64,000 nucleotides of DNA from a virus, in the IMG/VR virus record IMGVR_UViG_3300037797_000117, positions 1-64,000 of that record. One strand, written 5' to 3'. A program made the position numbers and the translations under genes. Numbering within the stretch: the stretch's first letter is position 1; each line of letters starts with the position of its first letter. Positions 1-64,000 of this stretch are shown here, one piece after another. The notes beneath the pieces were generated by a model that was not told where the DNA came from, did no database searches, and worked only from the letters and a program-made list of their open reading frames with translations.

Positions 1-39
1 GCGGCGCGCGCTTGCGGCGCCGCACCTCGGGGGCGGTGG

Positions 40-3000
40 CTACGCGTCGCCTAGAGCGTCCACGGTCGCCGCGTCACGCTTGCCGGCCGGAACCATGTTC
101 CGCATAGCCGCCCGCACCGTCGCCAGCGCGGCCGCCCGGTCACCTCGGACCGTCACGATCATGTCCCGCTTGGCGGTGCCCTTTTCCACGCTGGCACCCT
201 TCACACCCGCGCCTTTCAGCGCGGCACGCACGGCGTTACGGGCGTCCCCGTACGACATGCCAGTCAGAGCATAGGCAGGGAGCGTAAAGGTGTCACTGGA
301 CCGCGTAGCGGCCGTCTCAGGCGCCGCAACGGGCGCGGCGGGCACGGGTGCGGGGGTCGCCTGGTCGCCGGTCAGCAGCGCGTACGCGGCCGCGAACGTG
401 GCCGCCATCTCCGCACGCTGCGCGTCGGTCAACGCCGCTACGTCGGCCGGCATGACGGGAACGGCCACGGTTACCGGCGCGGGCGCGGGCGCGGGCACCT
501 GGTCGACGACGGGTGCGGGCGTGTCGACCGTCGGCACCTGGTCGACGACGGGCGCGGTGTCGACGACGGGCGCGGCCACCTGGTCACCGGCCAGCCACGC
601 CGCAAGCCGGTCCCGGCCGGAGGCGCTGTAGCCGCCCGTGAATTCGGCGTGCGACGTCTCGAAAATGAACCCCTTCGCACCCTTGTTCCAAACCCCGCCG
701 AACGTGGACACCTGGTCACGGATGGCCACGTACTCATCACGCGACAGACGCCCCTTAGGCAGGGTCAGAACATCCGCCGGGAACCGCTTGCCTTTCACGG
801 TCACGGTGTCAATCGACCAGGACCCCGCCGACAGGACCTCACGTACCCGCGCCGCGATATCGGCGGGCGCGTCGGTAGCAACGGGAGCGGCCGCCGTGAC
901 GGCCGGCTCATCCTCGGCAGCAACGGGCGCGGGCGCGTTGGCCGATTCGTGCGACGCGATCATCGCGCGCACCTGGTCGAACGTGAACCGTCCGGCGACC
1001 AGGTACCCGGCGGGCGCCGCATCCTCGGCACCGGCCAGCGAAACGCGGGCGGCCGCGTAGTCACCGGCCGACATGAGTGTCCGGGCGTCCTCGGCCAGCC
1101 GTTCAACGGCATCGATCGGGGCGGGCGCCTCAACGGTGGCGGGCGCGGTAGCGGCGGGCGCGGGCATGGCAGTCTCCTTGCTCGGTTCGTCCGACACGGC
1201 GGGCGCCGCAACGGGGGCGGGTACGGGTAGGTAGATGACGCGTCCGGTGGACAGTTTGGCGCGTACGCTGCCAGCCATCCGACCCCGCGTGATCGGTTCG
1301 ATCCGGGTGATCCGGGCGGTGAGGGTGAGCCGTTCCCCGTTGCCGTTGCGACCCTCGATCGCGGCAGCGTCACCGGACGCCATAGCTGTACGGGCATCCT
1401 CGCCGTTGCGCACGGTCACGGCGGGCGTGTCCGTCTCGCCGGTAGCGGGGTGATCGTGGGTGCACATGTCCGGCGCGCAGTATGCGGCCGCGCTGTCCGG
1501 CGCGGGGTTGTCGGCGGGCGCGGCGGGCGCGGCAACGGGGGTCTTGACGGGTGCCGTGTCGTCAAGCCGAACGGGCATGAGCACGTGCTGTGTGGTGAGT
1601 CCGTCCTGTGTGATCAGAACGGGCATGCGTGGCGTGTTGACGCCGATCCGAACATCACCCGTGAAAGTCCGCAGGCCGGCGGTCAGATAGGCGTGGTTGA
1701 ACCCGATTCGGGTGTCGGCGGGCACGTCATGCGCGCACGGCACGTGACTGGCGGCGCGGTCGCCGTCGCTGATCGCGACAACGTTGACCCCGGACGGGTC
1801 GAATTCCAGCCGCACCGGCGTGGACCGTTCCAACGCCGGGGATACGCGCTTGACGGTGTCGGCAAGGGCGGCCGCGTCCACGGTCACCGTGTACGGCCGG
1901 TCACCTCCGATAAGGGCGTCGAGTTTGGGGAACGTACCGTCAAGGGTGCGCGTGGCCAGCGTCACCCCGCCTACGGTGACCGACACACGCGGACCGTCGA
2001 CGCCACGCGTGTCGTCCGCCCCGATATGAACGTCACCGGCCAGCTTGCCGGCCAGCTTCGCGGCGTACACCAGGAACGGCGCGGGAACGAGCGCGTCCAC
2101 AGTGCCGGAGGTGCCGGTAGCGGCCACCTGGTCACGGGCAAGCCGGTACCGGTCGGTGGTTTCCATGCGCAGCATGCCGGGGTTGTCGGCGGACACCGTG
2201 ACGTGAACCCCGGTGAGAACGGGCAGGGTGGCATCCTTGCCTGCCGCAACGGCGGCGCGGGCAACCGTGGCCGCGAACATGCCGGCTGGCAGGGTGGCAA
2301 CGGTCGGCGGGGTTGCTGGCAGTGTCGGGTAGTCGTCCGGGGTCGGATACGTTGCCAGGTCTGCACCCATGTCGCCGTATGCGATTCGCAGCGTTCCCCC
2401 GGCGCACGACAACGAGACGGTGTCCGGGGTGGCAACGGCACCCTTGCGGGGCTTAGCGGGCGCCGGGAACTGCCGCACCATGTCACGCATGGCAGCCGCC
2501 CTCACCAACACAACGGCGTTGCCGGATGCGCTACCGGGCACCTCGAATCGGGCGGACGCCTCATAGTCGAACGCTTCCAGCGTGACCCCGGACCCCCCGG
2601 TCGTGATCTTGACGTGTGCCAGCAACGGGAGGTTGCTACGGGTACCGATCACCCAATGCGCGGTGTCAAGCGCACGGACGAGCGCGGCACGGTCCACAAC
2701 GGCGGCCAGCGGTGACGCGTCGGCGGGGGTCGATTCGGTGGTCTGGTCGGCGGTGGCGGTGGGCGTGGTCATGGTGTGATCTCCGTTCGGTTCGGTGGTC
2801 TGGTCGGCGGATAGTTCGATGTGTGACGGGCACCCGTTGCGGTGGCCTAGAGCGCCCGCAAGGGCAACGTTGGCGGCCGGGCAACCGCAGTCCAGAACGT
2901 CACCCGGCAGCCGGCCGGCGAGGGTGACCCCGAAAACGGTGTGCCGCTCATCCACGATCACGTTGGTAACCGTGCCGTAGGTGTCGGGCCCGTTGTCGAC

Positions 3001-4092
3001 GAAAAGGGTGATCTTGAGGCGGTGCGGGCCGTTGACGCGTACCTCGGTAACCTCGCCCGTGTCGGACTCGATCACGGGTGTGTAGTCGATGCGCGCGGCA
3101 TAGTCGCCCGTGGATTCGTCGGTCGTGATGTGCTGATCGGTCCGGACAACCCGGGTGATCGTGACCAGGTGTCCACGAAGGTCTGAGAAACCCTCGCCAG
3201 CGGCCACGGTCGACCAGCGGCACATGCGTCCGTCGGTGGTCATCGGCGGGTCATCGGCGTCCGTGTCGGCCGACACGTCGGCAACGGGCGCGGCCGGCAA
3301 CGGGATCTCAGTGCACCTGGCAACGTTGTAGGCGACCAGGTTGACCAGAGACGCACCGTACGACATGCCGCCGCCTACGGTGCCGCACGCGACCGACCCG
3401 TCGATGATCAGCGCGTAGTGCGTCCGGACGGGGGTCAGCGGTCCACGCGACTCATAGGCGACCAGGCACACCGCGTGCCCGTTGACGTCGAACGTGGACA
3501 CCTGCACCTCACGGATGCGGGCAGGGGCCCGGTCCCACCCGTTATCGCCGTCCCCGGTCATCTCAGCGGACAGTCCACGCGCCCGAAACGCGTCCCGTAG
3601 CTGCCGGGTAAATCCGTCCGACCCGCACTCACGCGGGTCCGGCGCGTCGGACGGGACACGCAACTGCAGCGCAGCAACGTCTACGGGCGGAATCCCGTTG
3701 CACTTGACCAGGTCACAGCCCATTTCGCCGGTGACGTGCGCGCACCTGGTGTCGGAGGTGCGGGTGTCGTCTTCCACCCGTGCGGCGTGGATTTCCGCGC
3801 TCGTTGCAGGTGCCGGAGTGATCACGGCCAGGTGATCGAGGGTGGGAACGGTCACGGAACGGTCCACGGGCGTGCCGTTGCGCATCCGGTCGGCCCCGTC
3901 TTTGTTGACCACGATTCCACCCACGATCGGCCGGTCAAGCAGGTTGGTGCGCTTGCCTGCCCACGTGATGATCTCGGTCACGCGCATCCGGAAAGCCCCC
4001 TTGTATTCGGGGACTGATCCGGCCGGAACGTCGACCAGGTCACCGACGCGGACGGCGGGACGGGTGGCGGTGGAAGCGGCGGTGGTGATCAT
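40..4092 (-). CDS. dnaN: Large multi-domain protein containing a full DNA polymerase III beta-clamp (DnaN-like) domain at ~1564-2700
   Basis: Motifs FDYEASAR, AAGKDATLPVLTGV, TTDRYRLA, TRTLDGTFP, IGFNHAYL and HVLMPVRL match actinobacterial DnaN in order. ATG 4092 has a GGAG RBS. Confidence 0.85.
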   Translation of the reverse strand: MITTAASTATRPAVRVGDLVDVPAGSVPEYKGAFRMRVTEIITWAGKRTNLLDRPIVGGIVVNKDGADRMRNGTPVDRSVTVPTLDHLAVITPAPATSAEIHAARVEDDTRTSDTRCAHVTGEMGCDLVKCNGIPPVDVAALQLRVPSDAPDPRECGSDGFTRQLRDAFRARGLSAEMTGDGDNGWDRAPARIREVQVSTFDVNGHAVCLVAYESRGPLTPVRTHYALIIDGSVACGTVGGGMSYGASLVNLVAYNVARCTEIPLPAAPVADVSADTDADDPPMTTDGRMCRWSTVAAGEGFSDLRGHLVTITRVVRTDQHITTDESTGDYAARIDYTPVIESDTGEVTEVRVNGPHRLKITLFVDNGPDTYGTVTNVIVDERHTVFGVTLAGRLPGDVLDCGCPAANVALAGALGHRNGCPSHIELSADQTTEPNGDHTMTTPTATADQTTESTPADASPLAAVVDRAALVRALDTAHWVIGTRSNLPLLAHVKITTGGSGVTLEAFDYEASARFEVPGSASGNAVVLVRAAAMRDMVRQFPAPAKPRKGAVATPDTVSLSCAGGTLRIAYGDMGADLATYPTPDDYPTLPATPPTVATLPAGMFAATVARAAVAAGKDATLPVLTGVHVTVSADNPGMLRMETTDRYRLARDQVAATGTSGTVDALVPAPFLVYAAKLAGKLAGDVHIGADDTRGVDGPRVSVTVGGVTLATRTLDGTFPKLDALIGGDRPYTVTVDAAALADTVKRVSPALERSTPVRLEFDPSGVNVVAISDGDRAASHVPCAHDVPADTRIGFNHAYLTAGLRTFTGDVRIGVNTPRMPVLITQDGLTTQHVLMPVRLDDTAPVKTPVAAPAAPADNPAPDSAAAYCAPDMCTHDHPATGETDTPAVTVRNGEDARTAMASGDAAAIEGRNGNGERLTLTARITRIEPITRGRMAGSVRAKLSTGRVIYLPVPAPVAAPAVSDEPSKETAMPAPAATAPATVEAPAPIDAVERLAEDARTLMSAGDYAAARVSLAGAEDAAPAGYLVAGRFTFDQVRAMIASHESANAPAPVAAEDEPAVTAAAPVATDAPADIAARVREVLSAGSWSIDTVTVKGKRFPADVLTLPKGRLSRDEYVAIRDQVSTFGGVWNKGAKGFIFETSHAEFTGGYSASGRDRLAAWLAGDQVAAPVVDTAPVVDQVPTVDTPAPVVDQVPAPAPAPVTVAVPVMPADVAALTDAQRAEMAATFAAAYALLTGDQATPAPVPAAPVAAPETAATRSSDTFTLPAYALTGMSYGDARNAVRAALKGAGVKGASVEKGTAKRDMIVTVRGDRAAALATVRAAMRNMVPAGKRDAATVDALGDA

Positions 4093-4415
4093 GGCAGGCT
4101 CCGATCGGGTAGGCGGTGCACACGTGCAAGGGGGGGGCGGGCAGTTACTCGCTGACATCGCAGCGTTCGGCGATGGTGACGAATCGGCGTGTCACCTGGT
4201 TACGGTCGTCGATGGCGCGTACCCGTTCGGCGCGGTTGTCGGCGAGGGTGAGGGCGTCCCGCGCGCCGTCGGACAGCGCGCCCAGGACGGCGGCGTAGGC
4301 GTCCGGGTGCAGGCGACGCAACTTACGCAACATGATCAGCACGGCTTCGTCGGTGGCCTCGGCATCGGTGTACGGGGTGGCGGTCATGGCGGGCTCCGAT
4401 CGGGTGGGCCGTGCA
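4090..4415 (-). repeat. ~31-bp direct repeat spanning the RBS and ATG of two adjacent genes (4090-4120 and 4385-4415)
   Basis: catggcaggctccgatcgggtaggcggtgca vs catggcgggctccgatcgggtgggccgtgca. Confidence 0.85.
4145..4387 (-). CDS. Hypothetical protein
   Basis: 80-aa ORF with GGAG RBS 6 nt upstream, in operon context. Confidence 0.7.
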   Translation of the reverse strand: MTATPYTDAEATDEAVLIMLRKLRRLHPDAYAAVLGALSDGARDALTLADNRAERVRAIDDRNQVTRRFVTIAERCDVSE

Positions 4416-4430
4416 GGGAAAGCGGGGGGG

Positions 4431-4766
4431 TCAGACCGTGGCGACCACGGCGCGCTCGATCACGAGCGACTCGCCGTCGACCATGGACGCGTACCCGGGG
4501 CGGGCGACCACGACGGGGGTACCGGGCGCGGGACGCTCCCCGGGCGCGTCGTGCTGGGTGGGGTCGAACCTGGTGAGCAGGCCTGCCTGCCCGACCGGGG
4601 TGAGCCCGGCCATGCGTACCCGGGTGCGGAGCCTGCCGATGACCAGGTCAAGGTCGGCGCCGCTGTCTGCCATCTCCTCAAGCTCCCCTGCCAGCAACGC
4701 CACTGCCCGCTGTACGTCGATTGCGTGTTGCCTGTCCTGTGCCTGGGTGACTGTCGTTGCCTGCAT
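4431..4766 (-). CDS. GrpE C-terminal-domain-like small protein
   Basis: FDPTQHDA...GTPVVVARPGY...VIERAVV resembles the GrpE pattern FDPxxHEA...V.V.Q.GY...LRPAxV. GGAG RBS before ATG 4766. Confidence 0.6.
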   Translation of the reverse strand: MQATTVTQAQDRQHAIDVQRAVALLAGELEEMADSGADLDLVIGRLRTRVRMAGLTPVGQAGLLTRFDPTQHDAPGERPAPGTPVVVARPGYASMVDGESLVIERAVVATV

Positions 4767-5136
4767 CGGATGCTCCATGGTGTGGTGGTGAGTGACACGG
4801 GGTGGTGCCGCCCCAACGTCCCCCTGGGGCCCGACCCTGTCAAGGGACAAGTGGCGAATCTCACCCGTTCGGGGGATGCCACTCTGACCGAACGTACCTA
4901 CCTAAGTCTCCGTGCGCAGGCGCGCGCCCAGAGTAGGGGGCCAAGATCCACCCCCTGCCTACGTGCGCGCAGGCCAGCGCACGCCCGGGTGGGGTAGCCC
5001 ACCGCACCAGGTCACCCCGCCTGCCCACGCACACGCGCGAAGAGGAACCACCCACACACGCGCGCACGGTGCCTCCCCGCGCACACACCCCACGCACCCG
5101 CACCCCACGCGCGCACACCCCGCTCGCGCTGCAGGC

Positions 5137-5172
5137 GCGTACCCCCGGGGGCCTACCCCCCCGGGGGTACGC
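5137..5172. repeat. Perfect 15-bp inverted repeat in the strand-switch region, possibly near the genome terminus
   Basis: gcgtacccccggggg-cctacc-cccccgggggtacgc. Confidence 0.8.
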
Positions 5173-5497
5173 AAGGCGCTCACCGCCACGTTCTGGTCTT
5201 CACCACCCGTACGGGATCGAGGACTCCAGATGATCGGAATCTTCGGGCGGGTTGGGCGTTTCGCCTTGACGTCAGCCCTGGGCCAGGCATCATGTGCACA
5301 TTGGCGGACGCGCTCCTTGAGCGACAAGTCCGCCTTCTTTATCGCCTGTCCCACGGCGGCAGACAGGCGACGTGAGATCGGCCAGCCCCGGACGGGGACG
5401 TGGAGGCCCGCGCCTACGCGCAGGGAGCCTGTGAAACGAGCGATCCGTCCGGGGCTGAGCCGTGCCCGCTTCCCCACATCCTTCGCGGGAGGTGCGG

Positions 5498-5716
5498 GTG
5501 GCCAGCGACCGGAACAAGTTGAAGGACTACTGGATCCGCGGCGAGGGCGCATCCAAATGGATCGGCCATCCGCACCCGTGGACCGCGCTGTACCGGGAGC
5601 TGGTCAAGCACGTCGGGAAAGAGCGTGCGCAGCGGATGGCGTCGCAGTGGTTCAAGGAGGTCTACGGGATCTGGCCGGGCGAGCGTAAGGGGAAAAACCC
5701 GCGCGGTCCGGGTTGA
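5498..5716 (+). CDS. Small phage protein (YW..GEGA.K...GxWPG type)
   Basis: GGAGG RBS with GTG start. The motif is familiar from actinophage head-associated proteins. Confidence 0.65.
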   Translation: MASDRNKLKDYWIRGEGASKWIGHPHPWTALYRELVKHVGKERAQRMASQWFKEVYGIWPGERKGKNPRGPG

Positions 5717-5757
5717 ACCCCGCGACTTCCTCCCCCGCATTTCCTTGGAGGCCTATC

Positions 5758-5904
5758 GTGCAGATCGTCTTCGCTGTTGCCGCCATCATCTTCATGATTC
5801 TGGCCGGGCTGAACGTTCGGCACCCGCGGTTCGCGCCGGAATGGTTCGCGTTCGCGTGCGCGTTCGTGGCGTTGTTCTGGCCGCTGTTCGACGCGATCGA
5901 CTAG
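5758..5904 (+). CDS. Small 2-TM membrane protein
   Basis: GGAGG RBS and two hydrophobic segments. Confidence 0.6.
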   Translation: MQIVFAVAAIIFMILAGLNVRHPRFAPEWFAFACAFVALFWPLFDAID

Positions 5905-6158
5905 TGAAGGTGCGGCCGGTGGTGTTGTTCCACCGTGCGAGCGCGGTGGTGTGGGCGTTGCTGGCGGTGCCGGCCCTGTTGTGGTGGCCCGATTCGGTTG
6001 CGTTCGTCATCGTCGCCAGCGTGTATGCCAACGTGAAGTCGGATTGGGGTGCGGCCGAAGCGGCGGACGACAGCACGGTGTTGGCCGAGTTGCACCGGCT
6101 GAACCGGATGATCGCGTCCCGCCAGTGTCCGACCTGCCAGGTGCGTGACAACCCGTGA
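5904..6158 (+). CDS. Membrane protein
   Basis: Coupled to the upstream stop, hydrophobic N-half. Confidence 0.6.
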   Translation: MKVRPVVLFHRASAVVWALLAVPALLWWPDSVAFVIVASVYANVKSDWGAAEAADDSTVLAELHRLNRMIASRQCPTCQVRDNP

Positions 6159-6173
6159 GAAGGGGTTGCCGCC

Positions 6174-6689
6174 ATGACGTCTTCCCCCGCGCCGGTGCCG
6201 CCGCACCAGGACCCACACCACAACCCGCACCCGGGAGTGGTGACGATGTTGGAGTTCGTGACGACCCTGAGTGCGCAGCGGGACCGGCGGTTCGACGCGC
6301 TGCACCAGGAGTTGAAGGACAGCGTCGATCAGCGGCTCCGGGATGCCGACCTTCGGTATCAGCAGCGGTTCGATGCGCAAACCTCCGCCCTGGATGCGGC
6401 GCTGGCTGCGCAGAAAGAGGCCGTTCATGTCGCGAACACCGCGGCGGAAAAACGGTTCGAGTCGGTCAACGAGTTCAGGCAGCAGCTCGCCGACCAGGCC
6501 GCCACGTTCATGCCGCGGGCGGAAGCGGAACAGCGCAACGCCGCCCTCGCCGAAAAGATCGACCTTCTGCGGTCGGCAGCGAACCAGTGGCAGGGCCGCT
6601 CGGCTGGGCTCAACGCGGGATGGGTGTACCTCCTTGGCGTGATCGCTGCGATCGGCACCGTCGTCAGCCTCATCGTCGCCTTCCGGTAG
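6174..6689 (+). CDS. Coiled-coil protein with C-terminal TM helix
   Basis: Heptad-rich body followed by WVYLLGVIAAIGTVVSLIVAF. Confidence 0.7.
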   Translation: MTSSPAPVPPHQDPHHNPHPGVVTMLEFVTTLSAQRDRRFDALHQELKDSVDQRLRDADLRYQQRFDAQTSALDAALAAQKEAVHVANTAAEKRFESVNEFRQQLADQAATFMPRAEAEQRNAALAEKIDLLRSAANQWQGRSAGLNAGWVYLLGVIAAIGTVVSLIVAFR

Positions 6690-6717
6690 TTCCCGGCCCG
6701 AAAGGGGGTGGCGCGCG

Positions 6718-7014
6718 GTGGTGGATGAGCGGCCGGCGTGGGCCACCAGTAACAGGCGGTCCCGGCTCCCGACGGGCTGGCCGAGGATCCGGCAGCGGGT
6801 CTTGAAACGGGACGGCCGGGTCTGCCGCCTGGCCTACCCCGGATGCACCCGGTCAGCTACCGAGGTAGACCACGTGGTTGCCGGCGATGACCATTCGGAG
6901 GGCAACCTCCAGGCGGCATGTTCGGCCTGCCACCGGACGAAGTCTTCCCGTGAGGGTGCCGCGGCCAGGCCGCGGCTGTACCGGCCCGCCGAAACCCATC
7001 CAGCGTTGAAGTAG
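6718..7014 (+). CDS. HNH endonuclease (packaging-associated type)
   Basis: W.RIRQRVLKRDG.VC...CT...EVDH...NLQAACSACHRTKS. Confidence 0.9.
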   Translation: MVDERPAWATSNRRSRLPTGWPRIRQRVLKRDGRVCRLAYPGCTRSATEVDHVVAGDDHSEGNLQAACSACHRTKSSREGAAARPRLYRPAETHPALK

Positions 7015-7026
7015 AAGGTGGTGCCG

Positions 7027-7365
7027 ATGGCCAGCTACACCGTTCCGATCGGTCACATCGGGGCCCACAACAAGACCCTCGTCGCGGCGACCGTTGATAC
7101 TGTGACGTTCGCGCTCGGGTCGACCGACACCCCCGGGTGGGCTGCGGTGCCGAAGGCGGTCGAGGTGTTGTCCGACGGGTCGGCCCCGATCTACGTGACG
7201 GTGGACGGTTCAGCTCCGACCGATGGTGGGACGCACTGCTACCAGGTACCCGCGTACGCCGGCGCCACCGTGATCGACGTGCGGGACGCCAACCCGAACG
7301 ATGCGGTCGTGGTCAAGCTGATCTCGACCGGAACCCCCGTCTATTCGGTTTCCCGGGCCGGCTGA
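7027..7365 (+). CDS. Small beta-rich putative virion protein, paralog of 23001-23285
   Basis: Shares TLV..TV.T.TF, YV..DG.AP, VPA.AGAT.I and VVK.IS.GTPV with 23001-23285. Confidence 0.7.
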   Translation: MASYTVPIGHIGAHNKTLVAATVDTVTFALGSTDTPGWAAVPKAVEVLSDGSAPIYVTVDGSAPTDGGTHCYQVPAYAGATVIDVRDANPNDAVVVKLISTGTPVYSVSRAG

Positions 7366-7376
7366 CGGGAGGTCTC

Positions 7377-8612
7377 GTGACTGTAGAAAGGCGCTTCTTC
7401 CTCGGTGGAGAAGGCGGCGATGCCGCGCTGAACGTCAAACGGTTCGGCGCTACAGGCGACGGCGTCGCCGACGACACCGCAGCCATCCAGGCCGCCATCG
7501 CTGCAAACCCGGACGACCGCGGCGTGGTCTACCTGCCTGCCGGCACCTACGGGATTTCGGGGCCGTTGACCATCCAGTCCGGCGTCACCCTCATCGGCGA
7601 CGGCGACGAAACCACGACGATCGTGCAGGCCGCCACATCCGGCGCAACCATCACCGGTACCGACATTATCCGGCTCAATATCCGCGACCTGAGCCTTGTC
7701 GGCCCCAACTCCGGCACCGGCGTCGGACTGGCGCTGGATCTCGACGCCCAGCCGGCCACTGCCTACATCAACCTGTCCCGGGTGACGGTCCGCGACTTCG
7801 GCTCCCACGGCGTCGACGTCGAAAACCCGATCGTGTCCACGTTCAACCGGGTCGCGGCCCAAGGCAACGGCGGCGACGGCATCTACCTCCACGGCCAGGT
7901 CGCCGGGGCGGCGGGCACCTCGGTCGTCATGAACGCCTGCTACGGCAACGGCAACACCGGCGTCGGCATCCACCTGTACAACATGGTGTACTCGTCGCTG
8001 GTCGGCTGCGCCGCAGACGGCAACAGCGTCGGCCACCACATCGAAGGCTGCCACGCGGTGACGCTGGTCGGCTGCGGCGCCGAAAGCAACCCGACCGGGC
8101 TGCGGATCAGCGGCGGCTACGGTGTCGGCGTCGACGGCCTGTTCGTCTACGACAACGGCGGCACCGCCGTGCACGTCACCGGCAACGCGCAGCGGGTCAC
8201 CGTGGCGCGGGCGGTCGAGATGGACCCCGACGGTGCGGCGACGGCGTTCATCGACGTCGACGCGGGCTGCCGGGTGGCGTTGACTGCCTGTTCCGGGGTG
8301 ACGGCGAATAGCCTGGCTGACGGAACGGTGTTGGTGCTCGACGACGGGGCCGGCAACATTTCAGCCGGAACCAGCCTCACCCTCGGCGGCGACGGCGTGT
8401 TGGAACGGCCCTCGGCGTTCACGCTGCGGGCGCAGAACAACCTGCATGTGGGATCGACGTTGCAGCATCTTGGTACCCATATCGGTTTCTACAGTGGCGG
8501 CCCGGCGACGAAGCCGAACGTGACCGGATCCCGCGGCGGCAACGCTGCGCTCGCATCGCTGCTGACCGGGCTGGCCGCCATGGGGTTGATCTCCGACTCG
8601 TCGTCTGCATGA
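7377..8612 (+). CDS. Right-handed beta-helix / pectate lyase-3-like spike or depolymerase
   Basis: NVKRFGATGDGVADDTAAIQAAI...VYLPAGTY and repeated GNG..GI rungs. GGAGG RBS before GTG 7377. Confidence 0.85.
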   Translation: MTVERRFFLGGEGGDAALNVKRFGATGDGVADDTAAIQAAIAANPDDRGVVYLPAGTYGISGPLTIQSGVTLIGDGDETTTIVQAATSGATITGTDIIRLNIRDLSLVGPNSGTGVGLALDLDAQPATAYINLSRVTVRDFGSHGVDVENPIVSTFNRVAAQGNGGDGIYLHGQVAGAAGTSVVMNACYGNGNTGVGIHLYNMVYSSLVGCAADGNSVGHHIEGCHAVTLVGCGAESNPTGLRISGGYGVGVDGLFVYDNGGTAVHVTGNAQRVTVARAVEMDPDGAATAFIDVDAGCRVALTACSGVTANSLADGTVLVLDDGAGNISAGTSLTLGGDGVLERPSAFTLRAQNNLHVGSTLQHLGTHIGFYSGGPATKPNVTGSRGGNAALASLLTGLAAMGLISDSSSA

Positions 8613-8786
8613 GCCGTGGGCTTTCCCCACGATGCGGGAGCCGGCCTGCTGGTGGTGTCAGGTGTGACACCCGACGGGCTGCGTCTGGACATGACCGGCG
8701 CATCGGGCTCTACCGCCAACATTCGCAAGGTCGGCCACGTCGACCTGGGCAACCTGGACCTTTAGCTGCTTTTCGACGGATCGGAG

Positions 8787-10304
8787 GTGGCTGTGGTCCA
8801 ACGCAGGTTCTTCACCAGCGGCTCCGGTTCGGGTGGACCCCCGGGCCGCCGTGTCGAACTGTCCCCGGAAGACTTCGGTGCCAAATGTGACGGCCGCGCG
8901 GTCGACGCGGTCAGCATCGCCGAGTCGTCGGCGAACCTGACAGCGACCGGTGCCGCGTTCACCGCCGCAGACGTGGGTAAGACGATCGCGGTGTACGGCG
9001 CCGGGTTGCAGGCCCACGGCTTCGCGCACGTCACCACGATCGCGTCCGTCCAGTCAGCGACCGCGGTCACGCTCACCGCGCCGGCGGCCGGGACGGTGGC
9101 GGCGTCACGGGCGGTGTACGGCACCGACGATTCGGTGGCCATCGAGGCGGCCATCGCTGAGATCGTCACCCGTGGCATCACGGACCGGTCCTACGCCGGC
9201 CGGCTGTGGTGCAGCAACGGCATCTACATGCTGACCCGGGCGCCGCAGCTCGGCGGGGCGTACAACTCCCATGCGCAGGTCCGCATCCCGACGATCGCGG
9301 ACACGGCGCAGAAGTTCGACCTTGGCATTGTGGCCGGCTCGGCGGGTGGCACCTTCGGCCACTGGAACCAGACGGTTCCGCAGAAGGCCGGCGCGGTGTT
9401 CTACAGCACGTCGGTTGGTGTGGCGTCGGACGGCACCTACGGCCCTCCGTGCATGGTGGCCGGGCCGACCCCGACCGCGGCGACGTGGTCCAACATGCTG
9501 CTCACCGTGGACGGGCTCCAGTTCGTGGCGCAACGCAACCCGGGTCTGACCGCGTTGCACGCCGGCCGGATCGGGCAACTTCACATCAAGTCCCTCGGCG
9601 TGGTCGCCGACATGACACCAGCCGAGATGAACGTTGCAGCGTTGACAAACGATCTCGGCCTCGGCGTCCGGGTACCCGCAGTGGGAAACAACCACTACGT
9701 CATGATCGACCGGCTCGCGGTCGAAGGCTTCTACTACGGGATGACGATCACGGACCATCTGACCGCGGGGACGCTGGTCATGGTCTACTGCAACACCGCG
9801 ATCTTCGTTTCGTCCGGTGGGGCAGCCGAACACGGGGTCACCATCGCCAACCTCGGTGTCGAGGCCAGTTCGACCGTGATTGAAGGCTCGTTCAGCAGCG
9901 ACGCCCGGTTCCCGATTTTCGTCGGGCAGTGCAACATCGAAACGTCCGAAGGGACGACGTTCAAGGACACCAACTCCGGGTTCGTCGGCACCATCAACTT
10001 CAGCGACAACACGCGGGCAGCGCCGACCACGACCGGCTGCAACAACGTGAAGATCGTGGACCTGGTCCGGCCGCCCGGCGCGGTCGCAGCGCCCGACACC
10101 CCCGCGGTCCCTGCCACCACGGTGGCGTTGAAGAACCCGTTCTTCCGGGACGCGTTCGTCCACGTCGCCGGCGGCACCGTCACCGCGATCGCCGTCGACG
10201 GGCGCACGACGGGTGTCACCTCCGGCATGGTCGCCGTCCCCAACGCCAAGACGATCGCGATTACGCACAGCTCGGCACCGACGTGGGTGTGGACCCTGCT
10301 TTAG
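8787..10304 (+). CDS. Second beta-helix-type spike or depolymerase-like protein
   Basis: PEDFGAKCDG...GTDDSVAIEAAI with a beta-rich body. Start is 8787 or 8793. Confidence 0.7.
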   Translation: MAVVQRRFFTSGSGSGGPPGRRVELSPEDFGAKCDGRAVDAVSIAESSANLTATGAAFTAADVGKTIAVYGAGLQAHGFAHVTTIASVQSATAVTLTAPAAGTVAASRAVYGTDDSVAIEAAIAEIVTRGITDRSYAGRLWCSNGIYMLTRAPQLGGAYNSHAQVRIPTIADTAQKFDLGIVAGSAGGTFGHWNQTVPQKAGAVFYSTSVGVASDGTYGPPCMVAGPTPTAATWSNMLLTVDGLQFVAQRNPGLTALHAGRIGQLHIKSLGVVADMTPAEMNVAALTNDLGLGVRVPAVGNNHYVMIDRLAVEGFYYGMTITDHLTAGTLVMVYCNTAIFVSSGGAAEHGVTIANLGVEASSTVIEGSFSSDARFPIFVGQCNIETSEGTTFKDTNSGFVGTINFSDNTRAAPTTTGCNNVKIVDLVRPPGAVAAPDTPAVPATTVALKNPFFRDAFVHVAGGTVTAIAVDGRTTGVTSGMVAVPNAKTIAITHSSAPTWVWTLL

Positions 10305-10415
10305 CCCTCCCCGCCCGGGTCCGTTCCCGACCTGGCCCATACCTCGGCCACCCCTCCCCCGAAACATCCGTCAGCGACGACCACAGGCCGTTGCCGCAGG
10401 TCAAAGGGTGGTGGC

Positions 10416-10685
10416 GTGGTGCAGGTTCAACGGTTCGAGTTGCACCGCGACGAAGACGTGAGTGGCGTGTCCGGTGTCGGGGTGGTCGCGTCCGGGGTGG
10501 TGTACCCGGAAGAGACGGTGGCGGTGTTCCCCGACGGGCACCAGCTGATTCTGCCGGCCGGCTGGTGCCGCATCGTGTGGCACACACCGGCCGGGCACTC
10601 CTCCACCGTGCTGTGGCAGTCGGTCGCCGACGCTGAAGCGGTCCACGGGCATGACGGTGCGACCCGGATCGTGTGGCTCGACTGA
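10416..10685 (+). CDS. Conserved actinophage hypothetical protein
   Basis: RFELHRDEDVSGVSG.GVVA.G...VHGHDGATRIVW. Confidence 0.75.
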   Translation: MVQVQRFELHRDEDVSGVSGVGVVASGVVYPEETVAVFPDGHQLILPAGWCRIVWHTPAGHSSTVLWQSVADAEAVHGHDGATRIVWLD

Positions 10686-10891
10686 TGACCCGGTCCTACA
10701 CGCAGGTCGAACCGGACGTGGTGGTGGTTTACCCCGTCAACGACCTGATCCCCCACGACGTTCGCGGCGAAGACCGGTGCGTGTGCGGCCCTGCGGTGGA
10801 GCCGGTGAAGCGGCGCGACGGGTCGGTGTCGTGGGTGTACACGCACAATTCGTTGGACGGTCGTGAACATGCCGAGCGGGCCACCGCCTGA
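10685..10891 (+). CDS. Small Cys/His hypothetical protein
   Basis: P.NDLIPH...CVCGP...HNSLDGRE, translationally coupled. Confidence 0.7.
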   Translation: MTRSYTQVEPDVVVVYPVNDLIPHDVRGEDRCVCGPAVEPVKRRDGSVSWVYTHNSLDGREHAERATA

Positions 10892-11234
10892 AGGGAAGGC
10901 CGGGGTGCGGAGCACGTCCCACATCGAGTCGTTCGGCCGCCCGGACGAACCGGCCGAGCCCGCGCCGGCGGCGCCGGTGGTGCAGATCGCCCCGGTCGAG
11001 GTTCCCGTGATCCTCGTCGTCGACGGCGAGTCGATGCGGCGGGCGTCGCAGCACATCACCGAGATGGTGCTGGGCGCGGTCCGGGCCGGGTACGCCACCG
11101 CGTGGGCGGATATCGAGTTTGAGGCCGAACACTCCGACGACTTCGAGAACCCGTCGGCGCAGTTCCGGGCCACGTTGAAGGAGTTCGTCGAGGAAAACGA
11201 CGAGGCCCTCCGCCGTCTCACCAAAAATGACTGA
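10863..11234 (+). CDS. Hypothetical protein
   Basis: ORF in operon with plausible composition. Confidence 0.55.
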   Translation: MNMPSGPPPEGKAGVRSTSHIESFGRPDEPAEPAPAAPVVQIAPVEVPVILVVDGESMRRASQHITEMVLGAVRAGYATAWADIEFEAEHSDDFENPSAQFRATLKEFVEENDEALRRLTKND

Positions 11235-11296
11235 CAGTAGTGGGCGAGGAGTCTCCGCCCGAGGATCCCGAGACTTTGTTACTGTCCGTAGCCGTT

Positions 11297-11339
11297 GACG
11301 ACGAAACGGGCCGGCATCATGCCGGCCCGTTTCGTCGTC
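11297..11339. terminator. Bidirectional terminator-like hairpin between convergent genes
   Basis: Perfect 21-bp arms: gacgacgaaacgggccggcat-c-atgccggcccgtttcgtcgtc. Confidence 0.8.
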
Positions 11340-11348
11340 TGGTCGGGG

Positions 11349-12512
11349 CTACTCCGTGTCGGGGCCGCTGAGGACGGCGAACACCTTCCGGGCGGCGCGG
11401 ACCAGGTCCCGGTGCGCGCGGAGCTCGCCGGCCTCGCGGTCGTGGGTATCGCTGACCCGGGCCAGCTTTTCTGCCAGCTTTTTCAGCACGGCGACGACCG
11501 CGTCGATGTCCTTGGCGTCGCGGATGCCGGGGATTCCGCCGCCGTAGGGCATCCGGCCGAGAACCTCGGCCAGCCGTGTCCGGTCGTTGTCGGTGAGCTG
11601 GGTGACGGGTGGGGGCTGCCAGCGGAGGCTGTCCAGGTACTGCCTGGTGTCGGTCCGCTTCCACCGTTCGGCGTAGTCGTCGCTGCCGGCGAACGCCGAA
11701 CGCTCGTCCAGCTCGGTGTCCTTCCGGTACCCGGCGACGGCGGCGACGGCGTCGCCGATCTGGCCTCGCGTGACCCGGTAGGTCAGTATCCACCGGGCCG
11801 GTCCCTGTCCGACGCGGAGGAAAAACTCGCCCGGTCTGGTCAACTCGCTGAGGTCGGCGTTCCTGTCGCCGAGGAGAAGCGCTGCCTCGGCCGCGTTGGG
11901 CATCTTTCCGCAGAACATCGCGGATGCAGCCCGGTCCCTGCCGGGTCCGAGCTGGTCGACGGTGCCGCTGGAGTAGGCGGAGAACACCGTGATGCCGGCG
12001 ACCGGGCCGACCCGGCGGAGTTGATGAAGGCGCCGGTTGAGCTTCGGGTGAAGGTCGAGTCCTTTCTCTACGACGATGACGATCTGCGGCATGCTCGGCG
12101 AAACCGGAAACGGGTAGCCGACAGCGGCGATACCGCTGAAGCGGTGCGCGCGGTCGGCTGCCACCCGCTCCGCGGCCTTGAGCATCGCGGTGGCGCCGAC
12201 GACGGTGGTCGTAGTCCAGTCGATGACCGGGATGTCCTGCTCGGGGGCCAGGAACGGCGCAGACAGGCCACCGCCGTTGAGGTCGATATGCCACACGATG
12301 ACGTCGGGCATGCGGATCAGGCCGGCCGTGAGGGTTTGCAGCAGTGTGGTACCGCCGGCATTGCTCTGGCAGACGATGTAGCCGCCGCTGCGGACGTCGA
12401 TTGTTGCCACGGTGGCGTCGGCGTACTGGCCGACGGGGACTCTGCTCTTGATCGACAGGGGTGAGTGGTCGGTCGGGTAGCTGGCCGGTCGGTATGGCCC
12501 GGCTTCGGTCAT
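11349..12512 (-). CDS. FtsK/SpoIIIE (TraB-like) P-loop-fold protein with degenerate Walker A and B
   Basis: YIVCQSNAGGTTLL (Walker A position), VIVWHIDLNGGG, IDW, PQIVIVVEK (Walker B position), RRVGPVAGI. GAGG RBS. Confidence 0.65.
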   Translation of the reverse strand: MTEAGPYRPASYPTDHSPLSIKSRVPVGQYADATVATIDVRSGGYIVCQSNAGGTTLLQTLTAGLIRMPDVIVWHIDLNGGGLSAPFLAPEQDIPVIDWTTTTVVGATAMLKAAERVAADRAHRFSGIAAVGYPFPVSPSMPQIVIVVEKGLDLHPKLNRRLHQLRRVGPVAGITVFSAYSSGTVDQLGPGRDRAASAMFCGKMPNAAEAALLLGDRNADLSELTRPGEFFLRVGQGPARWILTYRVTRGQIGDAVAAVAGYRKDTELDERSAFAGSDDYAERWKRTDTRQYLDSLRWQPPPVTQLTDNDRTRLAEVLGRMPYGGGIPGIRDAKDIDAVVAVLKKLAEKLARVSDTHDREAGELRAHRDLVRAARKVFAVLSGPDTE

Positions 12513-12545
12513 GGGGTCCTCGATTCGCTTGGGGAACGACTCCTT

Positions 12546-12574
12546 ACGTTATCCGATTCCGGGGTACGGCACAA
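12546..12574 (-). promoter_or_regulatory. Promoter with phage motif half-site, upstream of the FtsK-like gene
   Basis: TTGTGC-cgtaccccggaatcgga(17)-TAACGT. Confidence 0.7.
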
Positions 12575-12672
12575 TCTGTACCCCGGTGGCTGTTTACTGA
12601 ATCCCGACCAACCACGACGCCCGGCCCCGCCAAGGGAGCCGGGCATCATGACGTCCCGACATGGGAGTACCG

Positions 12673-13176
12673 ATGGCACACCGTGGACCCGCCGCCAAGC
12701 CGAACAAGCATGGCCGCACCCCCAACGCTGACTGGACCGAGGTTGTCGACGTTCCGTACGAGGGGCCGTCGCCGGACCTGCCGAAGCTGCCCCGCCGCAA
12801 GAAGTGGCATCCGATGGTGGAACAGTGGTGGGAGCAGGTACGGGAGATGCCGCACTGCGCGCTGTGGCGCCCCTCGGACTGGACGTTCGCTCTCGAAACA
12901 GCTTTCCAGAAGCAGGCCCACTGGGAGCTGTGCGACACCGGTGAGCAGACCACGACCGCGGCAGTGGAGATCCGGCGCCGTGAAGACCAGATGGGTACCA
13001 CCATCGAGGCGTTGCGGAAGCTGCGGATCCGGTACGTCGGCGACGGTGGGGACTCCGACTACGGTGACGACTCCGACCGGGACATCATCGTTGTCGAGCA
13101 GGAAGTTGCCGGCGGCGGCGATGCCACGGTGACCCAGATCGCGTCGCGGCGTGCCCGGCTGACCCACACCGCCTGA
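12673..13176 (+). CDS. terS: Terminase small subunit
   Basis: GPA.KP...WHP....WW...SDW...EIR.RE...G.T...RKLRI, directly upstream of TerL. Confidence 0.85.
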   Translation: MAHRGPAAKPNKHGRTPNADWTEVVDVPYEGPSPDLPKLPRRKKWHPMVEQWWEQVREMPHCALWRPSDWTFALETAFQKQAHWELCDTGEQTTTAAVEIRRREDQMGTTIEALRKLRIRYVGDGGDSDYGDDSDRDIIVVEQEVAGGGDATVTQIASRRARLTHTA

Positions 13177-13192
13177 CTGCGGGGCGTCCACG

Positions 13193-14920
13193 ATGCCGCG
13201 TACGTTGCTTCGCGCGCACCGGGATGAGGACCGTGCCCGGTCGCTCGGGTGGCTCGCGGTGGCCTGGATTGAGCATTTCGTTGTTCACGGTCCGGGTGAT
13301 GTGCAGGGTGAGCCGGTCCGGTTGACCGACGAGTTGGCCGGGTTCGTCGTCGACTGCTACGCCGTCGGTGAGCACCCGTCGAACAACCACCTGCTTTACG
13401 ACTCGGCGTTCATCAGCCGCCCCAAGGGAACCAACAAGTCTGGCCTGGCCGCCTATGTGGCGATGTTCGAGGCGTTGGGTCCGGCCCGGTTCGCTGGATG
13501 GGCGCGCGGCGGTGAGGTGTACACCGACCCGTGGGGGTTCGGGTTCCGGTACGTGTACGAGCCGGGTGAGCCGATGGGCCGGCCGGTGAAGGTGCCGTTC
13601 ATCCGGTGCCTGGCCACCGAGGAAACCCAGACATCCAACGTGTACGGGACGATCTTCTACAACCTGACCCAGGACGAGGACGACCCGCCGCTGTCGTACA
13701 TCCCGAACCTGGACTGCGGCATGGAGAAGGTGCTGCTGCCGGGTGGCGGGGAAATCCGGGTGTCTACGGCTTCGAGCTCCGCGAAGGACGGAGGCAAGGA
13801 GACGTGGATTTGCCTGGATGAGACGCATTTGTACACTACGCCCGAATTGAAGCGTATGTATAGAACCGTCACCCGGAACATGCGGAAACGCAAGAAGATC
13901 ACCGGCACGTGGTGGCTGGAAACAACCACGATGTTCGCCCCCGGCGAAGGCTCCATGGCCGAACAGACGTTCATCGAGGCCGAGAGCATCCGCGAAGGTC
14001 GCAAGAAAAGAGGCCGCAACCGCCTCCTTTATGATCATCGCTGGGGAGTATGCAAAGACCCCTCCGACGAGGCGGACCTCCGCAACGCGCTGCGCGAGGC
14101 CTACGGCGACGCCATGCTGTGGATCGACCTCGACGGCCTGGTCGACGAGTTCTACGACCTGCGCAACGAGATCGCCGATTCGCGGCGATATTTCCTCAAC
14201 GCCCAGACGTCCAGCTCGGATGCCTGGCTGGCCGAACACGAATGGGTCGCGTGCGCCCGGCCGGGCAAGGCGCTACGCCGCCGGGACCTGGTCACGCTCG
14301 GGCTCGACGGGTCGATCCGGGAAGACGCCACCGCGCTGGTCGCCTGCCGGTTCGGTGACGGGCACCTGCAACTTCTCGGCCTGTGGGAGAAGCCCGCCGG
14401 CGCCGAAGGTGACGACTGGCAGGTCGACCGGGAAGAGGTCGACGCCGCGGTGTCGCACGCGATGCGCGAGTACGAGGTTGCCGGGTTCTACGCCGACCCG
14501 GCCAGATGGCAAGACTATCTGGACAAATGGAACAACGAGTACGGCGAGAAGATGCGGGTCAAAGCCAACCAACGCCGGCCGTTGGAGTGGTGGACCAACC
14601 GCCCTACGGCGATGGTTGCGGCGTTGGAACGCTTCCACGACGCGGTACTCGACGAGCGGATCAGCTTCACCCCCGCCGCCGACCGGGCCGAAGGTAGCCA
14701 CGAGCATCAGATGGCGCTCGCGTTGACCCGGCACGTCCTCAACGCCCGACGCGCGATCAGCCGCTCCGGGTTGCAAATCCGGAAAGAACACCCGAAATCA
14801 CCACGCAAGATCGATGCGTGCATGGCGGCCGTCCTCGCTTACGAAGCCGCGTGTGACGCGGTCGCTGCCGGCATCCGCCGCCGCTCCGCCGACCTGTACC
14901 CGGCCCGCCGCATCCGGTAG
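13193..14920 (+). CDS. terL: Terminase large subunit
   Basis: SRPKGTNKS (Walker A), ICLDETH (Walker B), LGLDGS...DATAL nuclease motif, KIDACMA. Confidence 0.95.
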   Translation: MPRTLLRAHRDEDRARSLGWLAVAWIEHFVVHGPGDVQGEPVRLTDELAGFVVDCYAVGEHPSNNHLLYDSAFISRPKGTNKSGLAAYVAMFEALGPARFAGWARGGEVYTDPWGFGFRYVYEPGEPMGRPVKVPFIRCLATEETQTSNVYGTIFYNLTQDEDDPPLSYIPNLDCGMEKVLLPGGGEIRVSTASSSAKDGGKETWICLDETHLYTTPELKRMYRTVTRNMRKRKKITGTWWLETTTMFAPGEGSMAEQTFIEAESIREGRKKRGRNRLLYDHRWGVCKDPSDEADLRNALREAYGDAMLWIDLDGLVDEFYDLRNEIADSRRYFLNAQTSSSDAWLAEHEWVACARPGKALRRRDLVTLGLDGSIREDATALVACRFGDGHLQLLGLWEKPAGAEGDDWQVDREEVDAAVSHAMREYEVAGFYADPARWQDYLDKWNNEYGEKMRVKANQRRPLEWWTNRPTAMVAALERFHDAVLDERISFTPAADRAEGSHEHQMALALTRHVLNARRAISRSGLQIRKEHPKSPRKIDACMAAVLAYEAACDAVAAGIRRRSADLYPARRIR

Positions 14921-14947
14921 TCCCGGGCAGCGACGAGTCCAGACGTT

Positions 14948-15027
14948 GGAACGGGCTGGGACAGGCCGGAACAACAAGGAACGTGACGGGTCGCGATGAA
15001 ACGCGACGAGTTGCGACGAACCGCGAC
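14948..15027 (+). repeat. Eight degenerate 10-bp tandem units
   Basis: ggaacgggct gggacaggcc ggaacaacaa ggaacgtgac gggtcgcgat gaaacgcgac gagttgcgac gaaccgcgac. Confidence 0.6.
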
Positions 15028-15320
15028 GCCCAAGGTGGGGATTCCATGACCGTTTCGCAGACCGTGCCGAGGTTTACCGTGCCCCGGGTCGCGCACTGTT
15101 CCAGCGGAGGTATACGCCTGTACGCGATGTGATCACGTCAGGCATGTTCGGTAGTTCCCCGGCGGACCCGGGCTGGGAGTGGACAGACTCTGCCAAGTCA
15201 CCCACCCTGCCCGGGTTCCTGGGTTCCGCAGCACCACCGTGGACAGCCGAGCACGTCGCCCAACCGGGGCGTCGTCGCCCAGGGAGCGCGTGAGAGCCCC
15301 GGGTCGTTCCGGGAGAAGCC

Positions 15321-16034
15321 CTGTTCACGTTCAGCCTGATTCCGCGTCGTCGCCTCATCACCACCGCCGTCGTAGCAGTCCTGCTGGCCACCCTCGCCGG
15401 TAGCTCCACCGGTGCCCACGCCACCGCGGTGTCGACACCGGTGGCGGCCTACACCGACCTCGCGGTCGACGTCGAAACCGTCTCCTACGACGGGCACGCC
15501 GACGCTGCCGACCGGATGTGGCGGATGCGCCTCGACCGGGCCTCCAGGTCCGACTCGAAACTCACCGCCGCACCGGTGAAGAAGAAGGCCACCGCAGCGA
15601 CCAAGCCGGCCGCCGCGAAGAAGGCCGCCGCCGGTACCCAGACCGGGAAGGCCCCGGCGAAGAAGGCCGCCGCCGGGCCGGCTCCGAAGGCAGTACAGGG
15701 TGCCGCCGCCACCGTCGTGGCGTACGCCCGTACGCAGGTCGGCAAGCGGTACGTGTTCGCCACCGCCGGCCCGAACACATTCGACTGTTCCGGCCTGGTC
15801 AAAGCGGCGTACGCCCGGATCGGGATCAGCCTGCCCCACCAGACCGGCGGGCTCGCCGGGCGGGGCCGGTCCGTCGCCCGTAGCCACCTCGCCCCCGGCG
15901 ACCTCGTCTTCCCCAGCTCGGGCCACGTCGGGATCTACGTAGGTGGCAACATGATGGTCCACGCGTCGAACCCCCGCACCGGGGTGAAGCTGTCGACGAT
16001 CTACGCGTTCTCGTTCGCGCGCAGAATCTTGTAG
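15321..16034 (+). CDS. Secreted NlpC/P60 peptidoglycan hydrolase, probable CTG start
   Basis: FDCSGLV...PGDLVF...GHVGIY...MVHA. A signal peptide (RRRLITTAVVAVLLATLAGSSTGAHA) lies upstream of the first canonical start at 15429. Confidence 0.85.
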   Translation: MFTFSLIPRRRLITTAVVAVLLATLAGSSTGAHATAVSTPVAAYTDLAVDVETVSYDGHADAADRMWRMRLDRASRSDSKLTAAPVKKKATAATKPAAAKKAAAGTQTGKAPAKKAAAGPAPKAVQGAAATVVAYARTQVGKRYVFATAGPNTFDCSGLVKAAYARIGISLPHQTGGLAGRGRSVARSHLAPGDLVFPSSGHVGIYVGGNMMVHASNPRTGVKLSTIYAFSFARRIL

Positions 16035-16094
16035 AACCGGTCTCGGCTCCGGGCCCCCGCCGCCTTACCTCCCAGGCGGGGGTTCGGGGCCGTC

Positions 16095-16337
16095 TCACAC
16101 GAGGTGGACCTTGACAAGGTCAGAGCTGTCCTTCGGGCGGATCAGAAGCTCCGCCCCTTCGATGAGGACCTGCTCCATCATCGAGTCGTAGAACGTGACG
16201 GCCCGGTTGACTATGTCGGTGCGGGACAGTTCTTCGCGTTGGGCCGAGCGTTGTACGGCGTCGTCGACGCGCGGGAGCAGGTTGACGGTCATCCGTACGA
16301 GTGGACGCGGCTCGGCACCGCAGTCGGCATCAGACAT
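16095..16337 (-). CDS. Ribbon-helix-helix (CopG-like) regulator
   Basis: VRMTVNL...AVQRSAQREELSRTDIVNRAV. TACAAT lies 6 nt before the ATG. Confidence 0.7.
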   Translation of the reverse strand: MSDADCGAEPRPLVRMTVNLLPRVDDAVQRSAQREELSRTDIVNRAVTFYDSMMEQVLIEGAELLIRPKDSSDLVKVHLV

Positions 16338-16490
16338 GCGGCGATTGTACGCGCGTCGTCTGCATTTGTAGTACCACCCCTCCTTGAAGCTCGGGCCCCG
16401 CGGCGATACCTCCCCTGCCGCGGGGCCCGACCCCTTTCCCCACCCATCGCCCGCACCAGCATGTCGAACCAGCGGGAACGGGGGTGTGCC

Positions 16491-18002
16491 GTGCCGATTG
16501 CGACCGATGCCCCCCGCAGCCCCGGATGGTGGCTGAAGCGGCTGTTCAACATGTTGAACGACCGTGACCGGCGGCGCCGGCTGCAACTGCTGTACGACTA
16601 CCACCGCGGCAACGCACCACTTCCGGAAGGTGCCGACAACGCCCGGGAGGCGTTCGAGGCCTTTCAGCGGAAATCCCGGTCGAACTTTGCCGAGCTGGTC
16701 GTGTCGGCCATGTCCGAGCGGATGATGCCCGTCGGGTTCCGGACCGCGCTGGACGACGACGCCACCGGCGACGCCGAAGTGGGCCGGCTGTGGCGCCGTG
16801 CCGGGCTGGATGTGGTGTCCGCCGACGTCCACGACTGGATGTTCGCCCTGTCCGAGTCGTACGTCATCGTCGGCGCGGTCGACGAGGAAACCGGGGCGCC
16901 GCTGATCACGGCGGAGGATCCGCGGTGGATGGTCGGCGAGCCCGACCCGGCCAACCCGCGCCGGTTGTTGGCGGCGTTGAAGGTGATGCACGACGACGCT
17001 GACGATGAGGACCGGGCCTACCTGTTCCTGCCCGGGCAGGTGTTTGTGGCGGTGCGGCAGCAGACCCGGTACGACGCCACGATCAGCCGCGACCTGGAAC
17101 GGCGCGAGCGGGTGTACCCGTCGCCGGGGATGTGGTTCGACGGGAAAGGCTGGGACTGGTCGGAGGAACGGTCCGGGACGTTGCCACACGGCCGGATCCC
17201 GGTGGTGCGGTTCCTCAACAAATACTCCAAGGGCGAGTTTGAGATCCACACCGACACGTTGGACCGGATCAACAAGCAGATCCTGGACCGGATGGTCATC
17301 GCGACCATGCAGGCGTTCCGGCAGCGCGCGGTGCGCGGGCTGCCGCTGACCTACCCCGATGACCACCCGGCCGCCGGTCAGGTCATCGACTACAGCCAGG
17401 TGTTCACCGCCGACCCGGCCGCGATGTGGATGATTCCCGAGACGGCGCAGATGTGGGAATCGGGTCAGGTCGACCTGCGGCCCATCCTCGAAGCGGTCAA
17501 GTCCGACCTGGAGCATCTCGCGTCGGCGACCCGGACCCCGCTGCACATGCTGTCCGCGGCCGGGGTCAACCAGTCCGCCGAGGGGGCGTCCCTCGCACGT
17601 GAGGGTCTTGTGTTCAAGGTCGAGGACCGCATCGGCCGGTGTTCGTACCCGTGGGCGCAGGTCATGTCTCTCGCCCTCATCCATGCCGGGCAGCCCGAGC
17701 GGGCCGACATGGCCACGTTGGAGACGCTGTGGGCGCCGGCGAACCGGCTGTCCCTCGCCGAACGGGCCGACGCCGCGTCGAAGCTGGTCGACCTGCTCCC
17801 GAAGCGGACCCTGTTCATCAAGGTCCTCGGCATGTCCCCGGACGAAGCGGACCGGACCATGACCGAACTCACCGAGGAACAACTCCTCAACGCCCAGGTG
17901 CAGCAGGCACTCCTCGCGGTGGCACCCGACGTTGCGCAGGAACCGGCGGCCGGGCAGCCAGCGAGCCGGGACGGGGCGGAACAGCCGGAAAGCGTGAGCT
18001 GA
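16491..18002 (+). CDS. Portal protein (SPP1 gp6-like)
   Basis: SNFAELVV...GFR...IPVVRFLN...GEFE...AFRQRA...NQSAEGA...W, positioned after the terminase. Confidence 0.93.
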   Translation: MPIATDAPRSPGWWLKRLFNMLNDRDRRRRLQLLYDYHRGNAPLPEGADNAREAFEAFQRKSRSNFAELVVSAMSERMMPVGFRTALDDDATGDAEVGRLWRRAGLDVVSADVHDWMFALSESYVIVGAVDEETGAPLITAEDPRWMVGEPDPANPRRLLAALKVMHDDADDEDRAYLFLPGQVFVAVRQQTRYDATISRDLERRERVYPSPGMWFDGKGWDWSEERSGTLPHGRIPVVRFLNKYSKGEFEIHTDTLDRINKQILDRMVIATMQAFRQRAVRGLPLTYPDDHPAAGQVIDYSQVFTADPAAMWMIPETAQMWESGQVDLRPILEAVKSDLEHLASATRTPLHMLSAAGVNQSAEGASLAREGLVFKVEDRIGRCSYPWAQVMSLALIHAGQPERADMATLETLWAPANRLSLAERADAASKLVDLLPKRTLFIKVLGMSPDEADRTMTELTEEQLLNAQVQQALLAVAPDVAQEPAAGQPASRDGAEQPESVS

Positions 18003-18003
18003 C

Positions 18004-19413
18004 ATGACGGCACCCGTCCAGCCGACGTCGGGCACGATGACGGCGGCGAAGCTGGCCGCCCTGGTCGCGTTGGTACAGGCCCAGGCCGCGTTGCGGCAGC
18101 GGCTGACCCGCACCGCGGTGGCGGCCGCGCTCGCCCCGTTCCAGGCGTTCGACGGGTGGTGGTCACCGGCCCGGGTCGACCGGGCCGTGGCTGAGGTGTT
18201 GCGGGTGGTCCAGCCGACGCAGCGGCAGATGGCCCGCGTCACCGACGCCTACCTGGCGCAGGCCGTGTCCACGATGACAGGGCGGCGGGCGTCGCCGGCC
18301 GGCGTGGTCGACGTAACCCGGCTGCGGCGGCAGATGACCCAGCAGGTTGCGCAGGACCTGGTCGACGGCACCCGGGAGCCGGCGTTCGTCGTGCTCGGCG
18401 AGTTCGACCCGAACGACGGCCGGGTGGAGCTCACCGACCGGATCAACGAGCCGATCGTGCTCGCGATCCCGGACCCGGTAGTACAGCCGTCGACCGCGGC
18501 GGTACGGCGGTCGACCAGGTCGCAGGCCGAGGAGCTCCGGGCGCGGGCTCGGGACCTGGCCCGCCAGTTGGAGGCGCTGCGGAACAACCGGGCCTCGCCG
18601 CCGCCGATCACCCCGACCCGTACCCCGACAGCGGGCCGCCCCGCCACCAGCGTATCCACCCGGACCCCGACAACCCCGGTGACAGAGACAGCGGCGGCGG
18701 ACTCGGTGGACCCGGCCGAACCGTACCGGCGGATCGCCGAGCAGTACCGGTACCAGGTCGTCGCGCAGGGCGCCACCGAAGAGGGAGCGCGGCAGCGGGC
18801 ACTGGTGCGGGTTGAAGCGGTCGCCGAAACCGACGTCACCTTGGCGGTGCGGGAACAGGTCCGCCGTACCATCGGCCGGATCCCCGGCATCGAAGGCTAC
18901 CGGCGGGTTGTGCGGCCGGAGCTGTCCGAGACCGGTCCGTGCGGCCTGTGTGTCGTGGCCGCTGACCGGCTGTACCACGTCGAGTTCCTCAACCCCATCC
19001 ATGATCGCTGCGTATGCGAAGTTTTGCCCGTTATAGGCGATATGGACCCGGGGTTGTTCCTCAACCAGTCCGACCTGGACCGCATCTACCGCGCCGCCGG
19101 CGGCACCGGCGGCGACGTCATCCGCGACGGCCGCCGCCACAGCGGCGCCCTGAAACGGATCCGGGTCGCCCTCGCCGAACACGGCGAGCTGGGCCCGGTC
19201 CTCGTCGACGCCGACCAGCGGTACCGCGGGCCGCGTCAGGTCGCCGCGACCCAGGTCGCGGACCGGCGCACCCGCGCCCGCGCGCAGCTCGCGTCGCTGG
19301 AGGAAACGTTCGAGCGGCTCCAACGCCGCGACGCGGCAGGGGAAGACGTGTCCCGGCCGATGCGGTGGCAGTCCGCGACGATCGACCGGCTTGAGCGGGA
19401 ACTGGCCAACTGA
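18004..19413 (+). CDS. Head morphogenesis / MuF-like (capsid maturation) protein
   Basis: GYRRVVRPELSETGPCGLCVVAADRLY...PIHDRCVCEVLPV, follows the portal. Confidence 0.8.
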   Translation: MTAPVQPTSGTMTAAKLAALVALVQAQAALRQRLTRTAVAAALAPFQAFDGWWSPARVDRAVAEVLRVVQPTQRQMARVTDAYLAQAVSTMTGRRASPAGVVDVTRLRRQMTQQVAQDLVDGTREPAFVVLGEFDPNDGRVELTDRINEPIVLAIPDPVVQPSTAAVRRSTRSQAEELRARARDLARQLEALRNNRASPPPITPTRTPTAGRPATSVSTRTPTTPVTETAAADSVDPAEPYRRIAEQYRYQVVAQGATEEGARQRALVRVEAVAETDVTLAVREQVRRTIGRIPGIEGYRRVVRPELSETGPCGLCVVAADRLYHVEFLNPIHDRCVCEVLPVIGDMDPGLFLNQSDLDRIYRAAGGTGGDVIRDGRRHSGALKRIRVALAEHGELGPVLVDADQRYRGPRQVAATQVADRRTRARAQLASLEETFERLQRRDAAGEDVSRPMRWQSATIDRLERELAN

Positions 19414-19625
19414 CTGGCCACCCATTGGACAGCCGGACATCCGTGTGTCCGGTGGACGCCCCGACACCCCGTGTGTCGGGGCGTCGTCATTTCCCCCCGT
19501 GAGGCGGTGGATCCGTGTCCCGCCCATTCCGTTTCGCTGTCCTGTCCGGCCTCGCGCTGGTCGCTGACGGCGTCGTCGACCTGCTCACCTCGGGCAGGCG
19601 ACTGAGCAGGAACCAGGAGAAGTTG

Positions 19626-19883
19626 ATGGCTGATTTCGCGAACCTCCGTGCCGCGCTGGAGGAGCAGAACACCGAGCTGGTCGCCGCGATCGACCGGGTC
19701 GCCTCCGACGTGCAGGCGCTCCAGGACAAGATTGCCGAGCTGGAGCTCGACACCGCCGACCAGCAGGAAATCGACACCCTCGCCACGCAGGTACGCACGT
19801 CGGTGGAGACGCTGCGCGGTATCGACCCGGTACAGGCCGTCGAGGAAAACCCGGAGCCCGGCACCGAGCCGGCACCCCAGTAG
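19626..19883 (+). CDS. Coiled-coil hypothetical protein (alternative start 19515)
   Basis: AGGAG RBS and helical pattern. Confidence 0.65.
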   Translation: MADFANLRAALEEQNTELVAAIDRVASDVQALQDKIAELELDTADQQEIDTLATQVRTSVETLRGIDPVQAVEENPEPGTEPAPQ

Positions 19884-19931
19884 CACCACAGTCCACGGCC
19901 AGCCCTTCCCCTACTCCTTGGAGGGCTGGCC

Positions 19932-20108
19932 GTGCTTCACCTCATCCCCGACGACGGGCGTCCCCACGCGCCGACCGCGGAGTGCGGGTGTGACCCGCAG
20001 CTGGCATGGCGCGACGGCCGCGAGGTCCTCGTCCACGCCGACGTCGATGACCGCCACGAATCCGAGCCCGACACGGGCAACACCGACCCGCCATGGGAGA
20101 CCCTGTGA
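19932..20108 (+). CDS. Small Cys/His protein (58 aa, absent from the ORF track)
   Basis: GGAGG RBS, GTG start, VLHLIPDDGRPH...ECGCDP...VH. Its stop overlaps the scaffold start. Confidence 0.6.
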   Translation: MLHLIPDDGRPHAPTAECGCDPQLAWRDGREVLVHADVDDRHESEPDTGNTDPPWETL

Positions 20109-20932
20109 CTCAGCCTGCCCCGACCCAGCCTGCCGCGCCGCCGACCCCTCCGCCGGCCCCGCCCGCGCCCGCACCGGGTCAGCCGGCCCCGCCCGCGCCG
20201 CCGACCCCGCCCGCGCAGCCGCCGGCCCAGCCGACGCCGCCGGTACCCGGGTCGCCCCAGTTTGTGGCGCCGCCGCCGCAGCCCCCACCCGCGACGCCGG
20301 CGGCCGACGCCGGCCAGGGCGACACCGGCGACGGTGACGGGTTCCCGGCGAACACGCCGATCTCGGAGATGACGGCCAAGCAGCAGGTCGCCTACTGGCG
20401 AACCCAGTCCCGTCGGCATGAAGACCGCGTCAAGGCGATGTCCGACTACGACAAGTACAAGGACTCCTACGACGAATACCAACGTCTGCTCACTGCATCG
20501 CAGACCGAGCAGGAAAAGGCCGTTGCTGAAGCGCACCGCCAGGGCCGCGCGACAGCACTTGCCGAGGCCGGTGGCCAGTTGGTCGAGCAGTGGGTGCGTG
20601 CCGCCGCTGCCGGCCGTCTCGCCGACGAGAGCGTGAACGCTCTGTTGGCGGGCCTGGACCGGACTCGGTTCCTGCACGCGAACGGCGGGGTGGACACCGA
20701 CAAGGTGTACCAGTTCGTCGGTTCCATCGCCCCCGCGCCGGCGCCGCCGGCCGACGGGGCATCTGCACAGCCTCCGCCGCCTGCTGCTGCACCGGTCGTG
20801 ACCCCGGCACGGGGTCCGGACTTCGGGCAGGGACAGCCGAGTAGCGCGCGCCCGTCCGGTTTGGAAGCCGGTCGGGAGATCGCACGGCAGCGGTTCGGTA
20901 AGCAGCCAGCCAATTCGGCCCCCGCGAGGTAG
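20105..20932 (+). CDS. Capsid scaffolding protein
   Basis: Pro-rich N-terminus, EMT..QQ.AYWR..SRRHE, TEQEKAV, located before the capsid genes. Confidence 0.85.
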   Translation: MTQPAPTQPAAPPTPPPAPPAPAPGQPAPPAPPTPPAQPPAQPTPPVPGSPQFVAPPPQPPPATPAADAGQGDTGDGDGFPANTPISEMTAKQQVAYWRTQSRRHEDRVKAMSDYDKYKDSYDEYQRLLTASQTEQEKAVAEAHRQGRATALAEAGGQLVEQWVRAAAAGRLADESVNALLAGLDRTRFLHANGGVDTDKVYQFVGSIAPAPAPPADGASAQPPPPAAAPVVTPARGPDFGQGQPSSARPSGLEAGREIARQRFGKQPANSAPAR

Positions 20933-20962
20933 CGGGGGCTTTCCTTTTAACGAAACGGGGGG

Positions 20963-21379
20963 ATGTCCACAGTGGACATCAGTCTGCAACCTACGGAAAC
21001 GTGGGTCGCGGAAAACCGGTCCTGGCTCGGAAGCCGTGACGGCACCGAGGTTACCCAGTCGATCACACTCGCGACCAGCACGTTCACTGAGGGAACCCAC
21101 TACCCGGACGGCTACGTCAAGTCCGGCACGCTGCTCGGCGAGATCACCGCCGTCGGTGCCACGCAGGGGATGTACGGCCCCTACGACAACGCCGCTTCCG
21201 ACGGTCGGGAGACCGCGGTCGGGTTCCTGTTCTCCTCCGTCAAGATGCGCGCGTCCGGCCCGAATGTGGGCGCTGCCATCCATTGGCGGGGTGTCATCCG
21301 CGCGGCGAAGCTGCCGACCAACCACGGCCTGGACGCCAACGCTCGTACCGAGCTTGCCGCCAAATTCTGGATTCGGTGA
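20963..21379 (+). CDS. Head decoration protein
   Basis: WLGS.DGT...ITL...HYPDGYVKSG...YGPYD..A.DGRE..VGFL. Confidence 0.85.
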   Translation: MSTVDISLQPTETWVAENRSWLGSRDGTEVTQSITLATSTFTEGTHYPDGYVKSGTLLGEITAVGATQGMYGPYDNAASDGRETAVGFLFSSVKMRASGPNVGAAIHWRGVIRAAKLPTNHGLDANARTELAAKFWIR

Positions 21380-21391
21380 GGGGCCTAACTG

Positions 21392-22435
21392 ATGCCGATC
21401 ATCGATGACTACATCCAGCCTGAGATCCTTACCGGGTTCGTGCGTGAGGTTCCCCTTCCCGCGAACCTGGTCCTGAACCAGTACCTTCCCGATCGCAACA
21501 TCGGCAATGTCGAGGCTGCGATCGACCAGGTGACGAAGACCAACCGGTCCGCGCAGTTCCGGGCCTGGGATTCGGAAACCCCGATCGGCGAGCGTGATTC
21601 GTTCCAGCGCTCGAAGATCAAGCTCCCGCCGATCGGCCAGAAGTTGCCGGTTTCGGAGCAAGAGACCCTCATGCTTGAAAGGGTCCGTACGGGCGGTGAC
21701 AACCGGAATGGCTACATTGAAGCCATTTACCGGGATGCCGCCATTCTGTCCGGAAATGTTCATCGCCGGATGGAGGTCGCCCGCGGCGACGTCCTGACCG
21801 ACGGCATCTTCACCCTCACCGGTGAGAACGGCCTGACCCTGTCCGCCGACTTCGGCGTGCCGGGCGGCAACAAGGTCACCGCGGCGGTGCCGTGGTCCGA
21901 CCACGCCGACGCGAGCCCGTTGCAGAACTTCAAGACGTGGATCGACTACTACGTCGACCTCAACGGTGAGCGCCCGGGCCGGATCCTGACGTCGAACACG
22001 GTGATCAACAACCTGTTGCTGTCCGGCGAGATCCGGGAGCTGTTCTACCGCGGCGACATGGTGTCGGGCGGGCCGAACCTGCTGACGGCGACGCAGTTGA
22101 ACCAGGTGTTGCAGGCCTACGGCGTGCCGGAGATGGTCGAGTACAACACGAAGATCAACTTCGATGGGGCGAACGTCCGGGTCATCCCCGAGGACCGGGT
22201 CATCATGCTCCCCGCCAACCCGTCCGACCTCGGCTACACCGCCTGGGGCATCACCGCCGAGTCGCTCACGCTCGCGACCGGCCAGAACCCGGGCCTGCTG
22301 TTCGAGGAACTGCCAGGTTTGGTCGGCGTCGTGCTCAAGGAAGGCGACCCGGTGCTGACCTGGACCAAGGTCGGCGCGGTCGGCATGCCGCTCATCGAGC
22401 AGCCCAACCTGCTCATGGTCGCGGACGTGCTCTGA
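21392..22435 (+). CDS. Major capsid protein (lambda gpE-like family)
   Basis: AQFRAWDSETPIG, LPPIGQK, RMEVARG, ADFGVP, 347 aa. Confidence 0.9.
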   Translation: MPIIDDYIQPEILTGFVREVPLPANLVLNQYLPDRNIGNVEAAIDQVTKTNRSAQFRAWDSETPIGERDSFQRSKIKLPPIGQKLPVSEQETLMLERVRTGGDNRNGYIEAIYRDAAILSGNVHRRMEVARGDVLTDGIFTLTGENGLTLSADFGVPGGNKVTAAVPWSDHADASPLQNFKTWIDYYVDLNGERPGRILTSNTVINNLLLSGEIRELFYRGDMVSGGPNLLTATQLNQVLQAYGVPEMVEYNTKINFDGANVRVIPEDRVIMLPANPSDLGYTAWGITAESLTLATGQNPGLLFEELPGLVGVVLKEGDPVLTWTKVGAVGMPLIEQPNLLMVADVL

Positions 22436-22896
22436 TGGGCGGCGGCAAGAAGCTGGCCCGCAACGTCACCGTCGGGACCGTCACGTACGGCCCCAAGGAC
22501 GACGTTCCGCCCGAGGTCATGGAAAAGATCACCAATCCGAAGGCGTGGGTCCCGGACAACGACGAGACGCCGACCGACGAGGCCGAGAACCGCGACGCTG
22601 GCACCTCCAGCGGAGCCAAGCTCGCCGGCACCGTCACCGTCGGCGCCCGCTCGTACGGTCCGAACGACCACATCCCGGACGACGTCGCCGCGCAGATCAA
22701 GAACCCCAAGGCGTGGGCGGGTGGCAAGGCTCCCACCCGCGCGGCCAAGGCGGCCGAGCCGCGCGGCGGTGACACCCCGACCAAGTCGACCGGCACCGCC
22801 GCGGCGGCAACTCCGCAGGAGGACGCCGCCGCAGTCGGCGAGGACGCCAAGACGGCGACGCCTCGCAAGTCGGCCGGGCCGACGAAGCGTCCCTGA
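22435..22896 (+). CDS. Hypothetical protein with a duplicated ~34-aa module
   Basis: KLA..VTVG...YGP.D..P..V...I.NPKAW occurs twice. Confidence 0.75.
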   Translation: MGGGKKLARNVTVGTVTYGPKDDVPPEVMEKITNPKAWVPDNDETPTDEAENRDAGTSSGAKLAGTVTVGARSYGPNDHIPDDVAAQIKNPKAWAGGKAPTRAAKAAEPRGGDTPTKSTGTAAAATPQEDAAAVGEDAKTATPRKSAGPTKRP

Positions 22897-23000
22897 AATC
22901 CGCTCGCCCCGGAGGCGGGGCCAGCCGGCCACGGGGGATGGCTGGCCCCGCACCCCTTCTTCCCTGAACCCACATTTGCCACAAAGGTAGGTAATAGCCG

Positions 23001-23285
23001 ATGGCTGTTTCTCCGCAGCACGCAACCCTGGTCGGCTCGACCGTCGCGACCATGACGTTCGACGAAGACTTCGCCGAGATGGAAATCATGAACGTCACCG
23101 GCACGTCGGCGGTGTACGTCCGGTTCGACGGGGTCGCCCCGGTCGTAGCCGCCGCCGGCACCCACGTCGTCCCGGCCATCGCCGGCGCGACCATCATCCG
23201 CAAGCCCAAGACGTCCGGCGCCAGCGTGGTCAAGTTCATCTCCGCCGGCACCCCGGTCGTGTCGGCCCGCGGGATCGTCGACTGA
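23001..23285 (+). CDS. Small beta-rich putative virion protein, paralog of 7027-7365
   Basis: Shared motifs with 7027-7365. Confidence 0.75.
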   Translation: MAVSPQHATLVGSTVATMTFDEDFAEMEIMNVTGTSAVYVRFDGVAPVVAAAGTHVVPAIAGATIIRKPKTSGASVVKFISAGTPVVSARGIVD

Positions 23286-24040
23286 CCCGCAAACTCGGGT
23301 GGCGCCCCGGCGGTGTCCGCGACCCCCGCACGCTGCGTCTGGCGTCGTACACCACCCTCGACCTGCCGGTACCGCCATCCACAGTGGACTGGGCCGGCGA
23401 GGTCGACGCCTGGCCCATGTACCGCAACGACGAGATCAACAACTGTGTCCTGGTCACCTGCGCCCACCTGGTGCAGGGCTGGACCCAGTACGCCGCCGGC
23501 ACCCCGCACGTCATCGACGAGTCCGACGTCATCGGCGCCTACTCGGCCGTCGCCGGCTACGACCCGGCGCGCGGGGAGCCGGACGTCGGCTGCTTCTCCC
23601 TCGACGCCCTCAACCACTGGCGGAAGAACGGCATCGGCCGGCGGCAGGTCATCGCGTACGTGCGGCTCGACCACCGCGACGACACCGAGGTGAAGACGGC
23701 CACCCACCTGTTCGGTGGGCTGTTCATCGCCGCACAGATGCCGCTGGACGCTGACCGGCAGTTCCAGGACGGCAAGACGTGGATTCCGACCCGGGGTGCC
23801 GCCGGGCGGCGCGGGTCGTGGGGTGGGCACGCCATGCACCTGGGTGGCTACGACCGTCGCGGCCTGACCGTCACCACGTGGGGCCGCGCCCAGCGAATGA
23901 CGTGGAACTGGTGGGACTCCTACGTCGTCGAGGCGTGGGCGCTGGTGTCCACCGACTGGATCAACGCCAACAGCGGTAAGACCCCGCTCGGGTTCGACAT
24001 GAACGCCATGCTGGCCGACCTTCACCGCGTGACCGCCTGA
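23282..24040 (+). CDS. Papain-like cysteine peptidase, probable CTG start
   Basis: KLG...RDPRTLRLA.Y...VDW...NDEINNCV (Cys), then GGHAMHLGGYD...VTTWG (His). Confidence 0.7.
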   Translation: MTRKLGWRPGGVRDPRTLRLASYTTLDLPVPPSTVDWAGEVDAWPMYRNDEINNCVLVTCAHLVQGWTQYAAGTPHVIDESDVIGAYSAVAGYDPARGEPDVGCFSLDALNHWRKNGIGRRQVIAYVRLDHRDDTEVKTATHLFGGLFIAAQMPLDADRQFQDGKTWIPTRGAAGRRGSWGGHAMHLGGYDRRGLTVTTWGRAQRMTWNWWDSYVVEAWALVSTDWINANSGKTPLGFDMNAMLADLHRVTA

Positions 24041-24072
24041 CCGAATCCGAACACATCCACGGGGGAACCTGC

Positions 24073-24483
24073 ATGGCTGGCAAGAGAAACACACCCATCG
24101 AGGTGGAAGACGAGACCGGCCAGGCCGGTGAACCCGTCGTCGTCTACCTCGGAAACCGTGACGCCGTCGAGCGTCCCGAAGACCCCGACGACGTTGACGC
24201 GGCCGCCGCTGAAGGGCGCGCGGTGAACCGGCTGCGGATCCCGCACGCCGGCAAGCTCTGCACCAAAGTGGTCGTTCCTGCCGGGGTGCCGCTGATGCAG
24301 TCCGCGTACGACCTGACCCACGTCCGCGGCGTGTGGCAGGCCCACTCCGAAGCCGACGCGCCGGCCTGGGTGGCGTCGACCGACCAGGCCCTTGCCCAGC
24401 TTCTCGCCTCCCACTGGGGTTGCGAGCTGCGCGAGGTCGAGCAGGACCACGCCGCATCCGGCGACGACGCAGAGGAGGACTGA
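24073..24483 (+). CDS. Hypothetical protein
   Basis: ORF in the structural operon with an RBS. Confidence 0.65.
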   Translation: MAGKRNTPIEVEDETGQAGEPVVVYLGNRDAVERPEDPDDVDAAAAEGRAVNRLRIPHAGKLCTKVVVPAGVPLMQSAYDLTHVRGVWQAHSEADAPAWVASTDQALAQLLASHWGCELREVEQDHAASGDDAEED

Positions 24484-24486
24484 CCG

Positions 24487-24882
24487 ATGCTGCACAACGC
24501 AGGCCGTGACTTTGTCGCGTCCGCGCTCGGCGATTCCTCCGGATCCCGGGCCGCCGCCGCCACCTACCTGGCGTTGACGGCGAACGTCACCGCCCCCGGT
24601 GCGGGCGATACCACCCTGACCGCTGAGATCGCCACCGGTGGTGGCGGCCTGATCCGGGCTGTCGCGACGTACGCCCACACCGGTGGCACCGCGACGTACA
24701 CGCTGACGAAAACTTTCACCGCAAACGGATCGGACTCGCTTCCGGTCACGATCGGAAAAGTGGGCGTTTTCAACGCTTCCAGCTCCGGGACGATGGCATG
24801 GTCGTCGCTTTTGTCCCCAACTGCCACGATAAGTGCCAGTGGTGATGCCCTGACGATCACCGAGACCATAACCGTGTCATAA
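24487..24882 (+). CDS. Small structural (fibre-associated) protein
   Basis: GRDFVA...YLAL...P.AGDTTL..EI...GL.RA...YTLTKTFTA, GGAGG RBS. Confidence 0.7.
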   Translation: MLHNAGRDFVASALGDSSGSRAAAATYLALTANVTAPGAGDTTLTAEIATGGGGLIRAVATYAHTGGTATYTLTKTFTANGSDSLPVTIGKVGVFNASSSGTMAWSSLLSPTATISASGDALTITETITVS

Positions 24883-24928
24883 GCGTTTAATTCGGACGTG
24901 ACGGCCGGAGGGCTTCGGTGGGGGTGGC

Positions 24929-27900
24929 ATGGCTACCCCACCGACCCTTGTCGCCGAATCCGAGTCGAACTGGACATCGGTCGCGTCGGGCTCCACCAAG
25001 ACCGCAGCGGTCACCGTGTCCGCCGGCGACGTCCTCGTCGTCTTCGGCGTCACCCCGGAAGCGGCGAACTGCACCCTCGGCACGCCCAGCGGCGGGTCGC
25101 TGACCTACACGCTCCGCCAGTCCAACACGACCGGCTCCAACTGCGCCTCCTACGGGTGGACCGCGGTCGCGTCTACCGGCGCCTCGTTCAACGTGTCGAT
25201 CACCTCCGGCGGCGGCTCCACCGCCATGTGGGGCTTCACCGTCTTCCAGTTCTCCGGATCTACCGGTGTCGGGGCCAGCTCCAAGACGACCAACGTCACC
25301 GGGGCACCGTCGTTGGCGATCACGACGACGGGTGCCAACTCGGCTATCTGCGTCGGGGTCGGCGACTGGAACGCCATCGACGGGGCCAGCCGTACCTGGC
25401 GGACCATCAACTCGGTCACGCCCACCTCCGGGAACACCCTGGAGCGGGTGTACCAGCGCGACGCCTCCTCCATGACGGCGTACGCGGCGTACTGGTCGGA
25501 CAGCGGCGCCACCGGCTCCAAGACGACCGGGCTGTCCGCACCGACCGGGCAGAAGTACAGCGTCGTCGCGATCGAGGTGTTGGGCGCCGACACGGTCGCG
25601 GCCGCCCCGGGCCGGCTGTTCCTGTCCAACGTGGCCGCGCCGTACACCCCGGCGACGAAGCGGGGGGCGTGGGACAGCTCGGCCGCCACCCTGGCCCGGC
25701 ACCTGTCGCCCTACCCCGCCGGGGTTTCGGCCACCGCCGCGGTCGCGGAAACCAACGTCACCAACAACTACGACGTGCTGTTGGGGCGTTGGGTCTCGGG
25801 TCCGGCGCTGCGGGCCGGCACCCTGTCCGGAACGATCGGCTGGGCCCTCGGGGTGGCCGAGTCCAGCACGGCCGCCAACATGCATACCCATCTCCATGCG
25901 TACGTGACCACCGGGGACAGCGACACCGTCCGCGGCACCCTGATGGCCGACATGATCATCACGGCGGAGTGGCCCACCACCGCCGCCGGCCGGCAAGCCG
26001 GCGGGATGGCAATCACGTCGACCGCGGTCCAGGCCGGCGACCGGATCGTCATCGAGATCGGCTACCGGGCCCAGAACACCGTCACGACCAGCTACACCGG
26101 CACCTTGCACTACGGCAACAGCGGCAGCGTCGACATCACCGACGCGGTCACCGCTGTCACCGCCAACCCGGGCTGGGTAGACCTGTCCGGCCTGGCCGGC
26201 CTGTGGTACGACCTGGCCGAAACCCCGACCGACACGTTCGCTGACGGCACCATCGACACCGCGTTGTGGGCACAGAACTACGGCACCGTCAGCGAACCGG
26301 CGCTACGCGCGCAGGTCGCCGTCGCCACCGACCCGGCCGGGCTCGGATCGGGCCGGACCTACAACCTGCAAGGGTCGTACGCCCACACCCAGATGACCAC
26401 GGTGCCGGCGGCATCGACCGCGGCGTCGGCCATCTCGGAGTTCTCGGTCGGACACCCGTACGGTTCGGCGGCCTGGCGGTTCGACGCCGTAACAGGAAAC
26501 CTGTCGGCCCGCCTCGACGGCGGAGTCGTATCCGACACGTTCACCCGGACCGTGTCCAACGGATGGTCAACAGCCGAAACCGGTCAGGTATGGACCGTCG
26601 ACGCCGGCCCGACGTCGGACTACTCCACCACCGGCGGCCGCGGCCGCATGGTCATGTCAGCCGACGGATCCGACCGGGTCATCCGACTCGACTCCGGCGG
26701 CACCAACCTCGACGTGTTCGTCACCAGGATCGCGCTCAACGCGTTGCCGACCGGGAACAACATCGAACACGGCATCCGGCTGCGGTACATCGACTCGGCC
26801 AACTTCTGCGAAGCCCGCATCTTCGCCACCACCGGCAACGCGTACACGGTGCAGGTCCGGCAGTTCCTCGCCGGCGCCGAAACCGGGTCCGGGTTCATCG
26901 GGGTATCCGGGGCGACCGCCACGTCGGCGTTGTCGCTGCGGGTCCAGGCCACCGGCACCACCTTGCAGGCCCGGGTATGGATCAACGGTGCCGGCGAGCC
27001 CGGTACCTGGACGGCGTCCATGACGACCGGGGTGACCGCGGCCGGGACCATCCGGTTCGCGGGGCTCCGCAACCTGGGCAACACCAACACCAACCCGTAC
27101 TGGGAGCTCGACGACCTGGTCGTCACCGACCTGGACGGGTCGGACACCCCGACGTCGATCGCGTACAACGCCACGACGCACCGGTGGCTGCGTATCCGGG
27201 AAGGGGCCGCAGCTGGCGGCTCCACCGGCAACCTGTACTGGGACACCAGCCCGGACCGGGTGACGTGGACCAACCGGCGTTCGGTGGTCTCACCGACGTG
27301 GATGCGGTTCAAGGACCACCAGATCGAACTGCGGGGCTGGCGTAACGCCGGCACCGCAGACGTCGCCCAGTTCGGGTCGTTGAACACGGGCAACATCCTT
27401 GCCGGCGCAATCGCGGACACCGCCACCGCCGGAGACGGGGCTGCCCGGCAGCTTGCGCTGCCCCGCGCAGACGGCGAGGCCGTCACGGCGGGCGACGCCG
27501 CCGGACGCACGTCGGCCCGGTCCCGGGCGGTCGCCGACACGGTGACCGCGGCTGACGCGGCCGGCCGCGCGGTGGCCCGGTCGGTAGGCGACGCGGAAAC
27601 GGTCACGGCCGGCGACGCCGCCGGGCGGGCGTTGGTCCTGCCCCGTGCCGACGGGGAAACCGTCACCGCCGGTGATGGGGCTGGCCGGGTAGTGGCCCTG
27701 GCCGCTGCCGATTCGGAAACGGTGACGGCCGGCGACTCTGCCGGACGCGGCGTGGCGCTGTCGGTCGGTGACGCGGAAACCGTCACCGCGGGCGACGCGG
27801 CGACGCGGGCATTGGTCCTGCCCCGCACCGACGGGGAACCGGTTGCGGCCGCAGACTCTGCTGTCCGGGTAGTGGCCCGGTCCGGCGCGGTCGCTGACAC

Positions 27901-29614
27901 GGTCACCGTGGCTGATGCGGCCGGCCGGGCGGTGGCCCGGTCGGTGGCAGATGCGGAAACGGTGACGGCTGCGGACGCTGCGGGGCGGGCACTGGCCCTG
28001 CCGCGTGCTGCTGCGGACGCGGTCACTGCGGGCGATGCGGTGGGCAGGGCGGCGCAGTCCCTGGTCCGCGCCGATGGGGAAGCGGTCACCGTTGCTGACG
28101 CGGCGGACCGGTCGGCGCAGGCTCTGGCCCGTGCCGACGGTGAGACTGTCACCGCCGCCGACGCGGCCACGCAGGTGGCCGCTCGAGCGCGGGCCGCCGC
28201 TGACAGTGTCGCCGCTGCTGACAGTGTCACCGGCGGTGCCAGCATGGTCGGCGCCGTCGCGGACACGGCTACCGTCGCTGACGGGGCCGCCCGCGCGGCG
28301 ACAGTGTGGTCCCGGACCGATGGGGAAGCTGTTTCCGCCGCCGACACGGTGGCGCGGGCAGCGACCGGATGGGTTCGGGCCGACACCGAAACTGTGACGG
28401 CCTCCGACGTGGCGGCGGCAGCCGCTGCCCGGTCCCGGTCCGTCGCGGACACGGTGGCAGCAGCCGACACCACCGCCAGGGCCGCGGTGGCGGCCCGCGC
28501 GGTGGCCGACACCGCCGCGGGTGCCGACGCGGCAGCCCGGCTGGTGGCAGCGGCCCGCGCGGTCGCCGACACGGTTTCCGCCGCCGACACGGTGGCGGGA
28601 GGGTCAGCGTCGGCCGTGCAGGGCAGCGACACGGTTGCTGTTGTTGACGGCGCTGCCCGGCTGTTCGCCGCGATCGTTGGTGCCGCCGACACGGTGGCAT
28701 GCGCGGATGCGGCGGGCCGGGCAGCGACGTCGGCGTCACGGGAACCCGCAGAGACGGTCACAGCGGTCGACGCGGCGTTCGGCGGCAGCGTCCAAGGCGC
28801 GTCGGCGGCCGCCACGGTCACCGCCGCCGACGTGGTGGCCGCCTCGGGGTTCCACCATGCCCGGATCGTGCCGCAACCTGTGACGGTGGCCGACACGTCG
28901 GCGGCCGTGCGGGCGATGGCTCGGGCGGTAGCCGACGCGGTCAGCTTGGCCGACCAGGTATTCGGCGGATCGTTGGCGGCCTCGGCAGGCTCGGACACGG
29001 TGCTGGTCGCTGACGCAGCCGGTGCTGTCCGGGTGTTCGGTCGGGCCCCGGCGAACACGGCGAACACCGCCGACGCAGCGGCCAGGACGTTGGTGTTCGG
29101 GCGTGGCCCGGCCGACACGGTTGCAGCCTCGGATGTGCTGCTCGGCGGGTCGTTGGCCGCTGCCGCCGGCGCTGCCGCCGTCTCGGTCGGCGATTCCACC
29201 AGCGTGGTACGGGTGTTCGCCCGGGCGTCGGCGAACACGGCGAACACGGCCGATGTGGTGGCCGTTGTCAGGGTGTTGTCCCGGGCAACAGGTGACAACG
29301 TGGCGGTGGCCGACGCCGCCGCCGGCGGTCGCGCGTTCGCCGCGGCCGTCATCGCCGCGGTCACCGTCGCCGACCAGGCAGCCCGCGCTGTTGCGCAGGC
29401 CCGGTTCCTGGCCGACGCGGCGGCGTTCCTCGACGTGGTCGCCGGCAGCCTCGACACGGTTCCGATTCAGCCGTCCCAGACGGTGACCGTTGTCGTCGAC
29501 TCGTACGAATCCACCGTTCCTGTCCCCACCGCCGGATCGGTTGTGCCGGTCGAATCCGGCGGCGGAACCATCGTGGTGGTTCCATCCCGGCGGGTCACCG
29601 TCGCAATCACCTGA
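24929..29614 (+). CDS. Giant fibre-like virion protein: beta-rich domains plus an Ala-rich repeat shaft
   Basis: 1561 aa. Thr/Gly/Trp-rich N-half, then ~20-aa A(D/E)TVTA.DAA.R repeats. Confidence 0.75.
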   Translation: MATPPTLVAESESNWTSVASGSTKTAAVTVSAGDVLVVFGVTPEAANCTLGTPSGGSLTYTLRQSNTTGSNCASYGWTAVASTGASFNVSITSGGGSTAMWGFTVFQFSGSTGVGASSKTTNVTGAPSLAITTTGANSAICVGVGDWNAIDGASRTWRTINSVTPTSGNTLERVYQRDASSMTAYAAYWSDSGATGSKTTGLSAPTGQKYSVVAIEVLGADTVAAAPGRLFLSNVAAPYTPATKRGAWDSSAATLARHLSPYPAGVSATAAVAETNVTNNYDVLLGRWVSGPALRAGTLSGTIGWALGVAESSTAANMHTHLHAYVTTGDSDTVRGTLMADMIITAEWPTTAAGRQAGGMAITSTAVQAGDRIVIEIGYRAQNTVTTSYTGTLHYGNSGSVDITDAVTAVTANPGWVDLSGLAGLWYDLAETPTDTFADGTIDTALWAQNYGTVSEPALRAQVAVATDPAGLGSGRTYNLQGSYAHTQMTTVPAASTAASAISEFSVGHPYGSAAWRFDAVTGNLSARLDGGVVSDTFTRTVSNGWSTAETGQVWTVDAGPTSDYSTTGGRGRMVMSADGSDRVIRLDSGGTNLDVFVTRIALNALPTGNNIEHGIRLRYIDSANFCEARIFATTGNAYTVQVRQFLAGAETGSGFIGVSGATATSALSLRVQATGTTLQARVWINGAGEPGTWTASMTTGVTAAGTIRFAGLRNLGNTNTNPYWELDDLVVTDLDGSDTPTSIAYNATTHRWLRIREGAAAGGSTGNLYWDTSPDRVTWTNRRSVVSPTWMRFKDHQIELRGWRNAGTADVAQFGSLNTGNILAGAIADTATAGDGAARQLALPRADGEAVTAGDAAGRTSARSRAVADTVTAADAAGRAVARSVGDAETVTAGDAAGRALVLPRADGETVTAGDGAGRVVALAAADSETVTAGDSAGRGVALSVGDAETVTAGDAATRALVLPRTDGEPVAAADSAVRVVARSGAVADTVTVADAAGRAVARSVADAETVTAADAAGRALALPRAAADAVTAGDAVGRAAQSLVRADGEAVTVADAADRSAQALARADGETVTAADAATQVAARARAAADSVAAADSVTGGASMVGAVADTATVADGAARAATVWSRTDGEAVSAADTVARAATGWVRADTETVTASDVAAAAAARSRSVADTVAAADTTARAAVAARAVADTAAGADAAARLVAAARAVADTVSAADTVAGGSASAVQGSDTVAVVDGAARLFAAIVGAADTVACADAAGRAATSASREPAETVTAVDAAFGGSVQGASAAATVTAADVVAASGFHHARIVPQPVTVADTSAAVRAMARAVADAVSLADQVFGGSLAASAGSDTVLVADAAGAVRVFGRAPANTANTADAAARTLVFGRGPADTVAASDVLLGGSLAAAAGAAAVSVGDSTSVVRVFARASANTANTADVVAVVRVLSRATGDNVAVADAAAGGRAFAAAVIAAVTVADQAARAVAQARFLADAAAFLDVVAGSLDTVPIQPSQTVTVVVDSYESTVPVPTAGSVVPVESGGGTIVVVPSRRVTVAIT
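27400..29450 (+). repeat. Coding tandem repeats (~60-bp period, degenerate)
   Basis: Recurrent gccgacacggtgaccgc.g..gacgc units. Confidence 0.8.
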
Positions 29615-29628
29615 AGCAGGGGGGTGCC

Positions 29629-30315
29629 GTGACCACCGTCGACGTCGGAGACGCATTCGAGATCGTGTTTACGACCACGACCGGGGCCACCGTGCTCCGG
29701 TCGTGGTACGACCCGGACGACGTGCCCGTCGTCGAGTTGGAACCGATCGTGGAAGACCCGCCCGGGTCCGGCCGGTTCCCGTACACGTTCCAGGCGACCG
29801 CGCCGGGTGTGTGGACCGCGCGGGTCACCGTGTCCGGTGCCGCCACCGGGGTCGAGGAACACCACGTGTACGCCCGGGCCGTGCCGCAGGTCAAACCCCT
29901 CGCTGTGATCGGGCACGTCGTCGACCAGTACGGGGCGTTGACGGCGGCGCAGGAAAGCCTGGTCAGGTCGTTGCTGCGGGCGGCGTCGGCGATGATCCGG
30001 GCCAGAATCCCATCCGTGGACACGATGATCGCCGACGGGCGGCTCGACCCGGACCTGGTCGCGCTCGCCGCAACCAACATGATCCTCCGCATTCTGCGGA
30101 ACCCCGGCGGTCTGCGATCGAAGACGGTCGGCCCGTTCTCCTACACCTACGACACCCGCTACGCCGCCGGGCAGCTTGTGTTCGGCATCGACGACCTGGC
30201 GTTGCTGACCCCGGTCGTGGTCGACCCGGCGCTGGCACCGTTCCCGGTCGGCACCGCGTGGCTCCGCCCGGGCCTGGCACCACTGCCGTACGGGATCGAC
30301 CGTGGCTGGATTTGA
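29629..30315 (+). CDS. Head-to-tail adaptor with an N-terminal extra domain
   Basis: LLRAASAMIR.RIP...MILRILRNPGGLRS.TVGPFSYTY. Confidence 0.85.
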   Translation: MTTVDVGDAFEIVFTTTTGATVLRSWYDPDDVPVVELEPIVEDPPGSGRFPYTFQATAPGVWTARVTVSGAATGVEEHHVYARAVPQVKPLAVIGHVVDQYGALTAAQESLVRSLLRAASAMIRARIPSVDTMIADGRLDPDLVALAATNMILRILRNPGGLRSKTVGPFSYTYDTRYAAGQLVFGIDDLALLTPVVVDPALAPFPVGTAWLRPGLAPLPYGIDRGWI

Positions 30316-30610
30316 CGAAGAGTCGGTCGTGGTTGTCCGCCCGGCCGGCGTCGACGAGTTCGGCGACGAAGTCCCCGGCGTGACCGAGTTCGCTGTTGCC
30401 GGGTGCCTGTTCGCGCCGGGCAGCTCCGACGAAGGCGGGTTCGGCACCAACCAGGTCGTCACCGACGGCGCCGTGTACGGCCCGGTCGGGATGGACGTCG
30501 AAGCCACCGACCGGATCCGGATCCGGGGCGACCTGTACGTCGTGGTCGGGTTCCCGCAGCGGTGGGGTCCGGAAGGAACCGTCGTCGCCGTGCGCCGCTA
30601 CACCGGTTGA
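30302..30610 (+). CDS. Head-to-tail stopper
   Basis: D.FGD...GC.FAP...VYGP.G.DV.ATDRIRIRG..Y.VVG.P..W. Confidence 0.85.
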   Translation: MAGFDEESVVVVRPAGVDEFGDEVPGVTEFAVAGCLFAPGSSDEGGFGTNQVVTDGAVYGPVGMDVEATDRIRIRGDLYVVVGFPQRWGPEGTVVAVRRYTG

Positions 30611-30623
30611 AAGGTGGTGGACG

Positions 30624-31046
30624 GTGGCTCCTCGAGCGGGCCGTGGGAAGCGTGTCTACACCGGGATCCACGTCACCGTCCACTTCGACCTGGACCGGCA
30701 GGGGATCAAGCTCCTTGCGGTCAGTCCGCAGGTCGGTGACGGGGTCGAGGATTTCGTCAAGACCAAGTTGAAGCCGTACGCGAGGTCGATTTCGCCGCGG
30801 TCGCGGCGTAACGAGGCCGGCCACATCCACTACCAGGACGCGTTCGAGACGGACCGGGTCATCACCGGTGCCCCACCGGCCGCCGAAATCATCGGCAGGC
30901 CCCCCATGCGTCGTGTCGGGGTGCGGCTTCTCAACGTCGCCCCCCACGCCGCCGCTGTCGAATTCGGCAACCGTGGCCGCAAATCGCACCGGGTGCTGGG
31001 GAAAACCCTGGCCCGGTTCAACCGGCCGTTCCGCGACCCGTTCTGA
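30624..31046 (+). CDS. Neck protein (HK97 gp10-like)
   Basis: ARSISP...Y...PHAAAVEFG...HRVLGK, plus position. Confidence 0.7.
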   Translation: MAPRAGRGKRVYTGIHVTVHFDLDRQGIKLLAVSPQVGDGVEDFVKTKLKPYARSISPRSRRNEAGHIHYQDAFETDRVITGAPPAAEIIGRPPMRRVGVRLLNVAPHAAAVEFGNRGRKSHRVLGKTLARFNRPFRDPF

Positions 31047-31075
31047 CCGATTCTCGTTGCGGAGGGCGGTGACCG

Positions 31076-31468
31076 GTGCCCGGACCGACCCGCCGATACC
31101 CGGATGTGCAGCGCCTCCTGGTTGTCCAGCTCGCGGACATCGTCGGGGCCGGCCGCGTCGCGGTGCAAACCCCGAACGACCTGGAACAGGTACTGCCGTT
31201 CGTGCGGGTCATGCGGATCGGCGGCGGCCGTGACTGGGTCAACGACATGGCAACCGTCGACGTTGACGTGTTCGCCGCGTCGTACACGGCCGCTGAGGTC
31301 CTCGCGACGCAGATCGACGACTGGTTGTGTGGCCCGCCACCCGGCCCGGCCGAACTGGACCGGGTGATCTGCGAGGTCGCGCCGCGGGAGTTGCCGTGGT
31401 CCGACCTGGTCAGCGTGCGCCGCTGGGCGTCGACCTACCAGGTGGTGTCCCGCCGCCGGGCGGCCTAA
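31076..31468 (+). CDS. Tail terminator
   Basis: P.DL...LPFVRV.RIGG...ATVDVDVFA. Confidence 0.85.
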   Translation: MPGPTRRYPDVQRLLVVQLADIVGAGRVAVQTPNDLEQVLPFVRVMRIGGGRDWVNDMATVDVDVFAASYTAAEVLATQIDDWLCGPPPGPAELDRVICEVAPRELPWSDLVSVRRWASTYQVVSRRRAA

Positions 31469-31587
31469 CCCCTTTTTTCCCGAAGACCACTCTCCGCGCC
31501 GGCTGGGCGCGGGGGTGACGCCCACCCGCGTCATAACCCTCCCGCCCCGCCACGGGGCCTTGTCTGCCTCGAACGAAAGGGGCGCTC

Positions 31588-32562
31588 GTGCCTTACTCGA
31601 CTCTTCGGGATAAGAAGAACGAACTTATCCGCAAAGCGCGTGATGGATCGGTTTTCATCAGCGCGTTCAGCGCTGACGGCATCACGGACCTGACCACCGG
31701 TACCCCGACCAACGAGGTCCAGACCGCGACGATCACGGGTACCCCGACCGGTGGCAACTTCCGGCTGACCTACTCCGGGCAGCAGACCGCGACGATCCTG
31801 TTCGACGCGGTGGCTGGTGCGGTGCAGACCGCCCTGGAGGCCTTGTCCAACATTGGTGCCGGCAACGTCTCGGTCACCGGCGGCCCCGGCCCCGGCACCC
31901 CATACGTGATCACGTTCCAGGGGGACCTGTCCGGTACCGACGTCGCGCTGATCACGGCGACGCACACCTTCACCGGTGGCACCTCGCCGGACATTGCCGT
32001 GGTGTCGACCACGCCCGGCTCCGGGATCGACCTGAGCCCGTTGCCGTCCGGGTGGGAAGACCTGGGCTGGTGCTCGACGGATGGCGTCACCTACGGCCGC
32101 GAAACCGAGGTCAGCGAGGTCAACTCGTTCGGGTCGACCGAGCCGACCCGGGCAGACATCACCTCCGACACGATCACCATGTCTGTGACCGCTCAGGAGA
32201 CTCGTCTCCTCACGGTCGGGTTGTACACCGGTGCCGATACGGCCGGTCTGGTTGCTGACGCGACGACGGGTGAGTTCTCCATCGCCAAGCCGTCCACGCC
32301 GGGGTTCCGCTACTACCGGGTGCTGGGTTTGTTCGTGGACCGGGACGACAACGGTCGGGAAATCTTCATCGCCCGGTACATGCCAAGGGCGCGAATCACC
32401 GAATTCGGCGAGCAACAGTACCAGTCGGGCGAAGACCCCGTCTCGTACAACATGACCTTTACGGGCTTTGAGGACAGCGTGGTCGGATATAGCCATCGGT
32501 GGATCTTCGGCGGACCGGGCTGGTTCCCGCTTCTCGCCACCATGGGCATCCCCACCGCCTAA
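31588..32562 (+). CDS. Major tail protein
   Basis: LIRKARDGSVF...GWEDLGW...DG..YGRE..VSEV.SFG..EPTR.DI. Confidence 0.9.
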   Translation: MPYSTLRDKKNELIRKARDGSVFISAFSADGITDLTTGTPTNEVQTATITGTPTGGNFRLTYSGQQTATILFDAVAGAVQTALEALSNIGAGNVSVTGGPGPGTPYVITFQGDLSGTDVALITATHTFTGGTSPDIAVVSTTPGSGIDLSPLPSGWEDLGWCSTDGVTYGRETEVSEVNSFGSTEPTRADITSDTITMSVTAQETRLLTVGLYTGADTAGLVADATTGEFSIAKPSTPGFRYYRVLGLFVDRDDNGREIFIARYMPRARITEFGEQQYQSGEDPVSYNMTFTGFEDSVVGYSHRWIFGGPGWFPLLATMGIPTA

Positions 32563-32652
32563 CCCTTCTTCGTCGGCCAGGGCAGCCCAACGCGGGCGGC
32601 TGCCCTGGCCTTCCTTCCGCACGCCCGCTCCAACGCCGAAGGAGATCCACCG

Positions 32653-32844
32653 GTGGCCCGCAAGATCAAGCCCAAGACTTTCGTGCGCGACGGCGAGGTC
32701 GCCTACGCGTACACCCCTGCCGACGAAGTCGGATTCGTCTACAACGGCTGGCGCGAGCAGAAGCCACCGCCGCCCGCCCCGGCCGCCGACAACACCGGCA
32801 ACGCCGACAAGCCGAAGCCCGCGCCCAAGAAGGCCGCCGGCTAG
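32653..32844 (+). CDS. Small hypothetical protein
   Basis: AAGGAG RBS. Confidence 0.65.
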   Translation: MARKIKPKTFVRDGEVAYAYTPADEVGFVYNGWREQKPPPPAPAADNTGNADKPKPAPKKAAG

Positions 32845-32968
32845 CGACGGCTGCACACAGACGGTCGGGGCGGCGTTCTGGGTGGGCACGCCGCCCCGAC
32901 CTTTCCCTTTCCCGGATCCGCCCGCCCCTCACCAACCCGACTCTTCAACCGAAGGAGCCCACCCGCTC

Positions 32969-33283
32969 ATGAGTAACACCATCGACGACAACCCGGCATT
33001 GGACCTAGACAAGCTCGAACGTGAAGGCGCACCCAAGCCGTTCGACTTCGTCCTGGACGGCCACCGGTACCTCATGTCCGACCCGCAGGAAGTCGACTGG
33101 CAGGACATGCTTGCCGCGTTGCAGAACCCGGTCATGTTCTTCCGGCTCGTGCTGCCCGCCGACGACCAGCAGCAGTTCTTCCGGACCAAGCTGCCGGCCT
33201 GGCGGATGAACAAACTCATGCAGGCCTACCAGGACCACTACGGGCTGCCGAGCGCGGGAAATGTCGGCGGCTTGCCGCGCTGA
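32969..33283 (+). CDS. Tail assembly chaperone (short form)
   Basis: AAGGAG RBS, LDLDKLERE...PF.F, lies between the tail protein and TMP. Confidence 0.85.
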   Translation: MSNTIDDNPALDLDKLEREGAPKPFDFVLDGHRYLMSDPQEVDWQDMLAALQNPVMFFRLVLPADDQQQFFRTKLPAWRMNKLMQAYQDHYGLPSAGNVGGLPR

Positions 33284-33735
33284 TCGCCCGGTACGGCAAA
33301 GCCCTCGAGTACGACCTGCTGAACCTGCCGGCCCGGCTCGACCTGGCCACCGAATGGCGGTCCCGGCGATGGCGCCGCCTGCTCAACATCATCGACCAGC
33401 TTCCCCGTAACTCCCGTTACGTCGAAGCCCGGTTCGAGGACGAACAGATGGCCGAGGCGTACGTCGAGTACGGCCCTGCCGAAGACAAGTCGGCGCCGGG
33501 ACGGCGCATGTCGGACTGGTCTGCGCAGACCGAGTTGCTGACCGCGATCCTTAACCGGCTCGGTGAGATGACCCAGGCGTTGGCGTCCCTCGGTGGTGCG
33601 AAACCCCGCCCGGTCCCGCCGGCGCCGGTGCCGGTCGGTGCGTTGGAGAAGGTCCGCAACCGGCGCCGCCTTCAGAAACACAAGTCGCTGGTTGCCCGGC
33701 TGCTACCCAACCGCGGGCCCGATCCCCGTTCCTGA
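33256..33735 (+). CDS. Tail assembly chaperone -1 frameshift extension
   Basis: G GGA AAT slippery site at 33256-33262. The -1 frame reads LIARYGKALEYDL...LLNIIDQLPRNS. Confidence 0.8.
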   Translation, partial: GKCRRLAALIARYGKALEYDLLNLPARLDLATEWRSRRWRRLLNIIDQLPRNSRYVEARFEDEQMAEAYVEYGPAEDKSAPGRRMSDWSAQTELLTAILNRLGEMTQALASLGGAKPRPVPPAPVPVGALEKVRNRRRLQKHKSLVARLLPNRGPDPRS

Positions 33736-33753
33736 CGGAGAGGGGCCCGCCGC

Positions 33754-36700
33754 ATGTACAGCGTTGGCACCGCATACCTCAGCGTTGTTCCTTCGTTCCG
33801 CAATATTGAGCGGGAGTTCCGTCAGGTCTCCGAGCGGCTCGGCCGTGAGGTAGATGCCGCGATCGCCCGGGCCATCCCGGAAGGTGTGCGGGAGGGTGCC
33901 GCCCGGGCGTCGGAAACGGCCGCGCGGGAAGGTGCCCGGTCCGGGCAGGCCTACGCCGGTGCGTGGCGCAACGCCATGGACCGGCACCTGCGCGGAATGA
34001 TGTCCCGCCTCGGCGACGACGCCCGCGACGAAATCAAGGACATCGCCAAGGACCTGGGCGAGCTCCGCGACGCGGTCATCAACGTCGACGTCGACTCCGA
34101 CTTCGCCATGTTGGAGTTCCGCCGCATCCGGGACCGGATCCGGGAGCTGCAACGCGAAGACCACACCATCGAGATGCACTTCAACCTCGCCGAGGTCATG
34201 CGCGAGGCGGAGCAGATCGAGCGGGCGTTGCGGGACAGCCGTTCGGAGATGGAACGGGCCCACGAGCAGGCCCTGTCCGACGACCAGCGCCGCGACGCCG
34301 ACCGGGCACGGCGGCAGCGTGAGCTCAACGAAAACATGCAGCGGTTCCTGCGGGACCAGAACCGCATGGAAGACGAGGCGTACCGGGAGAACGCCCGCCG
34401 CGACAACGATCGGGCACGGCGGCAGCGGGAACTGAACGAGGGCGCCCGCCGGTTCCTGATCGAGCAGCAGCGGATGCTGCGCGAGGCCTACGACGAGAAC
34501 GAGCGCCGCGACCGGGACATGCGCCGCCGCCTCGGTGGTGCCTACGGCGAGCAGGCGCAGCGGCGCACCACCGCGGCCCGCGACGCCATCCCCGACTTCA
34601 TGGCCCGCGATGTCCAGTCGCGGCTGCGGATGACCGGTGTCCAGGTGGAGCTGGCCCAGATCCGGGCCCAGTTCGACCGGCTCAGCAACCTCACCGTCGA
34701 CGTCGACATTCCCGCCGCCCAGTACCAGGCGGAGCTGGCAGCACTCATCGCCCGGCTGGAAGCGGTCGAGGCCAACGAGGTCGACATCGACATTCAGGCA
34801 CACACCCGCGCCGCGTTGGCAGAGGTCCGTGCGTTGACCGGGCACATGCGCCGGGCCGGCGACGACGCCGGCGACGCGTGGGGCGGGTCGTTCGTCCGGA
34901 ACATCCGCGAATCGGTGCGCCGGGTCGCCGCCACGATCTCCGACATTGAGATCGACGCGGACACCACCCCGTTCCAGCTCGCGTTGGGTGAGGTCCGGGC
35001 ACGCCTGCTGACGTTGGGCAACGTCCGCATCGGCGTCGACATGGACCTGGCCCAGTTCCTGGTCGAGGTCGAGGCAATCGAGCGGGAACTCGCCGATCTG
35101 GAACTCGACGGCGACGTCGATATCCACACCCGGCTGGAAGCCGCCGCGACCCGGGCCGGGCTGGTACAGCTTCACAACCAGATCAACCAGATCGACCGGG
35201 ACGACATCACCGTCAACGTCGACACCGACCGGGCCGTGTTCAGCCTGCGCAACTTCGCCGACAACGTCGGCATCTCGATGTCCCGGCTCGGCCTGCTCAT
35301 CTCGCTCGGTGCGTCGCTGGGTACCGCCATCGTCCCGGCCGCGGCAGCCGCGGCGGCGTCGATCTCTGCGATCGCAACGGCGGCGTCGGCGGCGGTGCTC
35401 GGCATCGGCGTGTTCGCGTTGGGCATCTTCGGCACGTTCAAAGCGATCGGCGCGCTCAACCAGTACCAGAAGGATGCCGACAAGTCAGCCCAGAACCTGT
35501 CGGCGTCGCAGTCCCGCGTCGCCGGCGCCATGGACCAGGTGGCAGGCGCGGCCGCCGGTGTCCGCTCGGCTGAGCGGAACCTGATCCGCGCGCAGAAAGA
35601 CGCCGTCGACTCGGTCCGGGACCTGGTCAGGGCCCGTGAGGAAGCCCGCCGGCAGCTCGAAGACATGAAGCTGGCGGTCAAGGACAACGCGTTGGCCCTG
35701 CGGCAGGCCCGCCTCGACGAGGCCGAAGCCAAGAAGGACCTGGACGCGGTTCTGGCCAACCCGCGGGCCAGTGAGGCCGACCGGGAACAGGCCCGCATCA
35801 CCTACGAGCAGCGGGTTCTTCAGATCGAGGAACTGAGCCTGCGGCAGGACCGGCTGTCCAAAGACGAGGAAGTGGCCCGGAAGAAAGGCATCGAAGGCAG
35901 CGACCAGGTCCAGGCCGCGCAGGAACGTATCGCGTCTGCGATCGAGGCCGTCGCCGACGCGCAGGGTTCGGTGGCGTCCAGCCACCGGTCGTTGGAAGCC
36001 GCCAACCGGGCATTGCAGCAGAGCTACGAGAAGACCGGTGTCGCCGGTGGCGACGCGTTGCGCAACATGCGTGAGGCCATGGATGCCCTGTCCCCGGCCG
36101 GGCAGCGGTTCGCGCTGTTCATCTTCTCCCTGAAGGACGAATTCAAGGGGCTCCAGGCCGCGGCTGAGGAAGGTCTGCTGCCCGGGTTGCAGCAGGCCAT
36201 CACGAACATGCTGCCGTACCTGGCTCCGTTGCAGAACCTGATCGGCCGGGTTGCGCAGGCGCTGGGCCGAGGGTTCGTCATGGCGACGGAACAGTTGAAG
36301 GACCCGGTGTGGCAGCGGTTCTTCGGCTACCTGTCGGCCACGGCCGTGCCGGTTCTCGAAGGAATGTTCACGTTCATGATGAACGTGGGCAAAGGCATTG
36401 CCGGTATTCTGCTGGGCCTGTCCGGGTTCAACGGGCCCATCGGCCAGGGCGTTCTGCAATGGTCTGAAGACTTCGCCGCGTGGGGGTCGACGCTCGACTC
36501 TAACCAGGGCTGGCAGAAATTCCTGCAATACGTCCGCGATTCGTGGCCGGAAGTCCGCGATTTCTTCGCCGGGCTGTGGGATTTCACGAAGAAGTTTGTT
36601 GCGGCCGCAGCGCCCATCGGTGAATGGGTGGTTGGTGCGTTCGCGAAGGTTTTCGAGTGGATGAACAAACTCGACACCGACACGTGGACGATCATCATCG

Positions 36701-38415
36701 GGTCGATCGCGGGTGTGGGTGCCGCCCTGCTCGTCGTTGCCGGGATCACCTCGGTCATCACGACCGGCTGGGCCGGCCTGATCGTGGCCCTGATCGGCCT
36801 GATCGCCGCTGAGTGGACGTTCCTGTATCAGAAGATCGAGCCGGTCCGGGTCATCATGCAGGCCCTGTGGGCGGCGACGGTTACCGGGTTCACCTGGATG
36901 TGGCAGTCCGTTCTCAAGCCCGGGTTCTCGGCGTTGATGACCGCCATCCGGTTTCTCGGCGACGTCGCGATGTGGCTGTGGGAACACATCTTCCGGAACG
37001 TATTCCAGTGGATCCAGGCTGGTTTTTCCATTTTGTGGGCGGCGTTCCAGGTCGGTGTTGGTCTGTTCCAGATTGCCCTCAAATGGTGGGGCAACATGTT
37101 CAGCTGGTGGAACCAGACCTACCTTCAGCCGTTCATCCGGCTGCTTACGCCGTTCTTCCGGTGGATCGCCGACATTTGGGAAAAGGATGTTCTCCCGAAT
37201 ACGAAGCGCGGGTTGAGGTTCCTTTCCGACGCGTTCGACACGTTGAAGGAAAGCCTGAAGATACCGATCAAGTTCATCGTGAATACGATTCTGAACGACG
37301 GGTTGCTCAAGGGCTACAACGCCATTGCGAAGTTCTTCGGTGTCAAACCCGACGACGTGAAAATTGACCTGCCGAAGGGGTTCCACAGCGGCGGCGCGGT
37401 ACGGGGGAAGGGTTCCGCCACCTCGGATTCGATCGTGGCGCGGCTGTCCGACGGCGAGCATGTTCTCACCGCGTTGGAGGTGGCCAAGCTCGGCGGCCAG
37501 GACCAGGTGTACCGGCTGCGGTCGATGATCCGCCACGGTGTGCTGCCTGGGTTCGCGGCCGGCGGCGCGGTGTCGAAGTCGGGCGACGAGTCGTGGTTCG
37601 AGAAGCTCAAGCGCAGGGCCGGAGACATTGTCGGCGGCATCACCAACTTCCTGTCCGACCCGTCCGGGTCGCTCAAGGCGTTGCTGGACAAGCTGCTCGC
37701 CCTGGTGCCGGGCAAGGAGTCCGGGGCGGCGCAGGTCGCGGTGGGGGTTCCGAAGAAGGTTCTCGGCCTCGCGCTGGAGAAGGTCAAGGATGTTCTGACG
37801 TTCGGGTCCGGGGATACCGGTCCGACCGGGCCGGGTCCGGGGTTCCTTCCGTGGCCGAGTTCGCCGGGTGCGCAGCGTGGAAATACAGGTGTCTGGAAAA
37901 ACATCCTTGCCCTGATTCGTTCCACTGGGCCCGCATCTGGGTCGTTTGGTAACGCTTACCGCCCAGGTGACCCACTTTGGCATGGCAGCGGAAGGGCTGT
38001 CGACTGGATGGGCTACAACCAGGACGCTTTGGCCCAATTTTTCATGAATATGCAGGGCCGTGTCCTGGAGCTCATCCACACCACCGACCGGGGCGGCTAC
38101 TACATCAGCCGCGGTCGGCGCCGGTCCAGCATGGGCCGGCAGGATGCCTTGCACCGCAATCATATTCATATCGCCATGGACCAGGGCGGATGGCTCGATC
38201 CGGGCTATTCGGGCATTGTGAATCAGACGGGGCTACCCGAAGCCGTCCTCACCAACCGGCAGTGGCGGGACATCTCCGCCCTCGCCCGCGGCGGCGACGG
38301 CGCCAGCGCACCCACCTACCAGTTCGCGTTCCGCGATACCACGCTCGACCCGGGCCGGCTACGCGCCATCCAGGACCGCGAAGCCGCCCGGGAACGGCAG
38401 GGCCGCGCACGCTGA
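33754..38415 (+). CDS. Tape measure protein
   Basis: VGTAYLSVVPSF N-terminus, long helical and Trp-periodic regions, G.G.ATSDSI..RLSDGE, C-terminal H.SGRAVDW...HRNHIH. Confidence 0.95.
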   Translation: MYSVGTAYLSVVPSFRNIEREFRQVSERLGREVDAAIARAIPEGVREGAARASETAAREGARSGQAYAGAWRNAMDRHLRGMMSRLGDDARDEIKDIAKDLGELRDAVINVDVDSDFAMLEFRRIRDRIRELQREDHTIEMHFNLAEVMREAEQIERALRDSRSEMERAHEQALSDDQRRDADRARRQRELNENMQRFLRDQNRMEDEAYRENARRDNDRARRQRELNEGARRFLIEQQRMLREAYDENERRDRDMRRRLGGAYGEQAQRRTTAARDAIPDFMARDVQSRLRMTGVQVELAQIRAQFDRLSNLTVDVDIPAAQYQAELAALIARLEAVEANEVDIDIQAHTRAALAEVRALTGHMRRAGDDAGDAWGGSFVRNIRESVRRVAATISDIEIDADTTPFQLALGEVRARLLTLGNVRIGVDMDLAQFLVEVEAIERELADLELDGDVDIHTRLEAAATRAGLVQLHNQINQIDRDDITVNVDTDRAVFSLRNFADNVGISMSRLGLLISLGASLGTAIVPAAAAAAASISAIATAASAAVLGIGVFALGIFGTFKAIGALNQYQKDADKSAQNLSASQSRVAGAMDQVAGAAAGVRSAERNLIRAQKDAVDSVRDLVRAREEARRQLEDMKLAVKDNALALRQARLDEAEAKKDLDAVLANPRASEADREQARITYEQRVLQIEELSLRQDRLSKDEEVARKKGIEGSDQVQAAQERIASAIEAVADAQGSVASSHRSLEAANRALQQSYEKTGVAGGDALRNMREAMDALSPAGQRFALFIFSLKDEFKGLQAAAEEGLLPGLQQAITNMLPYLAPLQNLIGRVAQALGRGFVMATEQLKDPVWQRFFGYLSATAVPVLEGMFTFMMNVGKGIAGILLGLSGFNGPIGQGVLQWSEDFAAWGSTLDSNQGWQKFLQYVRDSWPEVRDFFAGLWDFTKKFVAAAAPIGEWVVGAFAKVFEWMNKLDTDTWTIIIGSIAGVGAALLVVAGITSVITTGWAGLIVALIGLIAAEWTFLYQKIEPVRVIMQALWAATVTGFTWMWQSVLKPGFSALMTAIRFLGDVAMWLWEHIFRNVFQWIQAGFSILWAAFQVGVGLFQIALKWWGNMFSWWNQTYLQPFIRLLTPFFRWIADIWEKDVLPNTKRGLRFLSDAFDTLKESLKIPIKFIVNTILNDGLLKGYNAIAKFFGVKPDDVKIDLPKGFHSGGAVRGKGSATSDSIVARLSDGEHVLTALEVAKLGGQDQVYRLRSMIRHGVLPGFAAGGAVSKSGDESWFEKLKRRAGDIVGGITNFLSDPSGSLKALLDKLLALVPGKESGAAQVAVGVPKKVLGLALEKVKDVLTFGSGDTGPTGPGPGFLPWPSSPGAQRGNTGVWKNILALIRSTGPASGSFGNAYRPGDPLWHGSGRAVDWMGYNQDALAQFFMNMQGRVLELIHTTDRGGYYISRGRRRSSMGRQDALHRNHIHIAMDQGGWLDPGYSGIVNQTGLPEAVLTNRQWRDISALARGGDGASAPTYQFAFRDTTLDPGRLRAIQDREAARERQGRAR

Positions 38416-38460
38416 CCGTCATCGACCAGCCACCACACCCCGAACGGAGGTGGCTGGTCG

Positions 38461-39357
38461 ATGACGTTCCCCCTCAGCGACGTCGGAACGATCTACGCCA
38501 CGTGGACCGACCCGACCGGCGTTGAATGGCCCCTTACCGACAAAACCCCCGACCGGGGCTACCACACCACCCGCGGCATCGCCGGGTGGGGCGCCATGCC
38601 GTACGAGATCGTCACCGACCCGCAGGCCCGCGGCGGCGAAACGGTCCGCCACGTCCGGCAGCTCCCGGCCCGGCTGACGTGGCCCCTCAACATCTGGGGC
38701 GACACACACCTCGAGTTCGTCGACCGGTACCGGGCGTTACGCCGCGCCATCATGATGACGGTCCACCGCGGGCAGCCAGGCCGGTTGACGGTGATGCGGA
38801 GCGACGGCTCAGGCCGGTTCATCGAAGCGTTCTACGAAGACGGCTGGGGCGGCGAAAGCGGCGAAAACTGGCTGTTTGCCAACCCGGTGGTCACCTTCTA
38901 CTGCCCGGACGGGGCGTGGAAGGACATCGAACGTGTCGTCGAGACACGCACCTTCGGCACCGCCGGCACCCTCGTGTCGTTCCTCGCCCCGTTCCCGACA
39001 TTCTCCGCCGGGCAGAGCGGTGGCTCGCCGACCCTGACCAACCCCGGCGAGCTGGTCGCCTGGCCGGAGTGGGTCATCACCGGCCCGGCCTCCGGCATCA
39101 CCGGCACCAACGTCACCACCGGGAAGTCGTTCAGCCTCGTCTACGACCTGGCCGCCGGGGAGTCCATCACGGTAACCACCGACCGTCCGACGGTGCGCGG
39201 CCCGGCCGGGCAGAACCTCGTCAACGCCTTGAACTGGCCAACCGCGTACCTGTGGGGGCTGGAACCCGGCGACAACACCGTCGAGTTCTCCATCGGCGGG
39301 TCCGGCATCGGAACCACGATCGAAATCTCGTTCTATCCCCGTTACGAAGGTGCCTGA
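38461..39357 (+). CDS. Distal tail protein (Dit-like)
   Basis: First gene after TMP. TNPGE..AWPEW.ITGP...LW.LEPG.N. Confidence 0.85.
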   Translation: MTFPLSDVGTIYATWTDPTGVEWPLTDKTPDRGYHTTRGIAGWGAMPYEIVTDPQARGGETVRHVRQLPARLTWPLNIWGDTHLEFVDRYRALRRAIMMTVHRGQPGRLTVMRSDGSGRFIEAFYEDGWGGESGENWLFANPVVTFYCPDGAWKDIERVVETRTFGTAGTLVSFLAPFPTFSAGQSGGSPTLTNPGELVAWPEWVITGPASGITGTNVTTGKSFSLVYDLAAGESITVTTDRPTVRGPAGQNLVNALNWPTAYLWGLEPGDNTVEFSIGGSGIGTTIEISFYPRYEGA

Positions 39358-39373
39358 AAGGCGGTAGACGCGA

Positions 39374-40015
39374 ATGGCCCGCCTGCCCATCGACGCCGCC
39401 GACACCAACGTGTGGGGGCAACTCCTCAACGAGTACCTGCTGGTGTCCCACCTCGACGACGGCGCGGTCAAAGTCGTCCCGGCCAACCTTGGTTCTCCAC
39501 TGACCAGCGGCGAGGCATCGTTCGACCGCAAGTTCATCGGCCAGCCCGGTGCCGGAGCCAGCGGCGAGGTACTCCTGACGTACTTCACTGCCTGCAAGAC
39601 CGAAACCATCACCCAGGTCGCCATGTACTCCGTCACCGCGGCCGCCACTGCCACTTTGATCCGGTACGGGGTGTACTCCGTCGCCGGCAACGGCGACCTC
39701 GCACTGATCACGGGCACCGTCAACGACCTGACCGTGTTCGCCTCCACCAATACCCGGTACGTGCGGACCCTGGCCGCCCCGTGGAACAAGGTGGCCGGCA
39801 CCCGGTACGCCGTCGGGCACCTCGTCGTTGCGACCACCCCACCGTCGGTGTACGGATCGACCGACGCAACCGCTGGCACCGTCCTGGACGCGGTGTGGGC
39901 GATCGAACCTCGCATGTCCGGGGTACGGACCGGGCAGTCGGACCTGCCGGCGTCCATCACCTCAGCCAACGTGGTCGCCAACCGCCGCGGCCCGTACTTC
40001 GAACTCATCCCCTGA
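39374..40015 (+). CDS. Minor tail/structural protein
   Basis: MARLP...WGQLLNEYL.VSH..DG N-terminal anchor-like motif. Confidence 0.65.
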   Translation: MARLPIDAADTNVWGQLLNEYLLVSHLDDGAVKVVPANLGSPLTSGEASFDRKFIGQPGAGASGEVLLTYFTACKTETITQVAMYSVTAAATATLIRYGVYSVAGNGDLALITGTVNDLTVFASTNTRYVRTLAAPWNKVAGTRYAVGHLVVATTPPSVYGSTDATAGTVLDAVWAIEPRMSGVRTGQSDLPASITSANVVANRRGPYFELIP

Positions 40016-40052
40016 CCTGCCCTGCCCGGCTCGCGCGATGTGGGGGTGACGG

Positions 40053-41294
40053 GTGGCTTACGGCCTTGGCCAGTACGGCGCCGGACCGTACGGCATCCTG
40101 CCCCCGCTCCCGGCCACCGTCGCCCCGGTCGTCCCGGAGGACTACCTGGTGCTGGTCACCGACCGGGACCTCAACGTCGTCGGTGACCCGATCACATGCT
40201 GGTCCCAGCTCGACGTGACGTTGCGGTTCAACGAGCCCGGATCCGGGATTCTGTACGTCCCCGCGTACGACTGGGTGCGGGAACAGATGGTGCCGGGCAA
40301 CCGGATCGTCGTCATCCGCAACGGGCAGGTCCTGATCGCCGGGCCGTGGGAGGAGAAGCTCCACGAACGGTCCGACGACGGGGAAAACGCCGGCGTCGGC
40401 CGGCTCACCGTCGCCTTCGCCGACGACCTGGCGTCGCTGGCCGCGCGGTGCGTGTACCCGGAGCCGAACCAGACCCCGGAAACGCAGGTCCTCGACTTCT
40501 ACGAGTTCACCGGGAACGCGGAGACGTCGCTGCGGCAGCTCGCCGACGGTGCCGGCGGGCCGGGTGCGTTACCGGACCGGCGCATCCCGCGGCTGGCGAT
40601 TGCGCACGGCATCGGCGTCGGCACCAACGTCGTGGTCAAGGCGCAGCGGCACGCGCCGTGGGGCGACGTGGCCCGCGATATCGCGCAGATCGGCGGCAAC
40701 CTCGGGTTCCGGATCCGGCAGGACGGCAACATCCTCCTGTTCGAGGTGTACCTGCCGACCGACAAATCCAGCGAGGTCCGGTTCTCGTTCGGGCTGGGCA
40801 ACCTGCGCTACGTCAGCCACGAACAGAAGGCACCCACCGCCACCGCGGTCGCGGTCGGTGGCCAAGGTGAAGGCGCCGAACGGGCCATGATCGAACGGGT
40901 CAATGTGGTGGAACACGCCGCGTGGGGCCGGTTTGAAAAGTTCGTCGCCCGCGGCGGGTCGTCGCCCCTGCAGGAACTCCAGGACGACGGGGACCTGGCC
41001 CTCGCCGAAGGTGCCGCCACCGTGCGGATGACCGCCAACGTGTCCGACTCCCCCGACCAGCAGTTCGGCGTCCACTACCGGGTCGGGGACATCGTCGCGA
41101 TCGAACCGGCCGACGGTGAACAGATCGCCGACGTCGTCCGCGTCGTCCACCTTCAGGTCCACGCCACCAGCGGCGAGTACGTCGCGGCGACCGTCGGCAA
41201 CCAGTCCGCCACCACCGACCCGATGTGGCTTCAGAAGACCCGCGACATTGAATCCCGGCTGGGCCGCGTCGAGCGGGCCGTCACCCCGGGCTGA
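40053..41294 (+). CDS. Minor tail protein (ReqiPepy6 Gp37-like hub)
   Basis: RFNEPGSG...VRFSFGLGNL...VGGQGEG..R...WGRFEKFV...FGVHY.VGDIV. Confidence 0.85.
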   Translation: MAYGLGQYGAGPYGILPPLPATVAPVVPEDYLVLVTDRDLNVVGDPITCWSQLDVTLRFNEPGSGILYVPAYDWVREQMVPGNRIVVIRNGQVLIAGPWEEKLHERSDDGENAGVGRLTVAFADDLASLAARCVYPEPNQTPETQVLDFYEFTGNAETSLRQLADGAGGPGALPDRRIPRLAIAHGIGVGTNVVVKAQRHAPWGDVARDIAQIGGNLGFRIRQDGNILLFEVYLPTDKSSEVRFSFGLGNLRYVSHEQKAPTATAVAVGGQGEGAERAMIERVNVVEHAAWGRFEKFVARGGSSPLQELQDDGDLALAEGAATVRMTANVSDSPDQQFGVHYRVGDIVAIEPADGEQIADVVRVVHLQVHATSGEYVAATVGNQSATTDPMWLQKTRDIESRLGRVERAVTPG

Positions 41295-41341
41295 CCAACC
41301 ATTCGTAACCGCCGGCCGGCCCGGCAGAAAGGGGCCGAGCT

Positions 41342-42397
41342 GTGGCCGAGACTTCGTGGCCCACCGTCGCCGGTGCCCGGGCCGTCACCGACGACCAGTG
41401 GGAGTTGATGTCTGCGGCGTTCGCCGCCGACGGGGTTCAGGGTGCGTGGACCAGTTCGTCGCCTGTATTCGGTGACTCGTCCGGGCGGCAGGTGAAGGTC
41501 CGCTCCGCGCAGCTCGCCGTCGTCGGCGGCCACGGCTACAGCTCCGGCACCTCCGACACCATCAAATCGATCTCGGCCAACTCGTCCGGATCGACCCGCA
41601 TCGACATGGTGGTGCTCGGGTTGAGCCGCACCACGTGGGCGGTCACCTCATACGTTAAGACCGGCACTCCCGGGGCGGGGGCGCCGCCGGCGTTGACCCG
41701 TAACGCCCGCGGCGGGTCGACCGGCGTGTGGGAAATCCCCCTCGCCATGGTGACCGTCGTCAACGGGGCGGCAACCATCGCCGCCGGCGACGTCACCAAC
41801 ATCGCCTGGTACAGCCGTGGCGAGACGGTGGCAACGTCGTCGGCGACACCGCCGCAGCCCGACGCGGCCAGCTACTCCCGGATGATGCACACCGACACCG
41901 GTCACGAATTCGACTCGGTGTCCGGGGCGTGGCGCCGCTCACCGTGGCAGGTGTCACGCGGCGTGGTCGGCGGCAAAAGGTACAACGCCAACGCGATCAT
42001 CGCGGCCGGTATCTCCACGTCGGAGTCGGTGCTGAACATGAATTCCGGCTCGGTCGTGTTGGAAGCCAACCGGCGGTTCCGGCTGCAATCCAACCTGAGA
42101 CTCCAGGCCGCCTCGTCCAACACGTACTTCATCTACCGGCTCCGGGAAACCGACCTTTTCGGAACCATCGTCGGATACGCCGAACAGTTCATCACCGGCA
42201 GCGGCGCACCGCACAACTTCACGTTCGAAGACGAAATCGCCACCTCGTCGTCGATCACCCGGACCTACGTTCCGACCCTGCAACGCATCGGCGGTGGCAA
42301 CCTGACCGCCTTCACCGGCGCCACGTTCCTCACGTGCGGCGTCTGGGTCATCGACGTCGGCCCGTCCGCGCCCGACGTCGTCACCATCGTTCCCTGA
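41342..42397 (+). CDS. Minor tail protein
   Basis: AN.SGSTRID.VVL...VKTGTPG...PPAL...WEIPLA.V. Confidence 0.8.
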   Translation: MAETSWPTVAGARAVTDDQWELMSAAFAADGVQGAWTSSSPVFGDSSGRQVKVRSAQLAVVGGHGYSSGTSDTIKSISANSSGSTRIDMVVLGLSRTTWAVTSYVKTGTPGAGAPPALTRNARGGSTGVWEIPLAMVTVVNGAATIAAGDVTNIAWYSRGETVATSSATPPQPDAASYSRMMHTDTGHEFDSVSGAWRRSPWQVSRGVVGGKRYNANAIIAAGISTSESVLNMNSGSVVLEANRRFRLQSNLRLQAASSNTYFIYRLRETDLFGTIVGYAEQFITGSGAPHNFTFEDEIATSSSITRTYVPTLQRIGGGNLTAFTGATFLTCGVWVIDVGPSAPDVVTIVP

Positions 42398-42417
42398 CCC
42401 CGACAACTCCGGCGGGG

Positions 42418-42747
42418 GTGGCTGTGGCCTTCATGCTCGCCGCCACGGCGGAAGCCGGAGCGGTCAACCTGGCCGTGTTCGCCCAGTACGGCGTCCTCGG
42501 CGTCGTCGCGGTCATCCTCATCTGGTTTGCGAAATCCGCGCATCAGCGTGAACGGGAACGCGCGGACCGGCTCGAAGAGGACAACAAGCGGCTCAACATG
42601 CTGATCCTGGACCGGGTCATTCCGGCGTTGACGTCTGCCACCCGGGCGGCTGAGGAATCGGCCGACCTGCTCAATGCGGTGCTACGCGAGCGTGCCATGC
42701 CGTCCCGCGTCGACCTACGTCGAGGTGTGGAAGGCAGGTCCCAATGA
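42418..42747 (+). CDS. Membrane protein (1 TM plus coiled coil), lysis region
   Basis: FAQYGVLGVVAVILIWF followed by RERERADRLE. Confidence 0.7.
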   Translation: MAVAFMLAATAEAGAVNLAVFAQYGVLGVVAVILIWFAKSAHQRERERADRLEEDNKRLNMLILDRVIPALTSATRAAEESADLLNAVLRERAMPSRVDLRRGVEGRSQ

Positions 42748-42938
42748 TGTCCGTACCTCCCCCCATGCCGGATTCGGCACATATCGAAACCCGGCTGCTG
42801 GTAGTCGCCGAAATGTTGGAAAAGGCCGTTGCCGAGGTCAACCGGGCAATGGCGGACCTGAAATTCGGGGTTCGGGACTTTACCAGCGTCGGCACCTACG
42901 AACCCCCCGAAGACGGTGTCAGGAGTACCCATGTCTGA
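42744..42938 (+). CDS. Small hypothetical protein
   Basis: Translationally coupled ORF. Confidence 0.55.
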   Translation: MMSVPPPMPDSAHIETRLLVVAEMLEKAVAEVNRAMADLKFGVRDFTSVGTYEPPEDGVRSTHV

Positions 42939-43497
42939 ACTGTTCGACCAGGACGGTGGGCGGCATTCCATTCCCCGCCCTGCTTTCCCCCCGGCTCCCC
43001 CACCTCCCCCGCCGCCTTCGCCGACCTCGCCTCCCCCGCCGGTTCCTCCCGCGGTGGCGGTCCTGTCCGCGTCCCTGTCCGCGCTGGTCGCCGAATCGCA
43101 GGCGTTGCGTAGCGACGTCCTCGCCGCCGAACAGGCCCGCAAACGGGCCAACCGGATCGCGTTGAGCCTGCTCGCGGTGCTGTGCCTGTTCACCGGTGCC
43201 GTGCTCGCCATCGGCTGGCAGAACAACCAGTTGAGCCGGCGCGTGGACAAGACGAACAATCAGATGGCTGACTGCACCACCCCGGGCGGGGTCTGCTACG
43301 AGGACGGCCGCCGCCGCACTGAAGGTGCGGTCAGCTCCGTCGTGCGGATCTCCCTGTTCGTATCCCAGTGTGGGCGCCTGCACCCGGGCGAGTCCGGCCC
43401 GGAATACGACCAGAAGATGGAGAAGTGCGTCACGGACCGGCTGGCCGCGGCCGCCGCCGCTGACCGGGCCACACCCGCCCCGTCGCCGGGGGGCTGA
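42931..43497 (+). CDS. Membrane protein with extracellular Cys residues
   Basis: AGGAG RBS, one TM helix, DCTTPGGVCY. Confidence 0.7.
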   Translation: MSELFDQDGGRHSIPRPAFPPAPPPPPPPSPTSPPPPVPPAVAVLSASLSALVAESQALRSDVLAAEQARKRANRIALSLLAVLCLFTGAVLAIGWQNNQLSRRVDKTNNQMADCTTPGGVCYEDGRRRTEGAVSSVVRISLFVSQCGRLHPGESGPEYDQKMEKCVTDRLAAAAAADRATPAPSPGG

Positions 43498-43500
43498 GCC

Positions 43501-43866
43501 GTGGGCAAGTACGGCAAGGCGGTCGCGGCTGCCCTCCTCGCCGTCGCCACCGCATTTCACACCATGTTGTCCGACAACGTCGTCACCCAGCAGGAAGGTG
43601 TGCAGATCGCGATCGCCGCGGTCACCGCCCTGTCTGTGTGGCTCGTCCCGATGCTGACCTACCCGTGGATGAAGACCGCCATCGCCGCGGTTCTGGCCGG
43701 GCTCAACGTTCTAGTCACCGCCATCGTCGGCGGCATCGGTACCGGCGACCTGGTGCAGGTTTCCATGTCGGTGTTCACCGTCCTCGTTGTCGGTGCCGCA
43801 CCAGCCCATTCCGACCGGCCCGCCCCTGCCGGGCCCGCTGGCCCTTCGGTAGAGCGGCACGACTAG
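43501..43866 (+). CDS. Holin
   Basis: Four short TM segments in a duplicated unit (KA..AA / KTA.AA), upstream of the lysin. Confidence 0.75.
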   Translation: MGKYGKAVAAALLAVATAFHTMLSDNVVTQQEGVQIAIAAVTALSVWLVPMLTYPWMKTAIAAVLAGLNVLVTAIVGGIGTGDLVQVSMSVFTVLVVGAAPAHSDRPAPAGPAGPSVERHD

Positions 43867-44016
43867 CCGCCCCACCGAAGGGTGGTGCCCCGCCGGATGC
43901 GAGGGAGAGGCCCGCTCAGCGTGGCCCCGCAACCCGTTGCGGCGCAAGCGTTTCACCCATTTCTGGAACACCCGGAACACCTGTAAGCCGACACGCGATC
44001 GCCACGGGGGCAGCGC

Positions 44017-44919
44017 ATGGACAACGACAGCACGATGTGTGAACGCGAAATCGAGACCCAACCGGTCGGTGTCGACGCCGTTGTCCAGGCGGGCCGGTTC
44101 GGGGTGTCCGTTGCCAACCCGAACCAGGCCCGCATCCCCGACGGCCTGTGGTGGCTGTGGCTACGCCTCAAAGGGTTGGAGCCGGCAACCCAGCTCGGCG
44201 GCATCTACGCCGCCAAGTCCGGCTACCACGGCACCCGCGATGAGAACCGCAAGCGGTGGCCGGGGAACTACTCGATCCGTGAAGCTGAGGACCTCGGCGG
44301 GCCGGGTGACAAGGCCGCCGCCCTGGACTGGACGTTTCCCGACGCGCAGGCCGGCCGGTACGGCACCATCTCGAAGTACACCAAGCGGCTTCTGGTGTCG
44401 GGGAAGGACTCCAACGATCCGCGGCTGGACGGGCTCCGCGAGTTCTACGGCCAGGCCGACACCGACCGGTACGTCGAAGGTTGGGACTGCCGGCACCTGG
44501 TCGACGTCACCTCCGACGCGTCCCACCTGTGGCACCTGCATTTCAGCTTTGACCGGGACAAGGTCAACGACATGAAGGTGATGGAGGCGTTGCTGTCGGT
44601 CCTGACCGGGGAGGCGTTGGTGTCGTGGAAGGCCCGCACCGGCGGTGCCTCCCCCGCCCCGCAGCCGACCGGCCCGCCGGCCGGGGCAACCGGTCACCGG
44701 CCGGGGTCGCGGACGTTGCGGCTGACCAGTCCGCAGATGACCGGCGCCGACGTGACGTTCGTGCAGCGGTGGATCGGGCCGGAACGGGCAGGCGCCGCTG
44801 ACGGGATCTACGGCCCTGCCACGGTGGCCGGGGTGAAGTGGTACCAGCGGATGCGTGGCCTCGCCGTCGACGGCGAGGTCGGCCCGAAGACGTGGGCCCA
44901 TCTCGGGGTCAAGGCCTGA
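44017..44919 (+). CDS. Endolysin (Zn-peptidase-like domain plus PG-binding domain). True start may be ~44104.
   Basis: GYH...AALDW...HLWHLHFSF, then G.DV..VQ...ADGIYGP.T...V..YQR..GL.VDG.VGP.TW. Confidence 0.85.
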   Translation: MDNDSTMCEREIETQPVGVDAVVQAGRFGVSVANPNQARIPDGLWWLWLRLKGLEPATQLGGIYAAKSGYHGTRDENRKRWPGNYSIREAEDLGGPGDKAAALDWTFPDAQAGRYGTISKYTKRLLVSGKDSNDPRLDGLREFYGQADTDRYVEGWDCRHLVDVTSDASHLWHLHFSFDRDKVNDMKVMEALLSVLTGEALVSWKARTGGASPAPQPTGPPAGATGHRPGSRTLRLTSPQMTGADVTFVQRWIGPERAGAADGIYGPATVAGVKWYQRMRGLAVDGEVGPKTWAHLGVKA

Positions 44920-45587
44920 TGGTGTGCCGGTACTACGAGGATGAGCTGGTAACGCTGTACCTCGGCAATTGCCACGAGATCGCGGAGTGGACGGCGGCAG
45001 ACGTTCTCGTTACCGATCCGCCGTACGGAATCGGATGGCGGACCAACGGTGGCGGCGGAAACGGTATCACCCCCGGCCGGCGTCACGACGGCATCCAAGG
45101 CGATAATGACACCTCGACTCGCGACAGGGCGATGGATCTATGGGGGGCAAAACCGGCGCTGGTGTTCGGATCGTTTCGCGCCCCGCCCCCGGCTGGCGTG
45201 GTCGAAACTCTGGTCTACCGAAAGCCAGCAGATTCGGGTGTCCTCGGCACCACCACCGGGTGGCGTCGGGACGTCGAACCCGTTTACGTCCTCGGTACGT
45301 GGCCTCGCCGCAAGACGCGGTGGAGTGCGGTAGTCGCCGCTCGCGGCGGGATTTGCAACGCCATCATGCGTACCGGCCACCCCCACACCAAGCCGCTCGA
45401 CGTAATGGAGCAACTCGTCGAGGCCTGCCCCGAGGGTGTGATCGCCGACCCGTTCGCTGGCTCGGGTTCGACGCTGGTTGCAGCACGTAACCTCGGACGT
45501 CGTGCTGTCGGCGTAGAGCTGGAGGAACGCTATTGCGAGGTCGTCGCCAAGCGACTCGACCAAGGCGTACTGCCCCTCATGTCATGA
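44919..45587 (+). CDS. DNA N4/N6 methyltransferase (beta class)
   Basis: VTDPPY...HPHTKP...ADPFAGSGST. Confidence 0.92.
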   Translation: MVCRYYEDELVTLYLGNCHEIAEWTAADVLVTDPPYGIGWRTNGGGGNGITPGRRHDGIQGDNDTSTRDRAMDLWGAKPALVFGSFRAPPPAGVVETLVYRKPADSGVLGTTTGWRRDVEPVYVLGTWPRRKTRWSAVVAARGGICNAIMRTGHPHTKPLDVMEQLVEACPEGVIADPFAGSGSTLVAARNLGRRAVGVELEERYCEVVAKRLDQGVLPLMS

Positions 45588-45621
45588 CATCTGGGATAGT
45601 GGTCGACGTGCCGATGGCATG

Positions 45622-45670
45622 CGAAGCGGCCCGGCCACACCCCCGTCGGGGGTGTGGCCGGGCCGCTTCG
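45622..45670. terminator. Hairpin between convergent transcription units
   Basis: cgaagcggcccggccacacccc...ggggtgtggccgggccgcttcg. Confidence 0.8.
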
Positions 45671-45688
45671 TGGTTCGGCGCGGGCCGG

Positions 45689-46018
45689 TTACCAGACGGT
45701 CTTGCCGTGTCCGACCTGGGCACTGCGTGCCCGGTTCCAGTGCGGCACGTGCTGCTGGACCGGGTTGACACCGACCATTTCGACGTAGGTCGAGGCCGGC
45801 ACGACGGTGCCCAGGCGCAGGTCGCCGGGTTCGGCGTCTCCGGGCCATTCGAAGGTAGGCAGGTGCCGGTCGACGTACAGGGTGGCTTCTTCTTCGCTGC
45901 CCCACACGGTGCGGGCCACGGTGCGGGCGTCTTTGTCGCCACGTTTGAACGCGAGAACTGCGATCCATACTTCGCCGGGTGGTGCCCAGGCGGGTGGAAC
46001 GGTGGTGCTGGTCGTCAC
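45689..46018 (-). CDS. Hypothetical protein
   Basis: GGAGG RBS, GTG start. Confidence 0.6.
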   Translation of the reverse strand: MTTSTTVPPAWAPPGEVWIAVLAFKRGDKDARTVARTVWGSEEEATLYVDRHLPTFEWPGDAEPGDLRLGTVVPASTYVEMVGVNPVQQHVPHWNRARSAQVGHGKTVW

Positions 46019-46574
46019 GGGTGTTCCCTCCGCCGGGTTGCGTTCGAGCTGGCCGTGTCGTTTTGATCAGTGCGCCGTTGTGTGTACAACGACGGGTCCG
46101 GGCTGGCAGGTACGGCCCCCGCCGACTTTCGTATTTGTGTGATCACTCTGAGCTAGGAACATAGACATGACGGTTGACCTTGGGACGGTGGCCTGACGCA
46201 CTTGCCCGACAAGGGGTCGGTTCGTTAGACGCCGCCCGTGCCCGCAGCCCTTGCTGCGCGCGGGCTATCGGCGTCTACAACCGACACACCCGTACCCGGC
46301 CCGGGGCCGGGGTGCGGGCCGAAGTCATTGCTCCATCGGGGGCGCGGCGGCGGCACAAGGTTGGGTGTGCGCGGGCGAGGCCACAGAACCCTTCCTCATG
46401 CCACCGCCGCGTTGACGCGCAGCCGATCGGGGGACGGAATGCGCGTATGAGGTGGCGGGGGGCCGCGAACTGGACGTGGCCCCCCGCCCCGACAGATTCG
46501 GGCACCATACCGCTCAACCCAGGTACCGCGAGGCCAAACTACGCGCGCTTATAACCCGACTTGAGCGGGGAAGG

Positions 46575-47489
46575 TTACGGCCCGGGCGTCGACCAACTGC
46601 TCTGGATGGTGGTGACCGCGTCGGCCAGCGTCGGCCATTCCATCCACGCCACCGACCCGGCGATGGCTGTAATCAGCAGCGGCCGCACCACGTACTGCTC
46701 GAATAGGCCGCCGGTGTTGAAGCGGGTCTTGACCGTCGCCGACCAGGACCCGGCCCGGACCGTGACGGTTTTCGGTGGTCCGACCGGATGCCACCGCCGC
46801 CACCCGACGATACGTCTGCGGCCGGTGGAGTCGCGGCGCAGCACCGGCACCGGGACCGGCGCCACGATCGGGCAGGCCGAGTTGGTCGGCGCGTCGCCGA
46901 GGCAGTGGATGAGAGATCCGGCGGCTACGGCGAGGCCGAGCCACCACGCCGACCCGGGCGCCTGAACGAAGGTGAACACGGCGAACCCGGCCGGCACCAG
47001 GACCGGAACCGAGATCCGCATTCGCCGCCGTCGGGGTCCGGTCCGGATCTGGATCCGTTGCCACCGCCACGGCAGTGTCGTGCGCAGCCCGAGGTGGGCT
47101 GACACGAATACCAGGGCGGCGGCCAGGTACGGCCCGGCCCACCGGCCGGCCGCGGCCACCACCACACCACACAGGATTGCCCACACCGCGGTGTGGGTAA
47201 GGAGCCGATGCCCGCCCAGACCCGGGCGGTCCCACGCGGTACGGGTCCGGTCGTGGACGACGCGGCTCAGTTCAGCGACCGCTTCGGCCAGGTAGCGGGT
47301 GATGGGGCCGGCGTACCGGGAAACCGTCGACTCTGGGTGGTCCAGGTCGGGAATCAGTGCCCACCCGGCGCACACCGCCGCGCCGATGGTACGTACGTGC
47401 AGCGCCACTGGGTGCCCGGCGGCGTCGAGGACCGCGCAGCCGGCGAGCCAGCCGGCGGCGCCACTCATCGCGTGCTGCTTGCCCATCAT
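46575..47489 (-). CDS. YdjM-like membrane-bound metal-dependent hydrolase
   Basis: MMG..HA.SG, PDLDHP.S, HR.LTHT, H.LGD. Confidence 0.85.
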   Translation of the reverse strand: MMGKQHAMSGAAGWLAGCAVLDAAGHPVALHVRTIGAAVCAGWALIPDLDHPESTVSRYAGPITRYLAEAVAELSRVVHDRTRTAWDRPGLGGHRLLTHTAVWAILCGVVVAAAGRWAGPYLAAALVFVSAHLGLRTTLPWRWQRIQIRTGPRRRRMRISVPVLVPAGFAVFTFVQAPGSAWWLGLAVAAGSLIHCLGDAPTNSACPIVAPVPVPVLRRDSTGRRRIVGWRRWHPVGPPKTVTVRAGSWSATVKTRFNTGGLFEQYVVRPLLITAIAGSVAWMEWPTLADAVTTIQSSWSTPGP

Positions 47490-47740
47490 CGGCGGCGTCC
47501 CCGGTCGGTGGAGCGTCGACCTTTGCGGCCTTCGTTGGCGTCCGGGGCGCGGTGCCCGACGTGGTGAAAGCCGCAGCCGCCCTGGTCGGGTCGGCAGTAG
47601 TAGGCGCCGAGGCTGCCCCGCGGGTGAAGACCGCTGCCGATCATCTGTTCGCGCCGGGCGACCGCAGCTTCCCGGGTCTCCAGACGTTCCTTCTTCTTCT
47701 TGTCTCCGCATCGGCGGGCGACGGACTGGGTGAACGGCAT
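47486..47740 (-). CDS. Small Cys/His protein
   Basis: C..K...AYYC....C.FHHVGH. Confidence 0.6.
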   Translation of the reverse strand: MPFTQSVARRCGDKKKKERLETREAAVARREQMIGSGLHPRGSLGAYYCRPDQGGCGFHHVGHRAPDANEGRKGRRSTDRGRRR

Positions 47741-47741
47741 G

Positions 47742-47963
47742 TCACACCCCCGCCGCGGGGGTGACCATGCCAGGCGCGAAGTGGACGATGACGCCGGCGA
47801 CGACCCGCTCGGGGTGGCCTGCGGTGCAGGGAACCACCGCGACGGCGGTCACGGTCGGGTACTGGCCTTTGACGCGGCGCAGCTCCCGGAGCAGGCAGCC
47901 ACAGCGTGCTTGCAGGTCGTATCCGACCGGAGCAAGGGGTGGGGCTGTTTGAAGATCAGACAT
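47742..47963 (-). CDS. Hypothetical protein
   Basis: GAGG RBS. Confidence 0.55.
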   Translation of the reverse strand: MSDLQTAPPLAPVGYDLQARCGCLLRELRRVKGQYPTVTAVAVVPCTAGHPERVVAGVIVHFAPGMVTPAAGV

Positions 47964-48113
47964 GGCGGTAACCTCTTCTTTAACAATGGGGCGATTCGTC
48001 GTCCCGCCCCAGGAAGTCGCTCTGGCCTTCGGGTCCGGGTCGGGTGTCGTGGGGCCGTTTGGGGAAACGATTGAGAAGCGGGGCCACCTCTCGGGTTGGC
48101 CCCGCTTCGCTTG

Positions 48114-48524
48114 TCAGAAGGGCCGTTCGAGGATCGTGCCGTCGGGCCAGGCGATCATAGGGACGGTCTTCACGGCCTGGCCGTCGGTGACTCCCAACCT
48201 CCAGATGTCACCCCAAACGGGGCCCTGGCCATGCAGGTAGCCGACGAACTGGTGGCCGGGGAAGGCGTCGACGAGCTCTTGAAGCTCCTCTTCTACGAGG
48301 GACAGCCTCACCGGGTACGGCCATGGAAACGCGACCGCGGTCGCGGTACGCGCTTCCAGGATCCCGTCGTCGGTCTCGACCTGTTCTGATCTTTCGACCA
48401 AGTACAGTCCCTTGCGGTTTTCCATGGCGTGTTCCCGGCTGCGGTACGGGCTGTCCTTGTACTCGAACCACCGCAGCGGTGGTTCGATCGTGATTTCTCC
48501 GCGCATGGAGCTGTCGTAGCCCAT
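48114..48524 (-). CDS. Conserved actinophage hypothetical protein (DUF6205-like)
   Basis: MGY.S...GEI.I.PPL.W...LQELVD.F..H.F.G...G.G...GD.WRL.V.DG. Confidence 0.7.
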   Translation of the reverse strand: MGYDSSMRGEITIEPPLRWFEYKDSPYRSREHAMENRKGLYLVERSEQVETDDGILEARTATAVAFPWPYPVRLSLVEEELQELVDAFPGHQFVGYLHGQGPVWGDIWRLGVTDGQAVKTVPMIAWPDGTILERPF

Positions 48525-48610
48525 CTCGGTCCTTCCTCGGATTCGGGGGTCAGGCGGTGGGGCCGCCCGGCTCGTCATGCGGGTCGCACTCCGGCATGAC
48601 GTTCTCCTGT

Positions 48611-48937
48611 TCAAGCGGCTGAGGAACCGGAGCGGCGGCGGCTGCCGCGGCGGGCGGCCACCCGCAGCATCAGGTTCATCGGGTTGACCCCGGCCCGGGT
48701 AGCGATCTGGTCCCAGGTGGTCATGGCGGTGGACTGTTCGTGGATGGTGGAGGCCGCGTCGTCGATGATGGCCTCGTACAGGCCGGTCATCGTCGTGAGG
48801 TGTTCGAGGACCTGCCGGGCGGCGTCGAGCCGGCGGCCGGGGTCGTCGAGGTCTCTGATCAGCCCCGGGGACGGCACCGTGAAGTAGCTGCCGGCCAGGC
48901 GGGTGATGCACGCCTCGTCGAGGGGGCGGCGGCGCAT
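48611..48937 (-). CDS. Hypothetical protein (TWDQIA..AG helix motif)
   Basis: Coupled ORF. Confidence 0.6.
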   Translation of the reverse strand: MRRRPLDEACITRLAGSYFTVPSPGLIRDLDDPGRRLDAARQVLEHLTTMTGLYEAIIDDAASTIHEQSTAMTTWDQIATRAGVNPMNLMLRVAARRGSRRRSGSSAA

Positions 48938-49248
48938 CAGGCCCGGCCTGTCCGGGCACGGATCGCGGTGGCGGCCGCGACAACAGCGGCGCCGGCGGCT
49001 TCGCGACGGCGGTCGGTGGCCACGTAGGACGGGATGTCCCGGATGAGGTCGCCCGCGATCCCGGACTGGTCGCCGGCGGCGATCAGTCCGGCCATGTAGG
49101 CCTCGGGTAGCTCGCCGAGGATGTCCGACACCTTCGCGGCGATGACATCACGGGCGGCGGCCTTGATTCGGAACGTGGCGAGTGCCCGGTAGGCGGCCCG
49201 CCGGGACCGGACGTAGCTGGGGATGTGCTCCCCGCCGGGGTGGTTCAT
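48937..49248 (-). CDS. Hypothetical protein
   Basis: GGAG RBS before ATG 49248. Confidence 0.6.
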   Translation of the reverse strand: MNHPGGEHIPSYVRSRRAAYRALATFRIKAAARDVIAAKVSDILGELPEAYMAGLIAAGDQSGIAGDLIRDIPSYVATDRRREAAGAAVVAAATAIRARTGRA

Positions 49249-49298
49249 GAGGTTTCTCCCAGCTCGGGTTCGGATCTCAGATCGGGTGTACCTCTTTC

Positions 49299-49328
49299 TT
49301 GTACCGTACCCGGGGTACCGAGTATTGT
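49299..49328 (+). promoter_or_regulatory. Promoter with palindromic operator in its spacer
   Basis: TTGTAC-cgtacccggggtaccgag-TATTGT. Confidence 0.65.
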
Positions 49329-49434
49329 CCAGAATCGAAGTAGGTTGCCGACCCGGGGAGCTGGACCCCGGCCGGTGGCCCCATGAGATGGAGCACCGAT
49401 GCGTCGCCACCTTGTTCTCGTACGCCCGGAACCC

Positions 49435-49776
49435 ATGCCGCGGTGCACCGCCGCCGACCCGTCCGCAACCTGCACCTGCAAAGGGCTGCTGGCCTACGTC
49501 GGTGGGGAATGGGTCCACGTCGACGTCTGCCTCGACTGCCTGACCGGGCCGGGCGGGCGGTGCCAGGGCCGGCATTCGCCGGTCGACCCGGACGGCGGGC
49601 CCTGCGACGACCCGCAACCGGCCGTGTGCGTCCACGAAGAGGACTGGCAGTGCCGCAACCCGGCCGAGATCCACGTCAAATGCGCCTACGCGCTCCCGGA
49701 TCAGACCTGCTGCGGCTGCTGCTGGGCAGACGAGTACCCGCTGGTCGACGACCGCGACCTGGTCGGGGCCGGGTGA
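49435..49776 (+). CDS. Cys-rich hypothetical protein
   Basis: Many Cys/His residues including TCCGCCW. Confidence 0.6.
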   Translation: MPRCTAADPSATCTCKGLLAYVGGEWVHVDVCLDCLTGPGGRCQGRHSPVDPDGGPCDDPQPAVCVHEEDWQCRNPAEIHVKCAYALPDQTCCGCCWADEYPLVDDRDLVGAG

Positions 49777-50336
49777 AGCGGTCGCCGATGACCCGGTCGC
49801 AGACCCCGATGTCCCGAAGCCCGATGACGCGGACCCGGATGAAGCGGCGGCCGGCGGACAACCACCTGACCGGCGACGAGTGGGATGTCCAGGGCCAGAT
49901 GTTGCTGGTCCGCACCGGTGGCCTGTGTGAAGGGCGCACCCCGGCGTGTATCGCGCCGGACGGCCTGGTGCTGGGGATGCCCCGGGAGCAGGTGGAGATC
50001 CAGCACCGGCGGGCGCAGGGCATGGGCGGTACGGCCCTGGTCGAGGCGAACAACCTGGCGAACCTGTTGCTGTTGTGCGCGCGGTGTCACCGGTGGGTGG
50101 AGTCGCGGCCGTCGCCGCCGGATGACGGGGCGGATCTGGCCCGGCGGCGGGGTCTGTGGGTCGGGCATGACTACCGGGACGGGGTGCCGGTGCCGGTTGA
50201 GGAGTATCCGCTGGTGTTGGCGTCGGGGCGGATGGTGTTGCTGGATCCGGTGGTGCCGGAGTATCGGCGGCATCCGTCGGAGTGGTCCGGAGAATGGTCA
50301 CAGCTTGTGCCGTACCCCGGGTACGGCTACAGTTAG
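49773..50336 (+). CDS. HNH-type endonuclease
   Basis: R.GGLCE...C...HRRAQGMGG...NLLLLCARCHRWVE. Confidence 0.8.
   Translation: MKRSPMTRSQTPMSRSPMTRTRMKRRPADNHLTGDEWDVQGQMLLVRTGGLCEGRTPACIAPDGLVLGMPREQVEIQHRRAQGMGGTALVEANNLANLLLLCARCHRWVESRPSPPDDGADLARRRGLWVGHDYRDGVPVPVEEYPLVLASGRMVLLDPVVPEYRRHPSEWSGEWSQLVPYPGYGYS
50305..50333 (+). promoter_or_regulatory. Promoter with a perfect 19-bp palindrome
   Basis: TTGTGC-cgtaccccgggtacggc-TACAGT. Confidence 0.75.
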
Positions 50337-50368
50337 GTTGTTGGTAGAGGACAACGGAAGGCAACCCC

Positions 50369-51442
50369 ATGACCACAGCGACCGTGACACCCCTGGTCTC
50401 CGGCACGACCGACGCGCACGGCACTACGAGCACCGTCACCAACGGTGGACTCCTCCGCGACGAGGCCCGCCGCATCCCCGCCTTCATCGCGCTGTCCCGC
50501 CTCGGCGACGGCCGCTACGCCGAGAACGTGGCCGGCATGACCGTCCCGCAGGCCCTGGAAGCCGCCGGCCTCGACTTCACCGTCGCCAAGCACGACGGCC
50601 TGTCCGTGAACGGCTTCAACGACGGCTGTGACCGAGTTGCCGGCCTGACCAAGATGCGCGGCGCCGTCGCCCACTTCACCGACCACCGCCCGCCGACCCT
50701 CCTCGGTGTCGTCGGTGAGGGCTACGAGGTCGTCCAGCCCGCCGAGGCAGCCCAGTTCGGCCAGGCCGTACTCGACGAGGGCGGCGCCACCGTTGTCGCA
50801 GTCGGCGCCTACGGAGACCCGATCGGGTCACGCATGTACATGGCGCTGAAGATGCCCGGCGGCATCACCATCGGCGGCGAGGACCCGCACGACCTGTACC
50901 TCACCATCGGCAACTCGTGGAACCGCTCGACCGGCCTGTGGGCCGTCTGCGCCCCGATCCGCCTGGACTGCACCAACCAATTCGCCGCCACGTTCGGCAA
51001 GCTCTCCGCACGGATCTCGCTGCGCCACACCGCCGGTGTCGCCGCCGAGGTTGCCGAGGTCCGTCGCATGCTGACGATCGCGAACACGTTCACCGACCAC
51101 TTCACCGCGTTCGCCGAGTCGCTACTCACCGAACCGATGGTGGGCAGCGACGTCGACACCTTCGTCGAGAAGCTCATGCCGACCCCGCACGCGGTGAAGA
51201 CCGACCGCGGTGAGCAGAACTGGGCCGGGCGGCGCAACACGATCTCCTACCTGATCCGCGCCGGTGAGCGCAACACCGTCGGCCGGGGCACCCGGTACGC
51301 CGCCTACCAGGGCGTCGCCGAGTGGGCCGACTGGATTAAGGACGCCAAGAGCCCGTTGACCCGCGCCGTGCGCGCGATCGACGGCGGCGAGCACGAACAG
51401 ATCAAGATTCGGGCGGCGGAGCTGCTGTCCGCTGGCCTGTAG
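50369..51442 (+). CDS. DUF932 family protein
   Basis: ALEAAGLDFTV...LGVVG..Y..VQP...NS.N.S...PIRL.CTNQ...RHT...GTRYAAYQ.V.EW.D. Confidence 0.88.
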   Translation: MTTATVTPLVSGTTDAHGTTSTVTNGGLLRDEARRIPAFIALSRLGDGRYAENVAGMTVPQALEAAGLDFTVAKHDGLSVNGFNDGCDRVAGLTKMRGAVAHFTDHRPPTLLGVVGEGYEVVQPAEAAQFGQAVLDEGGATVVAVGAYGDPIGSRMYMALKMPGGITIGGEDPHDLYLTIGNSWNRSTGLWAVCAPIRLDCTNQFAATFGKLSARISLRHTAGVAAEVAEVRRMLTIANTFTDHFTAFAESLLTEPMVGSDVDTFVEKLMPTPHAVKTDRGEQNWAGRRNTISYLIRAGERNTVGRGTRYAAYQGVAEWADWIKDAKSPLTRAVRAIDGGEHEQIKIRAAELLSAGL

Positions 51443-51448
51443 GAACGT

Positions 51449-51487
51449 CAGCCGCCCGGCCCCGTCTCCCCCGGGGCCGGGCGGCTG
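51449..51487 (+). terminator. Terminator-like hairpin
   Basis: cagccgcccggcccc...ggggccgggcggctg. Confidence 0.7.
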
Positions 51488-51577
51488 CACAGACGGCACA
51501 CGGTCACACCTTCGCGCCGTTGCCCCGGAATCGAACTACCTCAGATGAGTTGTCCGCCACCACCACCGGGAGTCCCC

Positions 51578-52006
51578 GTGGATACCGTCACCAGAGTCAA
51601 GATCCCCGTATCCGCGAACGCCCTACCGAAGCGGACCCCGACCCAACTGGTCGAGATGGCCCGCGCCGACCTGGCCCAGTCCGGAACCATCCGCAACAAC
51701 GGCCTGCGCTACGCCACCGCCCACCTCGCCGCGTTGCGGGCCGCGTCCGCGTTGCTCGCCGCCCGGGCCACCCCTACCGAGGACATCGCCGACAGCCCCA
51801 CCAGCGTGTGGGTGATGCTGGTGATGGTCGCCCCGGAACTGGAACAGTGGACCGACACCTTCACGGCGAGCGCCCGGAACCGGGCCACCATCGAAGCCGG
51901 CGGGGTACACACCGTAGACGGGCACCAGGCGGACATTCTGATGATCCAGGCCGGCCGGTTCGTACAGGTCGTCGAAACCATCCTCGGCCTGACCCGCCCG
52001 ATTTAG
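51578..52006 (+). CDS. SAV_6107-family HEPN domain protein
   Basis: RYATAHLAALRAA.ALLAARA...SVW..L..VAPEL..W...F...A..R...EAG. Confidence 0.8.
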   Translation: MDTVTRVKIPVSANALPKRTPTQLVEMARADLAQSGTIRNNGLRYATAHLAALRAASALLAARATPTEDIADSPTSVWVMLVMVAPELEQWTDTFTASARNRATIEAGGVHTVDGHQADILMIQAGRFVQVVETILGLTRPI

Positions 52007-52015
52007 TCCGTGACG

Positions 52016-52056
52016 ACCGCCCCTGCCCAGCCGCAACGGCTGGGCAGGGGCGGTTT
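52016..52056 (+). terminator. Intrinsic terminator
   Basis: accgcccctgcccagccg-caa-cggctgggcaggggcggt followed by T residues. Confidence 0.75.
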
Positions 52057-52087
52057 CGCATTTCCCGGAAAAAGCCCCATCACCGTA

Positions 52088-52116
52088 TTGTGTCGTACCC
52101 CGGGTGCGAGTAGCGT
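52088..52116 (+). promoter_or_regulatory. Promoter with palindromic operator in its spacer
   Basis: TTGTGT-cgtaccccgggtgcgag-TAGCGT. Confidence 0.7.
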
Positions 52117-52173
52117 CACGGGCAGGCAAGGGAGAACTGGACTCCCCCACTACCCCGAGATGAGGCATCCGCC

Positions 52174-52404
52174 ATGGCCACCATCGTCGCCACCGCCGAA
52201 ATCGTGTTCGCCAGCCCCTTGCAGGAAAGCGACCCGCTCACCCCCGACACCGTCGAGGCTGCGGTCACCGCCACCGAGCTACGCCTTGGCCTCGACGGGT
52301 GTATCGCCCAGCTCGCCGGCGAATACGCCCGCCACCCCGACACGGCAGCCGCCCGGATGCGTTTCTCCCTGCGGGCCGCCGCACTCATCTGCAACTGCCA
52401 CTGA
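52174..52404 (+). CDS. Conserved actinomycete small protein
   Basis: FAS.LQ.SD...G..GC.A.LA.EY..HPDTAA.RMR. Confidence 0.7.
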   Translation: MATIVATAEIVFASPLQESDPLTPDTVEAAVTATELRLGLDGCIAQLAGEYARHPDTAAARMRFSLRAAALICNCH

Positions 52405-52425
52405 CATTCGCTGGCAGGAAGGGAA

Positions 52426-52743
52426 GTGATGACGATGCGCGCCACCCGTCTCGACGCCATCCGCAGGCGCGCTGCGGCAGCAACACCGGGCACCTGGAAG
52501 ATCGGCAGCAAGTTCGGCTGCGGCGTCCTCGGATCGTCGGTCGTGGTCCTGTCCGGCAAGCTCCCGTCGATCGACCTGGACCCCTACCGGAACGGCCGGG
52601 CCGATGCCGCTTTTATCGCCCATGCGCGTCAGGACATTCCGGCGCTGCTGGTGGAGATCGACCGTTTGCGGGCCGAGCTGGAGAGCCGCCCAGGACGTCC
52701 GGGCACTCCGGGCGAAACCTGTCACCGTAAATCCCGGGTGTGA
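52426..52743 (+). CDS. Ead/Ea22-like protein
   Basis: AAATPG.W...ADA.FIAHAR.DIP.LL.EI.RLR. Confidence 0.75.
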   Translation: MMTMRATRLDAIRRRAAAATPGTWKIGSKFGCGVLGSSVVVLSGKLPSIDLDPYRNGRADAAFIAHARQDIPALLVEIDRLRAELESRPGRPGTPGETCHRKSRV

Positions 52744-52787
52744 CATTTCCCCCCACCACCCGCCCAGACCAGAACGGACCCCGACCC

Positions 52788-53414
52788 ATGAATGAGCCGC
52801 TCCTGTCCGAGCCCCGCATCGCCGGTGTCATCTACGGCGCGATCGGCGGGCGCCGCGTGTTCCGAAGCTCCGCCGACCAGCGTGACTACCTGGCCGCGCC
52901 CCGGTTTTCGATCGAGACGGTTGAGGACATCGACGTGACCGACCTGATGGCCGCGATCGGAGGGGCCGGCCACGCCCGACGCCACGTCGGCGGGATCTGG
53001 GAGTTGACCGCGGCCGGGGAGGAACGCCTGTCCGAGTACGCGGTTGAAGCCCTGTTCCACCCGGAAGTGCTGCGGCTGCGGGAGCAGGCGGTCGCGGTCG
53101 AGGATGCCCTGCGCCGGCTGGCCCTGTTCCAGGAGCCGACCGCGAACCAGTTGGCGGTGGTCCCGCCGGAGCATCGGGTGTATCTGATGGGTCAGGCCGC
53201 CGGGCACCGGGCGATGCAGGAGCTGTACCGGCGGCACCGGCGGGTAGGGGAGATGTTGGCGTCGTGGTTGGGCCGGTTCGGGTCCGCCGGTGGGGATCCG
53301 CAGGTCCGTCAGGTGGCGTTGGTGAAGGCCTACCTCGACGGGGAGGCCGTCGAACATCAGGACGGCCCGGAGCGGGTGGCGGAGATGGCCCGGATGGTGT
53401 CGACGGGGTCCTGA
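52788..53414 (+). CDS. Hypothetical protein
   Basis: ORF in operon. Confidence 0.6.
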   Translation: MNEPLLSEPRIAGVIYGAIGGRRVFRSSADQRDYLAAPRFSIETVEDIDVTDLMAAIGGAGHARRHVGGIWELTAAGEERLSEYAVEALFHPEVLRLREQAVAVEDALRRLALFQEPTANQLAVVPPEHRVYLMGQAAGHRAMQELYRRHRRVGEMLASWLGRFGSAGGDPQVRQVALVKAYLDGEAVEHQDGPERVAEMARMVSTGS

Positions 53415-53469
53415 CCGTTTTCTGGTGTGGTTGGCCGGGTTGCCGAGGGTTCGGCAGCCCGGCCACTTC

Positions 53470-53499
53470 TTGTTCCGTACCCGGGGTGCGGGGTAGTGT
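53470..53499 (+). promoter_or_regulatory. Promoter with palindromic operator, upstream of whiB
   Basis: TTGTTC-cgtacccggggtgcgggg-TAGTGT. Confidence 0.7.
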
Positions 53500-53545
53500 T
53501 GGTGGTGGTGGGGAACTGGACCCCGCCACCGGAGATGGAGACACG

Positions 53546-53806
53546 ATGGCAACCACGGAAAGGATGTTCGCCGATCTTCTGGGCGGCACGGAGGAATGGC
53601 AGGAGCGCGCGCTGTGCGCGCAGACCGACCCGGAAGCGTTCTTCCCGGAGAAGGGCGGGACGACCGGGGACGCGAAGCGGATCTGCCGCCGATGCGAGGT
53701 TCGTGGGGAGTGCCTGGAGTACGCCTTGGCCGGAAACGTCAAGTTCGGGATCTGGGGTGGGCTGACGGAGCGGGAGCGCAAGAGGTTGAAGCGCCGCGCG
53801 GGGTAG
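53546..53806 (+). CDS. whiB: WhiB-family regulator (WhiB2/WhmD-like)
   Basis: WQERALCAQTDPEAFFPEKGG...AKRIC..CEVR.ECL.YAL...FGIWGGL.ERER. Confidence 0.95.
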   Translation: MATTERMFADLLGGTEEWQERALCAQTDPEAFFPEKGGTTGDAKRICRRCEVRGECLEYALAGNVKFGIWGGLTERERKRLKRRAG

Positions 53807-53828
53807 ATCATCCACCCGCCCACACGTC

Positions 53829-53857
53829 TTGTATGGAATCAGGGGTACGGGTACACT
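53829..53857 (+). promoter_or_regulatory. Promoter with motif half-site
   Basis: TTGTAT-ggaatcaggggtacggg-TACACT. Confidence 0.7.
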
Positions 53858-53951
53858 GGGGGCGGCTGATCTTGGCCTGACCCCCCTGTACACCCCTGGA
53901 GGCATCGTAGTGAACGGAGCAGACACCGTGGAGGAGGAGGACACCTCCACC

Positions 53952-54458
53952 ATGAACCCGGAAAAGGAACGCCAGGAACGGGAAAGGGCCCAACTCGCCG
54001 ACGAGCGCGAGGCCCGCTACCGGCAGCGGCGTAAAGACCTCACCGCCGACACCACCATCGACCCACGCCGCCGCGACCTGTACCTGGACCGCACCCTGTG
54101 GGACAGCTCCCGGATCGCCGCCGAGCTCGACATCAGCGACCACCGCCTGTCAACCATGCGCGGCGGCCGGCGGACCGCCGGCGGGGTGACCCTGCCGCAG
54201 CGGCCGTACCCCCACCCGTCCGGGTTCATCCCACCCGACGAGATCAGAGGTTACGTGTTCGGCAACCCCACCTACGCGTGGGAAGCCGGCCGGGTCCGCC
54301 AGTTCGCCGTCCGGCGGGGCCTGAACCTACTCAACCTGGACACCGGCCGGATGCGGAAGATGCGCGCCCGGTACGGCCGCGCCCGGCACGGACGCACCAC
54401 CGCGTCGAAGGTTCACAAGGCCGGCACCCCACGGAAGGGCAAGAAGACCACCGACTGA
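53952..54458 (+). CDS. Putative HTH DNA-binding protein (AlpA/Xis-like pattern)
   Basis: LWDSSRIAAELDIS...P.PD...P.W....V..F, basic tail, GGAGG RBS. Confidence 0.55.
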   Translation: MNPEKERQERERAQLADEREARYRQRRKDLTADTTIDPRRRDLYLDRTLWDSSRIAAELDISDHRLSTMRGGRRTAGGVTLPQRPYPHPSGFIPPDEIRGYVFGNPTYAWEAGRVRQFAVRRGLNLLNLDTGRMRKMRARYGRARHGRTTASKVHKAGTPRKGKKTTD

Positions 54459-54606
54459 GGAAATGGGCGAGGCCCGCACCGACCCGGAACAGGACTGGAA
54501 TCCGAGGTCTGGCCAGCGCGGGCCTCTGAGATGAAGCACGACTACAGGTCCCCCGTCTCCGGGTTGTTGGCGCCGCGTAGGTAACGGTACCAGCGCGCCC
54601 GGACCA

Positions 54607-55584
54607 ATGTCATCTTCTGTTGAGGAGATCACCGTGTCCGTGTCCGCGCCCCCCGCCCCGCCCCGTGTCGACGTGTCCGGCTACAACGGCCCGACCATGC
54701 TGGACGACCAGATCCGGCTGGCCGAGGTCCTCGCGACTGCGACCCGGGTCATCCCGGTCGACTACCGCGACCAGCCCGGCGACCTGCTGGCCCTCATCTA
54801 CGAGGCGCAGGCCCTCAACATTCCGGTGATGACCGCCGTCCACAACCTCTACTTCGAGGACGACGGCTCGTACGGCATGTCGGCGCAGTTGATCGGGGCG
54901 TTGCTGCGCCGCGGCGGCGCCGACTGGTCCACCACCATCGAGCAGGGTAAGTCGTGCACCCTGGTGTTCACCTTCGCAGACGGCCGCACCGGTGGAGAGG
55001 CCAAGTACACCATCGGCGACGCGCTTCGGGCCGAGATCGCCAACACCACCAACTGGATCCGGTACCCCGACGACAACCTGTACGCCCGTGCGGTGTCGCA
55101 GGGCGCCCGCCGGTTCGCCCAAGACCTCACCGGTGGCCTGGCCTACGTCCCCGGCGAACGGACCACCGCACCCGCCGTGCAGGAAGAGGCCGTCGACCCG
55201 GACGTGGCCGAGTTCCTCGCCCAAGCTGACGGGGCTTCCACCACCCAGATCCAGGCCCTGACCGACACCGCCCTGGCGAAGAAGTCCAACGGCCTGGCCG
55301 CCAAGCCCGCCGGCGGCGGGAAGTCCGTCGAGGACCGGCTGCGGGAGCTGTGGCTGGCCGCCGCCGCCCGGGAGCTGGCCGCCGCCACCGCACCCGACGC
55401 CGACGCCGGCGAGCCGGCACCCGAGCCCGACCCGCAGCCGGCGGCGGTCCCCGGTGACGGGCACGCCCTCACCGCCCCCGCCGGCGAAGGAGACCTGCCG
55501 TGCCGCTGCCCGGCCGCTGCCGTCCTCGCCACCGGCGAACACGACCCGGCCGTGTGCCTCAACACCGCGGCGGTGACGCCGTGA
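54607..55584 (+). CDS. RecT-like ssDNA annealing protein
   Basis: IP..YR.QP.D.L...L.IP.M.A...MSAQL..AL...W..YP...L.ARA.S..AR. Confidence 0.8.
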   Translation: MSSSVEEITVSVSAPPAPPRVDVSGYNGPTMLDDQIRLAEVLATATRVIPVDYRDQPGDLLALIYEAQALNIPVMTAVHNLYFEDDGSYGMSAQLIGALLRRGGADWSTTIEQGKSCTLVFTFADGRTGGEAKYTIGDALRAEIANTTNWIRYPDDNLYARAVSQGARRFAQDLTGGLAYVPGERTTAPAVQEEAVDPDVAEFLAQADGASTTQIQALTDTALAKKSNGLAAKPAGGGKSVEDRLRELWLAAAARELAAATAPDADAGEPAPEPDPQPAAVPGDGHALTAPAGEGDLPCRCPAAAVLATGEHDPAVCLNTAAVTP

Positions 55585-56063
55585 CCGCGCCGGTCGACCT
55601 GGCCTTCACCGTGCGGCTGCCCTACGCCGCCGCCATCCGCAACGGCACGAAGCCGATCGAGAACCGGGGGCGGCCGCCGCACGGCAAGTACCTCGGCGCC
55701 CGGGTCGCGTTGCACGCCGCCATGACCTGGTCGAAAACCGGCGCCGCCGACCCTCGGATCCGGACCTGGTGGTGGGGACCAGACCGCGCGGACCACCCCG
55801 TCGACCCCGTCGACTTCTGGCCACTCGTCGGCCGGCTCATCGCCGTGGTCACCTTCGCCGGGTGGCACCAGGCCGACCGGACCACACCGTTCGCGACATG
55901 CTGCCAGCCGTGGGGCGACCGCATGTACAACGGCTCCCTCGACACGGTGGCCTGGCACATCGAGCTCGCGGACATCACCCCGATCGACCCGCCAACCTCG
56001 CGGATCCACGGCCGCCTGTCGGTGCCGTTCACCCTTGCCGACCCGATTGCCGACCCGCGATGA
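55581..56063 (+). CDS. ASCH-domain protein
   Basis: TVR.PYA.AI..G.K.IENR...ALHA. Confidence 0.75.
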   Translation: MTAPVDLAFTVRLPYAAAIRNGTKPIENRGRPPHGKYLGARVALHAAMTWSKTGAADPRIRTWWWGPDRADHPVDPVDFWPLVGRLIAVVTFAGWHQADRTTPFATCCQPWGDRMYNGSLDTVAWHIELADITPIDPPTSRIHGRLSVPFTLADPIADPR

Positions 56064-57079
56064 GCGGCGTCGCCCTACGGACCGCGTCCGACCTGGTCGC
56101 CGAAACCCGGGCCATGGTGGGGAAGGCGTTCACCGCTGAAAACAGCCGCCGCCAGGCCGAACGCGACCCGACCCGGCTCACCATGTCCGGTCTCGGCGGC
56201 TGCACCCGCGCCGCCGCCTACTCGATCGCGGGTACCCCACCGTCCGACGTTGCCCTCCCGGAAGAGGCCCGCCAAGCCCTCCTCGGCACCTGGATCCACG
56301 AACATCTCCTGCCCGGCATGGCCGAATTCGCCGGCCCCGACGTCGTGGTGGAACAGCCGGTGAAACTCGCGGCCGCCGGCCTCGTCATCACCGGCACCTT
56401 GGACATGGCCGTCCACGACGTGGTGTGGGAGGTGAAGTCGGTCAAGGAGTGGCGTCTACACGGCGTGCGCCGCAAAGGGGTCTACGCCGAACACCGCGTC
56501 CAGGCCCGCGGCTACGGCCTGGCCTACCTCCAGGCCGGCAACCCGGTCAGGTGGATCGTGTTCATCTACATCGACCGCGCCACCGGCGAAGTCCACATCG
56601 AGGCCGAGCCGTTCACCAACGCCGCCGCCCTGTCCGTCATCGACCGCCTCGACCGGATCAAATTCCACGCCGGCGACGACCCCGACCGGGCACCCCGCGA
56701 GGGCCGCGGCCCCGGCGTGTCCCTCGCGTGCGACCGCTGCCCGTGGCTACGCCGCTGCTGGGGCGACGACGCAGTCCCCGGCAAGACCGGCCCGCAGCGC
56801 ACGATCGCCCGCACCGACGCCGGAATCGAGTACGCCCTCGACCTGTACGGCCGGGCCGCCGCCGCCGCGTCGCAGGCCGAACGCGACAAGACGTTCGCGA
56901 AGCTGATCCTGGCCGCCGCCCCCAACGGCCAGTACGGGTCGTGGATCTACGGCCGGGGCAGGGGAAGCGAAAAGTGGGACCACGACCAGATCGCCGCTGA
57001 CTACGCCGCGGCCGGCTTGGAGGTCCCCAAGGCACCCACCGCCGGGAAGATCATCGTCAAGCCGGCCCCCCAGAAATAG
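56060..57079 (+). CDS. Cas4-like / PD-(D/E)XK exonuclease
   Basis: S.LGGC.R...GT.IH...GTLD...EVKS...Q...Y...CDRCPW...C. Confidence 0.85.
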   Translation: MSGVALRTASDLVAETRAMVGKAFTAENSRRQAERDPTRLTMSGLGGCTRAAAYSIAGTPPSDVALPEEARQALLGTWIHEHLLPGMAEFAGPDVVVEQPVKLAAAGLVITGTLDMAVHDVVWEVKSVKEWRLHGVRRKGVYAEHRVQARGYGLAYLQAGNPVRWIVFIYIDRATGEVHIEAEPFTNAAALSVIDRLDRIKFHAGDDPDRAPREGRGPGVSLACDRCPWLRRCWGDDAVPGKTGPQRTIARTDAGIEYALDLYGRAAAAASQAERDKTFAKLILAAAPNGQYGSWIYGRGRGSEKWDHDQIAADYAAAGLEVPKAPTAGKIIVKPAPQK

Positions 57080-57476
57080 GCGACACCCCACGGAAGTCCG
57101 GTGTCTTCGGCCACTTACGGAGTACCGTGTTCACCGCTACTACCCGGTCTGCGGGCATGCGGCCCGACGGTGGGGATGCCCCGGAAACTATTCCGGCTCC
57201 CACCCGAGGGCATCGGGTAGGAGCCGGAATGTTGGCCCTTGTCAAGGGGCCACGGGCCAGGAGGGTCGAACAACTAAGCCGAGTTCGCAGCACGTCTCAG
57301 TCTCACTCAAACCAACCTCAACAGATCCCTGAGGAAAACACCCAGAAGATCCCGATGAAAACAGGCCCTGCGCGGGCGTCACGCGTTAACGAGTATAGCG
57401 GAACCGCGGGCGATGCATCACCGCCTACTTGTTAACACGTCCGGCGTGTCGGGGCTTCGAGTAGGAAGCAGACCAG

Positions 57477-58628
57477 ATGGCCGGCATGTCGGCATCCGAC
57501 GCCGATTTCGAGATCGAGATCGAGCCGGGGCGGGTTCCGCCCCCCCACACACCAGCCCCCGACTGGATCACCATGTCGGCCTTCTCCGCAGCGGCACAGA
57601 AGCTGCACAAGGTCCTCGGCATGCACGTCAACCGGGACCGCGGCGACGGGATCGTGTGGCCCAGCACCCGCAGCCTGGCCGCGCTGATGGGGTATAGCCG
57701 CGGCGACAAGATCAGCACGTTGTTGAAGGAACTCGCGGCCGGCAAGGCCATCGAGATCCGCCGCCGCGGCGTGCCCTGCCGCAACGTCTACGTCTGGCAC
57801 CAGCTCCCACCCGAGGGCTACACCGGCCCGGTGACGTTGAAGGACTGGTACAGCCGCAACCGGCCGCTGCTGGACCAGATGCGGAAAGCCGAGCAGGCCC
57901 GCCGCAAGGCCCGCCGCAAGACTTCCGCAAAAGCCCAGGTCAACCCAGATACCCCCGATCCAGGGGGCACCCAAGCGGACCCGGGGTGCCCCCCCGATGG
58001 AGGGGATCAGGCCCACCCCGATTCAGGGGATCCAGATACCCCCGATCCGGGTCGGGAACAAGAAGAAGAAGAACAAGAAGAAAAGAACCCCCCCCCTACC
58101 CCCCACGACGAACCGGCGGCGCCCGACGACGGCGAGGCCGCAACGGCGGAGGGGGAGGAACCTGAAGATCACATACAGACCCGCATCGACGATGCCGTCG
58201 TCGAGGTGCGGAAGCTGCGGCCGGGGTGGTCCCCTCCGCGCGTAGTGAAGGTTCTCCGGGCTGCGTTGGGTGAGGGCCGGGATCCGGCGGTGGTGTTCGC
58301 GGCGGTACTGCTGGTCGCTGCCGATCCGGCGACGAAGCACCCGTCCCGGTTGAACCAGGACGGGGATTGGTGGCCGGCGGCGGAGCGCGCGGTTCGTCGG
58401 CCCCCGCCGGCGCCGCCTCGTGTTTCGACGGTGTGGTGCGACCGGCACGGCCACAGGTACCCGGCGGGTGAGGACTGCGGTCTGTGTATGGCCGAGGCCC
58501 GGAACGGCGGCTACGGGACTTCTGACGGGCCGGGCGGGGCATCTGTGATCGACCTCAGCGACGCTGAGTGGGCGCGGCTGCCGGCGGCGACCCGTGCCCG
58601 GTACGCGGCGGCTCGGAGCGGGTCGTGA
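57477..58628 (+). CDS. Replication initiator (N-terminal HTH)
   Basis: WPS.RSLA.LMG.S...L.EL...I...RNVY, internal repeats, C-terminal C..H...C..C. Confidence 0.8.
   Translation: MAGMSASDADFEIEIEPGRVPPPHTPAPDWITMSAFSAAAQKLHKVLGMHVNRDRGDGIVWPSTRSLAALMGYSRGDKISTLLKELAAGKAIEIRRRGVPCRNVYVWHQLPPEGYTGPVTLKDWYSRNRPLLDQMRKAEQARRKARRKTSAKAQVNPDTPDPGGTQADPGCPPDGGDQAHPDSGDPDTPDPGREQEEEEQEEKNPPPTPHDEPAAPDDGEAATAEGEEPEDHIQTRIDDAVVEVRKLRPGWSPPRVVKVLRAALGEGRDPAVVFAAVLLVAADPATKHPSRLNQDGDWWPAAERAVRRPPPAPPRVSTVWCDRHGHRYPAGEDCGLCMAEARNGGYGTSDGPGGASVIDLSDAEWARLPAATRARYAAARSGS
57945..58087 (+). repeat. Putative replication origin: four iterons plus an A-rich tract inside the initiator gene
   Basis: ccccgat(cc/gg/tc)agggg at 57953, 57992 and 58016, a variant at 58040, then gaacaagaagaagaagaacaagaagaaaagaa. 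Confidence 0.7.
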
Positions 58629-59023
58629 CCGCCGCCGCCCCGGCGCCGGCCGGGGGCGAGCGGCGTCCGGGGCCGCCGGCGCTGTCGCGGATCGAGGACT
58701 GCCCGACGTGTGGGCAGCGGATCACGTCGGTGATGGACCGGGTGGGGAAGCCGGTGAGGTTCAACTGCGACGACAACGGTAAGGCGGTGCGGTCGCCGGT
58801 CGGTGAGTGGTGGGCGGCCCGGTTCAGTGACCGGTGGTGTGTGGTGCGCCCGGAGCGGGGTGAGGATCCGCCGTCGACGGGTGGTGGGGTGCGGTATCGG
58901 CAGCACAACTGTCGGCGGACGGTTGAGGAGTTGGCTGCGGAGGATGTGTTGCGGCAGGTGTTCGGTGTGGTTGAGGTGTTGTCGTTGCCGGATGGTCCGG
59001 TACAGGGGGAGATGGGGCGTTAG
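58625..59023 (+). CDS. Hypothetical Zn-binding protein
   Basis: CPTCG...H.C, coupled to the initiator gene. Confidence 0.65.
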   Translation: MTAAAPAPAGGERRPGPPALSRIEDCPTCGQRITSVMDRVGKPVRFNCDDNGKAVRSPVGEWWAARFSDRWCVVRPERGEDPPSTGGGVRYRQHNCRRTVEELAAEDVLRQVFGVVEVLSLPDGPVQGEMGR

Positions 59024-59046
59024 CTGCCACGACACCCCGGCCGGTC

Positions 59047-59075
59047 TTGTATGGTTTCCGGGGTACGGGTAACCT
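59047..59075 (+). promoter_or_regulatory. Promoter with motif half-site
   Basis: TTGTAT-ggtttccggggtacggg-TAACCT. Confidence 0.7.
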
Positions 59076-59115
59076 TGGAGGGTAGGTTTCCTTCCCACCG
59101 AGTGCTGGAGCGCAC

Positions 59116-59457
59116 ATGGACGAATCACCCATCGACACCACCGAGCCGCTCGGTATCCAGGCGAAACAGGTCCTCATGATGGCCGCCGAGGACCGGCTCG
59201 TCGGGTACAGCTTCCCGATCGACATGACCGACCCGGAGTCGGTGCAGGCCGCCCAGGAAGAGATCGGGCCTACCGGGGTTCTCCCCGACGACCAAGTCGG
59301 CGTCTACTACCTGATCAAGGTGACCGACGTTGCCGGGAACCGGGTGCCGTCGATCGTTGCCGAACCTGAGGTCCGGTCGACGATCTTCGGGATTGCGGTC
59401 AAGACCGACGCGGTTCTGGCCCGCAAGTACGCCTACCAGAGGTACCTGCTGCCGTGA
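59116..59457 (+). CDS. Hypothetical protein
   Basis: GGAG RBS. Confidence 0.7.
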   Translation: MDESPIDTTEPLGIQAKQVLMMAAEDRLVGYSFPIDMTDPESVQAAQEEIGPTGVLPDDQVGVYYLIKVTDVAGNRVPSIVAEPEVRSTIFGIAVKTDAVLARKYAYQRYLLP

Positions 59458-59993
59458 CCGGGCCAGCCGACCGGCCCACCGGCCCCGCCGCGACAACGAC
59501 CGGGTGGCGTGTCGACGTCCACATGCCCGTGTGGGAGTCGGGGAAGAAAGCTGGGGAGCCGGTCGGCTGGCTGTCGCTGAACCGTCTACCCACCACCCGG
59601 TGGCAGAAGGTCGCCTTCGACAAGGTTCGAGGCCTGTGGCGCACCGGCGCCTACAGCGCCCTGGTCGTGGCCCGCGTCCCCCGCGGCCTGGCCCGGGCCG
59701 AAGTGGCTGTCGAGTTGCGGTTCACAGACCGGACGGTCCGCGACCCGTCGAACTACGAGTTGACCATCAAGCCGGTCATCGACGCGCTCGGCCCGCAACG
59801 AATCTACGAGTCGAAGGCGAAGAAGAAAGACCACGGCATCGTCGTCGAACACGGCCGCGGCGTCATTCCGGGCGACGACCCCCGCTACCTGGTTCGGCCC
59901 AACACCACCGTTGGTGAACCCCTCGGCCGCACCAACCCGATCAAGGGCATCGTCACGTTGACGATCCGCCCACTACCCGCCCTGGAGGTGTGA
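59454..59993 (+). CDS. RusA-like Holliday junction resolvase
   Basis: LSLN...RDPSNY..T.KP.IDAL...GVIP.DD. Confidence 0.8.
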   Translation: MTGPADRPTGPAATTTGWRVDVHMPVWESGKKAGEPVGWLSLNRLPTTRWQKVAFDKVRGLWRTGAYSALVVARVPRGLARAEVAVELRFTDRTVRDPSNYELTIKPVIDALGPQRIYESKAKKKDHGIVVEHGRGVIPGDDPRYLVRPNTTVGEPLGRTNPIKGIVTLTIRPLPALEV

Positions 59994-60427
59994 TGCCCGT
60001 CGACCACGTACGTCGCGAACACATGCCGTGGCGGGCCCCGCTCGACCGGACCGAATGCGGCCGCGCCCTCAGCAACGTTCCCGGCCGGGTCCTGTCCCGC
60101 GCGGAGTGGCACACGGTGGCCCGCGAATGGAACGACCTGGTCCGTAGCTACCGGGTGGCGAAGATGCAGGTTCCGGCGTCCGCCGTCCGCCCCAACGTGT
60201 GTATGACCTGCTGGACGACATGCGAGCGGTGGCCGGCGTGGGAACGGGTGCCGCTGCGGCCGTTGTGGCGGTGGCTCGACGACTTCGGCTACTACCCGGC
60301 CGGCCGCGACGCTGAACAGGCCTGCCGGGAGCTGTGGGCGATCGGGCACCTGGTCCGGCGGCACCGCCGCGAGTTCGACGCCCTCATCGAATCCATGCCT
60401 GACGGCTACCGCCGCGACGACCTGTGA
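59990..60427 (+). CDS. Hypothetical protein
   Basis: TECGR...CMTC, coupled. Confidence 0.65.
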   Translation: MMPVDHVRREHMPWRAPLDRTECGRALSNVPGRVLSRAEWHTVAREWNDLVRSYRVAKMQVPASAVRPNVCMTCWTTCERWPAWERVPLRPLWRWLDDFGYYPAGRDAEQACRELWAIGHLVRRHRREFDALIESMPDGYRRDDL

Positions 60428-60443
60428 AAGGGGGGCGACCTCT

Positions 60444-61430
60444 GTGACCGAGCAACCCGCTGCCGAGATCGACGCGATCGTGGGGGCCGACCGGAAACGA
60501 CGGCTGATCGAGGCCGCCGCGGACCGGTGGACGCTGTACGGCGAGTTCAGCAGCAATGCCCAGGCCCTGCGCTACGCCCAGCAGACATGGCCCGACGCGG
60601 CCATCCTGGTGGCCCGCGGCCAGGTGTGGCGCCGGAAAGGCCCGGCCCGCCGCGGCGACATCGGGGTCATCCTCGGCCGCGACGACGAGACCGTCACCAT
60701 CGAACAGGTTCTTCACGCCGAGCAGATGGTCGACGTCGGCGGTGGGCGGCGCCTCAACTACATGTGTTACCTGACGGACAGGTACGAGCTGATCGGCTGG
60801 CATCCCGACTTCGTCCCGGGCGGTGACAACCCGCAGCCGCCGGCGGCGTCGCTGGCCCCGCCGGAAGAGCAACCCACCGGCGGGGAGCCCCCGTTCGACC
60901 CGCGCGCCATGTTCGTCCTGGTGCAACGCGAAGCCGACCTGGACGCCTACATCAAGGCCCGCACCGCCGGCGGCGAAGCGGGTCACGGCCCGCACTGGAT
61001 GCCGATGACCCGGCCCTACTGGCGGTCCGGCACCACCGAATGCCCCGTCTGCTACTTCACCGCGATCGACGTGGTGGCGTTCATCAACGACCCGGTCAAC
61101 CTGGCCAACTACCGTGCCGGCTGGCCCGACTTCCTCGCCGCGTTCGAGCACAAGGACGCCCATTGGAACTACTTCAACGAGCTGTCGTGGGGCGGGTTCG
61201 ACACCGACCTTCAGGTTGCGGCCTACCTCGGGCAGTGGCTGTTCCAGGCCATCCGCGGCGACGTCGCCCGTGAACACGGCGGCACCGGCGCCGACTACGA
61301 CACCGGGTTCATGTGGGCCGGTGACATGGCAGACGTGGTCCTCGAAGCGTGCCCGTTCGCCGATCCACGCGTCGACCTGCCCGCAGACCATGCCCTTGCC
61401 CAATGCGACGGGCAGGAATCCCTGCTGTAA
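60444..61430 (+). CDS. Hypothetical protein (apparently two domains)
   Basis: 328-aa ORF with an RBS and a Pro-rich linker. Confidence 0.65.
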   Translation: MTEQPAAEIDAIVGADRKRRLIEAAADRWTLYGEFSSNAQALRYAQQTWPDAAILVARGQVWRRKGPARRGDIGVILGRDDETVTIEQVLHAEQMVDVGGGRRLNYMCYLTDRYELIGWHPDFVPGGDNPQPPAASLAPPEEQPTGGEPPFDPRAMFVLVQREADLDAYIKARTAGGEAGHGPHWMPMTRPYWRSGTTECPVCYFTAIDVVAFINDPVNLANYRAGWPDFLAAFEHKDAHWNYFNELSWGGFDTDLQVAAYLGQWLFQAIRGDVAREHGGTGADYDTGFMWAGDMADVVLEACPFADPRVDLPADHALAQCDGQESLL

Positions 61431-61447
61431 CCCCGAAAGGAACGATC

Positions 61448-61891
61448 ATGCAGTTGCGTGTGTACGGCGAACCCGTCGACCCGCAGCCGTGGGCCGTCGG
61501 TGACACCGTCCGGCTCGACGACAGCCACGACTGGACCGTTCAGGCCGCCACCGACCACTTCCACGCCCTGACCCGCCCGGTGACCGACCGGGACCGCGAC
61601 GAGGTTTACGCCGAGTACGAGGCGCCCGACGACTGCGACGACGGCGACTGTGACCACTTCGGCTGCCACAGCGAACCGCCGGACCTGGAACGGGGGACCA
61701 CCTGGTACACCGTCGTCGACTGGCGGGGCGGGGTCCGCGGCCCCTGCAACCTGGTCGGGCAGAGCTGGGGCGACGGAACCTACAGCGAAGACCAGTGCGC
61801 CGCGATGCTGGCCGAGTTCGAGTCCGGCAAACGGGAGGTGTCGCACCGCAACCGGGTTCGGCTCGGCGTCGTCGCCGGGGTCGTGCAGTGA
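61448..61891 (+). CDS. Hypothetical protein
   Basis: AAGGA RBS, YTVVDW..GVRGPCNL.G. Confidence 0.7.
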   Translation: MQLRVYGEPVDPQPWAVGDTVRLDDSHDWTVQAATDHFHALTRPVTDRDRDEVYAEYEAPDDCDDGDCDHFGCHSEPPDLERGTTWYTVVDWRGGVRGPCNLVGQSWGDGTYSEDQCAAMLAEFESGKREVSHRNRVRLGVVAGVVQ

Positions 61892-62334
61892 CCGCCCCCG
61901 CTCTGACCGTCCCGGACCTGGCCGGGTTCGACACCTGCTACGGGGTGCGGATCTCCTGCATCGGCGACGACGGCGACATGGTCATGCTCGGCCATGTCGA
62001 CCGGCGCCGCGCGATCGCCGCCGTCCGTGCCTACCTGCGCAAGCTGTGGATGGTCCAGGCCGAAGTCGACGACCACCTGACCTGCCATCTCGGCCTGGAC
62101 CCGGGAGACGCCGAGCGGGCCGCCGAACGCGGCTTCGAGTTCGACGCCGGCATCCACCGGCATGCTGTCGTGGTCGAGCACTGCAACCGGTGGCCGGCCT
62201 GCCAGGAACCCGACGCCGACTGCGGCGAGCCAGACTCCTGTACCGGGCTCGGCGGCTACGACTGGTACCTCAAGGTCGACGACGTCACCCCCGACACCCC
62301 GGGCGCATTCCCCATCACCTACTGGTCCGAATAG
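61888..62334 (+). CDS. Hypothetical protein
   Basis: Coupled ORF, GHVD...PGAFPIT. Confidence 0.65.
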   Translation: MTAPALTVPDLAGFDTCYGVRISCIGDDGDMVMLGHVDRRRAIAAVRAYLRKLWMVQAEVDDHLTCHLGLDPGDAERAAERGFEFDAGIHRHAVVVEHCNRWPACQEPDADCGEPDSCTGLGGYDWYLKVDDVTPDTPGAFPITYWSE

Positions 62335-62377
62335 CACCCCCGCACCACCCGTTTCCCCAACGGAAAGGCCCGAAACC

Positions 62378-62524
62378 ATGACCGACCCCAACCCGGCCGT
62401 CAGAGCGGTCGCCGACCTGATCGAGATGTCCATCGTCGACGCCGAAGATGCCGGCATGCCCCGCGACCAGTTCGACCGGCCGCTACGCGCGCACCTCGAC
62501 CGGCAGGAAGGCAGGAAGGCATGA
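62378..62524 (+). CDS. Small hypothetical protein
   Basis: GAAAGG RBS. Confidence 0.5.
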   Translation: MTDPNPAVRAVADLIEMSIVDAEDAGMPRDQFDRPLRAHLDRQEGRKA

Positions 62525-62709
62525 ACCGCCACAACGACGAGTTCGACCCGGACGACGTGATCACGGTCGGCGGGCAGCCGGGCATCACCGTCGGCCAACT
62601 CGCCGAAATCGCGTTCGCCCAGGAGGACACCTACCGGCGGCAGATGCGCGACGCCGGGCTCGGGGTCCTACTGGCCGACGACGCAGTCGAAGGTGGAGAC
62701 CATGCCTGA
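62521..62709 (+). CDS. Small hypothetical protein
   Basis: Coupled ORF. Confidence 0.55.
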   Translation: MNRHNDEFDPDDVITVGGQPGITVGQLAEIAFAQEDTYRRQMRDAGLGVLLADDAVEGGDHA

Positions 62710-63532
62710 ACCGGTCATGCTGACCCTGCGTACCCACCTGAACGACGAGGTCATGGTGCAGAAAGCCAAGGCCAAGCCGACGTTCAACCAGTCAACCGGC
62801 GACGGTGTGAGCTGGGCAGCCTGGACGTGGAACCCCATTACGGGCTGCCTGCACGGATGTAAATACTGCTACGCACGCGCGATTGCCGCCCGCTTCCCGA
62901 ACGCGTTCCCGGTCGGGTTCACGCCGATCTTCCGTGAGGACCGGCTGGACGCCCCGGCCAACACCAAGATCCCCGCCGCGCACCAAGGCGATCCGGATTG
63001 GGAGCGGGTGTTCGTCACGTCGATGGGCGACGGATACGGCCGGTGGGTTCCGCAGGAGTGGATCGACCGTATCCACGCGGCCGAGCGGGCCAGCCCGTGG
63101 TGGCAGTACATCCACCTGTCGAAGTTCCCCGACCGGTTCCCCGGGCTCGACTTCCCTCCGGGCGCGTGGGTCGGCACCAGCGTGGACGAGCAGAAGCGCG
63201 TCCGTATCGCCGAACGGGCCATGGCCGCCGTCACCGGCGTAAAGGTGAAGTGGCTGTCCCTGGAGCCGCTCAAGGAGCCTCTCGTCTTCGCCGATCTAAC
63301 GATGTTCGACTGGATTGTCATCGGTTCGCAGACCCGCACGATCCAACCCGGAGGTGTGGTCGAACCGGCGTTCGCGCCACCAGCCGAATGGGTACTGCGG
63401 ATTACCCACCAAGCCCGTGAAGCCAACATCCCCGTTCACTGGAAACCGAACCTCCGGTCCAACCCCGGTGTGGTCGGCAGTCTCGGTACCGAGTGGCACG
63501 ACCGGTACCCGAGCGGGGTGATCCGGCCATGA
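62702..63532 (+). CDS. DUF5131 / phage Gp37-Gp68 family protein (CxxxCxxC)
   Basis: TWNPITGCLHGCKYCYA...VFV.SMGD...WVGTSV...WLSLEPL...DWIVIG. Confidence 0.9.
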   Translation: MPEPVMLTLRTHLNDEVMVQKAKAKPTFNQSTGDGVSWAAWTWNPITGCLHGCKYCYARAIAARFPNAFPVGFTPIFREDRLDAPANTKIPAAHQGDPDWERVFVTSMGDGYGRWVPQEWIDRIHAAERASPWWQYIHLSKFPDRFPGLDFPPGAWVGTSVDEQKRVRIAERAMAAVTGVKVKWLSLEPLKEPLVFADLTMFDWIVIGSQTRTIQPGGVVEPAFAPPAEWVLRITHQAREANIPVHWKPNLRSNPGVVGSLGTEWHDRYPSGVIRP

Positions 63533-63972
63533 GCGCCGGCATGATCCCGATCAGCGCCGGGCACGTCCTGGTCATCACCGGCAGCAATGAGGACGGCTGC
63601 GACGAACGCCGCTACAGAATCGACCACTACGGCCCCGTCGACACGTGCGCCATGTGGGTGCCCTGCGACCGGGACCTTCCCTGCGCCGACGACGTTCAGT
63701 GGGCGCCGGACGGCAAGGTGTTCCACGGGGTCGAACACAGTTGGGGCGACGACGCGTGGGTCGTGCGCCCCAACGAGCCGACGTGTATCTACACCCGCCA
63801 GTTCGTCGCCGATGATCTCCCGGACGTGGCCGCCGACCTGGAGTACGACGGCGGCCCGCTGACGGCGGGCCGGTACCTGGTCGGACTGGTGTGGATGGGT
63901 GACGGCGAGTTCGACCTGAACATCCGGTCCCGCCTCGACGACACCGAACCGGCCCGGCCGGGGGTGGGGTGA
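63529..63972 (+). CDS. Hypothetical protein
   Basis: Coupled ORF. Confidence 0.6.
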   Translation: MSAGMIPISAGHVLVITGSNEDGCDERRYRIDHYGPVDTCAMWVPCDRDLPCADDVQWAPDGKVFHGVEHSWGDDAWVVRPNEPTCIYTRQFVADDLPDVAADLEYDGGPLTAGRYLVGLVWMGDGEFDLNIRSRLDDTEPARPGVG

Positions 63973-64000
63973 TGCCGGTCAGGGCCGCGAGCTGTTTCGA

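What the first reader, a model, noticed from the sequence alone, without database searches (positions are those of the whole stretch)
40..4092. Complete DnaN sliding clamp embedded in a ~1350-aa multi-domain phage protein
Seen: a full three-domain beta-clamp sequence (~1564-2700) sits between a ~440-aa N-terminal region of small, partly Cys/His modules and a ~500-aa C-terminal region. That region has Pro/Ala linkers, a helical module, PVVDQVP repeats and an LSRDEY...GGVWNKGAKGFIF module, which resembles the N-terminal module of some phage/plasmid methylases and polyvalent proteins. Established: DnaN is normally a stand-alone ~370-aa dimeric ring. No DNA polymerase is visible in the window. Inference: the protein could be a clamp-tethered carrier that loads accessory domains on DNA, a dominant-negative partner of host DnaN, or a decoy for clamp-binding toxins or antibiotics (griselimycin/mycoplanecin class).
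Basis: partly seen in the sequence, partly recalled or inferred. Interest (0 to 1): 0.82.

Follow-up and report, generated by a model that had tools for sequence, protein, structure and literature searches.

The report
Phage sliding clamp fused to docking modules
A 166-kb high-GC phage encodes a complete DNA sliding clamp inside a 1350-residue protein with about nine small add-on domains, and the DNA-modifying enzymes encoded just downstream all end in a shared short peptide, so this protein is probably a docking platform that carries them along phage DNA.

Summary
Window 40-4092 (minus strand) is one 1350-aa gene. Codon periodicity is uniform along it, and GGAG lies 7 nt before the ATG. A complete actinobacterial-type DnaN (residues 486-866 of the 1372-aa frame) sits between long flexible linkers. 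It is not a read-through: 14 of 20 relatives, each under 50% identical, carry the same fusion, with the C-terminal modules in shuffled order.

The complete phage genome has no family A, B or C DNA polymerase and no clamp loader.

Seven of the twelve genes downstream end in a P/A linker plus [FY]VSxW. These include a DNA methyltransferase, a YgjP/SprT-like peptidase, a PAPS-reductase-like protein and a DUF6011 protein. DpdA ends in the canonical clamp-binding motif QLDLF.

Such tags occur in all 10 fused-clamp loci with more than 1 kb downstream, and in none of 83 stand-alone dnaN loci. Orthologues swap the tag for a canonical motif, and two loci switch every tag to DPWGAVL.

Best reading (about 0.45): an expanded tool-belt clamp that gathers phage DNA-modification enzymes. 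Binding is inferred only; the single complex prediction gave no verdict. The scan noted a similar clamp-tag idea in another phage.

The parts
40..4092 (-). Whole CDS of the clamp fusion protein (1350 aa; stop codon at 42-40)
   Evidence: The database copy P0003 has the same 1350-aa call.
4099..4102 (-). Ribosome-binding site GGAG, 7 nt before the ATG at 4092
   Evidence: Read directly from the sequence.
3784..4071 (-). N1: small beta-barrel of SH3/Tudor/KOW type (frame residues 30-125)
   Evidence: AF2 pLDDT is 83-94. VIA-align gives Z 5-7 to Spt5 KOW, PsaE, Tudor and ribosomal barrels, which is a generic fold. It is conserved in 9 homologues.
3625..3783 (-). N2: Cys/His knuckle C-x-H-x5-G-C-x4-C-x-G-V-P-P-V, a putative zinc site
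   Evidence: C126, C131, G133 and P135 are nearly invariant across 12 homologues. Confidence in the model is low.
3259..3624 (-). N3: alpha/beta module
   Evidence: AF2 pLDDT is 70-85. Only generic structural matches were found, Z about 7. It is conserved in homologues.
2764..3258 (-). N4: beta-rich region of low model confidence, with a second Cys/His cluster (CGCP...GH..GCPSH) and the T/P/A/D-rich linker to the clamp
   Evidence: pLDDT is below 50.
1561..2703 (-). Complete three-domain DnaN sliding clamp (frame residues 486-866). It ends in LMPVRL, as stand-alone clamps do.
   Evidence: Pocket segments are conserved.
1207..1416 (-). C1: helix plus small beta-barrel (NGNGE...TGRVIYLPV)
   Evidence: AF2 pLDDT is 87-97. 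It is present in P0006, P0007 and P0004.
922..1134 (-). C2: three-helix, TPR-like module (AGDYAAAR...GYLVAGRFT). It is present in every fused homologue examined.
   Evidence: AF2 pLDDT is 95-97. VIA-align gives Z 7-8.3 to peptide-binding TPR units such as STUB1, Sgt2 and Cpr7. That is within the noise range for helical folds.
577..873 (-). C3: alpha+beta module W-S...LSRDEY...GGVWNKGAKGFIF
   Evidence: AF2 pLDDT is 92-97. It aligns across 16 homologues. Methyltransferase clusters matched weakly in the Atlas shape search.
367..576 (-). PVVDQVP-type Pro/Val/Ala repeat linker, followed by one long helix
   Evidence: An 18-nt unit is repeated at 541-575.
43..309 (-). C5: ferredoxin-like beta-alpha-beta-beta-alpha module at the C-terminus, present in nearly all homologues
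   Evidence: AF2 pLDDT is 92-96. VIA-align gives Z about 7 to PheRS FDX-type and ribosomal domains, which is generic.

Best explanation
The gene encodes a phage-specific 'expanded tool-belt' sliding clamp. The central DnaN core is expected to form the usual ring. Because the phage has no clamp loader or DNA polymerase of its own, the host clamp loader would have to load it on phage DNA. Long flexible T/P/A linkers hang about nine small, non-enzymatic adaptor domains from each protomer. The genes immediately downstream encode DNA-acting enzymes: DpdA deazaguanine transglycosylase, a PAPS-reductase-like protein, a DNA methyltransferase of the kind found in giant polyvalent proteins, a YgjP/SprT-like metallopeptidase, a DUF3072/DUF6011 protein and several unknowns. 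Each of these ends in a P/A linker plus a docking peptide. The peptide is the W-tag [FY]VSxW(G/A), a canonical clamp-binding motif (QLDLF, QLPLF, QLSLPV), or both in tandem. I infer that these peptides dock the enzymes on the fusion protein. The canonical motif would bind the clamp's hydrophobic pocket. The W-tag would bind either the same pocket, as a variant comparable to ImuB's QLPLWG, or one of the fused adaptor modules; C2 and C5 are the only ones universal to the family. The outcome would be that DNA modification and protection travel with the clamp on newly replicated phage DNA. Functionally, this would be a non-covalent counterpart of a polyvalent protein. Shown here: the fusion, its conservation, the tags and their association with the fusion. 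Inferred: ring formation, loading, and every binding step.
For: (1) The fusion is real and conserved. An exhaustive search with the C-terminal 506 aa found 20 cluster representatives. Of these, 14 carry DnaN Pfam domains and are 1114-1639 aa long. P0004 matches the N-terminus, the clamp and the C-terminal modules separately, at 32-41% identity.
(2) In this genome, 7 of 171 ORFs end in [FYPL][VL]SxW within 6 residues of the stop. All seven lie in the 14-kb block directly downstream of the clamp gene. The same relaxed pattern occurs only 3 times in the other roughly 40,000 residues. DpdA in the same block ends EQLDLFAA* and the PAPS-reductase-like protein ends GQLPLFVSTWGAS*.
(3) Tagged neighbours occur in all 10 fused-clamp loci that have more than 1 kb downstream: G000, L002, L008, L009, L010, L011, L020, L021, L052 and L057. 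No tag was found at 7 IMG/VR loci with stand-alone phage clamps, nor in 1583 ORFs of 76 stand-alone dnaN loci.
(4) Orthologues exchange the motifs. DpdA ends in QLDLF here, PFVSSWA* in L002 and QEALPLF in L008. Tandem forms also occur: PFVSGWSQLDLFA*, PYVSAWAQLSLPV* and QLTLPLDGADPWAAVLG*.
(5) The switch is concerted. In L020 and L057 the enzymes carry DPW[GA][AD]VL instead, including the YgjP-like and PAPS-reductase orthologues. This suggests one shared, evolving receptor.
(6) The clamp pocket segments are conserved (TDRYRLA, DDTLPxLTG, FNxAYL, LMPVR).
(7) QLPLWG is an experimentally validated mycobacterial clamp-binding motif (PMC10421592).
(8) The linkers at both clamp junctions are disordered in the models.
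(9) The synteny is conserved: the fusion gene lies near the head of the arm that diverges from the terminase/portal arm.
Against: No binding has been shown. All fused-clamp phages may be one lineage, so the association between tag and fusion could reflect shared ancestry rather than function. The W-tag lacks the Q1 and L4 of the canonical motif. The clamp pocket shows no fusion-specific change that would explain a new specificity. The tags could instead address the host clamp or some other host or phage partner, such as capsid packaging. None of the adaptor modules has a demonstrated peptide-binding fold; the TPR-like and SH3-like matches are at noise level. TIGR00663 scores just under its equivalog cut-off.
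Confidence: 0.45

Rival explanations
1. It is mainly a replication processivity factor. The phage clamp captures host Pol III (DnaE1) for phage DNA synthesis. The flanking modules serve DNA or origin binding, or replisome assembly with the phage's SSB and helicase. The downstream tags address something else.
For: The complete genome has no family A, B or C polymerase and no clamp loader, but it does encode an SSB. The pocket is canonical. Phage clamps are annotated as processivity factors (phrog_947). The N1 barrel and the Cys/His knuckles are folds often used for nucleic-acid binding.
Against: This does not explain why the roughly 900 extra residues are conserved only where neighbours carry tags. 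It also does not explain why DNA-modification enzymes rather than replication proteins carry clamp-binding motifs. The gene sits in the DNA-modification operon, far from the SSB and helicase region at about 80-90 kb.
Confidence: 0.2
2. It is a host-takeover factor. The fusion forms mixed or competing rings with host DnaN, or soaks up host clamp partners. This would shut down host replication and repair or divert them to the phage. It corresponds to the first reader's dominant-negative and decoy ideas.
For: The clamp is closest to actinobacterial DnaN and has the same pocket segments, so host partners could bind it. Bulky appendages could block normal use.
Against: There is no direct evidence. 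Appendages are joined by long flexible linkers, which would not obviously block the ring faces. The conserved set of tagged phage enzymes points to recruitment rather than inhibition. No toxin or antibiotic context was seen.
Confidence: 0.1
3. It is a polyprotein. The fusion is cleaved at its P/A linkers, for example by the YgjP/SprT-like metallopeptidase conserved in the operon, and releases a free clamp and free small proteins.
For: A YgjP-like peptidase is conserved downstream in G000, L002, L008 and L020. Modules are separated by long linkers and change order between homologues. One relative (P0021) has C2 and C5 without a clamp, and one (P0008) may be split. Iyer et al. 2017 propose processing of polyvalent proteins by their own peptidases (PMC5512222; I recall this from the paper and did not re-read the passage).
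Against: No cleavage motif was identified. 14 independent cluster representatives keep the single reading frame. The peptidase itself carries a docking tag, like the other enzymes.
Confidence: 0.1
4. It is an artefact: a chance open frame in high-GC DNA, or an assembly or read-through error that joins separate genes.
For: At 69% GC, long spurious ORFs are common. The opposite strand carries a 421-aa junk ORF.
Against: Codon periodicity is uniform along the whole frame. Every module is conserved at the protein level in independent assemblies from JGI, Logan and NCBI. AF2 gives confident folds for five flanking modules.
Confidence: 0.02

Closest known systems
Bacterial beta sliding clamp DnaN as a 'tool-belt' hub with clamp-binding motifs (QL[SD]LF; mycobacterial ImuB QLPLWG)
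   Same: It has the three-domain clamp core with conserved pocket segments. Partner proteins carry short C-terminal hydrophobic motifs after flexible linkers, some of them canonical, such as QLDLF and QLPLF. The ImuB motif ends in WG, as the W-tag does.
   Different: DnaN is a stand-alone protein of about 370-400 aa with two pockets per ring. Here about 460 N-terminal and 500 C-terminal residues of adaptor domains are fused to it. Most partners carry a non-canonical [FY]VSxW or DPWGAVL tag. The partners are DNA-modification enzymes, not polymerases or repair proteins.
Stand-alone phage-encoded DnaN clamps (phrog_947; for example Arthrobacter phages and Rhizobium phage RR1-A)
   Same: It is a phage-borne DnaN homologue. 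Identity is 26-36% by tblastn and 27-36% to IMG/VR stand-alone clamps.
   Different: Those clamps are 361-392 aa with no extensions, and their neighbourhoods lack the tags. No cultured phage in the collection searched has this fusion.
Polyvalent proteins of phages and conjugative elements (Iyer, Burroughs, Anand, de Souza, Aravind 2017, PMC5512222)
   Same: It is a large multi-domain protein of a mobile element with shuffled domain order. Its neighbours include a methyltransferase that matches profiles built from giant polyvalent proteins (phrog_15406, phrog_11358, phrog_10691) and a zincin-type peptidase.
   Different: No enzymatic or LPD domain was detected in the fusion itself. The paper does not mention a sliding clamp or DnaN. 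Here the enzymes are separate proteins that share a tag, rather than being fused.
Eukaryotic PCNA with PIP-box clients such as DNMT1 and SPRTN (from my own knowledge, not tested here)
   Same: The concept is the same: a DNA methyltransferase and a SprT-family protease are tethered to the sliding clamp by a short peptide, so they act on newly replicated DNA.
   Different: The clamp family and motif are unrelated, and PCNA carries no fused adaptor domains. This is an analogy only.
T4 gp45 clamp with C-terminal tail motifs of gp43, gp33 and gp55 (from my own knowledge)
   Same: A phage clamp is used as a mobile platform for non-replicative clients through C-terminal peptides.
   Different: gp45 is a stand-alone trimer with its own loader, gp44/62. 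Its clients are transcription factors, not DNA-modification enzymes.

Membership tests
DnaN / beta sliding clamp (Pfam PF00712, PF02767, PF02768; TIGR00663) | Three tandem clamp domains in the canonical order | tested here: met
   All three Pfam domains score above their gathering scores at residues 487-566, 623-745 and 757-864. phrog_947 covers 5-366 of 368 profile positions.
DnaN / beta sliding clamp (Pfam PF00712, PF02767, PF02768; TIGR00663) | Score above the NCBIfam equivalog cut-off (137.65 bits) | tested here: not met
   The score is 131.3 bits on the protein and 135.6 bits in the genome search. It is just under the cut-off, so this is a diverged paralogue and not the housekeeping equivalog.
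DnaN / beta sliding clamp (Pfam PF00712, PF02767, PF02768; TIGR00663) | Conserved segments that line the partner-binding hydrophobic pocket, and the C-terminal MPxRL | tested here: met
   DATLPVLTG, TTDRYRLA, FPKLDAL, FNHAYL and LMPVRL align with the actinobacterial and stand-alone phage clamp segments.
DnaN / beta sliding clamp (Pfam PF00712, PF02767, PF02768; TIGR00663) | Head-to-tail dimeric ring that is loaded on DNA | not tested
   No homodimer model was run.
Polyvalent proteins (Iyer et al. 2017) | Multi-domain protein of a phage or conjugative element with variable domain order | tested here: met
   About ten modules are present. The order of C2 and C3 is permuted among homologues. The phage context is shown.
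Polyvalent proteins (Iyer et al. 2017) | Contains the signature enzymatic or anti-restriction domains or LPD domains of the class | tested here: inconclusive
   Only DnaN domains were found by Pfam in 20 family members. Distant LPD-type domains could be missed. The paper does not list a clamp.
Clamp-binding motif (CBM) clients | Canonical Q-L-x-L-[FLP] peptide in a flexible terminal region | tested here: met
   DpdA ends in QLDLFAA* and the PAPS-reductase-like protein in QLPLF.... QLSLPV*, QLTLPV, QLDLFA* and QLTLPL occur in related loci.
Clamp-binding motif (CBM) clients | The W-tag [FY]VSxW fits the CBM consensus | tested here: not met
   It lacks Q at position 1 and a hydrophobic residue at position 4. 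Only the hydrophobic position 2, Ser at position 3 and the aromatic at position 5 line up. This lowers the claim that the tag is a canonical CBM. It does not lower the claim that it docks on the fusion protein.
Clamp-binding motif (CBM) clients | Physical binding of the peptide to the clamp | not testable with these tools
   This needs ITC, pull-down or co-crystallisation; see Tried and rejected.

The most novel reading that the evidence does not exclude
A phage has turned the sliding clamp into a dedicated assembly platform. Fused adaptor modules, possibly the universal C2 or C5, act as extra docking sites that read a private C-terminal address ([FY]VSxW, or DPWGAVL in a sister lineage), distinct from the canonical clamp-binding motif. 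More than two clients at once, namely the whole DNA-hypermodification and protection toolkit, could then ride one ring on phage DNA independently of host clamp traffic. This would be a non-covalent polyvalent protein built on a clamp.
Probability: 0.3. Interest if true: 0.85.

Novelty: new variant of a known kind. Interest (0 to 1): 0.72.

Why it matters
Sliding clamps are textbook stand-alone rings with two partner pockets. How many clients share them is a long-standing question. A conserved clamp with about 900 residues of fused adaptor domains, always next to a set of peptide-tagged DNA-modification enzymes, suggests how a virus can couple DNA hypermodification and methylation to replication, as PCNA does for DNMT1 in eukaryotes. 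That includes deazaguanine modification by DpdA. It also suggests how the capacity of the tool-belt can be enlarged. It supplies testable peptide-receptor pairs: two tag classes and a small number of candidate receptor modules. It also names a family of roughly 15 uncultured actinophage proteins that current databases annotate only as DnaN. I found no description of this fusion or of the tag in the papers searched.

Tried and rejected
(1) Complex prediction on the clamp core (14-row alignment) with the last 45 residues of the DUF6011 protein gave 'no answer' (score 0.02 against a mark of 0.32). This is neither support nor evidence against binding.

(2) Word-based homologue searches for shorter proteins, using the N-terminal (23-485) and C-terminal (867-1372) regions, found nothing. 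The exhaustive search was needed.

(3) megablast of the gene against cultured phages found no match. tblastn of the C3 module against cultured phages and plasmids found no match.

(4) Foldseek of the C-terminal model found nothing at E <= 0.001 in the PDB or BFVD. VIA-align matches had Z of 8.3 or less, within the stated noise range. The language-model Atlas look-up of C3 scored 0.81 or less, a lead only.

(5) The search for related loci failed on the broad alignments A4, A3 and A7 because no stretch was conserved enough. C3 alone found nothing in IMG/VR. Genome contigs was therefore not scanned, and no host or prophage was identified.

(6) A DNA pattern for PFVSGWG in IMG/VR gave 27 hits, all chance matches: wrong frame and not at a C-terminus.

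(7) I looked for a fusion-specific change in the clamp pocket that might explain the W-tag. None was found.

(8) I compared C2 and C5 between loci of tag class 1 and class 2. Class 2 shares (K/R)(R/H)P where class 1 has RFT in C2. With only 2 against 8 sequences and one class-1 exception, this decides nothing.

(9) One mistyped family search was returned as an error.

(10) The idea of a decoy against griselimycin-type antibiotics has no supporting context. I rejected it as unsupported, but it is not disproved.

Full report
**1. The observation**

The window is 69% G+C, so long open frames need checking. The minus-strand frame 40..4158 is open for 1372 codons.

In 50-codon windows, G+C at codon position 3 is 0.70-0.94. 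It stays above position 2 in the same frame along the whole length. The overlapping plus-strand ORF 1450..2715 translates to Arg/Gly-rich nonsense.

The real start is almost certainly the ATG at 4092:
- GGAG lies 7 nt upstream of it.
- The preceding gene stops at 4145.
- The database copy is called from this Met, giving 1350 aa (P0003).
- All homologues begin at the equivalent position, M...PRxGDV.

Residues 487-866 of the frame carry all three DnaN Pfam domains above their gathering scores. They match phrog_947 'DNA polymerase processivity factor' over its whole length at 3.7e-61. They also match TIGR00663 at 131-136 bits, just under the 137.65 cut-off, at window 1564-2700.

The nearest solved structures are mycobacterial DnaN, such as 5ah2 and 8dj6, at E about 1e-38.

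**2. Where it sits**

The window is the first 64 kb of a 166,387-bp IMG/VR virus record rated complete. Its ends overlap by only 28 bp, so it is a circular assembly.

The window carries terminase, portal, protease, major head and tail-spike genes. The fusion gene is the third gene of a leftward arm that diverges from this structural arm near 4.9-5.4 kb. That arm continues across the record's origin to about 148 kb.

The whole genome gave no match to Pfam DNA_pol_A, DNA_pol_B or DNA_pol3_alpha, and none to dnaX. An SSB is present.

Downstream of the fusion gene lie:
- a DUF3072/DUF6011 protein
- an 806-aa DNA methyltransferase that matches profiles built from giant polyvalent proteins
- a YgjP/SprT-like metallopeptidase
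- a PAPS-reductase-like protein
- DpdA
- a C5 cytosine methylase

**3. The fusion is conserved**

A length-matched word search found one relative, P0004 (1389 aa), from an independent Logan assembly. It aligns with the query in four separate blocks:

| Block | Identity |
|---|---|
| N-terminus | 32% |
| Clamp | 37% |
| LSRDEY module (C3) | 41% |
| Helical module (C2) | 36% |

C3 and C2 are in the opposite order in P0004.

An exhaustive HMMER search with the C-terminal 506 residues found 20 cluster representatives. Module mapping and Pfam scans show 14 of them are 1114-1639 aa and contain DnaN. IMG/VR and JGI metagenomes gave three more fused loci: L011, L052 and L057.

Module content varies, but the clamp, C2 and C5 are in all the fused proteins examined. 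One relative (P0021) has C2 and C5 without a clamp. One (P0008) may be split or frameshifted. Read-through or misassembly is excluded.

No cultured phage in the collection has the fusion. The nearest cultured clamps are stand-alone, in Arthrobacter and Rhizobium phages, at 26-36% identity.

**4. The flanking modules**

AlphaFold2 on family alignments gave confident small domains joined by disordered linkers.

| Module | Predicted fold | Basis |
|---|---|---|
| N1 | SH3/Tudor/KOW-like barrel | Z 5-7, generic |
| N2 | Nearly invariant C-x-H...G-C-x4-C-x-G-V-P-P-V knuckle | |
| N3 | alpha/beta | |
| N4 | Poorly modelled; ends in a second Cys/His cluster | |
| C1 | Helix plus barrel | |
| C2 | Three-helix unit; best matches are peptide-binding TPR units | Z 7-8.3, within noise for helical folds |
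| C3 | alpha+beta | |
| C5 | Ferredoxin-like | |

Pfam and PHROGs recognise none of these modules.

For C3, the Atlas shape search lists three methyltransferase clusters over that region at TM 0.20-0.36, and a 141-aa viral protein at TM 0.51. Sequence searches do not support it.

**5. The lead that changes the reading**

I checked it and connected it to this gene.

- Because the genome is circular, those ORFs are the genes immediately downstream of the clamp fusion.
- Seven of the twelve genes between 165.6 and 151.6 kb end in a P/A linker plus [FYPL][VL]SxW within 6 residues of the stop.
- The relaxed pattern occurs only three times elsewhere in about 40,000 residues.
- In the same block, DpdA ends EQLDLFAA*, a canonical clamp-binding motif.
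- The PAPS-reductase-like protein ends GQLPLFVSTWGAS*, which has both motifs overlapping.

**6. The tag travels with the fusion**

Every fused-clamp locus with more than 1 kb of downstream sequence has tagged neighbours.

| Locus | Tagged C-termini |
|---|---|
| L002 | PYVSAWAQLSLPV*, PYVSAWAHSGGSR*, PFVSSWA* (on DpdA), PFVSSWIDAA... |
| L008 | PFVSRWSQLTLPVEVS*, PFVSGWSS...; DpdA ends QEALPLFTMPG* |
| L009 | PFVSGWAAI* |
| L010 | Three tags |
| L011 | Two tags |
| L021 | AFVSDWALLTL*, PFVSGWSQLDLFA*, AFVSGWAALDLGASL* |
| L052 | AFLSGWATL*, PFVSGWRDVEQLSLI* |
| L020 | DPWGAVL* on four proteins; QLTLPLDGADPWAAVLG* on the PAPS-reductase |
| L057 | DPWADVLADPWADVLDTA* |

L020 and L057 carry a second tag class.

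Controls were clean. Seven IMG/VR loci with stand-alone 361-392-aa phage clamps had no tag within 10 kb on either side. The 76 stand-alone dnaN loci from metagenomes (798 kb, 1583 ORFs) had none.

**7. What this implies**

Three patterns argue that the tags and canonical motifs serve one purpose and share a receptor:
- Orthologous enzymes exchange a canonical motif for a W-tag. DpdA is the example.
- The two kinds of motif occur in tandem in either order.
- All enzymes of a phage switch tag class together.

A validated mycobacterial clamp-binding motif, ImuB QLPLWG, also ends in WG (PMC10421592).

The clamp pocket segments are conserved. They do not differ between fused and stand-alone clamps. 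So canonical motifs can plausibly bind the pocket. The lack of any fusion-specific pocket change, the tandem arrangement and the concerted class switch lean towards an extra receptor among the fused modules, though only weakly. C2 and C5 are the universal candidates.

I could not settle this point.

**8. Mechanism, with what is shown and what is inferred**

Shown:
- a conserved clamp fusion
- flexible junctions at both ends of the clamp
- a canonical pocket
- no phage polymerase or clamp loader
- a downstream operon of DNA-acting enzymes with shared C-terminal peptides, including bona fide clamp-binding consensus sequences
- strict co-occurrence of tags with the fused form in the data at hand

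Inferred:
- The host loader puts the ring on phage DNA.
- The enzymes dock by their tails.
- DNA modification and protection are thereby coupled to replication.
- The adaptor domains enlarge the number of clients beyond two per ring.

I put about 0.45 on this reading. The rivals:

| Rival | Confidence |
|---|---|
| Mainly a processivity factor for hijacked host Pol III | 0.2 |
| Host-clamp antagonist or decoy | 0.1 |
| Polyprotein cut by the operon's YgjP-like peptidase | 0.1 |
| Artefact | 0.02 |

A caveat applies to all of this: the fused-clamp phages may be one lineage, so co-occurrence is not independent evidence many times over.

**9. Comparison with what is known**

It is a diverged member of the DnaN family by domain content, but not the housekeeping equivalog.

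It works like the clamp 'tool-belt'. By analogy it resembles PCNA with PIP-box clients such as DNMT1 and SPRTN, and T4 gp45 with tail-motif clients. These analogies come from my own knowledge.

It resembles polyvalent proteins in size, modularity and neighbourhood. However, it contains no recognised polyvalent-protein domain, and that paper does not mention clamps.

Literature searches for the tag, for phage clamp fusions and for a link between the clamp and DpdA found nothing relevant.

The scan itself has an earlier, unpublished AI note of clamp-type tags on DNA-modifying enzymes in an unrelated marine phage (e1-5365103). I did not test it. It shows the tag idea is not unique to this genome, while the fused clamp is.

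**10. Verdict**

It is a new variant of a known kind, with interest 0.72.

Noticed in passing
G000:151570-165565 (minus strand; outside the window, reached across the circular junction; locus L003): Seven proteins end in a P/A linker plus [FYPL][VL]SxW(G). DpdA ends in QLDLFAA* and the PAPS-reductase-like protein in QLPLFVSTWGAS*. This block lies directly downstream of the clamp fusion gene.
   Followed up: yes
L020:5715-12660 and L057:3894-5570: A second tag class, DPW[GA][AD]VL, replaces [FY]VSxW on the enzymes next to two divergent fused clamps. L057 carries it twice in tandem.
   Followed up: partly
Whole genome G000 (166,387 bp): No family A, B or C DNA polymerase and no dnaX-type clamp loader were detected in a phage rated complete. 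An SSB ending in DFNDEPPF is present at about 85.7-86.4 kb, and a DnaB-like ORF at about 82.8-84.2 kb was judged only from its C-terminal sequence.
   Followed up: partly
G000 ends (1-28 and 166360-166387): The 'direct terminal repeat' is only 28 bp. It looks like an assembly overlap of a circular or circularly permuted genome, not a biological DTR.
   Followed up: partly
L130:386-2524 (protein P0021, 712 aa): This protein has the C2 and C5 modules and a GLGW-type module but no clamp. There is no clamp gene in the 385 nt upstream, so the adaptor modules also exist outside clamp fusions.
   Followed up: partly
window 7137-8612 and 8787-10304 (+): Two tail-spike or pectin-lyase-like proteins are encoded next to the divergent promoter region, ahead of the terminase. 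This is an unusual position for tail-spike genes.
   Followed up: no
window 11349-12512 (-): An FtsK/SpoIIIE-like ORF is inverted within the structural arm (phrog_31069, 8e-24).
   Followed up: no
L011:15502-16773: One tagged downstream protein (423 aa, ends PFVSAWSTFAGAR*) has a weak C3-like stretch at residues 322-390 (E 8e-5 against the C3 profile).
   Followed up: no
G000:143384-144202 (-): A 272-aa ORF outside the tagged block ends in TQLGLLPPPRHSR*. This may be another clamp-binding-like motif.
   Followed up: no

Follow-up and report, generated by a model that had tools for sequence, protein, structure and literature searches.

Comparison with described systems

Nested in-frame products of replication genes are classically known from phage T7 gene 4 (the gp4A/gp4B primase-helicase), for which both forms are experimentally established, and from phiX174 (A/A*). 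In E. coli, a smaller form of the sliding clamp, beta*, was reported in the 1990s to arise from an in-frame start within dnaN. In-frame internal initiation sites have been mapped in E. coli by retapamulin Ribo-seq (Meydan et al., bioRxiv 10.1101/520783), and phage endolysin genes can produce two polypeptides from in-frame overlapping ORFs through internal translation start sites, the short form corresponding to the C-terminal module(s) and being able to hetero-oligomerise with the full-length form (Pinto et al., 2022, PMC9430671). In polyvalent proteins, encoded by phages and conjugative elements, 2–15 distinct domains are combined per polypeptide in shuffled architectures, and the mechanism proposed for releasing single domains was proteolysis and not internal initiation; the words 'clamp' and 'DnaN' do not occur in the text of that study (Iyer et al., 2017, PMC5512222).

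In-frame internal initiation with nested isoforms is an already-known phenomenon, and the present locus would place it in a clamp fusion. The gene lies in a window of 64,000 nucleotides (positions 1 to 64,000 of IMG/VR record IMGVR_UViG_3300037797_000117). As in endolysin genes, an in-frame internal SD and start are located in an inter-domain linker and the stop codon is common to all forms; unlike them, the gene encodes a sliding clamp fusion and not a lysin, and has two candidate internal sites instead of one. It resembles T7 gene 4 and phiX174 A/A* in that an internal start, in frame within a single gene for replication, would give a shorter product without the N-terminal domain; in those systems the two forms assemble together into a ring, as they might, speculatively, here. 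T7 gene 4 belongs to another protein family and forms a helicase hexamer ring, whereas a ring here would be a clamp dimer. The E. coli beta* form also reflects in-frame initiation within a beta-clamp gene, but begins inside the clamp and drops domain I, while the start described here precedes an intact three-domain clamp and drops foreign N-terminal domains. The E. coli retapamulin sites are the same general phenomenon, but in cellular genes with measured initiation, whereas the present starts are predicted from sequence.

The protein (P0001) resembles polyvalent proteins in being very long and built of many small linker-joined modules (at least eight) whose order is shuffled among relatives, but contains none of their hallmark conflict domains (LPDs, ArdC-N, methylases, peptidases). 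Like stand-alone DnaN clamps (about 375 aa; phrog_947), it has three clamp domains above Pfam cut-offs; unlike them, it has 440 extra residues before the clamp and 505 after it.

Gene structure and nested start motifs

The gene and its candidate translation signals are as follows.

40–4092, minus strand: complete gene of 1350 codons with its TAG stop (40–42), encoding a giant modular beta-clamp protein (isoform 1)
4099–4102, minus strand: SD 1 (GGAG), 6 nt before the ATG at 4092–4090; relatives begin at this Met in alignments
2781–2784, minus strand: SD 2 (GGAG, codons GGA-GAT), 8 nt before the ATG at 2772; anti-SD duplex −8.7 kcal/mol
2770–2772, minus strand: internal start 2 (Met441), giving a candidate 910-aa clamp plus tail (isoform 2); SD and start kept in relatives
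1174–1179, minus strand: SD 3 (AAGGAG, codons AAG-GAG), 6 nt before the ATG at 1167; anti-SD duplex −9.0 kcal/mol
1165–1167, minus strand: internal start 3 (Met976), less certain, giving a candidate 375-aa tail-only isoform 3; equivalents in P0017 and P0021
2787–2810, minus strand: copy A of a direct repeat (family D10), which encodes ADQTTE and precedes internal start 2
2730–2753, minus strand: copy B of the direct repeat (family D10), which encodes ADQTTE and follows internal start 2

The preliminary description had reported three ribosome-binding site plus ATG motifs that share a minus-strand frame uninterrupted by stops (GGAG-6nt-ATG at 4092, GGAG-8nt-ATG at 2772 and AAGGAG-6nt-ATG at 1167), predicting products of 1350, 910 and 375 aa; motifs and sizes were reproduced. 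Its duplicated ADQTTE proved to be a 24-nt direct repeat, 23/24 identical, that brackets the aa 441 start. Both internal sites fall, as it had also said, at domain boundaries: aa 441 lies directly before the clamp, 21–24 residues ahead (Pfam match from 465, PHROG match from 464), and aa 976 lies in the linker between a small beta-barrel module (SH3C) and a helical module (AGDY). At both 2772 and 1167, an in-frame ATG follows a properly spaced SD and is read to the common stop codon, and since both are in inter-domain linkers, each short product would be a folded unit.

Among the 29 in-frame ATGs from aa 1 on, only those at aa 1, aa 441 and aa 976 were preceded by GGAG at 5–9 nt. The frame remains open for 22 codons upstream of 4092, up to an ATG at 4158, which lacks an SD and lies where the frame overlaps the preceding gene's end. 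Ahead of the internal starts, neither a promoter like those of the genome's regulon nor one of sigma-70 type was found, and these starts would therefore be read from the same mRNA.

Domain architecture and relatives

The modules of the full-length protein were assigned as follows.

3802–4092, minus strand: N-module 1, aa 1–97, SH3/KOW/Tudor-like beta-barrel (AF2 pLDDT 88)
3289–3801, minus strand: N-module 2 ('ZnAB'), aa 98–268, Cys/His knuckle plus alpha/beta sandwich, no known family
2797–3240, minus strand: variable module, aa 285–432, with a Cys/His-rich end
1558–2709, minus strand: beta sliding clamp, aa 462–845, DnaN domains I–III (PF00712, PF02767, PF02768; phrog_947)
1207–1416, minus strand: tail module SH3C, aa 893–962, small beta-barrel-like (jackhmmer module map)
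937–1125, minus strand: tail module 'AGDY', aa 990–1052, three-helix TPR-like hairpin (AF2 pLDDT 86–93)
577–879, minus strand: tail module 'WS', aa 1072–1172, alpha/beta, with conserved W...GGxW..KGF
43–309, minus strand: C-terminal module, aa 1262–1350, ferredoxin/ACT-like alpha/beta (Z ~7)

Membership in the beta sliding clamp family was given by three tandem domains above the curated cut-offs (PF00712, PF02767 and PF02768 at 50.6, 51.5 and 34.0 bits versus 24.4, 27 and 27; aa 465–842) and by a match to phrog_947 (E 3.6e-61, positions 5–366 of 368). Identity to actinobacterial DnaN was 28–35%, and the clamps of the nearest long relatives (26–42% identical) were no closer than cellular DnaN. 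The regions flanking the clamp matched no known family, a Pfam search of P0001 at E values up to 10 returned no family besides the clamp, and neither Pfam nor Atlas gave a lead for WS. The model of N-module 1 gave VIA Z ~7 to KOW/Tudor/ribosomal barrels, which is within background, and that of AGDY gave VIA Z 8.5 to TPR domains, which is not above the helical background. The ZnAB knuckle is formed by C117, H119, C126 and C131; this domain is present in 42 representative proteins, for the most part clamp fusions, and is also paired with LPD29 and DUF3560 in P0025 and P0027, these two domains being confined to such other ZnAB-sharing proteins. The tail is a string of small modules of ~500 residues with Pro/Ala/Thr-rich linkers.

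The ORF represents a single genuine gene, carried by an actinobacterial phage. Its neighbours in a minus-strand block are small genes of early type, not structural genes, and the same fused N-domain/clamp/tail architecture was found in ~20 representative proteins of 1060–1480 aa from independent metagenome samples (among them P0002–P0010, P0014, P0017, P0020 and P0021). For nucleotide-level comparison, 13 loci were used, consisting of this locus (W) and 12 relatives with DNA; the loci share kinship, and counts of sites are not counts of independent events.

The candidate pre-clamp start in relatives

Conservation of the internal ribosome-binding sites among relatives, proposed in the preliminary description as a check, was borne out at the pre-clamp position: an in-frame start codon with an SD-like element was present in the pre-clamp linker of 11/13 loci (clear in 8, weak in 2, a doubtful GTG in 1). 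The elements were as follows.

W: GGAG-8-ATG
L002, L003, L005 and L010: GAGG-5-ATG
L011: GGAGG-8-ATG
L014: GGAAGGA-7-ATG
L016: AAGGAG-6-ATG, the Met being the canonical DnaN N-terminus (MSRIAFTV)
L013: GGAG...GTG, doubtful
L008 and L009: weaker GAAAGTGAG

The linkers of L004 and L015 contain no pre-clamp start with an SD, and the start is thus not obligatory. These linkers contain few other Met codons, and the ATG/GTG of the 11 loci stands 5–9 nt after the SD. The amino acids spelling the SD vary by lineage (NGD, ESEA, TEEP, RKDS, AKES), while the residue after the Met is S, T or P in every case. Six loci share an invariant 12-nt island (CC-GAR-AGT-GAG-NCN-NNC-ATG) in a linker that is otherwise unalignable, although their clamps are 29–61% identical, one near-identical pair aside; its Ser codon, AGT, accounts for 6.7% of Ser codons in these genes. 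With the island in six loci and other encodings elsewhere, conservation at this site exceeds what the protein sequence needs. The flanks of the starts (ACC/ATC/GCC at −3 to −1; Ser/Thr/Pro as second codon) are like those of annotated gene starts of these phages.

The preliminary description had offered, as an alternative to nested isoforms, that separate adjacent genes were fused by stop-codon loss and kept their starts. Under such a history, the internal SD and ATG would be relics that are hardly used, and the full-length protein alone would matter. The modules do seem to move independently of one another: the N-domain also occurs on its own, as a separate gene or paralogue (P0011, L012), P0028 is permuted so that the clamp comes first, and the order of tail modules varies among relatives. 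Repeats beside the start cassettes (the 24-nt repeat here, a copied cassette in L005) resemble recombination scars, and two relatives have lost the pre-clamp start. Relics should decay, however, yet the island with its rare AGT is invariant at the nucleotide level across loci with clamps of 29–48% identity, lineages with unrelated linkers each have an SD and start at the same place, and G depletion at synonymous positions and minimal RNA folding (below) have been kept at the sites. Fusion is a plausible origin of the gene, but no relative was found with its parts split into separate genes at these boundaries, the nearest cases being L012 and P0028, and we consider it unlikely that the starts are mere remnants.

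RNA structure and codon usage at the candidate starts

Predicted folding of 63-nt windows was −6.4 kcal/mol at the annotated start (ATG 4092, aa 1) and −2.6 kcal/mol at Met441, versus an ORF mean of −21.4 (sd 5.7), and the Met441 region (aa 424–453) was the weakest fold in the entire ORF. In relatives, the weakest-folding window of each ORF fell on its candidate starts, and L004 and L015, which lack the pre-clamp start, also lacked a weak-fold window. No such signature accompanied the GTG candidate of L013, whose fold ranked in the 74th percentile and whose G3 was 50%. Within ±10 codons of candidates, G occupied 16.5% of four-fold third positions (G3) versus 42% near in-frame ATGs that are not candidates (Fisher P 3e-16); G3 was 43% in other linkers and 12% in codons 2–11 of annotated genes. 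At Met441 it was 2/13.

Some candidates had been chosen by eye ahead of an objective scan, which required an anti-SD duplex ≤ −6 kcal/mol and a fold among the ORF's weakest 3%. In the family, 15/1117 in-frame ATG/GTG codons passed, nearly all in pre- or post-clamp linkers; in the other long ORFs of the genome, 1/399 passed, at codon 50, which is probably that gene's true start.

These signals might instead serve elongation, the SD-like elements and open RNA acting as pause or folding aids or reflecting linker composition, and the ATG being an ordinary Met codon. Co-translational folding pauses at domain boundaries are an established, often proposed and contested idea; the elements lie exactly at such boundaries, in linkers rich in Thr, Pro, Ala and Glu with A/C-rich codons. 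A pause requires no start codon, though, and an ATG/GTG follows at start-like spacing in all but two loci; linkers of similar amino-acid make-up in the same proteins have normal G3 and folding, and the flanks and second codons of the candidates match annotated gene starts. We regard this explanation as very improbable.

The candidate Met976 start and the role of chance

With 1350 codons in the ORF and 69% GC in the genome, two GGAG-ATG combinations might have arisen by accident. Within the 166-kb genome, GGAG at 5–9 nt preceded 2/26 internal in-frame ATGs of this ORF versus 3/322 in other high-GC3 ORFs (P about 0.025, a binomial estimate), so the excess within this genome alone is modest and the weight comes from the comparative evidence. 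Several further in-frame ATG/GTG codons of the ORF had anti-SD duplex energies just as good, and SD strength alone is therefore not discriminating; of the 46 AAGGAG occurrences across the genome, most do not precede a gene. In a frame control, SD plus ATG was found at 23/313 in-frame versus 5/207 out-of-frame ATGs.

For Met441, recurrence in relatives together with the RNA-level signatures excludes chance in practice. The initiation region at Met976 was intermediate (fold −15.5, 86th percentile; G3 5/15, 33%), and Met976 did not pass the duplex and fold thresholds of the objective scan. Against chance at this site, the SH3C-to-AGDY junction carries an SD and ATG in all three proteins that have it (W, P0017 at aa 1044 and P0021 at aa 1038), the clamps of which are about 30% identical. 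Two to three other relatives (L013, L016 and L011) have a start cassette shortly after the clamp, which adds to the moderate support for Met976. Accident as the source of both combinations seems to us very improbable.

Proposed products and function

The start at aa 441 is very probably functional, as argued by recurrence, the conserved island, weak folding and low G3; that at aa 976 is plausible, given its junction equivalents and intermediate RNA signals. The nested isoforms of the preliminary description thus stand more firmly for the first site than for the second, and a fused clamp gene with internal starts at Met441 and Met976 yielding nested shorter proteins is the reading we consider likely.

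The full-length product would be a DnaN clamp with an N-terminal SH3-like barrel and a new Cys/His-alpha/beta domain and, at its C-terminus, a string of adaptor-like modules on Pro/Ala/Thr-rich linkers. Ribosomes would also load within the same mRNA at the pre-clamp linker, whose codons would encode the SD and place the Met441 ATG in a deliberately unstructured stretch; initiation there would give a 910-aa clamp plus tail with the N-domains missing. AAGGAG-6-ATG at Met976 would probably give a 375-aa tail-only protein. We infer that such shorter proteins are made. The clamp-containing isoforms would share the dimer interface and, speculatively, could form mixed rings; the free tail may compete with tethered tails or supply partners to them.

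A search of the 166-kb genome returned no match to DnaE (PF07733), Pol A (PF00476) or clamp loader (PF13177) domains; the clamp may therefore rely on enzymes of the host or serve as a recruiting hub bound to DNA. Since the internal starts look real in distant relatives too, one gene probably yields both a decorated and a plainer clamp, with a free tail as a possible third product.

Clamp gene and candidate starts

The window covers the first 64 kb of its source genome (IMG/VR virus record; 166,387 bp, terminal repeats, 69% GC), in which the minus-strand frame containing the clamp is open from 4158 to 40. The first ATG of this frame (4158) overlaps the last codons of an upstream 80-aa gene, whose stop is at 4145, and adds 22 open codons (4093-4158, minus strand) ahead of the likely start, so that a longest-ORF gene caller would annotate 1372 aa. 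The ATG at 4092 is preceded at 6 nt by GGAG, and all relatives align to it at their N-termini. On the basis of the upstream stop, the GGAG element and these aligned N-termini, the clamp gene was taken as 4092-40, 1350 codons (protein P0001). Of its 29 in-frame ATGs, counted from aa1 onward, three only carry GGAG at 5-9 nt, and the three ribosome-binding sites with ATGs that the preliminary description placed in one stop-free frame were confirmed, as was its duplicated ADQTTE around the second.

Candidate starts and flanking repeat in the clamp gene
4092, minus strand: start 1, aa1, GGAG-6-ATG; predicted product 1350 aa
2772, minus strand: start 2, aa441 (Met441), GGAG-8-ATG; predicted product 910 aa
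1167, minus strand: start 3, aa976 (Met976), AAGGAG-6-ATG; predicted product 375 aa
2730-2753 and 2787-2810: 24-nt direct repeat coding for ADQTTE, 23/24 identical, bracketing start 2

GGAG was found 5-9 nt before 2 of 26 internal in-frame ATGs in the clamp gene versus 3 of 322 in the genome's other high-GC3 ORFs (P ~0.025, our estimate from these counts). Within its own genome alone, the internal pairing of a Shine-Dalgarno (SD) element with ATG is modestly unusual.

A repeat finder grouped the three start regions (1145-1175, 2750-2780 and 4070-4100) into one 31-nt family of 71%-77% identity with the pattern NNCC-ATG-NCC-NCG-CCC-GCC-GC, partly a matter of Pro/Ala/Thr codon composition; ATG is missing from a fourth copy, at 1514-1544. 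Beyond the window, an ORF of 744-776 aa in the same genome (79903-82230; L017:300-2534), with no Pfam family, contains an in-frame AAGGAG-9-ATG at ~81421-81438 (plus strand). This ATG lies 511 codons into the ORF, would yield a C-terminal product of 265 aa and is a second candidate nested start of the same phage.

Domain composition and structure prediction

Residues 464-844 form a complete three-domain beta clamp (PF00712, PF02767 and PF02768 above cut-off; phrog_947, E 3.6e-61). The 440 residues before the clamp and the 505 after it matched no Pfam or PHROG family, and seven sub-segments gave no Pfam match even with the E threshold relaxed to 10. AlphaFold modelling of aa1-270 from a 24-sequence alignment (pLDDT 88) gave the following modules.

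Modules in the AlphaFold model of aa1-270
aa10-96: SH3/KOW/Tudor-like barrel (SH3N)
C117, H119, C126, C131: Cys/His knuckle, nearly invariant (ZnAB, with the next)
aa155-265: alpha/beta sandwich

The model of aa976-1350 (pLDDT 65 overall, 75-93 in folded parts) has three folded modules, a TPR-like one of three helices, an alpha/beta one and, at the end, a ferredoxin/ACT-like one, with disordered Pro/Ala/Val linkers between them. For aa1-270 no convincing solved relative was found, and Foldseek with the N-domain model against PDB returned nothing at E <= 0.001. A VIA-wide structure comparison gave SH3/KOW/Tudor, TPR and ferredoxin-like likenesses only, all generic and at background Z, and an ESM-Atlas feature search with the tail module WS gave uninformative scores (<=0.82). 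Complex prediction with two copies of the clamp domain scored 0.16 against a mark of 0.42 and returned no answer, which speaks neither for nor against ring formation. QLRDAF (aa164), picked by eye as a clamp-binding motif in the appendages, was dropped, being unconserved and located within a helix in the prediction.

A Pfam search of the whole genome for DnaE (PF07733), Pol A (PF00476) and clamp-loader delta' (PF13177) gave no match; within these families, the phage has a clamp yet no obvious cognate polymerase or loader.

A family of clamp fusions

An N-domain profile was searched against 1.84 billion representatives and matched 42 proteins, ~20 of which are 1060-1480 aa long, one or more N-domains preceding the clamp and a long tail following it. 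Tail modules (SH3C, AGDY, WS and CTD) recur across the family in differing order, and at least four unannotated domain families (SH3N-ZnAB, AGDY, WS and CTD) are linked to clamps. Within the family, clamp domains share 23%-61% identity (90% in a single pair); among stand-alone clamps the closest, at 28%-35% identity, are DnaN-like proteins of actinobacterial type. Deposited phages, searched at the DNA and protein levels, gave distant stand-alone clamps only (Arthrobacter and Rhizobium phages), a first viral-contig scan with the clamp alone as query gave no match, and word-based search found no stand-alone relatives (278-886 aa) of the C-terminal 506 residues.

One permuted member, P0028 (1277 aa), has its clamp from residue 1-3, followed by ZnAB and WS, so that the N-terminus of the clamp is naturally free in this protein. 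At another locus (L012:286-2420), a stand-alone N-domain gene (P0011, 260 aa) overlaps by 4 nt the start of P0046, which begins with the N-domain again and runs on into a clamp. P0011 was rejected as half of a split gene and classed as a tandem paralogue, since it adjoins a second N-domain/clamp fusion.

ZnAB occurs together with LPD29 and DUF3560 in two clamp-less proteins (P0025 and P0027, 1297 and 1612 aa), which ties the clamp family loosely to the "polyvalent proteins"; clamps are never mentioned in the paper on these by Iyer et al. (PMC5512222). DUF3560 is also present in the gene downstream of one clamp fusion (L014:5018-6186), and its association with clamp fusions and ZnAB proteins is recurrent. 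In a 55-kb relative, the clamp gene is followed, at a distance of a few genes downstream, by genes for DpdA/DUF6884 and a DNA methylase (L002:10030-15065), a hint of modified (7-deazaguanine-type) DNA in this phage group.

Pre-clamp start in relatives

DNA was compared for 12 relatives, giving 13 loci with the window's own (W). The preliminary description had proposed conservation of the internal sites among related phages as a check: an in-frame start with an SD-like element was found in the ~45-codon pre-clamp linker at 11 of the 13 loci, but not at L004 and L015.

Start elements in the pre-clamp linker
W: GGAG-8-ATG
L002, L003, L005, L010: GAGG-5-ATG
L011: GGAGG-8-ATG
L014: GGAAGGA-7-ATG
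L016: AAGGAG-6-ATG; this Met is the canonical DnaN N-terminus
L013: GGAG repeats, then GTG
L008, L009: weaker GAAAGTGAG
L004, L015: no start element

The residues that spell the SD vary by lineage (NGD, ESEA, TEEP, RKDS, AKES), and the residue after the Met is always Ser, Thr or Pro. These cassettes (SD and start) resemble the genes' own annotated starts, with a purine-rich box, a spacer of 5-8 nt that ends in ACC/ATC/GCC, ATG and a small residue. At six loci an island, CC-GAR-AGT-GAG-NCN-NNC-ATG, is invariant within a linker that is otherwise unalignable; its Ser codon AGT makes up 6.7% of Ser codons in clamp-fusion genes. Read against the anti-SD of the actinobacterial 16S 3' end, GAAAG-T-GAGG corresponds to the ideal GAAAGGAGG with one bulged base. 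The L013 GTG (aa367) and the L014 start (aa293) were not counted as firm, their RNA signatures being weak or none.

In L005 the GAGG-5-ATG cassette ("EATMSATV...VAQVEP") occurs twice, at L005:6862 and L005:7291 (P0005 aa294 and aa437), and the two copies flank an inserted Cys-rich module of ~140 aa. VAQVEP-type linker repeats look like recombination substrates for module shuffling. Because of such repeats (the 24-nt repeat in W and the copied L005 cassette), the sequences suggest that linker recombination may shuffle modules and carry start cassettes along.

RNA-level signatures

RNA signatures played no part in choosing most candidate sites. mRNA folding energy was predicted in 63-nt windows. 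Around Met441 it is -2.6 kcal/mol versus an ORF mean of -21.4 (SD 5.7); aa424-453 is the weakest-folding stretch of the whole ORF, and the annotated start folds at -6.4. The weakest-folding window coincides with the candidate internal starts in nearly every relative, and L004 and L015, which have no start there, have no such window. SD strength alone was rejected as a start criterion because several non-candidate codons score equally well. An objective scan was applied to in-frame ATG and GTG codons with two thresholds, an anti-SD duplex <= -6 kcal/mol and a fold within the weakest 3%; 15 of 1117 codons passed in the family, nearly all in pre- or post-clamp linkers, and 1 of 399 (at codon 50) in the other long ORFs of the phage's own genome. 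SD with ATG was found for 23 of 313 in-frame versus 5 of 207 out-of-frame ATGs.

Within +/-10 codons of the candidates, G accounts for 16.5% of four-fold degenerate third positions (G3). The corresponding figure for the surroundings of other in-frame ATGs is 42% (P 3e-16), for other, similarly composed linkers 43%, and for annotated genes (codons 2-11) 12%; this depletion reflects selection acting on RNA rather than protein. SD-like pause sites or linker composition, as opposed to initiation, would leave the presence of a start codon and the contrast with other linkers unexplained. Fossil starts left by gene fusion are plausible as an origin, as the preliminary description had allowed in proposing former separate genes; no gene split at either internal start was found among relatives, however, and fossils would not account for the conserved nucleotides and RNA signatures seen between deeply diverged loci. 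No promoter upstream of the internal starts was found by a sigma-70 scan or a search for the genome's TTGYnn-N17/18-TAnnnT regulon type. For Met441 (G3 2/13), chance is excluded in practice, and position, conservation, the weakest predicted fold and G3 argue that it is very probably a working start.

The third start

SD with ATG is present in the SH3C-to-AGDY linker of all three proteins with that junction (W aa976, P0017 aa1044 and P0021 aa1038), and three other loci have a cassette directly after the clamp (L013, aa802; L016, aa876; L011, aa795, GTG). In Met976 the strongest SD is combined with a conserved position. The fold there reaches only the 86th percentile (-15.5), G3 is 5/15, and the two-threshold scan is failed. 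Chance may still be the source of this pairing, and whether Met976 is a working start is evenly balanced.

Proposed products and implications

A single mRNA would have three entry points. Isoform 1 (1350 aa) would consist of N-domains, clamp and tail, isoform 2 (910 aa) of the clamp with a ~22-residue leader and the tail, and isoform 3 (375 aa) of the tail alone (TPR-like, WS and ACT-like modules). We infer that mixed dimers are possible, because all clamp-bearing forms have the clamp in common, and that free tail could compete for, or deliver, partners of tethered tails.

A joint reading, "operons without stop codons", is offered tentatively and is less likely than not. A portable cassette (SD and ATG with an unstructured leader poor in G) would stand, potentially, at each module boundary and travel with modules upon recombination of repetitive linkers. 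One mRNA would give a graded set, from the fully decorated clamp through a clamp that has only the tail to the tail by itself; co-assembly would yield asymmetric rings in which one protomer is decorated and the other is open to the host's clamp loader and polymerase, with free tail adjusting the recruitment of partners.

Nested products of in-frame internal initiation are well known, for instance from T7 gene 4A/4B, phiX174 A/A* and E. coli dnaN (beta*). Such initiation has been described in phage endolysins (PMC9430671) and mapped in E. coli by Ribo-RET (10.1101/520783). What is new is the carrier, a family of giant modular clamp fusions not described before, and the pattern, computationally defined, of up to two candidate internal starts at module boundaries kept across the family.

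The family offers a clean, testable case for internal initiation conserved at several sites in high-GC actinobacterial phages, for which gene callers give the longest ORF only, and the computational signature (SD with start codon, the ORF's weakest-fold window and synonymous G depletion) could serve to find hidden isoforms elsewhere. Sliding clamps are universal docking platforms for DNA replication and repair; uncharacterized domains welded to both clamp ends, with candidate internal starts for plainer versions, suggest a tunable DNA-bound hub. If the joint reading is true, internal initiation would join proteolysis as a release route for parts of polyvalent-type proteins, and phages would have a new means of turning a hijacked host clamp into a DNA-bound recruiting hub and of regulating that hub.

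Follow-up and report, generated by a model that had tools for sequence, protein, structure and literature searches.

Could one operator word serve the host-type promoters of an entire phage genome? Among the closest described systems are dispersed-operator regulons of the P1 and L5 kinds. The phage-plasmid P1 has 22 C1 operators (PMC8546580), read by one repressor at promoters scattered over a temperate genome of ~100 kb; the operator is an asymmetric 17-mer (ATTGCTCTAATAAATTT), and the word is common to related phages. In the cluster A mycobacteriophages L5 and Bxb1 and the Streptomyces phage R4, dozens of sites for one repressor occur per actinobacteriophage genome. These stoperators are 13 bp long, asymmetric, read by a monomer, oriented with transcription and mostly located off promoters, where they block elongation (PMC9283540, PMC6550527), and the motifs of such sites drift gradually between relatives (PMC6550527; PMC10276819). 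The operators of lambdoid CI/Cro proteins (434 type) are dyads of 14-17 bp with half-site centres ~10 bp apart, which overlap promoters, are read by HTH_3 dimers and are clustered in two switch regions between the divergent cI and cro genes. In MerR-type promoters, the spacer between the two boxes is over-long (19-20 bp) and has a dyad at its centre, and activation proceeds through untwisting of the DNA. The RHH proteins P22 Arc (Pant/Pmnt) and CopG (Pcr), each acting at a single locus, have operators that overlap the core promoter, and one dyad serves two divergent overlapping promoters (PMC2724298).

Here, we analyse a phage of filamentous actinomycetes whose record (IMG/VR IMGVR_UViG_3300037797_000117) comprises 166,387 bp with 69% GC. 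The window, that is, the whole stretch considered in the first-pass annotation, is its bases 1-64000.

Promoters with a spacer dyad

A first-pass annotation of the window had proposed seven promoters with a palindrome or half-site in the spacer, all of which are present. They are listed below with the neighbouring features.

12546..12574 (-): P12574, TTGTGC-(CCGTACCCCGGAATCGG)-TAACGT, 17-bp spacer, left half perfect; upstream of the FtsK/TraB-like gene 11349-12512(-)
48611..48937 (-): candidate regulator 'a', 108 aa, residues 53-89 weakly TetR_N-like (HTH); part of the leftward operon beside P49299
49299..49328 (+): P49299, TTGTAC-N18-TATTGT, dyad CCGTACCCGGGGTACCG at 49304-49320
49303..49331 (-): candidate leftward promoter, TGGACA-N17-TACGGT, read from the sequence, without statistical support
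50305..50333 (+): P50305, perfect 19-bp palindrome GCCGTACCCCGGGTACGGC at 50309-50327; precedes DUF932 and HEPN genes
52088..52116 (+): P52088, TTGTGT-(TCGTACCCCGGGTGCGA)-TAGCGT
53432..53465 (+): terminator-like hairpin, 15 pairs, -33.7 kcal/mol
53470..53499 (+): P53470, 18-bp spacer; precedes the whiB-like gene 53546-53806
53546..53806 (+): WhiB-family protein (PF02467, E 9e-26)
53829..53857 (+): P53829, TTGTAT-(TGGAATCAGGGGTACGG)-TACACT, right half only perfect; precedes 53910-54458
53910..54458 (+): candidate regulator 'd', 182 aa, with a predicted long N-terminal helix, an HTH-like stretch (SRIAAELDISDHRLSTMRGGR), a beta-hairpin and a basic tail
59047..59075 (+): P59047, TTGTAT-(TGGTTTCCGGGGTACGG)-TAACCT; precedes the operon 59116-64731

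Four of the seven sites have full or near-full dyads and three have a single perfect half, as annotated, and the palindrome at 50309 is indeed perfect. The estimate of at least seven members also holds, but the whole genome contains 23, possibly 24, promoters of the form TTGyny-N17/18-TAnnnT with the dyad, located between 12.5 and 138 kb. When the composite pattern (TTGNNN-N16-19-TANNNT plus a GGGTRC/GYACCC half-site) was scanned over the 166-kb genome, 23 sites were found against 0.8 +/- 0.9 expected (40 Markov shuffles, maximum 3). By itself, GTACCCNGGGTAC with no more than two mismatches was found 7 times in the window against 4.1 expected, which is not significant. Generic TTGNNN-N17/18-TANNNT matches number 26 genome-wide, of which 23 contain the dyad word, and the sole independent canonical promoter without it precedes a probable integrase. 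Although intergenic DNA constitutes only 15% of the genome, 22 of the 23 sites are intergenic, and the remaining one overlaps the final 32 nt of a gene; equal frequency in coding DNA, the outcome that had been named beforehand as counting against the regulon, is thus not observed. Every promoter is oriented towards downstream genes or the tRNA array, with 33-95 nt between the -10 box and the start codon at 18 sites, and none of the 23 lies within the structural module.

Outside the promoters, the 7-mer CGTACCC occurs at chance frequency (37 against 38 +/- 6 expected), and all the operator-only PWM matches scoring at least 17 are inside regulon promoters. The 'related arms' annotated at 5137-5172 and 46290-46316 are not supported as members of this set; their halves are 20 and 12 nt apart rather than 1 and lie inside GC-rich hairpins. 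Of the half-site pair at 12559-12586, one belongs to the P12574 operator, and the second, an additional copy in everted arrangement, is located just before the -35 box of that promoter.

T1, T2 and G3 of the -35 box and T1, A2 and T6 of the -10 box (TAnnnT) are present at 23/23 sites, and the spacer is 17 bp long at 13 sites and 18 bp at 10. The sites therefore have the sigma-70/HrdB-type arrangement (TTGnnn and TAnnnT, 16-18 bp apart), and the view of one regulon of host-type promoters sharing a spacer dyad is supported. A six-frame Sigma70_r2 search of the phage found no sigma factor (nothing at E <= 1), which makes the host holoenzyme the likely reader of these promoters, although a divergent phage sigma factor could have escaped the search. 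At 4/23 promoters, the DNA upstream forms a hairpin whose folding energy is below the 5th percentile. Some copies come after terminator-like hairpins, as if at cassette borders; the hairpin at 53432..53465 ends 4 nt before the -35 box of P53470, which indicates a cassette boundary.

Symmetry, register and conservation of the dyad

The dyad, yCGTACCCnGGGTACGr, is 17 bp long and begins at the last base of the -35 box. Its register to the -35 box is identical at all 23 sites, and its spacing to the -10 box differs by no more than 1 nt. A perfect CGTACCC half is found at 22 of the 23 sites (left only at 11, right only at 9, both at 2), so that in all 13 sites have a perfect left half and 11 a perfect right half. 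The symmetrised PWM covers positions 6-22. Two asymmetric variants, CCGTACCCCGGAATCGG and CCGATTCCGGGGTACGG, are the reverse complements of each other, and both orientations relative to transcription are used. Since the perfect half occurs on either side equally often, the reader should be two-fold symmetric, that is, a dimer as the first-pass annotation had suggested, and not RNA polymerase itself. The half-site centres, as read from the sequence, are ~10 bp apart, which is the geometry of an HTH dimer, and the two-fold symmetry is that of operators for dimeric repressors of the Cro/CI, HTH_3 type. The graded affinity proposed earlier is plausible, for operator PWM scores range from 24 down to 9 and the side of the strong half is conserved at orthologous promoters of relatives. 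At most sites, however, the weaker half is itself conserved as G-W-W-T-C-S (CG-WWW-CC type), and could serve a second reader or a promoter function rather than the tuning of affinity.

Orthologous promoters in at least 12 metagenomic relatives (~45-55% protein identity) keep both the word and the side of the strong half. For example, the word and both boxes are retained at 11 orthologous dnaB promoters and 4 orthologous 'd' promoters, in the midst of unalignable intergenic DNA; the proteins are only 41-61% identical. Orthologues of P53829 are present in the relatives L059, L060 and L061, where the WhiB protein is 51-72% identical. Within the genome, the flanks of the 29-bp core are unrelated from copy to copy, so that the likeness of the cores is ascribed to selection and not to recent duplication. 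Two relatives have other words: CCTTAC(N3)GTAAGG occupies the dyad position at two promoters of lineage L037, and L084 has GGTACCC. A word that changes with the lineage, as in L037, argues for a co-evolving phage factor. The composite pattern of promoter and operator gave only 17 single chance-level matches in 185,579 species genomes and no match in IMG/VR. With nothing beyond chance in the species genomes and one lineage with a changed word, control by a phage-encoded factor, as first proposed, is probable.

The proposed repressor and its alternatives

The dyad is probably the operator of one phage-encoded dimeric repressor that co-controls the host-type promoters. The 29/30-bp units would be promoters recognised by the primary sigma factor (HrdB/sigma-70 type) of the host RNA polymerase, and spacers of 17 or 18 bp imply that no activator is needed. 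A phage-encoded two-fold symmetric protein would dock as a dimer on the 17-bp dyad filling the spacer and, bound between the -35 and -10 boxes, would block RNA polymerase binding or open-complex formation, by which ~23 transcription units would be co-repressed. One perfect and one weaker half at most sites would give each promoter a different affinity. Such a protein may be a lysogeny (immunity-type) repressor or, slightly less probably, one for early shut-off during lytic growth. As immunity repressors generally diverge fast, a word that is stable at ~50% protein identity is unusual for one; such stability would be in keeping with a timing regulator, with a host factor, or with a regulon whose size prevents re-wording. 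The fixed register is also stricter than occlusion needs, and could mean cooperation with RNA polymerase or sigma region 4.

Which protein would be the repressor? Two paralogous XRE proteins match HTH_3, encoded at 93828-94232 (E 1.4e-10) and 106020-106523 (E 2.2e-12), so the phage does encode candidates of the cognate type. Both carry a C-terminal Cys/His zinc-type motif. The recognition helix of XRE-134, (S/T)QQxLSxWE, is conserved in closer orthologues (41-57% identical), and the contig L093, which has an XRE-134 orthologue, contains two operator-promoters, one of them heading the cassette of that orthologue; no operator cluster was found beside either XRE gene of the phage. The protein 93828-94232 is our leading, if tentative, candidate. 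The protein 53910-54458 behind P53829, proposed in the first-pass annotation, is possible though doubtful: it is HTH-like, 5 relatives retain it in synteny with whiB, it has no Pfam match, and its AF2 model (pLDDT 60.6) gave a best Foldseek match of E 2.4 and a best VIA-align Z of 3.5 against excisionases (55 residues, rmsd 2.5), a value at noise level. The XRE protein 93828-94232 is at least as good a candidate. Its paralogue 106020-106523 is an unlikely choice, and the pair 48611-49248(-) a very unlikely one; for candidate 'a' of this pair, no homologue was found by word-index search. The remaining weight falls on something else or a host factor. The RHH protein, which had also been put forward, drops out, because the window encodes none; among the called genes of the phage, RHH_1 has a single weak match, next to the integrase (111864-111950). 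Covariation in the relatives linked none of the candidates to the word, because the contigs of these relatives are short and nearly all have the same word.

Could the dyad serve activation instead? A spacer-bound phage factor, alone or with WhiB on sigma region 4, would then be needed for firing, through MerR-like remodelling or as a promoter 'password'. The register to the -35 box, fixed at 23/23 sites while the -10 distance varies by 1 nt, -35 boxes that deviate from TTGACA (TTGTGC, TTGCGT), and a conserved whiB with its own operator-promoter within the cluster are all consistent with this, and a word kept across distant relatives is typical of timing activators, the T4 MotA box being an example. 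We nevertheless regard activation as rather unlikely, since spacers of 17/18 bp are the optimum of unaided sigma-70-type promoters, the invariant T1-T2-G3 and T1-A2-T6 make these promoters look self-sufficient, and an activator whose gene lies behind promoters that depend on it would be unable to set off the cascade upon infection. WhiB proteins are not known to us to read palindromes, and the WhiB protein here is a regulated gene product and a possible accessory transcription factor. The MerR-type mechanism suggested earlier from the spacer position is unlikely as well: none of the 23 sites has the over-long spacer, and in place of a full-length regulator with HTH, coiled coil and effector domain, MerR/HTH_17 matches only an Xis-like protein of 64 aa, encoded at 105091-105285(-).

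It is improbable that the dyad, rather than being a simple occluding operator, is a lineage-wide frozen 'promoter password', placed in the -35 register at every host-type promoter of conjugative-module phages and read by a dimer working on RNA polymerase, e.g., jointly with the conserved WhiB protein of the phage, itself docked on sigma region 4. If it were, the asymmetry of strong and weak halves would encode the timing or strength of each promoter, and a co-factor of actinobacterial RNA polymerase would read the spacer, a kind of system for which no counterpart has been described.

We also consider it unlikely that the dyad is bound by a host protein that is itself conserved (e.g., a metal/stress sensor or a global regulator of actinomycetes) and that wires the early promoters to a host signal. 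A fixed host reader would enforce a word that persists among phages only ~45-55% identical in protein, but the variant words CCTTAC and GGTACCC speak against it, and the species genomes show no excess of the composite pattern, although host sites need not share the promoter frame. We know of no actinobacterial regulator with the dyad consensus. The TAC/GTA arms around C- and G-tracts (e.g., ATATACCCCTNAGGGGTATAT) resemble the type-2 operator of Streptomyces CsoR, an inverted repeat of the form TAC-X9-GTA (PMC3902906); the spacing here, however, is TAC-X5-GTA, and the phage has no CsoR-family gene.

Finally, a dyad without a dedicated protein, i.e., a promoter family from one ancestral cassette or a DNA/RNA structure effect, would explain the single 29-bp design and the few copies behind terminator-like hairpins, but is very improbable, given that the flanks of the copies are unrelated, the dyad precedes the predicted start and is hence not transcribed, the perfect half changes sides with the register kept, the word is retained at orthologous sites over deep divergence, and a 7+7-bp arm with a 1-nt loop makes a poor cruciform.

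Extent of the regulon and comparison with known systems

By sequence, the portion that would be controlled through the operator comprises ~23 transcription units and ~90 kb. Behind the regulon promoters are early genes, whiB, dnaB, SSB, a TraB-like transfer module (the FtsK/TraB-like gene 11349-12512(-) is ~31% identical to TraB relatives by tblastn) and a tRNA array. The annotation as specifically host-takeover genes is not sustained, since dnaB, SSB, the TraB-like module, whiB and the tRNA array are included. The array, with 38 genes at 118.7-139.7 kb, is headed or interrupted by three operator-promoters, which indicates that the regulon units are transcription signals and not translation signals. 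The structural/lysis module, the integrase and the minus-strand block at 148-166 kb are operator-free. The regulon thus maps nearly all the transcription units that depend on the host polymerase in this uncultured 166-kb actinomycete phage, dividing the genome into an operator-controlled half and these operator-free modules.

This is another phage regulon with dispersed operators, as in P1 or L5, and a large and clean instance of familiar phage gene control; it stands out by how large it is, by its strict geometry and by a word that has remained stable. With P1 it shares a word common to related phages and a set of about 20 dispersed promoter operators (23-24 here). It differs in that the operator is a two-fold dyad in fixed register in the spacer and not an asymmetric 17-mer, the host is an actinomycete, and no relation between the proteins is apparent. 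Compared with stoperators, the sites are symmetric and always inside a promoter spacer. An L5/R4 stoperator system was rejected: the strong half is used both ways rather than in one orientation, and half-sites away from promoters are at chance. The dyad resembles lambdoid operators in length, half-site distance, promoter overlap and the presumed type of reader, whereas here single operators are spread over 23 promoters, none beside the XRE genes, and the XRE proteins bear the Cys/His motif.

The compact 29-bp promoter-operator unit is conserved across the whole phage lineage, and once the repressor is identified it could be a tightly repressible promoter for high-GC actinomycetes. The rightward early array opens with P49299. 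The candidate leftward promoter at 49303-49331 shares its dyad 49304-49320 and faces the operon 45689-49248(-), so that one dyad may serve two divergent overlapping promoters as with Arc and CopG (PMC2724298), although this phage has no convincing RHH protein. The phage also encodes a giant sliding-clamp protein.

A promoter-operator unit repeated through the genome

The window covers bases 1-64,000 of an IMG/VR virus record of 166,387 bp, which has direct terminal repeats and an estimated completeness of 100%, and a crude codon-usage gene call on the whole genome gave 246 genes covering 85% of the sequence (coordinates above 64,000 are those of the genome). The GC content of the window is about 69%, and the large terminase is 66% identical to its counterpart in Streptomyces phage Samy. 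No match to phages was obtained by megablast for 49.0-54.5 kb, no close relative was found in viral contigs with the DUF932, TraB and P0007 proteins as queries, and the phage and plasmid collections yielded distant DUF932 matches only. Most of the approximately 90 proteins between 45 and 112 kb are without a family in the Pfam scan.

Then, is the spacer palindrome a genuine feature of this genome? The seven promoters described in the first-pass annotation were all found in the window. The bare palindrome GTACCCNGGGTAC, with 2 mismatches allowed, is not significant there (7 found vs. 4.1 expected). A composite pattern was needed, namely TTGNNN-N16-19-TANNNT with the half-site GGGTRC/GYACCC in the spacer, which has 23 copies in the genome compared with 0.8 ± 0.9 (maximum 3) in 40 shuffles.

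Promoters of the regulon (named in the text by P and the start coordinate)
49299, 50305, 52088, 53470, 53829, 59047, 66241, 67863, 69676, 70300; plus strand; composite pattern
72827, 73608, 82673, 84534, 87928, 90663, 97685, 118329, 127313, 137870; plus strand; composite pattern
12574, 66207, 137172; minus strand; composite pattern
100617; 24th copy, found by PWM; degenerate -35 box CTATGC

With a PWM derived from the sites, the separation is clean: all 23 score at least 18.2, and the matches ranked next (at most 17.5) are for the most part these dyads on the opposite strand, together with the copy at 100617. Intergenic DNA, 15% of the genome, holds 22 of the 23 sites, and the remaining one overlaps a gene at its final 32 nt. 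The generic promoter TTGNNN-N17/18-TANNNT has 26 matches in the whole genome vs. 13.8 expected, among which 23 carry the operator and another 2 overlap sites that do. Just one generic match falls in coding DNA, against about 14 expected genome-wide from shuffles (both strands), and this strong depletion suggests selection against stray host-type promoters. None of the regulon promoters was detected in a scan for the E. coli consensus, because their -35 and -10 boxes are of actinomycete type. The promoter-operator feature is real, with strong statistics.

The consensus over the sites is TTGTGy-CGTACCCnGGGTACGG-(g)-TAcnGT, in which the dyad yCGTACCCnGGGTACGr occupies positions 6-22 of the promoter unit. 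Its first base coincides with the final base of the -35 box in 23/23 sites, and its distance to the -10 box varies by 1 base, with a spacer of 17 bp at 13 sites and 18 bp at 10. Conservation within the dyad is highest at the outer CG, at the inner CC and at the corresponding mirror-image positions. A perfect CGTACCC half is present in 22 sites, on the left only in 11, on the right only in 9 and on both sides in two (50305 and 87928), and the weaker half usually retains CG...CC around an A/T-rich centre (ATT, AAA, TTC and similar). Asymmetric dyads at different promoters, such as 12574 and 137870, are exact reverse complements. This symmetric use of the halves is the strongest internal argument for a protein reader with two-fold symmetry, as opposed to the polymerase, which is inherently asymmetric.

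Outside the 29-bp core, the copies are unrelated in sequence. The operator-only genome scan revealed no strong copy outside promoters, where the half-site 7-mer occurs at chance level (37 found vs. 38 ± 6 expected). Therefore, the related arms at 5137-5172 and 46290-46316, previously linked to the regulon, are statistically not members of it. They are GC-rich perfect or near-perfect inverted repeats (hairpins), each enclosing two CGTACCC-type halves that are 20 and 12 nt apart, respectively, instead of 1. With extra spacings near two and one helical turns, they might conceivably act as secondary or looping sites. Two patches of overlapping CGTACG / GTCCGTAC repeats were also observed at 75045-75185, directly 3' of a small HTH gene (75238-75549, minus strand). 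These repeats have the outer CGTAC of the half-site and lack the CCnGG core, and might serve in transfer or as a sink for a regulator.

Genes behind the promoters

All 23 promoters face the next gene downstream, and the -10 box is 33-95 nt from the start codon at 18 of them. P12574 drives the FtsK/TraB-like gene adjoining terS, and P82673 drives the dnaB helicase. The regulon also includes HNH, DUF932, HEPN, whiB, the TraB-like module, SSB, MazG-like and vWA-TerF-like genes and many unknowns. P118329 is ahead of the first of 38 tRNA genes, while P127313 and P137870 each lie immediately after tRNA genes within the array. The structural module (13-45 kb) and the minus-strand block (148-166 kb) contain no operator-promoter copy, and none precedes the giant clamp gene. 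Very stable hairpins precede 4/23 promoters (for example, that at 53432-53465), which indicates that some units are bounded as cassettes. A putative leftward promoter, TGGACA-N17-TACGGT at 49303-49331, would use the P49299 dyad too. The 387-aa protein behind P12574 (11349-12512, minus strand), whose gene directly adjoins the small terminase gene, is a paralogue of the TraB-like translocase, the second and shorter of the two; with all TraB relatives it shares about 31% identity over 300 aa.

The sole independent canonical promoter free of the operator is located at 110301 (TTGCCT-N18-TAAGAT, AT-rich), and precedes a probable tyrosine integrase at 110426-111721 (431 aa; PF00589, E 1e-5, slightly short of the family cut-off). 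Downstream of the integrase is the gene for a 79-aa protein, which gave a weak RHH_1 match. The region 110301-111980 is thus a candidate integration/excision cassette that stands apart from the regulon.

Conservation in metagenomic relatives

Metagenomic homologues of the TraB-like protein, with 41-56% identity, lie on syntenic contigs carrying TraB, a small minus-strand gene and dnaB in that order. At the orthologous dnaB promoter, 11 genomes keep TTGnnn, the left half and TAnnnT; the left half reads CGTACC in eight of them and GGTACC or TGTACC in two, with a right half of the G-W-W-T-C-S type in every case. The promoter of 53910-54458 has the opposite asymmetry in three relatives, with the strong half on the right (clear in two). 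The intergenic DNA around the orthologous promoters is not alignable. Five contigs (L035, L064, L067, L084 and L093) have two operator-promoters apiece, while another, L037, has CCTTAC at both its promoters, once as the dyad CCTTAC-GCG-GTAAGG, its type of word being CCTTACGCGGTAAGG. On L037, 4361-6997 encodes a dnaB helicase with an intein and a LAGLIDADG endonuclease, 878 aa long compared with 454 aa in the phage.

TraB-bearing elements at no more than 38% identity are without the promoter-operator design. The composite pattern gave 0 matches in IMG/VR, and 17 single matches in 185,579 species genomes, which is chance level. Conserved in the relatives and absent from the distant TraB elements, the unit is a conserved trait of one phage lineage, whose word drifts slowly.

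A conserved 5'-leader module was observed between several regulon promoters and the start codons (dnaB, whiB and others).

Copies of the 5'-leader module
49345-49398, window
52120-52173, window
53500-53545, window
54480-54560, window
82705-82796, genome

It also occurs in the relatives L033, L035, L036, L037, L059, L067, L072 and L084, and no Rfam family matches it. The leader hairpin, whose loop (A/G)ACUGGAC is invariant, precedes a GAGAUGGAGCAC box containing the ribosome-binding site, and the hairpin stems vary yet pair (GGGGA/CCCC, GGGAG/CUCCC, GGGUG/CACCC, GGGCG/CGCCC, GGAAGG/CCUCC and others). The module may be a translational-regulator site or an RNA-processing site.

Candidate readers of the dyad

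In an otherwise complete promoter, a dyad that takes up the whole 17/18-bp spacer is in the classical position of a repressor. MerR-type activation requires spacers of 19-20 bp, and the resemblance to MerR-type operators suggested earlier is not borne out by spacers of 17/18 bp. Based on these two points, a phage-encoded dimeric repressor is favoured, and would probably be the protein reading the dyad. The operators of P22 Arc and CopG likewise overlap core promoters (PMC2724298). That the dyad serves an activator or a polymerase co-factor is unlikely. Reading by a host protein is more doubtful still, and a dyad without any reader whatever is highly improbable.

The putative phage repressor could have either of two roles. 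A lysogeny repressor is suggested by the presence of the probable integrase, the only gene whose canonical promoter lacks the word. An early shut-off factor is suggested by the location of the best candidates, downstream of operator-promoters of their own, and by the unusual stability of the word across distant relatives. In function, the regulon is like that of P1 C1, with 22 dispersed operators (PMC8546580), and the L5/R4 repressor-stoperator systems (PMC6550527, PMC9283540, PMC10276819). However, the site in this phage differs from theirs as a symmetric dyad, present only in promoter spacers and in one register. CsoR type-2 operators are alike in composition but different in spacing, and no gene of the CsoR family was found in the phage; CsoR was rejected as the reader on these two grounds. 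The KorA/KorB regulon, which is global in IncP plasmids, offers a further parallel, as do the inverted repeats conserved in phiC31.

The proposed mechanism is of an ordinary kind, and several proteins are candidates for the regulator. Family scans of the approximately 90 proteins at 45-112 kb and six-frame family searches gave few DNA-binding candidates, and no phage sigma factor was detected with Sigma70_r2 in six frames.

Candidate regulators
93828-94232; XRE-134, HTH_3 with a C-terminal CGTxxGYxxHxRxxExxCxxC motif, inside the P90663 operon
106020-106523, plus strand; XRE-167, HTH_3, paralogue of XRE-134 (36% identical) with a different helix 3
53910-54458; protein d, proposed in the first-pass annotation; long helix, HTH-like stretch, hairpin
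48611-48937, minus strand; protein a, weak TetR_N-like HTH, adjoins P49299, orphan
Others; WhiB and two GntR-N-only proteins at 132 and 141 kb

Nearly all relatives read so far carry the same word, and therefore do not discriminate among these candidates. The orthologues of XRE-134 (41-57% identity) keep the recognition helix (S/T)QQxLSxWE, and the contig of one has two operator-promoters, one of them at the head of the orthologue's own cassette. XRE-167 is an isolated plus-strand gene amid minus-strand genes, clustered with Xis-like HTH_17 and MarR-like proteins, and neither the word nor any convincing repeat occurs in this regulatory cluster at 105-106 kb. Protein d follows whiB in five relatives as well, and its HR(I/L/V)SxxRG(G/A)R stretch is conserved; it has no match in Pfam or PHROGs, and its fold has none above noise by Foldseek and VIA-align. 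No homologue of protein a was found by word-index search, and neither family searches with its neighbour, protein b (48937-49248, minus strand), nor those with the 238-aa protein behind P66207 gave a match. The RHH protein proposed alongside protein d comes down to a single sub-threshold RHH match outside the window. The small divergent gene by dnaB (82295-82579, minus strand) was rejected as the regulator, with no DNA-binding signal and an orthologue with a weak glycine-zipper match. The C-terminal motif is common to XRE-134 and XRE-167. Hundreds of other metagenomic proteins have it in 3-12 tandem copies, and it is similar to the phage zinc-finger family PF24623, which the 673-aa protein at 88022-90043 contains.
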